In this document: positions 1-26,783 of the stretch, in pieces | Position numbering within the stretch: position 1 is the first letter of the stretch | How the letters are laid out: each line of letters starts with the position of its first letter | The notes under the pieces: generated by a model | What the model was told of the DNA's origin: nothing | What the model saw: only the letters and a program-made list of their open reading frames with translations | Database searches by the model: none | Made by a program: the position numbers and the translations under genes | Virus record (IMG/VR): IMGVR_UViG_3300030376_007003 | Coordinates: 1 to 26,783 of that record | Source: a virus | Lineage: Duplodnaviria > Caudoviricetes | Reading direction: 5' to 3' (one strand) | Length of the DNA stretch: 26,783 nucleotides

Positions 1-8
1 ACGCCCAC
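1..8. repeat. Left copy of 8-nt terminal direct repeat ACGCCCAC (probable cohesive end)
   Basis: Identical to 26776-26783. The joined ends read CGGA-CGCCCAC-TCCG (dyad) just upstream of terS. Confidence 0.75.
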
Positions 9-63
9 TCCGGTTCTTTGACTTGGTCAGTAATAGATTCCTTAAATTTTTTCAAAGTCGTTT

Positions 64-258
64 TTAATTTTTGAAATGCGTTGGCAAATTTGGAACCATT
101 GCAATTTCATCTTCCCATTCCTCGGATGTGTTAAAATTTTGTGACTCAACAATTTTTGTAATTTCTAAACTTTCAAATCTGCCAGACACATCTAGTATTC
201 TAATTGGTAGTTCTTGAGGTATATTTTTTAATATTTGAATTAATTCTTTAACTTTCAT
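64..258 (-). CDS. Small phage hypothetical protein (MKVKELIQIL-type N-terminus)
   Basis: ATG start overlapping the end of the upstream gene; typical small phage protein composition. Confidence 0.7.
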   Translation of the reverse strand: MKVKELIQILKNIPQELPIRILDVSGRFESLEITKIVESQNFNTSEEWEDEIAMVPNLPTHFKN

Positions 259-913
259 TTATTTTTATTTTATTTGGTTGTTTTGGTTTTCTTCCCCTCT
301 TGCCGTTTACCACTTTGCCTAAAGCCTTTTTTAGTTTTGCTTCTTTTACTATTTTGGCCCCTCGCTCAATTTCCTTAAACTCAAGTTTTGATTGGGCCAT
401 TGCTCGTTTGATTTGCAATGTGGTGGTTTTAAACTTCTTTATTGCTTGGCCTAGCGTAATGTATCCGGTGGGTGGCGTTACTTCCATTGAATATGTTTTA
501 GTTTCAATTCCTAAACTGTTTTTGCCGGTAGCATCTAATTGTGCAGCTAAATCTTTTGTAACCCGGTCAACATATTGGTGGCTAAACCCAAAATGCCGGG
601 CAATCTGCCGTAAGCTTGTAATGTTCTGGCCGTTACTTTCAACCTGTGCGTGGTATCCCAACGCCCTAAGTACACAAAACCCATGTAAACTTTGAGCCAT
701 TCGCATTGTTAGCTTCTTTACAAATTCTGCCGTACCAAGCTTTATTTGGTCCTCGGTCCATTCTTCTATCTCGGCCACCATTTCCTCTGGGTAATCATAC
801 CTAGAAATTATTTCTGTTAGGCTGTTTTGGGTTATACTGTCTGCTGCCTCGGCTGCTTGTTCCTTAGAATAATCTAGTGCGTCCGTATAGGACATATAGC
901 GCCCTTTGCCCAT
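248..913 (-). CDS. HTH DNA-binding protein, putative late-transcription regulator
   Basis: HTH SLRQIARHFGFSHQYVDRV, a second wHTH-like segment GYITLGQAIKKFKTTTLQIKR, and a basic tail KRGRKPK. It is near the end of the early region. Confidence 0.6.
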   Translation of the reverse strand: MGKGRYMSYTDALDYSKEQAAEAADSITQNSLTEIISRYDYPEEMVAEIEEWTEDQIKLGTAEFVKKLTMRMAQSLHGFCVLRALGYHAQVESNGQNITSLRQIARHFGFSHQYVDRVTKDLAAQLDATGKNSLGIETKTYSMEVTPPTGYITLGQAIKKFKTTTLQIKRAMAQSKLEFKEIERGAKIVKEAKLKKALGKVVNGKRGRKPKQPNKIKINES

Positions 914-920
914 TTTATTT

Positions 921-1007
921 TTAAGTTAGCAGCCAACCCCAAAGCATAACTAAAATAAGCATAAGTAAAATAAAACCGGTATCTTTTTGTAAGTCATTCC
1001 AATTCAT
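921..1007 (-). CDS. 28-aa single-pass membrane peptide (not in ORF track)
   Basis: MNWNDLQKDTGFILLMLILVMLWGWLLT*; its ATG overlaps the upstream TGA (ATGA) and it fills the gap. Confidence 0.65.
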   Translation of the reverse strand: MNWNDLQKDTGFILLMLILVMLWGWLLT

Positions 1008-1462
1008 AATTTAATCCATTTGCATTTCTCTTTTGGGCATTTAAGCACATTTTGTTTTCTTCCATCTCGGCCATCTGTTTGTTTTGTAGTAATCCAATAT
1101 TTTTCTGATTTTCCACTTATAATTATTGCGTGTGTGCAATCTTGACTTAACACAATTATAAATAAGGGTTTTGGGTTTTTGTCTTCCCATGCATGGGCTG
1201 CCATTACATTGACATATTTAAACGGCCAATCATCTACAGATTTAAAATTAACAACCAAAGTTTGTTTTACTTCAATTGGCATATTTAAAAACAAATCATA
1301 GTCATCTACAAAATCCATGCGGCTTTCAAAATCCGGGCTTTCCTTGTTTGGTAATAGTGTTACCTGGTAATTTAAATTCCTAAGCCATTCAGCTACAATT
1401 AACACCGTTGAATGTGATTGCCGCAACGCAGCTAAAAAATCCCTTTTTGGTGGTTGTGTCAT
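1004..1462 (-). CDS. Putative PD-(D/E)xK-fold nuclease-like protein
   Basis: DDYDLFLNMPIEVKQ resembles D...ExK. ATG at 1462 is preferred over TTG at 1495. Confidence 0.5.
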   Translation of the reverse strand: MTQPPKRDFLAALRQSHSTVLIVAEWLRNLNYQVTLLPNKESPDFESRMDFVDDYDLFLNMPIEVKQTLVVNFKSVDDWPFKYVNVMAAHAWEDKNPKPLFIIVLSQDCTHAIIISGKSEKYWITTKQTDGRDGRKQNVLKCPKEKCKWIKL

Positions 1463-1519
1463 TGGTTCTGTTTCATTGTACAATATTCTGTCCAAGTCTG
1501 CTTAAAGTTTTTTTCATTA

Positions 1520-1987
1520 TTAAATTAATGGTAAATTGCCATTTATGTTTTGGTTCACTTCCGTTAAGCTGCATTTAATGCCGGTGGTGTTTGAATAAAT
1601 TTTGCTAATCTTCAAAGAATAAATTTGCCCATCATCTTTAAAAAAATTGGCCTTGCCCATCTGGTCGCAAAATAGTTTTGCCAGGTTGTCACAATCCGGG
1701 CGTGTGCTACATGGTGCAGCCCCAGACATAATTACGCTTTTTTTTTCGCTTTTTCTCCAAGGATATTGCCAAATCAATTCCAATTGCAATGGACCTTCGT
1801 ATGGCGTGGCCGGACGGTGTGGCAATAGTAAGGTATAGATTTCATTTGCTACGCCTTTGGCCTTACTGTTTTGGCCAATAAATGGCGTACCGTGCTTGGT
1901 CTTAAATATTCTTGCCCCGGCTTGGTGGGTTGTCTTGGGTGGTATACAATCCAAGAAAAATGTTTTATTTCGTGTGCTGCCTATCAT
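1520..1987 (-). CDS. rusA: RusA-family Holliday junction resolvase
   Basis: RPDCDNLAKLFCD...FKDDGQI catalytic motifs; ATGA-coupled to the methyltransferase. Confidence 0.88.
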   Translation of the reverse strand: MIGSTRNKTFFLDCIPPKTTHQAGARIFKTKHGTPFIGQNSKAKGVANEIYTLLLPHRPATPYEGPLQLELIWQYPWRKSEKKSVIMSGAAPCSTRPDCDNLAKLFCDQMGKANFFKDDGQIYSLKISKIYSNTTGIKCSLTEVNQNINGNLPLI

Positions 1988-2940
1988 TTGTTAAATTCCT
2001 TATCTGCTTTTAATATTATTTTTAGAATTTCATATGCAACTTGTGGTACAATTGCGTTGCCATACGCTTTTATTGAATGGCTTCTGTGTCCTCGAGGTCT
2101 GTCCATCCCTTTGGAAATCCCATCATTTCCCCCACAAACCGGTGGTTCAATGGGGAATGCATCCCATGTTCTCCGTGAATGATTCTGCATAAATCCTGTT
2201 GCGAATTGTCTTTTATTCTTTTTTCCCAATATGGTTTTTTGTGTGACAATTTCACAATGCCTGCATTGGGTGTTGGTAGTAGTTTTAAAGAAATCTTTGC
2301 CGCAAAATTGGCATCCATCTGAAGGCAATTCATAGTAGAATGGGTATGTCCATTCTTCGCAGTGTTCACATTGGATTTCTCCGTGGCTGCATTCACAACC
2401 CCCAAAGACAGGCAAGTCACATCTTTTACAGTGCCAGTCTTCATTATTCCGGTATGCGCTTTCTTCTTTGTGTGCAATAATCCAAACTCTGTCTCTTCTA
2501 TGTGGGGCATTGACGGCGCAAGCCGGAATAACAATCGCTTCTGCGGTGTAAAATTCACTTTCCAAGTCAGTAAGCACTTGGTCGAGGCCCATATTGATGT
2601 GTCCACCAACATTTTCAAACAAGCACCAACGGGGCCTGGTGTTTTTAATAATTCTAAATACTTCTGGCCAGAGGTGGCGGTCATCATTTTTGCCTTTTCG
2701 CTGCCCGGCATGGCTGAAAGGTTGGCAAGGGTATCCCCCGCAAATAAGTTCAATTGGTCCATATTCTGTGCCTTTTAATTGTTTTACATCCTTGGCAATT
2801 GGTATGCCTGGAAAGTTTTTTTTTAATACTTTGCGTGGGAACGGTTCTATTTCACAAAATCCAACGGTTTCTATTTCTCCGGTCCAATGGGCTGCTAACG
2901 CAAATCCACCAATACCACTAAATAAATCCAAACTTCTCAT
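1984..2940 (-). CDS. DNA cytosine-C5 methyltransferase, alpha polypeptide (motif IX absent)
   Basis: Motif I DLFSGIGG, IV GGYPCQPFS, VI FENV, VIII HRRDRVWI, X YGNAIVPQVA. Start at ATG 2940 (ATGA overlap). Confidence 0.93.
   Translation of the reverse strand: MRSLDLFSGIGGFALAAHWTGEIETVGFCEIEPFPRKVLKKNFPGIPIAKDVKQLKGTEYGPIELICGGYPCQPFSHAGQRKGKNDDRHLWPEVFRIIKNTRPRWCLFENVGGHINMGLDQVLTDLESEFYTAEAIVIPACAVNAPHRRDRVWIIAHKEESAYRNNEDWHCKRCDLPVFGGCECSHGEIQCEHCEEWTYPFYYELPSDGCQFCGKDFFKTTTNTQCRHCEIVTQKTILGKKNKRQFATGFMQNHSRRTWDAFPIEPPVCGGNDGISKGMDRPRGHRSHSIKAYGNAIVPQVAYEILKIILKADKEFNK
2070..2762 (-). CDS. Nested alternative-frame beta polypeptide of the C5 methyltransferase (supplies motif IX)
   Basis: 230-aa ORF wholly inside the alpha gene, same strand, different frame; ends LNHRFVGEMMGFPKGWT (motif IX-like) and contains LLPTP. 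Confidence 0.8.
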   Translation of the reverse strand: MDQLNLFAGDTLANLSAMPGSEKAKMMTATSGQKYLELLKTPGPVGACLKMLVDTSIWASTKCLLTWKVNFTPQKRLLFRLAPSMPHIEETEFGLLHTKKKAHTGIMKTGTVKDVTCLSLGVVNAATEKSNVNTAKNGHTHSTMNCLQMDANFAAKISLKLLPTPNAGIVKLSHKKPYWEKRIKDNSQQDLCRIIHGEHGMHSPLNHRFVGEMMGFPKGWTDLEDTEAIQ

Positions 2941-3122
2941 TTGTTTGCCTCTTTTTCTAAAACTTCCCTTGCCCACCAGGATAAACTTTTGCCCTGGCTT
3001 GCTGCCTTGGCTACAAATATGGCTTTTTGTTTTGGCGTTAATGAAACACTTAATTGGCTATTTGGTTTTCTTGGCTGCAACTTTTCACCATTAGAATAAT
3101 TTTCTGCCCTTCGTATTTTCAT
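2937..3122 (-). CDS. Ribbon-helix-helix (Arc/CopG-like) DNA-binding protein
   Basis: SQLSVSLTPKQKAIFVAKAASQGKSLSWWAREVL fits the RHH pattern; ATG 3122 overlaps the upstream TGA. Confidence 0.7.
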   Translation of the reverse strand: MKIRRAENYSNGEKLQPRKPNSQLSVSLTPKQKAIFVAKAASQGKSLSWWAREVLEKEANK

Positions 3123-3730
3123 ATCAATTTCAAGCAAGTGCTATCTTCTTTAATTCTGCGGCAAACTGCTTCCCCGGTTTCCCTTTGCCCAAACCGTGCC
3201 GCCAATGTGGTTGGGCTAAAATTGGTGGTATAAATGGTTGGCAATAAATTATCCATTCTTTCCCTTATTAGTTCAAATATGGCCGATTCTGCGGTGGGTG
3301 TGGTCCTTTCCTTTCCTAAATCATCTACCAATAAAAGCTTTTGAAATATTAATTTTTCCATTAGTTCCGGTTCCCTTAATATTCGCCTAACAAATGATTC
3401 TGCACCAATTGCCATTGGTTTAGCTCCGGTGTTTAAATATCTAGTTTTGATTGCTTCCCAGGCAATGCGAGTTTTCCCGGTGCCGGTGGTTCCGCTCAAT
3501 AATAAATTTAATGGCTGCTTGGTTGGATGGTTTGCCCATGTCAATGCTTGGGCTAATTCTTTGCTTGGCAATCTGCCTTGCTCTGTTACCTGGCAAAATG
3601 CCGGTACAATTACATTTAATTCTAAGTGCCTCAGTTCTGCCCTTTCCTTTGCCCTTGCTTGTTCAATCTCTTCTTCGCTCATTAAATCATCCGGTAATTT
3701 AAAACCGGTTATTTGTTCAAATTCTTTCAT
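3119..3730 (-). CDS. DnaC/IstB-like AAA+ helicase loader
   Basis: Walker A GTTGTGKT, Walker B LLLVDDLG, sensor TIYTTN; follows the initiator gene. Confidence 0.88.
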   Translation of the reverse strand: MKEFEQITGFKLPDDLMSEEEIEQARAKERAELRHLELNVIVPAFCQVTEQGRLPSKELAQALTWANHPTKQPLNLLLSGTTGTGKTRIAWEAIKTRYLNTGAKPMAIGAESFVRRILREPELMEKLIFQKLLLVDDLGKERTTPTAESAIFELIRERMDNLLPTIYTTNFSPTTLAARFGQRETGEAVCRRIKEDSTCLKLI

Positions 3731-3737
3731 GGTTTTA

Positions 3738-3762
3738 TTTAGTTAGTTTAGTTAGTTAGTTT
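3738..3762. repeat. Short TTAG tandem repeats in the initiator/loader intergenic spacer
   Basis: ttagttagttttagttagttagttt. Confidence 0.5.
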
Positions 3763-4511
3763 GCCCACTCGTCAAAGTCCGGCTTTTGGTTATTTTCTCC
3801 ATCTTCAAAAATCCTTAAAAATGGGTCCGCTCTCGTTGCGTAATCAATATTGGCAATCCATCCTCTTTGGTTCTGCCCGGTCATAAATGGAATATTTACA
3901 AGCTTTTGAAAGGTGGCCTCTATTTCCTCAATTGTGTAATCTTTACAAAGTGCCTTAATTTGGGTTTTGCGTTTTTTACTTAACCGGGTGGCTTTTGGGC
4001 AATTGGTCCCGGCTGCTGCCTCGTTCCAAATTTCCGTAATTTTTGCATATGGTGTTTGGTCTGCCTTTTTTTCTTCTTTAAATTTAACAAGCACACCACC
4101 GGGCTTATTTGGCTTATTTCTTAAATAAGTATTATCTTCTCTTATCTTATCTTCTCTTCTCTTCTCTAGTCCGACTTTTGTCCGTCTATTTTCGGACTTC
4201 CGTTTTGCATCAACTGCCCTAGCCTTGGCCGTTTGCCCATTATGATTGGTAAAATTTGGTAATATTAACTTACCCTCTGAATGCTCCAACCATCCGATAT
4301 TTACTAGGGTTTCAGCAAAACCGGGTGTGGTCAATTCGTCCACTATTTCTAGAGTTCCAATTGTCTCACCGTCTTCACTTATTTGGTCAAACCAAGTCCA
4401 TAAAATAAGCAAATGGCCTAAAGTTTCGGCCTTATTTAAGCTTAAATTTTTCTTAATTAAGAAAATCTCCGGCTTATTTAAGGTGGTGTGGTCAAATTTA
4501 ATCCACGCCAT
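3756..4511 (-). CDS. Phage replication initiator (replisome organiser)
   Basis: MAWIK...WTWFD...PNF N-terminal domain, EKRREDKIRE linker, C-terminal GWIANID helical domain; upstream of the DnaC-like gene. Confidence 0.78.
   Translation of the reverse strand: MAWIKFDHTTLNKPEIFLIKKNLSLNKAETLGHLLILWTWFDQISEDGETIGTLEIVDELTTPGFAETLVNIGWLEHSEGKLILPNFTNHNGQTAKARAVDAKRKSENRRTKVGLEKRREDKIREDNTYLRNKPNKPGGVLVKFKEEKKADQTPYAKITEIWNEAAAGTNCPKATRLSKKRKTQIKALCKDYTIEEIEATFQKLVNIPFMTGQNQRGWIANIDYATRADPFLRIFEDGENNQKPDFDEWAN
4135..4202. other. Putative replication origin (iteron-like repeats plus purine-strand-biased tract) inside the initiator gene
   Basis: GTCCG at 4169 and 4180; inverted repeat AGTCCGA (4168-4174)/TCGGACT (4192-4198); adjacent (CTTCT/CTTAT)n tract. 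Lambdoid origins lie within the initiator gene. Confidence 0.4.
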
Positions 4512-4917
4512 AATTACCCCCTATATCCTTATTTAAGGTAACTTTGTTACCGCATTTTTTTAATTCTCTTTGTATTGCTTGGGTAGCGTGGCGCACCTTT
4601 TTTAATGCCTCGCTTTCAATCTGTCGTATCCTTTCCCTAGTACAACCGGCAACTTCTGCAATTTGTTCTAAAGTCCATGCTTCACCCGGTTCTTGTAAAG
4701 CTCTAGCAATTCTCAGCCCTTCATCAACGGCCATTTGCTTTTTTGCGTTTTCAACCCCTTTTTTAAAACTTCGTTGGCCATTTACCCATTGGCGTGTGCA
4801 GTTGGTGGTCATATTATACTGCTTGGCCAATCTTTCCGCTGCTTGGCGTATATTTTCGCCCGGCAGCATTGGTGCTTTGTCTTGAGAATTTGTGCCGCTT
4901 CCGATAATTCCCCTCAA
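4498..4917 (-). CDS. Stand-alone sigma70 region-4 domain protein with an additional N-terminal HTH
   Basis: WTLEQIAEVAGCTRERIRQIESEALKKVR closely matches RpoD region 4.2 (TRERIRQIE.KAL.KLR). Start uncertain (TTG 4917 or ATG 4869). Confidence 0.8.
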   Translation of the reverse strand: MRGIIGSGTNSQDKAPMLPGENIRQAAERLAKQYNMTTNCTRQWVNGQRSFKKGVENAKKQMAVDEGLRIARALQEPGEAWTLEQIAEVAGCTRERIRQIESEALKKVRHATQAIQRELKKCGNKVTLNKDIGGNYGVD

Positions 4918-4985
4918 CCTTTCCCCCTTCCCATCCACACAAGAAAACCACAAGCCAAAATTTGAATAATGAATAAAATTAACAT
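4914..4985 (-). CDS. 23-aa membrane peptide (not in ORF track)
   Basis: MLILFIIQILACGFLVWMGRGKG*; TAATG overlap with the upstream gene and TTGA overlap downstream. Confidence 0.55.
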   Translation of the reverse strand: MLILFIIQILACGFLVWMGRGKG

Positions 4986-5323
4986 TATTTTTCCTCCTCG
5001 GTTGTCATTAGTGTAAATATTTCTTTTTCTAATTCATCCACTTTGGCGGCCAAAAATTCAATGTACCGGTCTTTTAATCGGTCCAATAATTCTGGTTGTT
5101 TGCAAATTTCCATTGCCTTTAAATAATCTGCTTGGGTTTTAATTTCTTCGTCTGTCATAATTAATTTTTGTTTTTTTGATTTTTGTATATTTTGCCAAAC
5201 TGCATTCCAATATTCTGGGCTGCTATCTCTTTGGTGTTCGGATTCGCACCGGACCGGGTCATAATAAATACTCATTGGGTCCTGGTGGCTCATATGTGGC
5301 CGGATTTGTTTACCAAAATTCAT
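4985..5323 (-). CDS. Hypothetical protein (C-terminal coiled coil)
   Basis: ATGA-coupled ORF in the early operon. Confidence 0.65.
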   Translation of the reverse strand: MNFGKQIRPHMSHQDPMSIYYDPVRCESEHQRDSSPEYWNAVWQNIQKSKKQKLIMTDEEIKTQADYLKAMEICKQPELLDRLKDRYIEFLAAKVDELEKEIFTLMTTEEEK

Positions 5324-5619
5324 TTGTCACCTTCCCAAGCTCTAAAGCTTTTAATATTTTGATTTGCCACCTCAGTTAAATTTTCAAGGTCAAGTGCCAT
5401 GTGGTTTAACTGTACATTGTGCAGTATTTTACTATCTGCTGAATTTTGCCCATCTTTAGTCAAAACTTGCCATTGGCTAAACTCACCTTGTTCATGCCTT
5501 TGAGTAGTAATTGAAATTACCTTGCCCATTTTTATTCCGTCTTCGTGCAAAAAATAAACAAGAGTACCGGGTTTATATAAGTTAAAATGGCACATCGTCT
5601 GATTCTTCCGTTGGGTCAA
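5320..5619 (-). CDS. Hypothetical protein, possible SH3-like beta-barrel
   Basis: YKPGTLVYFLHEDGIKMGKVISI pattern; start uncertain. Confidence 0.6.
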   Translation of the reverse strand: MTQRKNQTMCHFNLYKPGTLVYFLHEDGIKMGKVISITTQRHEQGEFSQWQVLTKDGQNSADSKILHNVQLNHMALDLENLTEVANQNIKSFRAWEGDK

Positions 5620-6340
5620 TTACTTCTTTTCCTGGTAATTCATCCAATTTAACTTTTTTTGTTGGCGGCAAAGGTTTAACCTCGCCTGTTCTTGCCCACT
5701 CAATGGCCATTTTAAAAGCTGCTTCTAATTCATAGTCTTTAAACTCAAATTTTGACTTTGGGCCGGTCATAAATTCTAAATATCCGACATTTTCCGCTGC
5801 CACCTCTTTCAGAGTTTGCCCTTCATATTTTCCAAATGGGACTTTGGTATTTTCCCAATCAAGCAATTCGGTTACATTGTTTTCTTTTGGTTCTTTGTTG
5901 GTCTGAACCGGTCCTGTTGTTGGTCTGTCTTCTAAGTCTTCTAAATCTTCATTTGTAAATAAAGATAAACCAAGACCGGTATAAACTGCTATCACCTTGG
6001 CCGTTGCTCTTTGGAATGCTCTATTTACTTCCGTAGCACAAGGGTTTGCGATTGCTGCAAAACGATTGTCCATAACCGGGAAAAATATACTTGGCGTTCT
6101 CTTTTCTCCGTCCGTTAAAAATGGCAATAAATATATATTGTCATTTAAAAGGTGGAATGGTTGGCCGCCTTCGCCCTTCTCAAAGTCAACGCTAAGTGTT
6201 GGGTGGCGTTCCCTTAGTAATTTCTGAGCTATTGCCCAAGAAATGTATCTTGCTTGAAAAGAGCCGCCCTTTGTGCTTATATGCTCTTTAAGATTTAATT
6301 TGTAATTGGCCGTAAATTCCGGCCCGGTTATTAGTTCCAT
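5582..6340 (-). CDS. Sak3/DUF1071-like single-strand annealing protein with C-terminal FGKY domain and SSB-like tail
   Basis: YISWA, PVMDNR..AI.NP, NRAFQRATAKVIA..GLGLSLF.EDL; then VPFGKYEGQTL...GYLEF; ends DDVPF. Confidence 0.8.
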   Translation of the reverse strand: MELITGPEFTANYKLNLKEHISTKGGSFQARYISWAIAQKLLRERHPTLSVDFEKGEGGQPFHLLNDNIYLLPFLTDGEKRTPSIFFPVMDNRFAAIANPCATEVNRAFQRATAKVIAVYTGLGLSLFTNEDLEDLEDRPTTGPVQTNKEPKENNVTELLDWENTKVPFGKYEGQTLKEVAAENVGYLEFMTGPKSKFEFKDYELEAAFKMAIEWARTGEVKPLPPTKKVKLDELPGKEVIDPTEESDDVPF

Positions 6341-6363
6341 TTTTGCCCTTGGTTGGGGCAAAA
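6341..6363. promoter_or_regulatory. Perfect 8-bp hairpin abutting the annealase start codon
   Basis: TTTTGCCC-ttggttg-GGGCAAAA. Confidence 0.4.
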
Positions 6364-6452
6364 GAAAGGCTAATTTCTATAATTTATAATCAGTAAATTA
6401 CGATTTATTGAAAATAATGCATATTGTACGAATACGCTGCCAATCTTTTGCC

Positions 6453-6917
6453 TTAGTTATTGTTATTATTTGTAATTGCACTTTTCTTGTTTTTTTCTAT
6501 TCGGTCAAACTTTTTCTTTTGCCGTGCAGCAACTGAAAGTTTAGCTAATAGTTTGTAGTAGTTTGAGTCACCTCTAACTTTGTTTTTTCCTGTTCCACTT
6601 TTGCCCCCAATGCGTCCTAAAGTTCTGGCTGCTTCTTTGCCCATTTTTCCACGGTCCGTTATTTCCCAATGTATTCTATGGTTGCATCTTGTAACACATG
6701 AACCCCAAAAAAAGATGTTGTCTAGGGTTTCCGCTTCATCAAAATCTAAACTAGCATACATTCTTAAATTCCTCCAAACTGATTGAGGGAATTTTTTTCT
6801 TTGCATTATTATAATACAATCAGAATATGTTTTAAAAGTGTACCAATTAAAATTTTTAATGTACTTTATTAAACACTTATATCTTGGCGGCTTTTTTCTA
6901 TTTCTTTTGGCCTTCAC
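6453..6917 (-). CDS. Basic hypothetical protein with A.LGRIGGKS (KGG-like) motif; probable first early gene
   Basis: 154-aa ORF with GTG start just downstream of the TTGACA promoter candidate. Confidence 0.55.
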   Translation of the reverse strand: MKAKRNRKKPPRYKCLIKYIKNFNWYTFKTYSDCIIIMQRKKFPQSVWRNLRMYASLDFDEAETLDNIFFWGSCVTRCNHRIHWEITDRGKMGKEAARTLGRIGGKSGTGKNKVRGDSNYYKLLAKLSVAARQKKKFDRIEKNKKSAITNNNNN

Positions 6918-6925
6918 TCGCTTGC

Positions 6926-6954
6926 GTTAAAACAAGCTTTTGCAAAATTGTCAA
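6926..6954 (-). promoter_or_regulatory. Candidate sigma70 early promoter
   Basis: Perfect TTGACA (6949-6954), 17 nt spacer, weak -10 TTTAAC, AT-rich upstream tract. Confidence 0.45.
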
Positions 6955-7004
6955 ATGTTAAAAATTTGGTAAATTAATTATAAAATTTAACGCAACTGAT
7001 AACG

Positions 7005-7166
7005 CTAATTTTTTGGCTTTGTGAATAACTTGTAAATTCGTAAAATCAAATAGACGCAAGTTAGCATACCGGCAGCCAAACCAAACCACTCATTAAGCTG
7101 ACCAATTGAAATACTTGCAATGGTACCTAAAGCCCCAAATATTGGCGTTTTATCAATTTCGCTCAT
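7005..7166 (-). CDS. Putative class II holin, 53 aa (not in ORF track)
   Basis: MSEIDKTPIFGALGTIASISIGQLNEWFGLAAGMLTCVYLILRIYKLFTKPKN*: two hydrophobic segments, basic C-tail, ATGA coupling. Confidence 0.7.
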   Translation of the reverse strand: MSEIDKTPIFGALGTIASISIGQLNEWFGLAAGMLTCVYLILRIYKLFTKPKN

Positions 7167-7279
7167 GCGATTGTATCTAGTAAAATTATTAAAATAATTG
7201 CTGCCACAAATACAGTAAGCATTTTATTTCTTTTTGAAAATCTGTTCCAAGTAAGTTTGAGTAGTTTTAGGTTTTTCAT
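7163..7279 (-). CDS. 38-aa single-TM lysis-cassette peptide (not in ORF track)
   Basis: MKNLKLLKLTWNRFSKRNKMLTVFVAAIILIILLDTIA*; ATGA overlaps on both sides. Confidence 0.7.
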   Translation of the reverse strand: MKNLKLLKLTWNRFSKRNKMLTVFVAAIILIILLDTIA

Positions 7280-7710
7280 TTTTTAGGTTTAACCGGAAAA
7301 GGCGGCCGGGTCATGTTTTGCTCTGCCAATTTTTGGCAATGCTTAGAATAAAATAATGGAATGGCTAAATATATGCCGTACCCAATGGCTGCAAAAATTA
7401 GCATTTTTTTTAAATCATTTAAAAATGAAGAAAAACCGGTGTTTTGTTTGGCCACTTGGTCGGCAATAACTGCTGCAATTTGGCCTTGGCTTATTTGCTC
7501 AACCATATCTTTTTTGTCTGGGTCTGCTGCCCAATCATACGCAATCCCACTACCATAACCAAGTGTTGAACCAATTGCAGCCCCTGGAATGCCTCCTAGT
7601 GCTGCTCCTCCGGTGGCTCCGGCTAAACTGCCAACAAATGGAGCAGTTTTAGACCTTGAGCAAGAAGTAACAATTGCCAAGGCAATTAAACCAAGGCAAA
7701 TACATTTCAT
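7276..7710 (-). CDS. Glycine-zipper lipoprotein with C-terminal TM helix, putative unimolecular spanin
   Basis: Signal peptide plus lipobox VTS-C, GxxxG zipper, TM MLIFAAIGYGIYLAIPLFY; next to the holin. Confidence 0.6.
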   Translation of the reverse strand: MKCICLGLIALAIVTSCSRSKTAPFVGSLAGATGGAALGGIPGAAIGSTLGYGSGIAYDWAADPDKKDMVEQISQGQIAAVIADQVAKQNTGFSSFLNDLKKMLIFAAIGYGIYLAIPLFYSKHCQKLAEQNMTRPPFPVKPKK

Positions 7711-8037
7711 TTATGAAACCGTGATGGACCCGGTTGATTCTACTATTTCTGAGTCCCCAACTAGGTTTGAAGCACTTACACCGTAATAATAATCACCGGC
7801 AACAGATTCGTCATATGAAACCGTAAAAGTTTCTCCGGTTGTGCTAGAATTTCCGGTATTTGTGCTTTCAAGTGCAATATTAGTGCCTGTACCACTAACA
7901 GACCAGGTTGACCCGGAAAGTGAAACCGTCCCAATTAATGAATCACTAGTCAAAATAGTTGAACTAGTACTTTGATAAATTTTAAAAGCAGTTTCATTGT
8001 CTGCGTTGTCAGTCCAAGAAATTTGTATTTTTGCCAT
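7711..8037 (-). CDS. Stand-alone fibronectin type III domain protein (N-terminal A-strand missing)
   Basis: ISWTDNADNETAFKIY...YYYGVSASNLVGDS Fn3 signature; has its own GACA motif upstream. Confidence 0.8.
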   Translation of the reverse strand: MAKIQISWTDNADNETAFKIYQSTSSTILTSDSLIGTVSLSGSTWSVSGTGTNIALESTNTGNSSTTGETFTVSYDESVAGDYYYGVSASNLVGDSEIVESTGSITVS

Positions 8038-8057
8038 ACTATTGGCAAGCTTGTCAC
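8038..8057 (-). promoter_or_regulatory. Late-gene GACA motif
   Basis: GTGACA-AGCTTGCCAATAGT-ATG. Confidence 0.6.
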
Positions 8058-8058
8058 C

Positions 8059-9786
8059 TTAATCTATTAAATCTAATCGTAAAACTGCTTCGTTTACTAG
8101 CGCATCACCGTTTGAATCTAACCAATTTATTCTAATAACCGTGCGGCCTCGCAATGCTGAAACATCATTACCCCCGTCCACAATGGTGTATGACCAATTC
8201 ATACCGGCATGGTTTCCGATAACCACATCAAAAAGGCCAGAGTTATTTCCGGTGGTTTCATTTGTTAAAGTTACCGCAAACTGTGCGGTATTTGCAATAT
8301 TTGGTAATGGTATGTGAACCCGGTAATAATTCCCATTACTATAAGTCATGCCATAAATTTCAGTCCATTCGCCAGAGCTTGTAGGTACATTTGTTTGACT
8401 TCGTAGTGGTGAGTCTAAAGTTCCACCTTCACCGTGGTATACTGTAATTGTGCTTGGTGTGGTAGTGCCTGGGCTAATATCTTGAACAATCGGGACGCCT
8501 GGGGCGGTTGGCAAAACATTAGTAGCAATATTCCAATCTGTATGCCTTACAAAATTAGAATCTATATTTATCCATACGCTAGAATTATTATTATTTTTTA
8601 ATAAAATTCTTGTAACCGTGCCATTTAACAAAGTTATTTTTGTAGCTTCGTAATTTTGATTAGTAGTAAAATTATTTGGTGGTGTAGTTGTTAAAATTTG
8701 GATTTGTGGGTTTTGTAAACCTTCATCCTCAAAAACTAAATTACCGGTTGTAGAACCATTGCTTTTTTGTGTTGGAAAAATATCTTGATTTGTAATGTCA
8801 AGTAATTGAATGTTGCTTGGTTCTAAAGCAAAAGTTTCTGTTTGGGTTCCTGGTGCAAATTCTAATTGTGTGCCGGTTGGATATGTAGTTGCATGGTTAA
8901 AATCTGCGTTTGCCATATAATAAATTTGTGCAGCAGTTGTTGAATTATCATGTTGGTTTGCATTGCTCCAAATTTTTGAACCGTCCGATCTTCTATATTG
9001 CCGGCCACCATTTTCCTGTGTTTGTAAAATTTTTAAAAATTCGCCCACAATAGTTGTTTTCCCGGCATTTTCCCAACTAGCGGTTACTATACGGTCACCA
9101 AAATTGTGTGTGTGGTATTGTCCAAGTCCAAAATTATATAAATAAAGCGGATAATAGTAGCCTAGTCCATTATTACCGTCATCACCATAAACAATATATG
9201 CCACATTTTGTAATGTGGTAATATCAGATGGGGCTGATGGTGCATCTTGTTGATTTGTGTTTATTTCGCTTATTTGAATTGTGCTTGGTGCTGCCGGTAT
9301 TATTGTTGGTGCAGTATTAACTGCAATAATTGTACTTGGTTCATTTGGCAGCGTTGTATTTACTTGGCTAAATAAATTTAATTGATTTCGTACTGTGACA
9401 TTACCTTGAGCAAATGTTGTGCTTTGTCCTTGTCCATTGTTTACTTGTATCTCAAAAGTTAAATTTACTGATTCAATATTAGCTAATGCAGTTTCTAATC
9501 CAATTGTGTTTAAATTTAAATCGGCAATGTAGCAATTATTTGCATAACTAAAAGATTCTGTTTTTGCATAACTTTGATTTGGCACTATGTTGCCGATTGC
9601 AAATATTATTTCATTGTTTGCTTGTCCGCTAAATTCTGCCAGGTTTCCGGCTCCGTCTGTAAACATTATTTGCAAAGGTAAAACATCACCAAAAAATAAA
9701 GTTGGCATATTCGCCGCTTGATTGTCTGCTTGCCCGGCAATCAAGGCGTTTTTTGGGTCTGCGGTTGTGTCAATGTAAATCTTCAT
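8059..9786 (-). CDS. Tail fibre/receptor-binding protein 2 (baseplate-anchor-like N-terminus, mosaic C-terminus)
   Basis: N-terminal ~135 aa paralogous to 9783-11165; N/T/G-rich beta composition; located at the end of the tail module. Confidence 0.65.
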   Translation of the reverse strand: MKIYIDTTADPKNALIAGQADNQAANMPTLFFGDVLPLQIMFTDGAGNLAEFSGQANNEIIFAIGNIVPNQSYAKTESFSYANNCYIADLNLNTIGLETALANIESVNLTFEIQVNNGQGQSTTFAQGNVTVRNQLNLFSQVNTTLPNEPSTIIAVNTAPTIIPAAPSTIQISEINTNQQDAPSAPSDITTLQNVAYIVYGDDGNNGLGYYYPLYLYNFGLGQYHTHNFGDRIVTASWENAGKTTIVGEFLKILQTQENGGRQYRRSDGSKIWSNANQHDNSTTAAQIYYMANADFNHATTYPTGTQLEFAPGTQTETFALEPSNIQLLDITNQDIFPTQKSNGSTTGNLVFEDEGLQNPQIQILTTTPPNNFTTNQNYEATKITLLNGTVTRILLKNNNNSSVWINIDSNFVRHTDWNIATNVLPTAPGVPIVQDISPGTTTPSTITVYHGEGGTLDSPLRSQTNVPTSSGEWTEIYGMTYSNGNYYRVHIPLPNIANTAQFAVTLTNETTGNNSGLFDVVIGNHAGMNWSYTIVDGGNDVSALRGRTVIRINWLDSNGDALVNEAVLRLDLID

Positions 9787-11165
9787 GGTGCAGAATTTTT
9801 ATATTGGTGGCCGGTTGGCAAGTTTTCTTCCAATCCCCATTTATGAGCCAAGTAACCTTCAATTTTTTGTCTTACAGTATCGCTCGTTGAATCTACAATT
9901 ATAATTTCAGCAATTTCCCCTTCTGGATAATTATTTTCTGCTCGATTTGTAAATATTTTTAAATCTACATTTGAAGCTAATTTACTTGTATAATTTTGGG
10001 CAATAGTACCTTGAAGTTGTTCACCATTTACAAGTAATCTGTATTTTCCATCATCAGAAAAATCAAGGTCTGCACAAAATATGTTAAAACCAATCAAGCC
10101 GGCATTACTTGCAACGGTTGTTGAACCGTTAGGTTGATTTGCAAAAGTCAAAATTCCTCTAAACTGTGAATTATTTCCTGCACCTATTTGCCAGTCATTG
10201 CTTGCGGCATCCATTGCAATAATTGCGTCTGCATTATTATCTACCGTTGTTACATTACAAACAATATATGCTTGTAAGTTTCCGCTTGTTGGATTTGTAA
10301 AATTATTTATTTCAAAATAATCATTACCATCAAGTGCAATAACATTTAAATTATTTTGCTCTGTTGTGTTTGTTATTGGGGCTGCGTTTGCAATTAAATT
10401 ATTATTATTACCGCTTTTGTCATTCCATTGAGTAACAATGTTTTGGTTATGTGTGATAGTTGAACTATCTGATGCATCCAACCACAATTCTGTATCTATT
10501 TCGCTTGGCAACCATTCTTGTAAAAATTCCCATTGTAAACCATTATGCGTAAAATGTATTCCTACACCGCCGCCGGTAGTTTGTGCGTGTACTAAATCAG
10601 ACTGCACAAGTGTTATAGTGTAGATTTCCCCCAGGACTAAGCCTCTAGCGGGTTTATCTTGTAAAGCCAAAATTTGTCTACCTACATCGGACAATAAAAA
10701 TGTAGTTGGTTCGCTTGTGTTTTGAATTGTTACATTTTGTGGCGCGCTTGGTAATTCATAAAATTTAATCAATTGGTTTTGTATAGTGCATGGCATTTGG
10801 CAAAGTGTATTTGTTTTTCCGTTTGCATATGATATTTGAATTTCAAAAGTAAAAGTTTTTTGCTCTACTTCGTTTATTTCAGATGCCATTTTAATAGTTG
10901 CCAAATTTAAAACTGCTTTTCCATCACCGTCTAAATTTGTTTGTGTCAAAATTTCCCTAGTGCTTAATTTACCAATGGCAATTTTTATTTCGTGGCCGCC
11001 TTGCCCGGTAAATGGCGCAAGTCCCCCACCCTCTCCTAAAAACACTATTTCAATTGGTTTAACATCGCCAAAAATTAAAGTTGGTACGGTGGCTAAATGA
11101 TTATTACCGGCAGCCCGGACCAAACTTTGTGTAGCGTCTAAAGTCGTATTACAAAATAGTTTCAC
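9783..11165 (-). CDS. Tail fibre/receptor-binding protein 1 with C-terminal LamG/ConA-like domain
   Basis: LWLDASD...QWNDKSGNNN...GEIAEIII...RQKIEGYLAHKWG pattern of lectin-like phage tail domains. Confidence 0.72.
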   Translation of the reverse strand: MKLFCNTTLDATQSLVRAAGNNHLATVPTLIFGDVKPIEIVFLGEGGGLAPFTGQGGHEIKIAIGKLSTREILTQTNLDGDGKAVLNLATIKMASEINEVEQKTFTFEIQISYANGKTNTLCQMPCTIQNQLIKFYELPSAPQNVTIQNTSEPTTFLLSDVGRQILALQDKPARGLVLGEIYTITLVQSDLVHAQTTGGGVGIHFTHNGLQWEFLQEWLPSEIDTELWLDASDSSTITHNQNIVTQWNDKSGNNNNLIANAAPITNTTEQNNLNVIALDGNDYFEINNFTNPTSGNLQAYIVCNVTTVDNNADAIIAMDAASNDWQIGAGNNSQFRGILTFANQPNGSTTVASNAGLIGFNIFCADLDFSDDGKYRLLVNGEQLQGTIAQNYTSKLASNVDLKIFTNRAENNYPEGEIAEIIIVDSTSDTVRQKIEGYLAHKWGLEENLPTGHQYKNSAP

Positions 11166-11186
11166 TTTAAAGGGTTTGTTTGTCTA
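11166..11186 (-). promoter_or_regulatory. Late-gene GACA motif
   Basis: TAGACA-AACAAACCCTTTAAA-GTG; the TAG doubles as the stop codon of the upstream gene. Confidence 0.62.
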
Positions 11187-12032
11187 TTGTTCACAATCAA
11201 AAGAAATAAATTTATAATTTACAGTCCCTTGTGCGTTGTTTGTTTGTTTGCTTTGGTATGGCTCGTTGCCCTCAATCCAACCTTGTTGCCCAATTGGAAT
11301 TTTTCCCCCGGTCCACTCTTTTATTGTTTCGCCTTGGCTTGTTTCCCATGTGGCAGAAAAATCAATATATTTTACCGGGTCTTTTACATCTCCATTTAAG
11401 TCGTATTGCTGACTAGTTTGGCCTAAATATATCAAATTTCTATCATAAAATTCTGAAAGCGGAGATGGTGAAACATTTGAATGCCAAAAATTAACTTGCA
11501 AAGCCAAATCATTATTAATCAAAACTGCTTTTGGTTCTGTTAAACTGTAAATTTCCTTTTGTCTCAAACCTACTATAACATTAGGAGAAATAGTAGGTAT
11601 AATAGAAGTTGTGTTTTGCCCATTAAATCCCACACAAGTTCTTTCATTTGGTAAAAAAATGTCCGGGTTTGGGTCTGCGGTTGTGGCCGGTTTTGTAAAA
11701 TGATAAATTATATTTTTCTGCAAACTGACATTTGTATTTTGTGAAATATATTCATAGGTATCTGTTGCAGAATTATAACTTTGTTCCGTATTGGTAGAAT
11801 TTACAGAATAATTTATATCAATTTCCAATCTATAAATAGTAAACCAAAATCTTAAAAGGTCTGCATATGTTAAATTGTTTAAATACTGATAAAAATTGTC
11901 AGAATAAACATTTCCAAATTGTGTAAAATCTTGGCTTTGTTCTGCAATAGTCGGATTTTGCAATGCCAGGTCTAATCTAAAATTGTAAGCTGCAAATTTT
12001 GGAATTGGTTGTATAATATCATTTAGAAGCAT
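11184..12032 (-). CDS. Putative tail-tip protein
   Basis: 282-aa ORF between TMP and fibres; call is by synteny only. Confidence 0.55.
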   Translation of the reverse strand: MLLNDIIQPIPKFAAYNFRLDLALQNPTIAEQSQDFTQFGNVYSDNFYQYLNNLTYADLLRFWFTIYRLEIDINYSVNSTNTEQSYNSATDTYEYISQNTNVSLQKNIIYHFTKPATTADPNPDIFLPNERTCVGFNGQNTTSIIPTISPNVIVGLRQKEIYSLTEPKAVLINNDLALQVNFWHSNVSPSPLSEFYDRNLIYLGQTSQQYDLNGDVKDPVKYIDFSATWETSQGETIKEWTGGKIPIGQQGWIEGNEPYQSKQTNNAQGTVNYKFISFDCEQ

Positions 12033-12317
12033 TTATGTAGTATAAAAGGTTTTTTGTACTGCTTGGCCGTTTTCGCAAATATACATTGTAAATTCTTGGC
12101 CGGTTATATTACTTGGGCTTGTTTGTGTTGGTTCTGGTGGTTGCGGTATTGTTAAAACTACACCATTAGAACCATAAGAAGCATTAAAATATTCTCCGTA
12201 ATTTATGGTAATGTTCTGCAATGCGTTGATTGCGTCAACTAATTCATTTGCTTTTGCAGCACTTAAAAGGGTTGGTGTTTGCCCGGCCCTTAATCGACTA
12301 ATAATTTCACCACTCAC
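12033..12317 (-). CDS. Small putative tail-tip protein
   Basis: 94 aa, LSAAKANELVDAINAL helix; call is by synteny. Confidence 0.55.
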   Translation of the reverse strand: MSGEIISRLRAGQTPTLLSAAKANELVDAINALQNITINYGEYFNASYGSNGVVLTIPQPPEPTQTSPSNITGQEFTMYICENGQAVQKTFYTT

Positions 12318-13273
12318 CTAAATTTTATTAAAGTGTTTTTAGTGGTGTAAATACTACCAATGAACTGCTCTACCACCGTTTCGTTTGGTTGAATTTCCAC
12401 ACCATCAGTAATGTAATTTTGATAGGTTGCTTCACTTGGTGAGCTTGTGGTACTTAAAAAATTAGTTTCTTCAGAGCTACCAATTTTGGTATATGTATTT
12501 ATAACCTCCTGCCCCTCAACCGTGCTTGTTGATTGCTCAACAGTTCTTTTTTTGTCAAAAATTTTAAATTGGTCTGTAATTTCTAAATTATCAAAATTAT
12601 ATCCATTTGCTAAAGCTGCAACTGCTTGCCAATCATCTTGGCCTTTGCCTTGCCTAGTAAATTTTAAAGTTATCTCAACATCATTAAAAAATATTTTGAA
12701 ATCTGAATTTTCTAATATTTCTGTTGGGTAATATATTTGTTCTTTATATAAAATTGCAGTTGATAGTGTTATTTCACCTTTTTGTAAAGTAATAGTTTTT
12801 GCATTGGTGTTATCTAGTAAATTGTGCCATTGCACTACCTGGCGGCCGGTTACTTGCTTGGTAATTGGGTTTCTCCAAATGCGTTCTTTAAAATCCGTTA
12901 AAGTGCTTGTGGTGTTCCCATCTTCATCAATCTCTGTTGTGTATTGTGGTTCTAAACTTTTAAAACCTGGAAAAGCGTAAGAAATTAAAACCGGTTGTTC
13001 ATATTGTGTAGTTGGAAATTCACAAAAAGTCCGGGTAAAACTAAAAAGGCCACCTGCTAAATTACTAAAATTTGATTCTTCAACTAAAATTGCATTGGCA
13101 TGAACCGGGTGAGTTATGCCAATTTGTGGAACTGTGTACTCACTAGCTAATTGCACAAAATCTTGAAAATATAATTTTAAAGAGTTAAAATTTTGTATTG
13201 GGTAAGTTGTTCTAGCTGCCTTAATTGCAACCGGTCGTACAAAATTACCATCATATGTAATATTACTTATCAT
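12314..13273 (-). CDS. Putative distal tail/hub protein
   Basis: First large beta-rich ORF after the TMP, with a THP..LVEE...FTRTF pattern. Confidence 0.55.
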   Translation of the reverse strand: MISNITYDGNFVRPVAIKAARTTYPIQNFNSLKLYFQDFVQLASEYTVPQIGITHPVHANAILVEESNFSNLAGGLFSFTRTFCEFPTTQYEQPVLISYAFPGFKSLEPQYTTEIDEDGNTTSTLTDFKERIWRNPITKQVTGRQVVQWHNLLDNTNAKTITLQKGEITLSTAILYKEQIYYPTEILENSDFKIFFNDVEITLKFTRQGKGQDDWQAVAALANGYNFDNLEITDQFKIFDKKRTVEQSTSTVEGQEVINTYTKIGSSEETNFLSTTSSPSEATYQNYITDGVEIQPNETVVEQFIGSIYTTKNTLIKFR

Positions 13274-13284
13274 TTCGCCCTAAA

Positions 13285-13575
13285 TCATTTTTTTTGTTTT
13301 TGTTTTTGCTCTTGCTTTTGCTTGTTTTGGATTTGCTGCTGCTTTGTTTGGATTTGTTTTTCTTTAGATTGTTCTTTTTTTTGTTTTTGTTTTTGTTTTT
13401 GTTTTTGTTCTAAATCTTTATTTCTATCCTTCTGTATTTTTTGTTTTTGTTCGTTCGTAATAATTTGGTTATTTTTAGTTTTTCCGGTTTTTGTGGTTAT
13501 TGAAAGCGAGCCTTTAGTTGTACCTTGTTTTTCAACCGTTACTTTTACTTTTCCAACTCTTCTGCTAGTTTTCAT
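13285..13575 (-). CDS. Gln/Lys-rich low-complexity basic protein
   Basis: Open frame fills the TMP-to-tail gap; (QK)n tract. Confidence 0.5.
   Translation of the reverse strand: MKTSRRVGKVKVTVEKQGTTKGSLSITTKTGKTKNNQIITNEQKQKIQKDRNKDLEQKQKQKQKQKKEQSKEKQIQTKQQQIQNKQKQEQKQKQKK
13381..13409. repeat. Hexanucleotide tandem repeat (TTGTTT)n, nearly 5 copies
   Basis: ttgtttttgtttttgtttttgtttttgtt, encoding QKQKQKQKQ. Confidence 0.8.
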
Positions 13576-16213
13576 TAACAAATCTACCTTGTAAAATTTC
13601 TATTATTTCTTCCATTGTTGCATCCTTTGCCAAGCTTTCAGTATCTACTTCTAAATTTATATAATTATTAACCGGTGTTGGTTCTGGTGCGCCAGGTCCA
13701 CCAGGTGGTAAATTTAAATTTTGTATTTCTCCGGCAATCCGGTTTCCTAATTGTGCTATTGCTTGGCTTAAACTGCCTTGCAAGTCAGAGAAATCCGGTA
13801 CTTGGCCATTTTCTTGTATGGCTGCCAATATATTTCTTAAAGTTGATTCAGTTGCTAAATGGTCTGTTTCAACTTCAAGATTAATTGAATTATTTACCGG
13901 TGTTTGGTGTATATCTCCCATTCCACCACCACCTGGAATTAATCGCATGATTGCCAACCTAATTGCTTCACCGGCATCTCTAATAGCCTGTTCACCGGCC
14001 GTAAGTGCTTGGCCAAGTCCTTGTTGCACTTGATTGCCTACTTGTTGCAAATCTTGTTCAGCATTTGCTTTTTGTCGCTGCAAATCTGCTTCTTTTTGTG
14101 CGGCTGCTCTTTGCAGTTCTCTTTGTTTGTCCGCTGCTTCTTGTGCAATTTCAGCCCTGCGATTTTGCAAAGCTTGCATTTGTTCAGCGTGTTGGTCTTC
14201 AATCTGCAACCTTTCTTGCTCTAGTTGTGCCAAATCTGCCCTGGTTTGGTCATCTAATACCAATTCTAGCTTTCTTTCTTTAACTGCGTTTAACCGGTCA
14301 ATTTCTCTTTGCGCGCGGTCCCCACCTTGTGCTTGTAAAGCTAAAATTTGTTGTTCAAGTCCTTGTACTGCTCTGGCTGCCCGGATTCTTGCTCGGTCAT
14401 TTGCATCTATTGCGTCTCCAATGTCTCTTTGTGCCTGTTCTTGTATTGCGGCATTTCTTAAATCAGCTTGTTGCTGCTCGTTCTTTTTTTGTAAAATTTG
14501 ATTTTCTAAACCTAGCTTTCTTTCTAAATGATTGACTGCAACACCACCTTGTAAATTTAAACGGTTTTGTAGTTGTTCAATTTGTCGGTTAATGTCAAGT
14601 TGCTGCTGCAATTTGTCTGCCTCTTCGTTTCGGCCTTGTGCGCGCATTTGTAAAATTCGCAATTTGTCAGATTCTAATTGCCGCCCGGCCTGGTGTAATC
14701 GGTTTTCCTCTTGTAATTTTTGGATAATTGCCTGGCGGTCGGCCTCCTGGTCTTTCAAATCAACTTTTCTTTGTTGTTCCGCTTTTATTTGCTGCTGCAA
14801 TCTTAATTCTTGGTTTTCAGCTTGTACTATTTGAGTAACTAAAGTTACAGCTTGCTGCCTGGTCATATTGCCCTGTTCCATTAACCGGTTTATTTGGTCT
14901 TCTTGGTCGTGCCTTTGTTCTACTACTCTTAGCGCATCTTCTCCACCGTTTCGCATTGCTTCAATGCGTTCTAAAGTCCGCTCTAAAGTTCTTTCTTCTT
15001 GTTGCCTTAAACCATTAATGGCATCAACTGCATTTTTTTCTTTGTTTGCTTCTTCAACAATTGCTTGGTGTTTCCCCAAATTTGCGTTTAATTGCTGATT
15101 TGCCCGGTCATTGGTCTGTAATTTTCTGCCGTTAACCTCATTAAATCGTTCTTGTAATTCATTAAACCTAGTCTGCAAATTTTCTTTTATATTTTGTTGT
15201 TCAATATCTTCTTCAAATATTTGTCTTTTTCGGTCTGCTAGAGTTCTGGCACTTTCAATTTGTGCTTGTTCTAATCTTTGAATTGAAGCTCTTAAAAGTC
15301 TTTCGCTTTCTTCAATATCTCCACCAATTAAGCCAAACAAGCTTATACTTCTAAATGGGTGTATAATTTCTTGTGCGGCTCGATTAGCAGCAGCCGCTAA
15401 TAGTTCAAACTTGGCCATTATTTCACCTTGTATAACACCACCAAGCACTCTTAATGCATTACCTACATTTGGTATAGCTAAAGCCAACAGATCAAATCCT
15501 AGTTTTGCATTTTGCAAAAATCTAATTAGCGGTGGAAAAACTTCAGCACTAAATATTGTAAATTGTCTTTTTGCCTGTTCTAATTTTCCACTAGCATTTT
15601 GCAAAGCTCTAACTGTGTCATTTTCTAAAATTAATCCTAAATTTCTAGCTGAATTTGCATAGTCATCTAAACTCGGTTTTCCTTGCTGAAACATTTGTGT
15701 AAGTGCTGCCCCCTCAGTATCCAAAAATTGAAAAGCAATTCTTAATCTTTCGGCCGGGTTTTGCATTCCTGTCAAAGCAATTCCAAAATCTCTGAACATA
15801 TCTTCTGTGGTCCTAGCTTGGCCTTGTGAGTCAACCATAGAAATATTTAAGCTTCTTAATGTGTCTGCTAATGCTCCACCATTTGCCTGGGCTTCAGCAA
15901 CTCTTCTGGTAAATCGCTGCAATGCAGTTGCTGCGGTATCTGCACTAATTCCACTTTGTTCTGCCGCAAATTGTAATTCTTGCAAAAATGTACTGCTTAC
16001 GCCTAAACGGTCAGACATATCGCCAATTGCTGCCCCAAAATCAATTATTTTTGTTGTGGTTGCTGCAATAGCTGCCGTACCAAGCGAACCAATAAACCGG
16101 TTTTGCATTGTTCGTGCAAACCTTTGAATTTTTGTTTCAGCTTGGTTTAAACCGTCATTAAAACCTCGGCTATCTAAGCCCAACATTACTTTTACATGGT
16201 CTGTAAATGCCAT
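13565..16213 (-). CDS. Tail tape measure protein
   Basis: Longest ORF; N-terminal LGLDSRGF..GL and IGDMSDRLGVS..LQELQFAAEQSG TMP motifs; long coiled coil; follows tube and chaperone. Confidence 0.9.
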   Translation of the reverse strand: MAFTDHVKVMLGLDSRGFNDGLNQAETKIQRFARTMQNRFIGSLGTAAIAATTTKIIDFGAAIGDMSDRLGVSSTFLQELQFAAEQSGISADTAATALQRFTRRVAEAQANGGALADTLRSLNISMVDSQGQARTTEDMFRDFGIALTGMQNPAERLRIAFQFLDTEGAALTQMFQQGKPSLDDYANSARNLGLILENDTVRALQNASGKLEQAKRQFTIFSAEVFPPLIRFLQNAKLGFDLLALAIPNVGNALRVLGGVIQGEIMAKFELLAAAANRAAQEIIHPFRSISLFGLIGGDIEESERLLRASIQRLEQAQIESARTLADRKRQIFEEDIEQQNIKENLQTRFNELQERFNEVNGRKLQTNDRANQQLNANLGKHQAIVEEANKEKNAVDAINGLRQQEERTLERTLERIEAMRNGGEDALRVVEQRHDQEDQINRLMEQGNMTRQQAVTLVTQIVQAENQELRLQQQIKAEQQRKVDLKDQEADRQAIIQKLQEENRLHQAGRQLESDKLRILQMRAQGRNEEADKLQQQLDINRQIEQLQNRLNLQGGVAVNHLERKLGLENQILQKKNEQQQADLRNAAIQEQAQRDIGDAIDANDRARIRAARAVQGLEQQILALQAQGGDRAQREIDRLNAVKERKLELVLDDQTRADLAQLEQERLQIEDQHAEQMQALQNRRAEIAQEAADKQRELQRAAAQKEADLQRQKANAEQDLQQVGNQVQQGLGQALTAGEQAIRDAGEAIRLAIMRLIPGGGGMGDIHQTPVNNSINLEVETDHLATESTLRNILAAIQENGQVPDFSDLQGSLSQAIAQLGNRIAGEIQNLNLPPGGPGAPEPTPVNNYINLEVDTESLAKDATMEEIIEILQGRFVNEN

Positions 16214-16233
16214 GACAAGTGTATGGTTGTCTA
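16214..16233 (-). promoter_or_regulatory. Late-gene GACA motif
   Basis: TAGACA-ACCATACACTTGTC-ATG. Confidence 0.6.
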
Positions 16234-16234
16234 T

Positions 16235-16822
16235 TTAGTTATTTTGTGCCTTTGATTTTCTTGCCTGTTCCAATAAAGCTTTTGCTTCCATCATATCAAT
16301 TGCGCGAAGTTTGGTATAATTTTCACCGGCTTGTTTTGCGTATCTTTCACCAATTGCAGTTGATAATTGGTAAATTTGCCGCATTGGAAGATTCAAAACA
16401 TATTGGATATTCCAACCATATTCTCGGCCAAAAAGGTCTACCATATACGCAACAAAATTCGCATATTTTTTTTGGTCTGAATCTGTGCTTTCTGCATCCT
16501 GGAAAGTTAAGGTCAAATATTCTGTTATTTCTTGAACGGCCAAACCAATACTCAAATCAAAAATTTCCTCAATAAATTCTTGCCTAGCTTTTTTACATAG
16601 TGAATATTTCGGACTAATTACCCACAAAAAAAGCCCAACATCAACCGGGCTGAAAGATTTATTTTTTATAAATGGTGAGTTTATACCATCTAGTAGCAAA
16701 AAATGGTGTAAAGTCATATGGTTGACTTCTACACCGGCAATTTCAGTTTTTAGGTTTAGCCAACTTTCTGATTGCCAGGATTCAGCCTGGTCAATCGCTT
16801 TTTGTATTTCCTCCGGTAGCAC
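16235..16822 (-). CDS. Tail assembly chaperone
   Basis: Lies between tube and TMP; C-terminal LFGREYGWNIQYVLNLPMRQI resembles gpT-like segments. Confidence 0.65.
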   Translation of the reverse strand: MLPEEIQKAIDQAESWQSESWLNLKTEIAGVEVNHMTLHHFLLLDGINSPFIKNKSFSPVDVGLFLWVISPKYSLCKKARQEFIEEIFDLSIGLAVQEITEYLTLTFQDAESTDSDQKKYANFVAYMVDLFGREYGWNIQYVLNLPMRQIYQLSTAIGERYAKQAGENYTKLRAIDMMEAKALLEQARKSKAQNN

Positions 16823-16831
16823 CGGAAAGAA

Positions 16832-17188
16832 TTAATTTAATTTAGCGCGAGCAGAAAAAGACTGTGTGCTAAATGCACCGTTGCTTTTTGTTATGCTTGT
16901 TTCAGTAACTAAAAAAGTTGTGTCACTTGTTTCTGTAGCGTGTACCTTAAAAGAAAATTCGTCACCTCGTTTAAGCAAAGGTGTGTCATTTTCCACTACT
17001 GCCGTTCCGCTTGCTTCTCTTGGGCGGCCAACAAAAACTTGGCTTATAATATCACCGTCAGAGCCTTCAAGCTCTATAACATTAGTTCCTTCCGAAACCG
17101 ATATTTCTTGAAAAAGGTATTCTTCGGTGTTGATCGTAAGAACTAAACCACCAAATGAATAATTTGAACCGTCAATAGTTGCTGCCAT
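16832..17188 (-). CDS. Tail tube (major tail) protein, minimal 118 aa
   Basis: All-beta composition, MA- start, position before chaperone/TMP, own GACA motif with AU-rich leader. Confidence 0.65.
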   Translation of the reverse strand: MAATIDGSNYSFGGLVLTINTEEYLFQEISVSEGTNVIELEGSDGDIISQVFVGRPREASGTAVVENDTPLLKRGDEFSFKVHATETSDTTFLVTETSITKSNGAFSTQSFSARAKLN

Positions 17189-17211
17189 AATATTTTTTTA
17201 TAAAAAGGTTT

Positions 17212-17234
17212 ATTTCTAAGGGTTAATCTGTCAC
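17212..17234 (-). promoter_or_regulatory. Late-gene GACA motif
   Basis: GTGACA-GATTAACCCT-TAGAAAT, nearly identical to the capsid-gene copy. Confidence 0.68.
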
Positions 17235-17504
17235 CTAGCTTTTTATTTTATACCAAACTTTTTGCCGCCTTTTCCCATCACATCCTATGTCTTGGCCGTG
17301 AAAAACTAAAATTGTGCCATTTTTTATACCATTTCTTAATTGCCTACGCAATCTACATTGTCCGATTTTCATAAAATCTAAAATTTCATAAAATGTATTC
17401 CAACCTGGACCGTCTGGTTTTTTTCCTTTTAGTTGCTCTTTTGTAATTTGGTCTAAAGCATTTGCCCAGGCTACAGAGTTATTGTTTTTTCTATTAATTG
17501 CCAT
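17235..17504 (-). CDS. Small basic winged-HTH-like protein
   Basis: GWNTFYEILDFMKIGQCRLRRQL...VWYKIK; overlaps the phosphoesterase end. Confidence 0.55.
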   Translation of the reverse strand: MAINRKNNNSVAWANALDQITKEQLKGKKPDGPGWNTFYEILDFMKIGQCRLRRQLRNGIKNGTILVFHGQDIGCDGKRRQKVWYKIKS

Positions 17505-18205
17505 TTATTATTTTTTCCTTTTCTAGCTTGGTATACTTCCCATTCTTGCCCATCCGTAAAACCGTAGGCAAAACCATGTGCGTGTAGCATTCTGGCGGTT
17601 TGGTGTGCGTTATAATCCATATCTAAATTGGCTAAACATCCAACTGCCCTAGCTTGGCCACCATCAATTTTAGCAATACTTGCGTGTTGTATAGAATGCG
17701 TATGCCCATGCAAACAAATGCCACCTGGTGGTGCATAGATTTCTGCGTGTTTTTTTGTTGCATATATACCGGCATGAAATCCATGTATAAAACGGATTTT
17801 TCCTAAGTCATAATAGCCGGTATTTGATTTATAAGGTATAATTTTGCATTTAATTTTTCGGCAGCGGCTTTTTATGTCTTTTACACCTTGCTTTGCATAA
17901 TCAGCAATAATACCGCTTTCACTAAAATGGGCTGCATCCCACAGTCTTTTATCGTGGTTTCCTAATAAAAAAATATTTGGTTTAAAATCATTTAAAAAAT
18001 CAAGTCCGGCCTCAACATCTGCGGCCATGCTTTCCTGTTTTTCGCTTGGTCCGGCTCCTCTTCTTATGTTTCTAAAATCAAATAAATCACCACCAAAAAC
18101 TTTTATTTCCGGTTTCCAGATTTCACAAAATTTTAAAAGTACCTCAACGCTTTCGTAATCTTGTTGGTCACCGTGTAAATCGGTGGCAAAAATAAATTTC
18201 TTCAC
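17471..18205 (-). CDS. Calcineurin-like metallophosphoesterase
   Basis: All five motifs present: DLH, GGDLFD, LGNHD, HG, GHTH. Confidence 0.9.
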   Translation of the reverse strand: MKKFIFATDLHGDQQDYESVEVLLKFCEIWKPEIKVFGGDLFDFRNIRRGAGPSEKQESMAADVEAGLDFLNDFKPNIFLLGNHDKRLWDAAHFSESGIIADYAKQGVKDIKSRCRKIKCKIIPYKSNTGYYDLGKIRFIHGFHAGIYATKKHAEIYAPPGGICLHGHTHSIQHASIAKIDGGQARAVGCLANLDMDYNAHQTARMLHAHGFAYGFTDGQEWEVYQARKGKNNKWQLIEKTITL

Positions 18206-18214
18206 AATTAAAGA

Positions 18215-18955
18215 CTATACTAATTCCCACCCAGAACCTTGAAAAACTATTGAACTAAACCAAGTCTGGCTTAGTGGAGTAGTGTCTAAGTCAGTTTTGA
18301 AGTGAATTGAATTTTTAGTATTATCTGTTAAATATTGACCGCCAACAATTTCTACAATTGTTCCAACAGGTAAGTTTCTGCCATTGCTTGCTGCGGTTGT
18401 AAGTAATCTGACTTGCGCACCTAAAACAACTTGCGATACTTTTTCAGCTAAAACATTGGTTGGTGCTGCCGGTGGTAATATTTCACTTGTTAGAATATTG
18501 CTTGGTGCTTCCGGGGCTTTTGTTAAATTTAAATCTATTATAAATTTTAAAGTATATTGTAAAACCGTTTGATCTAAATTTTCTTCTTCTTGTTCTGTTG
18601 TTACGCTGCCAAGCGGCAATAAATCTAGAAAAGTGTATCCATCAACACTAAGACCGTTATTTGAATTTAAAAATAAATTTCGTGCTTGGCCTAAAGTTGC
18701 ATTGTGGTTGTTTCCATCTTGGCGTGTGGTGCTTACAAGTAAGCTTATTGTTCCGGTATGTGCAACATATTCAAATTTACTTTTATATTTTTGCCTTGGG
18801 TCTTCTATTGCCCCTGCATATTCAAACAGGCATTCAATACTGTCCCTAGAAATGGTACTTAAATTTCTGCCAGGAAAAGCAGATAAATTATTATTATTCA
18901 AAAACTCAACCGTGGCCGATTCAATATTTTTTTCAAATTGGAATAATGCACTCAA
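18215..18955 (-). CDS. Tail terminator/completion protein with C-terminal accessory domain
   Basis: Synteny after head closure; ~145-aa core followed by PxAP linkers and a small beta domain. Confidence 0.55.
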   Translation of the reverse strand: MSALFQFEKNIESATVEFLNNNNLSAFPGRNLSTISRDSIECLFEYAGAIEDPRQKYKSKFEYVAHTGTISLLVSTTRQDGNNHNATLGQARNLFLNSNNGLSVDGYTFLDLLPLGSVTTEQEEENLDQTVLQYTLKFIIDLNLTKAPEAPSNILTSEILPPAAPTNVLAEKVSQVVLGAQVRLLTTAASNGRNLPVGTIVEIVGGQYLTDNTKNSIHFKTDLDTTPLSQTWFSSIVFQGSGWELV

Positions 18956-19272
18956 CCTTGGCCCTCCAAAGTTAAATTATAACCGTGGCTAAATTCCAAA
19001 GTTTCCACTTCAGTTATTCTAAACTGTTTTGCCTGGTAAGTCACAAATTCATTAACTTTTGGCGGCTCCGGGTTATCTACTGTTCCCGGTTGTGCAAGCA
19101 CCATATTAATTGCTTCGTTTTGGTAATACCCGGCTGCCCTCATTGCTTTAGTCTGGTTAGTAGTCCCAACTAAAGCTTTAAGGGTTTGGCCTTTGAAGGT
19201 AATAGATTCCCCTATTACTGAAATTTCAGCAACAAGGTTGTCTTTTAAAGCCTTGCCGATTGTGTCGGCCAT
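18952..19272 (-). CDS. Head-closure / head-tail joining protein (gpFII-like)
   Basis: 106 aa, GESITF...PPKVNEFVTY..KQFRITEV beta-barrel pattern after the capsid gene. Confidence 0.68.
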   Translation of the reverse strand: MADTIGKALKDNLVAEISVIGESITFKGQTLKALVGTTNQTKAMRAAGYYQNEAINMVLAQPGTVDNPEPPKVNEFVTYQAKQFRITEVETLEFSHGYNLTLEGQG

Positions 19273-19282
19273 TGGCTTTTGC

Positions 19283-20161
19283 TTACGAGGCTTTTAAAGC
19301 TGCAATGTTGGAAGCTTTTGCAACTCCTACACCGTAGCAAGTTGTGAATGCTGCGAAGTGTTCACCTTTTGCAGCATCGTAATATCTGCGGTATGCACAT
19401 TGTATGCCCAGGCCTTCAACTTCAAACGGCGTATATTCTTCCAAAGTTGCTCCACCTTGAACATCTGGCATTCTGTTAACTACAACAATTGCGTCACTTG
19501 AACAAGCAAATGAGTGAATTTTTCCACTAGCAGTATTATTTGCGTTTTGTGGGTTTACGCTCATTCCAAAAAGGTTTGTAAACCGTCCGGATTCAACTAC
19601 ACCATTTCCGAAAGTTTCACCGGTCGCTGGAATTATTGCAGAATTTGCGGCTGCATTAACGATAAAGTGCCTATTCATTGGCGCGCCTTCTCCGTCAAGC
19701 TTTCCGGCTAATCCTTTAACATCAGAAATGGCAACTGAACCGGCTGCTTTAGCAGTAACTGAACCACCGGCAAATCCGCTTGCGGTTGCTCCGTCAAGTT
19801 CGTTAAAAATTACCCTTAAAAGATAACGGCCAAACTCGTTGGCATTTTGTGCAACATAACTTTGCAAAGTCAATGGGCTTTTGTTCAAGTCATTGTCTGA
19901 AAGATGAAATGGCTTGATTCTTTCAACAACTGAAACATCAATTGTGCTTGCATCAGTATCAGCATTTTGGCCATAACCGGTACTAGCAGAATAGTCTCTA
20001 GCTTCATCATCTGTATTTATTACCGGAACTGCAACTGTTGCGGCTCGCCCTACAACATCATTGCTGACATTTAAAGTAAATGCAGAAATTGGAGCTAACA
20101 TATTTTGCAATGTGCTAACTGCGGTTGAAATTGTAAGTTCGCTTGATATTGAATTTGCCAT
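19283..20161 (-). CDS. Major capsid protein (HK97 fold)
   Basis: 292 aa after the protease; TVAVPV, GRFTNLFGMSV and terminal YGVGV patterns. Confidence 0.82.
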   Translation of the reverse strand: MANSISSELTISTAVSTLQNMLAPISAFTLNVSNDVVGRAATVAVPVINTDDEARDYSASTGYGQNADTDASTIDVSVVERIKPFHLSDNDLNKSPLTLQSYVAQNANEFGRYLLRVIFNELDGATASGFAGGSVTAKAAGSVAISDVKGLAGKLDGEGAPMNRHFIVNAAANSAIIPATGETFGNGVVESGRFTNLFGMSVNPQNANNTASGKIHSFACSSDAIVVVNRMPDVQGGATLEEYTPFEVEGLGIQCAYRRYYDAAKGEHFAAFTTCYGVGVAKASNIAALKAS

Positions 20162-20189
20162 CTTTTTTTTGTGTTAAATAAAATTATTA

Positions 20190-20212
20190 ATTTCTAAGGG
20201 TTTGTCTGTCTA
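20190..20212 (-). promoter_or_regulatory. Late-gene GACA motif
   Basis: TAGACA-GACAAACCCT-TAGAAAT; the TAG is the protease stop codon. Confidence 0.68.
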
Positions 20213-21118
20213 CTTATTCCAATTCTTTAAGAAATAACTCATGTTATCGTTAATCATTTTTCCTTTTTCAGTCCATGAGTTGCACTTGGCCACCTGGTCC
20301 TCAATTGAAAGTGTTTCAACCTCAACTTGACCGGCTAATGGTTCAGCCCCTAAATCATCTTGCATCTTTCCAAACTTGGCTTGCCAAATAATTGTTTCGG
20401 CTTTTGCTTCGGCTAAACTTTCTGTTAATTGATTAAGTTCTAGCTCAAGGTCATCTGCTTTTTTATTTAAAAGGTCTGCGGTTTCTTTTGTCTGCTCAAG
20501 CTCAAGTTTCAAGCTTTCGTTTTCCTCCTGGGCCTTATTCAAATTAAAGCTTAAAAATTCCTCATGGTCTACTTCTTCTTCTTTTGCGATTGAGAACAAA
20601 CCGGTTGGGTTGGCTGCCGGTTCTGCAACTATTGAAAAAGCACTTACTTCTAACGCCCTAGCGTAAATTTCGTCAACGCCCTCTTGGCCGGAAAAATTTA
20701 CGGCTTCACCGTCTTGGTAAAAAAATGTTTCACCGGTAAATTCTGCACTAACACCAAATGCTTCTGGGGCTTTTTCGGCTAATTCAAAAAATGCGTCATA
20801 TTCTGCTTGATGGTGTTCTTTCCAAGAATTTAAAGCACTAAAATCTGCCGTTAGTTTTGTGTATTCGTCATCTTCCACAATTTTGAAATTGTCCCACAAT
20901 CCAATTGAGTCCAATGCCTCATTATCTTCGTGTGTATAGTAAGCTTTAATTTGCTTACCCTCGGTGGCTGCCAAAAATGATTTGATGCTTTCACCGTCTA
21001 TTTTAAGTCCGTGGCCTTTGGCCTCCGGTGTGGAAATTACACTAACACCGGTAATTTCACCGTTTTCTTTATCTACTTGCCCGGACCCAATTGATTTAAA
21101 ATAAAAAATTTCTTCCAT
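20210..21118 (-). CDS. Prohead protease with C-terminal acidic coiled-coil scaffold
   Basis: EAKGHG..ID, YYTH, FGVSAEF, VAEPAANPTGLFS, then an E-rich coiled coil. ATG 21118 preferred. Confidence 0.78.
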   Translation of the reverse strand: MEEIFYFKSIGSGQVDKENGEITGVSVISTPEAKGHGLKIDGESIKSFLAATEGKQIKAYYTHEDNEALDSIGLWDNFKIVEDDEYTKLTADFSALNSWKEHHQAEYDAFFELAEKAPEAFGVSAEFTGETFFYQDGEAVNFSGQEGVDEIYARALEVSAFSIVAEPAANPTGLFSIAKEEEVDHEEFLSFNLNKAQEENESLKLELEQTKETADLLNKKADDLELELNQLTESLAEAKAETIIWQAKFGKMQDDLGAEPLAGQVEVETLSIEDQVAKCNSWTEKGKMINDNMSYFLKNWNK

Positions 21119-21139
21119 AACTAGAAGGTGGTCTGTCAC
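21119..21139 (-). promoter_or_regulatory. Late-gene GACA motif
   Basis: GTGACA-GACCACCTTCTAGTT-ATG, immediately after the terminator. Confidence 0.62.
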
Positions 21140-21145
21140 CTAAAT

Positions 21146-21175
21146 AAAAAAAACCACCTTGTTTAAAAGGTGGCC
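21146..21175 (-). terminator. Rho-independent terminator ending the moron cassette
   Basis: GCCACCTT-TTAAAC-AAGGTGGT followed by a T-run on the minus strand. Confidence 0.8.
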
Positions 21176-21208
21176 TTCATTGAAATCATGGAATGTGTTG
21201 TTACATTT

Positions 21209-21358
21209 TCAAGGTGTTTGTTTTTTCTTTTCTCTGTTTGCTTTCCTATTGGCTTGCATTTTTGCTTGGGCTTCTGGGCTTATTGCCCTTTTGCTTTTTG
21301 CACCACCTTTTGACGCAATTGGGTTTTTAAATTCGTGTCCGCATTTTGGGCATTTCAT
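21209..21358 (-). CDS. 49-aa basic CxxC/KGG-motif protein (not in ORF track)
   Basis: MKCPKCGHEFKNPIASKGGAKSKRAISPEAQAKMQANRKANREKKKQTP*; ATGA coupling. Confidence 0.7.
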   Translation of the reverse strand: MKCPKCGHEFKNPIASKGGAKSKRAISPEAQAKMQANRKANREKKKQTP

Positions 21359-21492
21359 AGGTTAACCGTCCATTTTTCCTCCTGGTCAAGTCCTTCGCCG
21401 TGACAAACCGGGCAGCCATATAGTCCGGTAGCTACGGCTTTAATTTCTCCGCAAAACTCGCAGTTTTCTGTTTCGTTGTCTTCGCTTTCCAT
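21355..21492 (-). CDS. Small acidic zinc-finger protein
   Basis: CEFC...CPVCHGEG; ATG 21492 preferred over 21540. Confidence 0.65.
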   Translation of the reverse strand: MESEDNETENCEFCGEIKAVATGLYGCPVCHGEGLDQEEKWTVNL

Positions 21493-21518
21493 TGTATTTG
21501 CTGTGTAGGTTATATGGT

Positions 21519-21914
21519 TTAGCGTAGTAAAAAATCGCATCTTTTTAGGGCATCGCTCCAGCTATCTATATATATATCCTGGTCTTCTAGCTCTATAGTT
21601 TGGTCGCTTTCTATATATGGGCAATTATCGTTTAAATCGTAGTGTAAAGCGTGTTTTTCTATCAACTTACAAGTTTCTGCCCGGCTATATTTTTCTCTTT
21701 CTGCTATTTTTTGGTTTGTATGCTCAAGCTGTCTAAGCTCGTCTATTTCTTTTTGTCTGCTAGCTATTCTTTTGTTTAGGTCATCTCTTCGTTGTATTAG
21801 TCTAGCTACATCTTTTTGTTTACTATCTCTTTTTTGTCCGGCTTTTAAAGCCTGGTCGGCGTGGTGTTCCATTTCGGCGTTTAGTGGGCTATCTTGTGCT
21901 ATTAATGATTTCAT
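21519..21914 (-). CDS. Moron-encoded coiled-coil hypothetical protein
   Basis: ATG 21914 follows an A-rich leader; the ATG at 21965 lies inside the -10 box. Confidence 0.65.
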   Translation of the reverse strand: MKSLIAQDSPLNAEMEHHADQALKAGQKRDSKQKDVARLIQRRDDLNKRIASRQKEIDELRQLEHTNQKIAEREKYSRAETCKLIEKHALHYDLNDNCPYIESDQTIELEDQDIYIDSWSDALKRCDFLLR

Positions 21915-21960
21915 TTTTTTTATTTTGGTTGTTTGTATATTTTTTTGGTGTGAAGTAATT

Positions 21961-21989
21961 AACATAGCTTGTTATGTTAATCATGTCAA
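21961..21989 (-). promoter_or_regulatory. Sigma70-type promoter of the moron
   Basis: TTGACA-17 nt-TATGTT with an A-rich UP-like tract upstream. Confidence 0.75.
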
Positions 21990-22020
21990 GCTTTTCCAAA
22001 CTTTTTTTTAATATTTTTAT

Positions 22021-22056
22021 AAAAAAAGCCCACCGGGGAACCACTCCCGATGGGCT
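22021..22056 (-). terminator. Rho-independent terminator after portal
   Basis: AGCCCATCGGG-loop-CCCGGTGGGCT followed by a T-run. Confidence 0.82.
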
Positions 22057-22089
22057 AATAATGCGTATATTAACAATAACTAACCAAAT

Positions 22090-23454
22090 TTATTCTTCCG
22101 GTGGTGCGGTTCCATACTTCGCTTGCAAACTCTTCATAAGTGCCTTGTCTTTTTCCATTCGCTCGGCCTCGGCCTCAAAGTCCTTGCCATTGTTTGCAAA
22201 AATTTCTGTGTGGCTTGCCAGGTTTTCTTTCAACAAAATTGCGTCTGTTTGTGCGTCTTGCCTTCGGTCTAATGTCGGTGATGTTGTCCATTGGAAAGAA
22301 AAATTTTCGTGTTCGCCCTCCGGTGGTTCTGGTAATTCCCCGGCTGCGGTGGCCTTGTAACACCTCCAAGTCAATAATCTTCTTAAAAAGCTTTCTTCTA
22401 TAAATTCTCGCAACATTGCAAACCGGTGGTTTGTAACTGCTCTTGTGCTTTTGCTGCTTGAAAAACTTGCGTTACTCCATCCAACCAAATTTTCCACCGT
22501 TATGCCTACACTTGAACAAGCAAAAGAAATTAATTGTGTCAAAAATTGGTCCACTCCATCAATGTTGCCGCCCTGGATAGTCTCAACGCTTTCGCCTTGT
22601 TCTAATAATAAAATGCTACCGTTATATAATTTTGTATAAGTTGAACGCATTGGTTCACCGTCAAAATCGTTACCATCCCACCGGGCAGAATATGGTTGGT
22701 TTGAAGTAATAAATCCGGTCAATGCTGAACTAGTTTTAACCTTGGCGGTGTAAGCTGCCTGGACCGTGTGTATATCTTGCAATGTTTGGGCTGCACTTGC
22801 CAACATTGGTGTTCCTCTTAATTGTCCAATTCGGCTTTTGTTTGCAATGTGTATTAAATTCTTTGCTTCAATATAGCTACCCTTATCATAATCAACCATA
22901 CCATTTGATACCTGGCAAATACGGTAAGATTTAACTTGGCCGAAACGGTCCAAAACTATTCCATCCGATTCGTTGGCTTTTCTTTTGTCTGGAAATTTGC
23001 TGCTTGCAACTCTTTCAGATGGTACTAACTGAATGCTGCCTCCTTTTGTTAATATGCAAAATACTTCACCGGCTAAAAGTAAATCTGTAATGATTGAACC
23101 AAGCACCCGGCTAATTCCTTGACCGGTAATTTCAACCTTTTTTAAATACTTATTTAAAACCTTTTCTTTTTGATTATTAAAATCACTATTTTCTGTTGTG
23201 CTTCTTAATTGGCAATGGCCTAAATTACTTACAAATACTTGGGTAATTGCTTTTGCAATTGGGTTGTTTCGCTCCAAATCCCTCAAGCAGCTTAATAATT
23301 CCAAGCGGTTTGAATGCTGCAATACTCGCTCTTCACTTAGTGCTATGCTTGAACGGTCTAAGGCATCTTCATTTTTCCTCCAACTTGGCCGGGCAGCACC
23401 GTATCCCAAATTAATGGGTTGGCCCCTGTGGTCTAATAATTCTTGTCGCTGCAT
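22090..23454 (-). CDS. Portal protein, lambda family
   Basis: RDLERNNPIA, GIVLDRFG...Y, RIGQLRGTP, WSNASFSSS, TLDRRQD patterns. Confidence 0.92.
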   Translation of the reverse strand: MQRQELLDHRGQPINLGYGAARPSWRKNEDALDRSSIALSEERVLQHSNRLELLSCLRDLERNNPIAKAITQVFVSNLGHCQLRSTTENSDFNNQKEKVLNKYLKKVEITGQGISRVLGSIITDLLLAGEVFCILTKGGSIQLVPSERVASSKFPDKRKANESDGIVLDRFGQVKSYRICQVSNGMVDYDKGSYIEAKNLIHIANKSRIGQLRGTPMLASAAQTLQDIHTVQAAYTAKVKTSSALTGFITSNQPYSARWDGNDFDGEPMRSTYTKLYNGSILLLEQGESVETIQGGNIDGVDQFLTQLISFACSSVGITVENLVGWSNASFSSSKSTRAVTNHRFAMLREFIEESFLRRLLTWRCYKATAAGELPEPPEGEHENFSFQWTTSPTLDRRQDAQTDAILLKENLASHTEIFANNGKDFEAEAERMEKDKALMKSLQAKYGTAPPEE

Positions 23455-23702
23455 ATTATTGCTTGCTTAAATGTTGGATTTATTGGCGTACCTTGCAACC
23501 TAGCACTAATAATATTGTATTCTTGTTCTGCCCTATCCAATTCAAGTTTTACTTTTTCTAGGTCCATAAAAACCTTGGTATTTCCGGCACTTGTGGTGCT
23601 TGTCATTCCAATGGCCTCTATACGCTCAAGTGTTGCTTGCAGCCGGGTAATTCGTGCCGATATAAAATCTAGTTTGTCCTGGTCTGTTCTAAAATTTGCC
23701 AT
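23433..23702 (-). CDS. gpW-like head-completion protein
   Basis: 89 aa helix-hairpin-helix directly upstream of the portal. Confidence 0.62.
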   Translation of the reverse strand: MANFRTDQDKLDFISARITRLQATLERIEAIGMTSTTSAGNTKVFMDLEKVKLELDRAEQEYNIISARLQGTPINPTFKQAIICSDKNY

Positions 23703-23725
23703 TTCTTAAAGGGTAAGGCTGTCTA
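23703..23725 (-). promoter_or_regulatory. Late-gene GACA motif
   Basis: TAGACA-GCCTTACCCTTTAAGAA-ATG. Confidence 0.62.
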
Positions 23726-23726
23726 T

Positions 23727-24440
23727 TTAATTAAAAAGCAAAGGGTAGCGGCTTGTACGAAATTGCATCTCATTAAATAAATTTCTTCTTATTGCATTTT
23801 TAAAATTATTTATTCGCCCTTGTGTTTTTAACATTAAAATTCTTTGCGCGCCTGTTCCTTTACTCACTAGCATTCCCCGGCTTTCTAGTTTTATTTCATA
23901 GCTTCGCCTTTGTCCGGTTGCCCTTGGGCTTAAAAATGGTGTTACTTGGTTTCGTAAATGTGAGCTTTTTAGATAATTTGCCGGTTGTCTTGGCAATGGA
24001 ATATTAAGCATTCTTGACATAAAATAAAATTGTGATGCCCCCATTCCTCGGTTTGCTTTTTTACGATCAAATTTGTCTCGTTGTTCGCTTAAAAATTCTT
24101 CCCACTTTGTCCGGCCTAACCACTTTGTGTATGGTAAAATATATTTTGAACCGTTTATGCCATCCCCTAAAATCGGTGTGCCTACATGATAATTAAAACC
24201 ATTTTTTTTGCTTATCAATTTACCACCGGTATTTCTACGGTGTACAATCCCTTGCGGCATCACATATTTAACAATGTTTTTAATTTTTGCCTTTGGCGTT
24301 GATGTAGTTGCCCCACTTAGAATATGCCCGGCTTCAGCTTTAACTGTGCTTTCAAAATCTCTACCACTAATCCGGCTCAATGATTGAATAACTGCACCAA
24401 ATTTGGAAACATCAACTACTTGTCTATTTTGCCTGGCCAT
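23727..24440 (-). CDS. Basic protein resembling neck/tail-completion proteins (HK97 gp10/lambda gpZ-like)
   Basis: VDVSKF...L...SGRD...VK.EAG.IL....TP N-terminus; highly basic. Confidence 0.5.
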   Translation of the reverse strand: MARQNRQVVDVSKFGAVIQSLSRISGRDFESTVKAEAGHILSGATTSTPKAKIKNIVKYVMPQGIVHRRNTGGKLISKKNGFNYHVGTPILGDGINGSKYILPYTKWLGRTKWEEFLSEQRDKFDRKKANRGMGASQFYFMSRMLNIPLPRQPANYLKSSHLRNQVTPFLSPRATGQRRSYEIKLESRGMLVSKGTGAQRILMLKTQGRINNFKNAIRRNLFNEMQFRTSRYPLLFN

Positions 24441-26233
24441 TAAATTGTTTCTGGTCTGTGGGTTTCGCTTAAAGGTTTTCTTCTACCTTGTGGCTTTTTG
24501 TCCACTCTTCCAAAACTTGTGCTTTTTCTAAAAAAATAACCAAGTGCCAAAGCATAATTTAAACAATCAAACCAATGGTTTTCCCGGTCCACTTGTTTAA
24601 ATTCAAATTGAGTCCGTCCGTTCCGGTCCCTTTTTTCCACCTCCACCTCGGCTAATAAATGGCGGTAAAGTAAAGTATCAGAATTTTTATATGTGGCTAA
24701 ACCGGCAATGGTCATATTACGCATTTTAACCAATATTCTTTTAAAATGGGTATTATTTACATCAAATCTGCGGACCGTTCCGGCCTGGGCTTTGTCTTTC
24801 ATACCATCAACTGCATTGACTTGTTGAATGTCAAACTGCCCTTGCATGGTCTGCACACCACGAATTGCCAACCACTTGCTGCCAAGTCTTAATAAATTAC
24901 TTAAAACAAAACTTGTATTGTATGCAGAATCTACCCCGGCAAAGTCGGCCTTGTACCGTTTAAATAATCCCTCTAACTCGTCAAAATTATCTGCCCTTCC
25001 GTGGTCCACTATGTGGCAAGTTCCTTCGGTAGTGTGTGCCGTTACCATCCAATAAAATTCATATTTTTGTACATCACAAGTAAGTAATACAAAACTTTCC
25101 GGTGGAATTTCTCCTTTTGAATATTCACCTTCTAAATCTTTTAATTTTATCATGTCCGGCAATTCTTCTGTGTCATGCCGCCAGGCTAAAGCTTGAAAAG
25201 AATTTCTAAAATCTTGCAATTGATTAACTGCCTTGGCTTCTAAAAATTGCCGGGCTGCTTCTTTAATGCTCACATATGAAGAGTATAAACTATTTAAATG
25301 ATATCCTTGGTGTGCTTGGTCTGCTAGTGGGTTATCACTAATCCATTCTGCTTGGTCACTTCCAACCATTTGGTTTTTTACCATATCATCCGTAATTACA
25401 TGGTTACAATTTGGGCAAACTAACCGTGCGGTGTTTACGGTCCCGGCAATATCCAATCCTTCTGAAGTTTCTACTTTGTCCCATTCCACAAAAAAAGTTT
25501 CGCTGCTTTTACCAAATCCAATTTGGGCAAGTTGTCCGCACTTGGGGCAAGGTACATGGTATTTCTTATATGTGCTTTGTTTAAGGTGGTGGGTTATGGT
25601 TTCTGCTCCATCGTCAACGGTGGGTGTACTTGCCAATACAAATAATTTACTGCTGCCATATGCTTTAATCCTATTTGCTGCCAATTGTATGGCCCCGGCT
25701 TCATTCTTATTTTTTACTGCTGCCTTGTCGCATTCGTCAAAACAAACTACGGCTGCCGGGAAGCTTGCCAATTTGGCTGCGGATCCGGCCCCACCTAAAT
25801 GAACATTACAACCTTTTAAATTATAAGTAAGAATAGAAAAGTTATCCGGGTTTTCCGGTAGAATTTTGGCAACTTCTGTTGATGCCTTCATCATGGGTTG
25901 AATCCGTTCTTTACTTATTTGCCGGGCAGCCTGATCACTTGGCATTAAATATAAAACCGGCTTTGGATTTACGGCTACTGTATATAATAAGCCAATATGC
26001 ATTAATGTAGTTTTACCGGTTTGACTCGCAAAGCATATAGTTAGCTTGTCGGTCTTCTTATTGCCAAATTGGTTTAATGGTTCTACTAAGTAACGATTAA
26101 AACCAGGTTTAAAGTAGCCGGCATATGGTGTAACTTCTTTAGGCAAATAAATATGCTTCTCTGCCCACTCGGCCACGGTTAAATTTTCTGGTGGTCTAAA
26201 TATTTCCGCAGCCGCTTTTTCAAGTAAGTTCAT
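24440..26233 (-). CDS. terL: Terminase large subunit, lambda GpA family
   Basis: TVAEWAEK, Walker A SQTGKT, Walker B VCFDECD, LASTPT, CPKC/CPNC zinc pairs, TCDVQ, GVDSAY, ENHWFDC. Confidence 0.95.
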   Translation of the reverse strand: MNLLEKAAAEIFRPPENLTVAEWAEKHIYLPKEVTPYAGYFKPGFNRYLVEPLNQFGNKKTDKLTICFASQTGKTTLMHIGLLYTVAVNPKPVLYLMPSDQAARQISKERIQPMMKASTEVAKILPENPDNFSILTYNLKGCNVHLGGAGSAAKLASFPAAVVCFDECDKAAVKNKNEAGAIQLAANRIKAYGSSKLFVLASTPTVDDGAETITHHLKQSTYKKYHVPCPKCGQLAQIGFGKSSETFFVEWDKVETSEGLDIAGTVNTARLVCPNCNHVITDDMVKNQMVGSDQAEWISDNPLADQAHQGYHLNSLYSSYVSIKEAARQFLEAKAVNQLQDFRNSFQALAWRHDTEELPDMIKLKDLEGEYSKGEIPPESFVLLTCDVQKYEFYWMVTAHTTEGTCHIVDHGRADNFDELEGLFKRYKADFAGVDSAYNTSFVLSNLLRLGSKWLAIRGVQTMQGQFDIQQVNAVDGMKDKAQAGTVRRFDVNNTHFKRILVKMRNMTIAGLATYKNSDTLLYRHLLAEVEVEKRDRNGRTQFEFKQVDRENHWFDCLNYALALGYFFRKSTSFGRVDKKPQGRRKPLSETHRPETI

Positions 26234-26718
26234 TTTTTCCCTAAATTTGCGGTAAGGTCTGCATATACATTTTGCAATTCTTGGGCTAAAATTGTTTCAG
26301 CCCTAGTTGGGTCATCTGGGTTTAATGCGGTAGCTAAATTTTCCGGCATCTGGTCCAGGGCTTTCCTCAATGGGACCAAAATTTTGTGCAATGTTTCGGT
26401 TAATTGCTCGCTTTCAATTAGCCGGCCTTCTTTTTCTGCCAGGTTTAACGCTTCAATTCTATTTTTTAAATCTAAGTTTGTGGCTTGGCCTTCCATCACT
26501 TTGCCTCGCAAGTCCATTAAATCCTGTGCGTTATAAGTCCGGCCGCCAATGGTTATTTCTCCGGTTCCTCCGGTCATTCCAGGCTGCAAGCTTTCCCTTT
26601 CTTCTCTCCATTTCTTGGCGGCCTTAATTTCTTTCGGCATTCCAAGTTTTAAATAGTGGTAGTAAGTCGGCTTTTTTAATCCGTGCAACTCATGTGGTGC
26701 TACTTTTTTGTTAGACAT
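26230..26718 (-). CDS. terS: Terminase small subunit (Nu1-like)
   Basis: N-terminal wHTH ending GMP, then L.LAEKEGRLI...LDQMPENLA; ATGA-coupled to TerL. Confidence 0.82.
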   Translation of the reverse strand: MSNKKVAPHELHGLKKPTYYHYLKLGMPKEIKAAKKWREERESLQPGMTGGTGEITIGGRTYNAQDLMDLRGKVMEGQATNLDLKNRIEALNLAEKEGRLIESEQLTETLHKILVPLRKALDQMPENLATALNPDDPTRAETILAQELQNVYADLTANLGKK

Positions 26719-26760
26719 TTTACTATTGTTAAAGTCTAAAGCTTTAAAATTTTTTGTTAG
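26704..26760. repeat. 11-bp direct repeat TTTTTTGTTAG (26704-26714, 26750-26760), candidate TerS-binding sites
   Basis: Exact repeats near the genome end; also a TTAGAC/GTCTAA inverted pair at 26711-26739. Confidence 0.45.
26719..26738 (-). promoter_or_regulatory. Variant late-gene motif upstream of terS
   Basis: TAGACT-TTAACAATAGTAAA-ATG, with the same 14-nt spacing. Confidence 0.5.
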
Positions 26761-26775
26761 TGCAAAAATTCACGG

Positions 26776-26783
26776 ACGCCCAC
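26776..26783. repeat. Right copy of 8-nt terminal direct repeat ACGCCCAC (probable cohesive end)
   Basis: Identical to 1-8. Confidence 0.75.

Follow-up and report, generated by a model that had tools for sequence, protein, structure and literature searches.

The small Fn3 protein and its gene

The window analysed here is the whole 26,783-nt stretch of the Caudoviricetes record IMGVR_UViG_3300030376_007003 and represents a phage structural module. The last gene of its tail module (7711–8037, minus strand) encodes a 108-aa Fn3/Ig-like protein with the N-terminus MAKIQISWTDNADNE, which lacks strand A, as judged from its ORF, its family and an AF2 model. The preceding gene, fibre 2 (8059–9786, minus strand; 575 aa), encodes an N-terminal anchor domain of ~140 aa, three A-strand-like tags and distal modules. 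Fibre 1 (9783–11165, minus strand; 460 aa) has this anchor domain in common with fibre 2, followed by one tag, a small domain of ~75 aa and a C-terminal module matching phrog_10356 (…IEGYLAHKWGL…). A putative neck/tail-completion protein (18215–18955, minus strand; 246 aa) possesses a core of ~145 aa, two tags and a C-terminal domain of ~72 aa. An earlier note on this DNA had named the latter a tail terminator and a 94-aa protein a tip protein; family searches gave no match for these labels.

The stop codon of fibre 2 (TAA, 8059–8061) is separated from the ATG of the Fn3 gene by a 21-nt spacer (8038–8058, minus strand) that lies in the frame of fibre 2. The seven codons of this spacer (GDKLANS) contain no ATG, GTG or TTG and no A-strand-like sequence, and the Fn3 ORF cannot be extended. 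Met1 is located three residues ahead of strand B, and the protein does not show the complete seven-strand topology with a strand A before strand B. A late-gene motif claimed for this gene could not be confirmed when the upstream sequence was examined.

Sequence searches identified 663 proteins similar to the Fn3 protein at E ≤ 1e-3 (148 at E ≤ 1e-10), and this similarity places it in the bacterial WxDNSxNE subtype of Fn3. The top matches are giant proteins with 10–24 repeats each, aligning from query residue ~1–5 onward. This alignment and the AF2 model both bear out the claim that the free domain begins at strand B. Searches with the 108-aa protein gave no Pfam family at E ≤ 0.01, the fn3 models included, and no PHROG match.

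The AF2 model of the monomer, to which no partner strand was added, has eight strands (pLDDT 96.5, pTM 0.87) and is predicted to be a two-sheet beta-sandwich of the Ig/Fn3 type. Its residues 1–108 align to V-type Ig domains only from target residue ~13–19 (Z 8–8.9, 91–98 residues); this likeness is due to an extra hairpin formed by strands 44–49 and 52–56. Among phage proteins, J-type tip attachment proteins provide the best structural matches through their Fn3 domains (TM 0.63–0.65, rmsd 2.3–3.2 Å, E 0.02–0.03). Since AF2 folds the monomer alone at such a pLDDT, the protein may not need a donated strand to be stable.

A-strand-like peptides in neck and fibre proteins

Among large proteins with Fn3 repeats (1173 repeats in 129 proteins), strand B is preceded 8–16 residues upstream by P-x-A-P-[ST]-[NG]-L-[TS]-A. 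These 1173 canonical A strands were used to build a scoring matrix, applied with a threshold of at least 8 bits. The 37 ORFs of the window contain seven matches at this threshold, compared with 1.09 on average and at most 5 in shuffled sequences (n = 200), so that by this measure A-strand-like peptides in the window exceed chance. Matches to the matrix are not specific, as one of the seven (PAANPTGLFSIA, 20585–20620) is situated in a head-module protein that was absent from the earlier list. The ten peptides of that list were all recovered within 3 nt of their given positions and are confined to the four tail proteins named for them; six score at least 8 bits, and four (PTAPGVP, TTPSTIT, TSPSNIT and LEPSNIQ) are weak.

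In fibre 2, the three tags are LPNEPSTIIAVN (residues 146–157; 9316–9351, minus strand; 8.7 bits), IPAAPSTIQISE (residues 163–174; 9265–9300, minus strand; 9.7 bits), which resembles the tags of the 246-aa protein at the DNA level, and APSAPSDITTLQ (residues 182–193; 9208–9243, minus strand; 11.0 bits). Its weaker candidates differ in character. LPTAPGVPIVQD (containing PTAPGVP; 8479–8514, minus strand; 6.3 bits) forms a conserved junction ahead of the C-terminal module, also found at related loci L124 and L125. LEPSNIQ (8806–8826, minus strand) scores below 2 bits and is retained as NAPSQIT at the corresponding position of L124, and TTPSTIT (8443–8463, minus strand; 2.0 bits) is not A-strand-like by the matrix. 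Fibre 1 carries LPSAPQNVTIQN (residues 138–149; 10719–10754, minus strand; 8.8 bits). TSPSNIT of the 94-aa protein (12102–12122, minus strand) is not A-strand-like and is probably a chance occurrence, given its score of 1.7 bits and its absence from the L124 homologue. The 246-aa protein possesses APEAPSNILTSE (residues 147–158; 18482–18517, minus strand; 10.2 bits), which is kept in L008, and PPAAPTNVLAEK (residues 161–172; 18440–18475, minus strand; 18.0 bits), the top A-strand match of the window.

The claim that no Fn3 body follows any tag holds at the level of sequence (hhalign probability < 1%), with the qualification that two tags, those of fibre 1 and the second of the 246-aa protein, run directly into small domains of unknown fold (compare L124, where the counterpart of fibre 1 terminates after the small domain behind the tag). 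The C-terminus of fibre 2 (…LRLDLID) was also searched for an A strand, and none is present; the pair of fibre 2 and the Fn3 gene in the window does not show an adjacent strand in register.

The tags of the window sit at module junctions where relatives gain or lose domains, exactly at domain boundaries, and each fibre has one directly behind the common anchor domain. Additional modules are inserted between tags in L124. In L008, the counterpart of the 246-aa protein stops right behind the position of PPAAPTNVLAEK, and in L009, L041 and L043 arrays of tags connect the neck protein with distal domains. The repeat motif of these arrays drifts from phage to phage (PLAPSNL in L009, SPLEPDQL in L041), and the small Fn3 protein remains 50–58% identical.

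Such an arrangement would be expected if the tags were ordinary proline-rich linkers or junctions between modules, with the linker plus A strand of Fn3 tandem arrays as their origin. In that case the tags would have no affinity for the small protein, and the latter would be a self-sufficient Ig-like accessory, for example a weak surface-binding module, joining the virion in another way or not at all. The fold predicted for the monomer without a partner and the four weak peptides fit this explanation, and it is given a substantial, though less than even, chance of being correct. It leaves unexplained, however, why tags are kept at free C-termini, where there is nothing for them to link, as in L008 and in a 148-aa protein of L009 that likewise has no domain behind its tag. 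The residues P..AP.N[IV] are, moreover, retained between the window and L008 despite changes in the neighbouring residues.

Fn3 bodies and A strands in related phages

Stand-alone homologues of the Fn3 protein form a family of 97 clusters, 107–114 aa long throughout, with the N-terminal signature MAx[IV]Q[IF]S[WF]xD, in which M1, A2 and Q5 are invariant (alignment of 58 of the 97 clusters and the window protein). In two phage lineages, it is always the family gene that closes the tail module. At 22 related phage loci, all 28 body motifs begin 3–5 residues after the initiator Met, counting one labelled 'internal' solely through an upstream TTG. Judged from these sequences, the Fn3 protein is truly and conservedly devoid of strand A. 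Fibres usually attach via their N-terminus, and an A-less Fn3 domain was also identified at the N-terminus of larger proteins in L018 (700 aa), L020 (965 aa), L023 (506 aa) and L125 (275 aa), as well as in proteins P0133, P0202 and P0233.

Co-occurrence of the two halves in relatives had been proposed as a check. At the same 22 loci, all 60 A-strand matches of at least 8 bits lack a body motif behind them, as opposed to 15 orphan matches against 26 with a body at 19 other viral loci and 107 against 265 at 79 cellular loci; the family loci all come from related phages, so these counts are not independent. Relatives with tags and no Fn3 gene, or the reverse, were sought as controls and none was found. 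Bodies placed without exception at the initiator Met, and tags without exception lacking a body, are not accounted for by linkers. The same type of Fn3 follows straight after a signal-peptide-like stretch in L002 and L003, likewise without strand A, which counts in favour of the linker explanation and against docking on tags.

Another observation that the linker explanation does not account for concerns adjacent genes, where an A strand closes the upstream ORF. In terms of model positions, the upstream ORF ends at −7 to −5 and its neighbour begins at −5 to −3. This exact register was identified in L009 (…RPNRPTNVSATI, stop, then MAIVQISF), L129 (…APVAPSELSAT, stop, then MATVQISF), L020 (…SASAVTATGT, stop, then MTKEIGIFF) and L135 (…PFAPSLVTAFIQ, stop, then MSHYINMQF). 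A C-terminal A strand of at least 6 bits occurs in 4 of 24 family gene pairs versus 8 of 1205 control pairs. L023, L018 and L205 appear similar by eye at scores below the threshold, and among the 24 pairs scored, an adjacent donor strand is missing for most small family members.

Body and strand could also be joined during translation, by stop-codon readthrough or ribosomal frameshifting, giving a complete Fn3 in cis on some fibre copies. Ig-like domains are reportedly added by frameshifting in phages, the fibre and Fn3 ORFs share a frame in the window and in L009, and four pairs show an ATGA overlap. Readthrough in the window would, however, add only GDKLANS and still no A strand. The final 90 nt of the upstream ORFs were devoid of slippery heptamers, only 3–16 codons ahead of the downstream ATG are open in its frame, and the intergenic gap of L009 contains three in-frame stops. 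These features argue for two polypeptides and no fusion, and in L009, L129, L020 and L135 body and strand are separate in-register ORFs with no fusion route; translational joining is therefore regarded as highly improbable.

The sandwich might instead use its open edges, B and G, for another purpose, either self-pairing edge to edge or augmentation of a sheet distally on fibre 2, where the protein would act as a tip or cap. Consistent with this, the Fn3 gene always lies directly behind the last fibre gene, two tandem paralogues are present in L019, L020, L023 and L135, and in L125 the domain is followed by a C-terminal module of 165 aa belonging to the same protein, as would suit a distal adaptor. 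The C-terminal modules of the preceding fibre are nevertheless wholly different among phages in which the small protein is 50–90% identical, which speaks against specific contact with that module, and such a use of the edges is considered rather unlikely.

For the family, the best reading is a split Fn3 whose halves are likely rejoined in trans, based on its A-less members, the N-terminal position of all 28 bodies, the 60 bodiless tags and the in-register strands. The earlier interpretation of a split Fn3 system thus finds backing in comparative genomics; what tells against it are the four weak tags, the position of the tags at module junctions and the predicted folding of the monomer. For the window itself, it is quite possible, with a probability just short of even, that the 108-aa A-less sandwich docks on virion proteins by taking up an A-strand-like peptide in trans. 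The two halves would reassemble after translation, and the donors would be internal tags and not the C-terminus of fibre 2. The best candidates are residues 161–172 and 147–158 of the 246-aa protein and residues 146–193 of fibre 2, and the outcome would be an Ig-like module attached to the neck and fibres, where it may either bind the host surface or stiffen the arm.

Strand complementation in other systems

The phage protein has the B-strand/WxDNxxNE and F-strand YYYxV…N..G.S motifs in common with the tandem Fn3 repeats of giant bacterial surface proteins ((L)xWxDN[SA]xNE). It differs from them in that each of those repeats owns a P-x-A-P-S-N-L-T-A strand, whereas the phage body begins with Met1, and in its extra hairpin and V-type Ig likeness. 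Complete Ig-like accessory domains of phages (Hoc-like, Big_2 and Fn3 additions) are similarly small Ig/Fn3 modules encoded among virion genes; unlike this separate gene product without one strand, they are covalently part of a structural protein.

In chaperone-usher pili, an incomplete Ig-like sandwich is completed by a strand of another polypeptide, which joins the subunits non-covalently; pilins lack the C-terminal G strand, and the donor is the N-terminal extension of the next subunit. A foreign strand would likewise complete an Ig-like sandwich in the phage. Here, in contrast, strand A is missing, donation would come from C-terminal tails or from peptides inside a chain, and the setting is a virion assembled in the cytoplasm. 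No chaperone or usher genes were found in the window (17 ORFs searched against Pfam and 27 against PHROG), and no sequence relationship of the split Fn3 to these pili was found.

Another comparison is with the T5-like phage DT57C, in whose published description the fibre protein LtfA extends the sheets of the small tail beta-sandwich LtfC by one or two of its own beta strands; this acceptor has a complete fold and forms a dodecameric collar (PMC10713586). Going by that description, both cases would add a fibre strand to a small tail sandwich; they are set apart in that the acceptor here would miss a native strand and the donor matches the family consensus of that very strand. SpyTag/SpyCatcher, an engineered split of the CnaB2 Ig-like domain locked by an isopeptide bond, also consists of a short strand peptide, placeable on any protein, and the remainder of an Ig-like domain. 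The phage split differs in being natural, with no covalent lock evident and a reassembly that is proposed from comparative data. Taken in this way, the split Fn3 would be strand complementation of a known kind in a new variant.

It is conceivable, although improbable at present, that the two-piece Fn3 builds parts of the tail. In that case, 12-residue tags on neck and fibre proteins would each capture a free body, so that a series of tags and many copies of the single 108-aa protein make up a non-covalent poly-Fn3 rod, and distal fibres would snap onto C-terminal tags by their N-terminal A-less Fn3, a genome-saving form of plug-in docking for the receptor-binding modules of phages.

Even if the halves never reassemble, the 97 clusters represent a widespread phage tail protein family that is unannotated in Pfam and PHROG. 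If they do, viruses would possess a split-domain connector of natural origin, with a short portable peptide that brings in either an Ig-like module or an entire distal fibre, and protein engineering would gain a natural tag/catcher pair that works non-covalently. The connector would also supply a rule, readable from sequence alone, for joins between tail proteins: one ends in an A strand, and the next begins with an A-less Fn3. Docking of this type would constitute a new way of assembling or decorating the phage tail, and would explain swaps of receptor-binding modules between neck and fibre proteins in small (~30 kb) phages.

The tail module and its small Fn3 protein

The viral record (26.8 kb) is 83% complete (CheckV), with every gene on the minus strand. 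PHROG and Pfam scans identified the small (26230-26718) and large (24440-26233) terminase subunits, the portal (22090-23454), the tape measure protein (13565-16213) and, below position 6400, replication genes; ORF 19283-20161 has no family match and is called the capsid gene by position alone. A megablast search of a phage collection gave no match to positions 7000-19000. The end of the tail module comprises two fibre genes (fibre 1, 9783-11165; fibre 2, 8059-9786), whose products share an N-terminal domain of approximately 140 aa (37% identity), followed by ORF 7711-8037 and a lipoprotein-like gene. The 144-aa product of the latter (7276-7710) is built like a one-piece (unimolecular) spanin, with a lipoprotein-type signal at the N-terminus (…VTSCSRSK) and a hydrophobic helix at the C-terminus; its homologues also follow the Fn3 gene in the related loci L010, L016 and L124.

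Several other features of the window were noted. A calcineurin-like metallophosphoesterase gene (17471-18205; Pfam E 1.1e-05) and an 89-aa ORF (17235-17504) lie inside the neck/tail module, between the genes of a 246-aa neck/tail-completion protein (18215-18955) and a 118-aa tube-like protein; both are present in L008 and absent from L009, L041 and L043. A 98-aa ORF (13285-13581) starting within the 3' end of the tape measure gene is K/Q/E-rich and of very low complexity, with KQKQKQ repeats and T-rich DNA repeats of 12-nt period; the ORF at its position in L124 is also repetitive, with a different repeat. Almost all genes are missing a Shine-Dalgarno-like sequence within 45 nt upstream, which, together with a GC content of 34-41%, suggests a host group with weak use of this signal.

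ORF 7711-8037 encodes a protein of 108 aa (MAKIQISWTDNADNE…). An exhaustive search returned 663 homologues at E<=1e-3, the strongest being giant proteins matched 10-24 times each, and among the matches listed nearly all alignments begin at query residues 1-5. In 1173 repeats from 129 of the large homologues, the strand B consensus I-x-L-x-W-x-D-N-[SA]-x-N-E is preceded by P(-16)-x-A(-14)-P(-13)-[ST]-[NG]-L(-10)-[TS]-A(-8), bearing out the earlier note's view that canonical repeats open with a PxAPxNLxA-type strand. The claim that the protein itself starts at strand B also agrees with these alignments and with its upstream region: only seven codons separate the fibre 2 TAA from the Fn3 start, and they contain neither a start codon nor an A-strand-like sequence. 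On these alignments the 108-aa protein is without the P-x-A-P-[ST]-[NG]-L-[TS]-A stretch of canonical repeats.

A profile search over lengths of 59-195 aa yielded a family of 97 clusters, every one of 107-114 aa. Alignment of 58 of the 97 with the protein of the window showed M1, A2, Q5, D10, E15, F18 and W45 to be invariant, each aligned member beginning MAx[IV]Q[IF]S[WF]xD. From this alignment AlphaFold2 produced an eight-stranded model (2-10, 17-23, 33-41, 44-49, 52-56, 69-77, 81-90, 105-107) of pLDDT 96.5 and pTM 0.87; the single-sequence model was unusable (pLDDT 33.9). The protein matched no family in Pfam and PHROG scans and nothing in a profile search of PDB sequences at E<=0.01, and Foldseek of the model against the PDB gave nothing at E<=0.001. 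A wide structural search found V-type Ig domains with Z up to 8.9, where a score of about 8 can stem from a common arrangement; over its full length the model aligns to these chains from residue ~13-19, i.e. past the A/A' strands. The closest phage matches among viral models were Fn3 domains of J-type tip attachment proteins (TM 0.63-0.65). The model and these structural matches describe an Fn3/Ig sandwich that lacks strand A and has an additional C'-C'' type hairpin. The prediction is that the protein folds unaided, and so confident a monomer without a partner means that it may not require a donated strand. This favours the main rival explanation, in which the small protein is an accessory module able to stand alone and the A-strand-like peptides (tags) of other tail proteins are ordinary linkers.

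Strands and bodies in related phages

The family is carried by fifteen IMG/VR loci and further metagenome loci, in every one of which the small Fn3 gene closes the tail module, ahead of the lysis genes. Two lineages carry it, a siphovirus-like one with a tape measure gene and a second without a tape measure in view. Four loci (L019, L020, L023 and L135) have two tandem small paralogues each. The A-less domain also opens larger proteins in L018 (700 aa), L020 (965 aa), L023 (506 aa) and L125 (275 aa; 81% identical to the small protein of the window over the common part), and is N-terminal in the larger related proteins P0133, P0202 and P0233. A 241-aa frame in L002 (2649-3371) and L003 (9611-10333) has an Fn3 of the same type (KLTLTWTDNADNEDGF), likewise without an A strand, right after a signal-peptide-like stretch, with a tag-like PSAPAAPSGL behind the domain. 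A search of genome contigs gave 79 cellular loci, all with canonical multi-repeat Fn3 and none with a relative that matches the small protein over its full length at more than 41% identity.

Strands and bodies (the domain from strand B on) were counted in ORFs of at least 100 aa from 22 family loci (95,860 residues), using a scoring matrix derived from the A strands of the 1173 canonical repeats. None of the 60 A-strand matches of at least 8 bits had a body motif within 30 residues; in 19 other viral loci 15 A strands were without and 26 with a body, and in the 79 cellular loci 107 and 265, respectively. All 28 body motifs of the family loci lie 3-5 residues past the initiator Met, one being labelled internal solely owing to an upstream TTG call. 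Strand and body are thus never on the same domain in the family phages, although these loci are of related phages and the counts are not independent events. The co-occurrence of A-less Fn3 genes and orphan tags envisaged in the earlier note was found in these relatives, and we have high confidence in this genomic pattern of separate strands and bodies.

A search with the tag array of L009 for relatives with tags and no Fn3 gene returned only L009 itself. The tube protein retrieved five loci, of which L041, L043 and L044 are on contigs with the small Fn3 gene and L008 and L042 end before the fibre region; none has tags without Fn3 or Fn3 without tags. As these searches gave neither type of control, the co-occurrence has no negative control.

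In several relatives, the ORF directly upstream of an A-less Fn3 ORF terminates in the missing strand: a fibre ending …RPNRPTNVSATI precedes MAIVQISFQDN in L009, …APVAPSELSAT precedes MATVQISFRDN in L129, …LPLSASAVTATGT precedes MTKEIGIFFQD in L020 and …TPFAPSLVTAFIQ precedes MSHYINMQFRDN in L135. In matrix coordinates the upstream chain runs as far as -7 to -5 and its successor starts at -5 to -3; in register, the two add up to a canonical domain short of no more than one residue. A C-terminal A strand of at least 6 bits occurs upstream of Fn3 in 4/24 non-redundant pairs versus 8/1205 control pairs, and two of the eight control matches are free C-terminal tags of family phages (the 174-aa protein of L008 and the 148-aa protein of L009). 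Endings similar by eye, below the matrix threshold, are found in L023 (…SEPTNVTIEEL*), L018 (…MPTNPYQLISRSI) and L205 (…KKPSLVTTTEL).

Fusion of the two chains by readthrough or frameshifting was considered and rejected. It is unlikely because the last 90 nt of the upstream ORFs contain no slippery heptamer, the downstream frame is open just 3-16 codons ahead of its ATG and three in-frame stops occupy the gap between fibre and Fn3 in L009; the window's own spacer has no A strand. Four pairs have an ATGA overlap, as in coupled genes. Another domain may be split in L013 (4652-6199 and 6203-9958) and also in L017: the 515-aa protein of L013 ends …HWYDASDTNSQIP*, resembling the start of the fibre 1 C-terminal module (…WLDASDSS…), and the following ORF starts MPVPSAIDEL.

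Candidate donor peptides in the window

All ten peptides that the earlier note had put forward as A-strand-like lie where it placed them. The likeness holds for six at 8 bits or more: residues 161 (18.0 bits) and 147 (10.2 bits) of the 246-aa protein, residues 182 (11.0), 163 (9.7) and 146 (8.7) of fibre 2 and residue 138 (8.8) of fibre 1. It does not for PTAPGVP (6.3 bits), TTPSTIT (2.0), TSPSNIT (1.7) and LEPSNIQ, which score weakly. Seven sites of at least 8 bits occur in the 37 ORFs of the window, whereas 200 shuffles averaged 1.09 and reached 5 at most. The seventh, PAANPTGLFSIA (20585-20620, 10.6 bits), is in a head-module protein (20210-21139) at the border of its N-terminal domain and coiled-coil tail; its PA(A/S)NPTGLF motif is kept in L008, L009, L041 and L043, and it may mark a site of processing, or the likeness may be coincidental. 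The tags at 9262-9307 and 18479-18524 are 78% alike over 46 nt, about what their shared residues would lead one to expect.

The regions after the tags of fibre 1 and the 246-aa protein gave hhalign probabilities of 0.4-0.6% for a hidden Fn3 body, in line with the claim that none follows the tags. A late-gene motif upstream of the Fn3 gene, also claimed, found no support: the window contains a single copy of the spacer sequence, promoter-like sites are at chance level (25 versus 22.9 expected) and no common upstream motif was seen.

Fibre 2 ends …LRLDLID, with no A strand (matrix score -10.8), so any strand taken by the small protein must come from internal tags. Their placement suits the linker explanation in several respects. 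A tag lies right behind the common anchor domain in both fibres; L124, whose Fn3 is 90% identical, has extra modules between its fibre 2 tags, and its fibre 1 homologue stops after a ~75-aa domain beginning at the tag. The 106-aa neck protein of the window has homologues in L009, L041 and L043 in which 12-residue tag repeats form arrays ahead of distal domains; the homologues of the 246-aa protein in these three loci have no tags. Against this, the L008 homologue of the 246-aa protein (73% identical, 174 aa) ends right past the tags (…PAAPGNIVLSQLLPPTAPSNILTQLV*); here the tags persist with no domain to link and their motif residues are conserved. The two tags of the 246-aa protein would be the best donor candidates in the window.

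A C-terminal module that ends …(K/I)EGY(L/M)(A/S)HKWG… (phrog_10356 in fibre 1) moves between fibre and neck proteins from one relative to another, always joined via tag peptides (window, 9783-10760; L009, 8406-10004; L041, 8077-9555; L043, 5683-7719; L010, 3-1400). In L043 and L010 it is accompanied by what reads, from sequence alone, as an esterase-like domain.

A proposed split Fn3 domain as a means of tail assembly

Strand donation is known from chaperone-usher pili, and SpyTag/SpyCatcher is an engineered analogue of a split domain. In phages, strand donation is described for the LtfA-LtfC fibre attachment of DT57C (PMC10713586). A natural split Fn3 in phage tails did not turn up in full-text literature searches, in keeping with the earlier note; among the papers listed, none combined strand complementation with phage and Fn3, and donor-strand papers naming phage, Ig-like and tail are, by title and abstract, not about phage tails.

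A split Fn3 remains the most likely reading, and its mechanism is proposed with moderate confidence from sequence comparisons. A-less bodies would bind A-strand peptides by edge-strand pairing beside strand B, the donor peptides lying at C-termini or inside arms. Strand capture would attach a small Ig-like module or a whole distal fibre protein. An extended chain spans ~3.3 Å per residue and an Fn3 domain ~35-40 Å, from which we infer that the 12-residue array period, when extended, approximates to the length of an Fn3 domain; if so, an array whose tags have all taken up bodies could resemble a rod of tandem Fn3 domains.

Follow-up and report, generated by a model that had tools for sequence, protein, structure and literature searches.

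Bacterial promoters are thought to need an element of the -10 type, with upstream readers placed at -35 and activators near -22 or beyond. The late promoters of phage P1 retain a normal -10. They are activated by Lpa together with host SspA, as set out in the accessible sections of the P1 papers (PMC3152322, PMC10695390, PMC8198154), and a YR rule for transcription starts and 10% leaderless starts are given for Akkermansia in the available part of PMC4782308. Our literature search, in which subscription journals were thinly covered, found no paper on the element described here.

We analyzed a whole IMG/VR virus record (IMGVR_UViG_3300030376_007003; 26,783 nt, hereafter the window), which is the complete genome of a lambda-like marine siphovirus with its main genes all on the minus strand, referred to below as the coding strand. 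The host is probably a verrucomicrobium, to judge from weak matches; a search of GTDB genomes found no prophage and one weak match in Pirellulales. Searches of the complete genome with Pfam and PHROGs found no RNA polymerase gene, no full sigma gene and no phage-encoded sigma with a sigma2 domain. One metatranscriptome contained 5% of the words. Three short contigs from it, at least 99% identical and 2–4 deep, map to the genes for tube, capsid and protease; such contigs cannot reveal 5' ends.

Table 1. Positions of the boxes and associated features in the window.
Feature	Position	Strand	Context
221-aa candidate late activator	248..913	-	after RusA, one short ORF upstream of terS
GTGACA box	8052..8057	-	14 nt before ATG 8037 of conserved 108-aa gene
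TAGACA box	11181..11186	-	15 nt before GTG 11165 of virion structural/fibre gene; ACCCTT at 11170-11175
TAGACA box	16228..16233	-	14 nt before tape measure ATG 16213
GTGACA box	17229..17234	-	40 nt before ATG 17188 of putative tail tube gene; ACCCTT at 17218-17223
TAGACA box	20207..20212	-	45 nt before major capsid ATG 20161; ACCCTT at 20196-20201; AU-rich leader
GTGACA box	21134..21139	-	15 nt before ATG 21118 of putative prohead protease/scaffold; 10 nt past terminator-like hairpin
Terminator-like hairpin (intrinsic type) with T run	21149..21178	-	closes moron unit directly upstream of protease box
TAGACA box	23720..23725	-	17 nt before ATG 23702 of 89-aa gene preceding portal; ACCCTT at 23709-23714
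Conserved genome-end (cos-like) element	26733..26783	-	ends in TAGACT 26733-26738, 14 nt before terS ATG

A two-part element upstream of late genes

The original prediction was of eight intergenic copies of a -35-like hexamer, here called the box, each placed before the ATG of a late gene. Every one of the eight hexamers was found on the minus strand at its stated position, the distances to the start codon are correct (14, 15, 14, 15, 17 and 14 nt, and 45 and 40 nt for capsid and tube), and ACCCTT is indeed shared by four copies. Other parts needed amendment: the copy at 11181 precedes a GTG, with ATG holding for the others, and the TAG of the boxes at 11181 and 20207 is the stop codon of the upstream ORF (the protease gene in the latter case), hence these two are not purely intergenic. 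A stop codon lies directly before, or inside, most of the window copies. The 89-aa gene that follows one box is presumably gpW-like, by its position before the portal gene.

There are 21 matches to the pattern (TA/GT)GAC(A/T) on the coding strand, versus 5 on the opposite one. At 14–17 nt it precedes 6 of 23 late starts versus 0.072 expected (Poisson, 2e-10, for a motif picked after the sequence had been seen), and within 50 nt it precedes 8 of 23 versus 0.92 expected; when the upstream regions were shuffled 10,000 times, the count never reached 8 (mean 1.17, maximum 7). Thirteen further coding-strand copies lie elsewhere than at late-start positions, one of them 1 nt before an early start at 5323. 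A generic promoter scan was uninformative (54 sites, 54.9 expected).

Judged by sequence comparison, seven of the copies are one conserved two-part element, RAG-TAGACA-N5-RCCTT, usually 14–17 nt before the start codon. Relatives retain it at the same late genes and with the same spacing (21 of 25 non-redundant sites at 14–17 nt). Long leaders are confined to capsid and tube, the tube leader being usually but not always long, and the distance from RCCTT to the box is constant even where the ATG is 34–45 nt away. When a matrix trained on the 25 sites from relatives only was applied to the coding strand of the window, four boxes ranked 1st to 4th, with the capsid box at 20207 scoring best; the GTGACA copies at 21134 and 8052 ranked 7th and 20th, and the copies at 17229 and 26733 fell outside the top 20. 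GTAGAC also encodes Val-Asp, which gives the matrix matches inside coding regions. No dyad symmetry was found: RAGTAGACA is not palindromic, and arm pairing gave 43 matches in 100 versus 40.1 after shuffling (p = 0.20).

Scanning IMG/VR with the pattern returned 120 stretches, 11 of which precede an ORF of at least 60 aa near the frame start; three of the 11 are family members and the others look like chance. Alignments of capsid, TerL, regulator and portal, used as queries against IMG/VR, brought in no more than the capsid-only contigs L033 and L036 and the distant loci L204 and L205. No TAGACA box system was found in the distant relatives, in the Verrucomicrobia phage P8625 or in Moulinsart, and the words ‘promoter’ and ‘leaderless’ do not occur in the P8625 genome paper.

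The TAGACT at 26733 is ambiguous. It belongs to a genome-end element of about 50 bp that is conserved across all 12 aligned loci, with and without the candidate regulator described below, and contigs G001, L009 and L012 start inside this element. Because box-less relatives keep TAGACT or TGGACT at the same columns, this copy is probably not simply an eighth box.

Late-gene slots and a candidate regulator

Of the 38 window proteins, only the 221-aa product of 248-913 is found in G001, G003 and L007 and absent from G002, G004, L054 and G005 (the junction of its region to terS is shown by L052). A box stands at 17 of 18 late-gene slots in five lineages that have this regulator and at 1 of 14 in three that lack it; the slots were scored with [TG][AT]GAC[AG], a pattern widened after the relatives had been seen, and (TA/GT)GACA gives 15 of 18 in the regulator-positive lineages by a hand count. 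In G002, which is complete and regulator-less, one good box persists, in front of the tube gene. A -35-like word at 28–31 nt occurs in 2 of the 18 regulator-positive slots. Only 4 of the 14 regulator-negative slots have a canonical -35 layout, and most others are translationally coupled or signal-less.

At the protease slot the box lies at 14–16 nt in the window, L003, G001, G003, L020 and L021, and all five box-less lineages that cover this slot (G002, G004, G005, L012 and L036) have TTGNNN-17-hexamer-6/7-ATG, with the -35 at 29–30 nt; G003 has a -35 at 29 nt together with its box at 14 nt. The 108-aa gene slot has a box in L007, G001 and G003; in G005 and L054 a canonical TTGACA lies there, 29 nt from the start. 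The tube slot has TAGACA in L003, G001, G003 and L016. Before the 89-aa gene, a box is found in five of five regulator-positive and none of three regulator-negative lineages, and the box-less relatives have a stop-start overlap, indicating coupling, and no promoter. P8625 has five canonical layouts at 30 nt, and its late promoters carry an inverted repeat across the spacer and -10 region. Among the canonical-slot promoters, 9 of 13 have A at the -11 position (hand count).

On the best tree of 17 TerL rows, which leaves out outgroups and partial and near-identical rows, the joint loss of box and regulator takes two changes, with one independent pair on starred branches. A single regulator-less clade was not rejected (p-AU 0.46), and box and regulator may have been lost together only once.

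The 221-aa protein is predicted to consist of N-terminal helices, a central helix-turn-helix (residues ~101–125) and a C-terminal Xis/MerR-like winged helix (148–204). The modeled C-terminal domain likely has the Xis/MerR-type fold, at Z scores under 8: its comparison with pSK1 Par gave Z 6.9 with an rmsd of 1.7 over 53 residues, and RacA and TorI came next. HTH_17 was found, with weak E-values, in 12 of 48 homologs. The central domain was modeled with a pLDDT of 86.8; sigma4 domains recur among its matches only at Z 2.6–3.2, rmsd 4.4–5.8 and a Foldseek E near 1, and its comparison with Sigma70 region 4 gave Atlas scores under 0.9. Fold searches with the whole protein or the central domain gave no significant match, nor did a sequence search of the PDB give any, and a homodimer model of residues 25–130 scored 0.02. 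The Lpa family is absent from the Pfam and PHROGs matches shown for the 48 homologs, and there was no match to a phage record.

Other readers of the box were considered. A 47-aa ORF with CPxC/KGG also passes the complete-genome filter, yet it occurs in box-less L012 and is kept as a minor alternative. The Sigma70_r4 ORF at 4498-4953 is missing from all box-bearing relatives tested, and long and short forms of TerS do not track the boxes. A possible likeness of the box to single-subunit promoters of the SP6/T7 kind was set aside, because Pfam and PHROGs showed no RNA polymerase gene in the complete genome. Both the RCCTT element tied to the box and the candidate activator at 248-913 go beyond the original prediction.

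Proposed initiation and alternative readings

With somewhat better than even confidence, we read the boxes as activator-dependent compact late promoters that would make leaderless mRNAs. The box is likely a short phage promoter switched on by the 221-aa protein, because relatives without that protein mostly lose the box and often show promoter-like sequences in its place. Compact phage-specific promoters and leaderless messages had been predicted before, and conservation, the swap at the protease slot and the -1 pyrimidine support these predictions. As also predicted, 14–17 nt to the start codon is too short for a -35, a 17-nt spacer and a -10, which excludes the canonical layout at the boxes, and none of the 5 of 36 window genes with a Shine-Dalgarno word (GGAG, GAGG or AGGA, 4–14 nt before the start) is a box gene. 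The copy said to sit right after a terminator, the protease box, does follow a terminator-like hairpin; 10 nt separate the two, and no -35 lies among them.

At 18 of the 20 start codons that lie 14–15 nt from a box, the base at -1 is a pyrimidine, as expected for transcription starts; the figure for other genes is 36 of 86 (Fisher, 1e-4, for sites that are not independent). Where the ATG is at least 16 nt away, no more than 7 of 12 sites have YR at box+14/15 or +15/16. If +1 is set at the start codon, a -10 hexamer of the form nAnnnT lies 5–8 nt upstream in 5 of the 21 compact sites and in 7 of the 13 canonical-slot promoters.

We propose that the 221-aa protein, produced at the end of the early operon, would bind RAG-TAGACA-N5-RCCTT, perhaps with a separate domain for each half-site, and recruit host RNA polymerase to the virion genes. 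Transcription would start about 15 bases downstream, at or beside the start codon; with +1 at box+15/16, the hexamer would lie at about -20 to -15 and RCCTT at about -9 to -5, one helical turn apart. Most mRNAs would be leaderless, with capsid and usually tube keeping AU-rich leaders. Melting would still depend on host sigma-A, as neither a sigma nor an RNA polymerase gene was identified.

The hexamer could instead be a phage-specific -10, with the start at the RCCTT purine ~6 nt downstream and leaders of 8–11 nt. TAGACA opens with TA like a -10 box, 19 of 25 sites have a purine at box+6, YR falls on box+5/6 in 14 of 32 (and on box+12/13 in 16 of 32), and TAGGGT of Thermus phage Lalka27a is a precedent in the available part of its description (10.64898/2026.04.20.719267). 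We nevertheless consider this unlikely, because 23 of 25 relative sites have A as their sixth base rather than the T of -7, and because the four sites with GT or TT at positions 1–2 (the three GTGACA copies of the window and TTGACA at the G003 protease) lose the A of -11. Canonical promoters at the same genes place the ATG 6–7 nt past the -10 and are thus leaderless, and short leaders without a Shine-Dalgarno would leave the 14–17 nt spacing and the -1 pyrimidine unexplained. Slightly less probable still is that the box is read by a host factor, for instance an alternative sigma found in certain verrucomicrobial hosts, with the 221-aa gene tracking it through phage lineage or host range. One or two independent losses, and the box that G002 keeps without the gene, would fit this; but the gene is the only one in the window whose protein tracks the boxes, it is placed like those of late activators, and P8625, with its known Puniceicoccales host, has no matrix site scoring 11 or more. 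We also know of no sigma family that fits so short a fixed geometry.

That most copies follow or contain a stop codon, and that box-less relatives use stop-start coupling at the 89-aa gene slot, would suit an action on RNA, either as a processing site at which the long late transcript is cut immediately ahead of the AUG, leaving 5' ends that can be translated, or as a reinitiation signal by the upstream stop. We find this just as improbable as a host factor: no transcript would reach the copy behind the terminator from upstream and be available for processing, the alternative state at the protease slot is a DNA promoter, and the tracking protein has predicted DNA-binding folds. The variants TAGACG and TAGACT would moreover destroy ACA, the site at which MazF cuts. 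The boxes might also be operators, at which the 221-aa protein, as a repressor, keeps late genes silent until it is titrated by replication. A protein over -20 to -5 would occupy the polymerase site, the G003 protease slot has both signals, and the inverted repeats in the P8625 late promoters could be taken in the same sense; against this, the rarity of -35-like words (2 of 18 regulator-positive slots) means that a promoter that could be repressed is usually missing, also behind the window terminator, which makes this reading very improbable.

Returning to activator-dependent compact promoters, a bolder form, which we hold tentatively and think probably goes too far, is that one small phage protein redefines the promoter as a -35-like word ~15 bp closer to the start site plus a word at -9 to -5, with a leaderless start and no host -10, and that close relatives changed gene by gene between this state and ordinary -35/-10 promoters as the protein was lost. 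If true, this would be a new initiation geometry for multisubunit RNA polymerase, possibly present in variant words across many Verrucomicrobia phages; a -35-like word at -20 to -15 without a -10 would be a new way to place the enzyme. The phage family offers a ready test, because a given gene slot occurs in two promoter states and a single small candidate protein tracks the switch. A phage of hosts without Shine-Dalgarno might in this way tune the amounts of its virion proteins, giving each abundant one its own leaderless message from a signal of ~25 bp, and a switchable promoter of that size could serve as a tool in Verrucomicrobia.

Comparison with known systems

The canonical leaderless sigma-A promoters of the box-less relatives and P8625, and of Akkermansia as far as the available part of PMC4782308 describes them, occupy the same slots, with a TTGACA-like hexamer and the start codon at the expected +1. 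They differ in having a 17-nt spacer and a hexamer that lies 29–30 nt upstream of the ATG, whereas the box is ~15 nt closer and has RCCTT instead. In T4 AsiA/MotA, Thermus P23-45 gp39 and Caulobacter GcrA, a DNA-binding factor likewise lets host holoenzyme use promoters without a functional -35, according to the accessible text of PMC7403470 and PMC3950348, but those promoters keep a -10 or extended -10; our candidate would combine a helix-turn-helix with an Xis/MerR-like winged helix, and its contact with polymerase is hypothetical. Lalka27a, in the portion of the text available (10.64898/2026.04.20.719267), is like the system proposed here in that late promoters with a consensus of the phage's own stand before individual genes, the mRNAs are leaderless, and a phage factor is presumed to alter host polymerase specificity. 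Its motif, however, is a TANNNT -10 (TAGGGT) six bases before +1, and the hexamer here lies 14–17 nt before the start codon without the T of -7.

P1 and its Lpa differ from our system in that the P1 site, as described in the accessible sections of the papers cited above, is a 9-bp inverted repeat, whereas the site here is asymmetric and resembles a -35 word; here, too, there is no recognizable -10 and the messages are predicted to be leaderless. The likenesses, on the same sources, are that late promoters are many and dispersed (11 in P1, 7–8 putative ones here in 27 kb), that a phage-specific site replaces the -35 (near -22 in P1, at a predicted -23 to -15 or so here), and that the gene of the activator, putative in our case, lies just upstream of the terminase genes (lpa before pacA/pacB, 248-913 before terS).

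Boxes upstream of late genes

The eight hexamers (TAGACA, GTGACA and one TAGACT) that the original prediction placed upstream of late genes, their distances to the start codons and the four ACCCTT words were all confirmed in the window sequence. Positions and distances in that list hold, with the amendments that one start codon is GTG and that two copies overlap an upstream TAG. The coding strand of the window has 21 copies of the hexamer, and one of those beyond the eight sits 1 nt before an early gene start. It lies 14–17 nt before 6 of 23 late starts, versus 0.072 expected, and eight boxes within 56 nt of late starts were reached in none of 10,000 upstream shuffles. No Shine-Dalgarno word was found before the box genes of the window, and a terminator-like hairpin stops 10 nt short of the protease box.

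Since the motif had been picked after the fact, relatives provide the stronger test. Scanning with TerL yielded 25 viral loci and 24 from metagenomes, some contigs appearing in both sets, and five long records were retrieved. With the window and the four relatives nearest to it left out, we assembled from the remaining relatives 25 non-redundant sites with the consensus RAG-TAGACA-N5-RCCTT, in which G, A and C are invariant. The predicted spacing of 14–17 nt was found at 21 of these sites, and the four with long leaders are all at capsid and tube genes. A matrix built from the relatives placed four window boxes 1st to 4th. The GTGACA copies ranked 7th, 20th or below the top 20; this variant is therefore particular to the lineage of the window. 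RCCTT occupies box+6 to +10 even when the ATG is distant, and is therefore part of the box rather than tied to the start codon. The boxes are a real, conserved feature.

The TAGACT copy, also counted as a late promoter box, is present but is part of a genome-end element (Table) common to all 12 relatives' loci aligned. The box-less relatives G004 and G005 have TAGACT in the same alignment columns, L054 has TGGACT there, and G001 has the element plus a separate TAGACA box. This copy may also serve as a promoter, but the evidence it gives is not clean. Several relatives' contigs or assemblies start inside the element, which would fit a cos end. Within its 3' portion, the tape measure gene also contains box-like words (13642–13647 in the window, 10244 and 10790 in the related locus L003, and near the 3' end in G001). 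One of the L003 words precedes an in-frame ATG by 14 nt; such words may mark internal starts, or may arise by chance from Val-Asp codons.

Features of the window
Feature	Position	Strand	Context or basis
Candidate reader ORF	248–913	minus	between RusA and terS
ORF of ~47 aa with CPxC and KGG-type basic tail	21218–21358	minus	under 50-aa cutoff
terS	26230–26718	minus	Pfam + PHROGs
Conserved genome-end (cos-like) element, ~50 bp, ending in TAGACT at 26733	26733–26783	minus	alignment of 12 loci

Canonical layouts at the same slots

Each of the five lineages examined that lack the box has, at the protease slot, TTGNNN, a 17-nt spacer, a second hexamer and, 6 or 7 nt on, the ATG. G003 has a canonical -35 and the box together at this slot, and the protease of its clade is the only place in the window's phage family where the exact word TTGACA was seen at 14 nt. 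G005 and L054 also show the canonical layout ahead of the 108-aa gene, G004 shows it ahead of tape measure (with GTGACA at 30 nt) and phage P8625 ahead of five genes; by hand count, 9 of these 13 layouts have A at the -11 position. At the 89-aa gene slot, box-less relatives have a stop-start overlap. The box therefore stands where a leaderless sigma-A promoter would, its hexamer being similar but nearer by about 15 nt. The word nAnnnT 5–8 nt before the start was found at 5/21 compact sites versus 7/13 canonical ones.

The internal late promoter-like sites of P8625 (upstream of gp08, gp15, gp16, gp22 and gp23; TTGACA-type word 30 nt from the ATG at all except gp16) share sequence with an inverted repeat (GTATC...GATAC), which is a candidate for a regulator site and goes unmentioned in the text of the genome paper. 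Between portal and protease the window carries a moron-like unit (21149–22056, minus strand), whose gene content differs among relatives and which has its own promoter (TTGACA-17-TATGTT, 21961–21989) and a terminator-like hairpin on either side.

A candidate reader of the box

All main genes of the window are on the minus strand. Pfam and PHROGs identified a lambda gpA-type terL, portal, tape measure, virion structural protein, Sak, replication initiator, DnaC-like loader, methyltransferase and RusA, while capsid, protease and tube were named from position and homology alone. A 230-aa alternative-frame ORF (2070–2762, minus strand) is nested within the cytosine methyltransferase gene. Metagenome contig L052, whose TerL, TerS, RusA and 248–913 proteins are 100% identical to those of the window, bridges its left end to terS; the window thus amounts to the entire genome, in which neither an RNA polymerase nor a full sigma gene was found. 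P8625, a Verrucomicrobia phage, gave the only capsid match among 50,697 phage records (25.7%, E 8e-3) and has seven proteins in common with the window at E 5e-4 or better; the best TerL match is an Akkermansia phage (28.7%). These matches weakly suggest a verrucomicrobial host, and no prophage was found in the GTDB genomes searched.

The 221-aa protein 248–913 is, among 38 window proteins, alone in having a presence pattern that matches the boxes. It had 49 homologs in a word-indexed search, and a profile search of 1.84 billion representatives gave 40 matches, 8 of them at 1e-30 or better. Its gene is present in G001 and G003, missing from the complete genomes G002 and G004, and missing from L054, where the RusA-terS interval is assembled. 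Boxes occupy 17/18 slots in five lineages with the gene (15/18 under the narrow slot pattern, which was broadened after inspection) and 1/14 in three without it; seven lineages of unknown status comprise four with the box and three with 0/11 slots. On a 17-row TerL tree the regulator and box traits each need two changes, with one independent pair on starred branches, and a single regulator-less clade is not rejected (p-AU 0.46). Regulator-less G002 retains a single well-formed box, placed 25 nt ahead of the ATG of tube (L044 reverse, 14346), either a relic or a counter-example.

In the AlphaFold model of 248–913, helices at the N terminus are followed by an HTH in the centre and a winged helix at the C terminus. 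The winged helix is similar to pSK1 Par (Z 6.9) and RacA (Z 5.8), whereas the similarity of the central domain to sigma4 domains is only weak (Z at most 3.2). Upstream of the replication initiator the window encodes a stand-alone Sigma70_r4 protein (4498–4953, minus strand) whose RERIRQIE helix is intact; this protein is absent from all relatives tested, box-bearing ones included. G001, G003, L012, L016, L019, L020 and L021 all conserve the CPxC/KGG ORF immediately ahead of protease; as a reader it passes the complete-genome filter, but L012 is box-less.

Proposed mechanism and known systems

A pyrimidine at -1 was found at 18/20 start codons 14–15 nt from the box versus 36/86 other non-overlapping genes (Fisher 1e-4; the sites are related and the starts were called mechanically). 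YR falls at box+14/15 or +15/16 in 26/32 sites, but in only 7/12 of those whose leaders are longer; 14/32 sites have it at box+5/6 too. For Akkermansia, PMC4782308 describes a YR rule at starts and 10% leaderless starts.

From sequence comparison, the box is quite likely a promoter of some kind, and we tend to favor an activator-dependent late promoter. The 248–913 protein would be produced late within the early operon, bind a two-part site at about -23 to -5 and recruit host holoenzyme, so that transcription would begin at the AUG or next to it. Leaderless messages would then serve the individual abundant virion proteins, capsid and tube receiving a longer AU-rich leader. That the hexamer is itself a -10 seems unlikely; reading by a host factor is a little more doubtful still, an RNA-level signal equally so, and an operator we regard as very improbable. 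With the activator-dependent reading, the box system comes with a named candidate factor and a built-in control.

Moulinsart (L040, ON453896.1), an Akkermansia phage whose host is cultured, has AAGAGA(C/A)(G/A)G plus a G run, which could be Shine-Dalgarno-like, in five plus-strand copies (469, 2786, 4641, 10608, 15315). One copy precedes the gene upstream of terL; the others lie 14 nt from the small gene that comes before portal, 35 nt from protease, and 16 nt from both a tail gene and the tail fibre. These slots are similar to those of the window.

We found no description of RAG-TAGACA-N5-RCCTT in the literature searched. In P1, as described, 11 late promoters carry a 9-bp inverted repeat, lpa precedes pacA (PMC10695390, PMC8198154) and the Lpa site is centred at -22 (PMC3152322). 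The window's family resembles P1 in having a proposed phage activator at phage-specific late sites; unlike P1, its box has neither inverted repeat nor recognisable -10, and it is not a member of that class. For Lalka27a, closely packed late promoters that give leaderless messages are described, but there the motif is a -10 (10.64898/2026.04.20.719267), and the sigma-remodelling factors covered in PMC7403470 and PMC3950348 retain a -10 requirement, whereas box sites have no recognisable -10. The box is most likely a previously undescribed variant of the activator-dependent phage late promoter, with unusual geometry.
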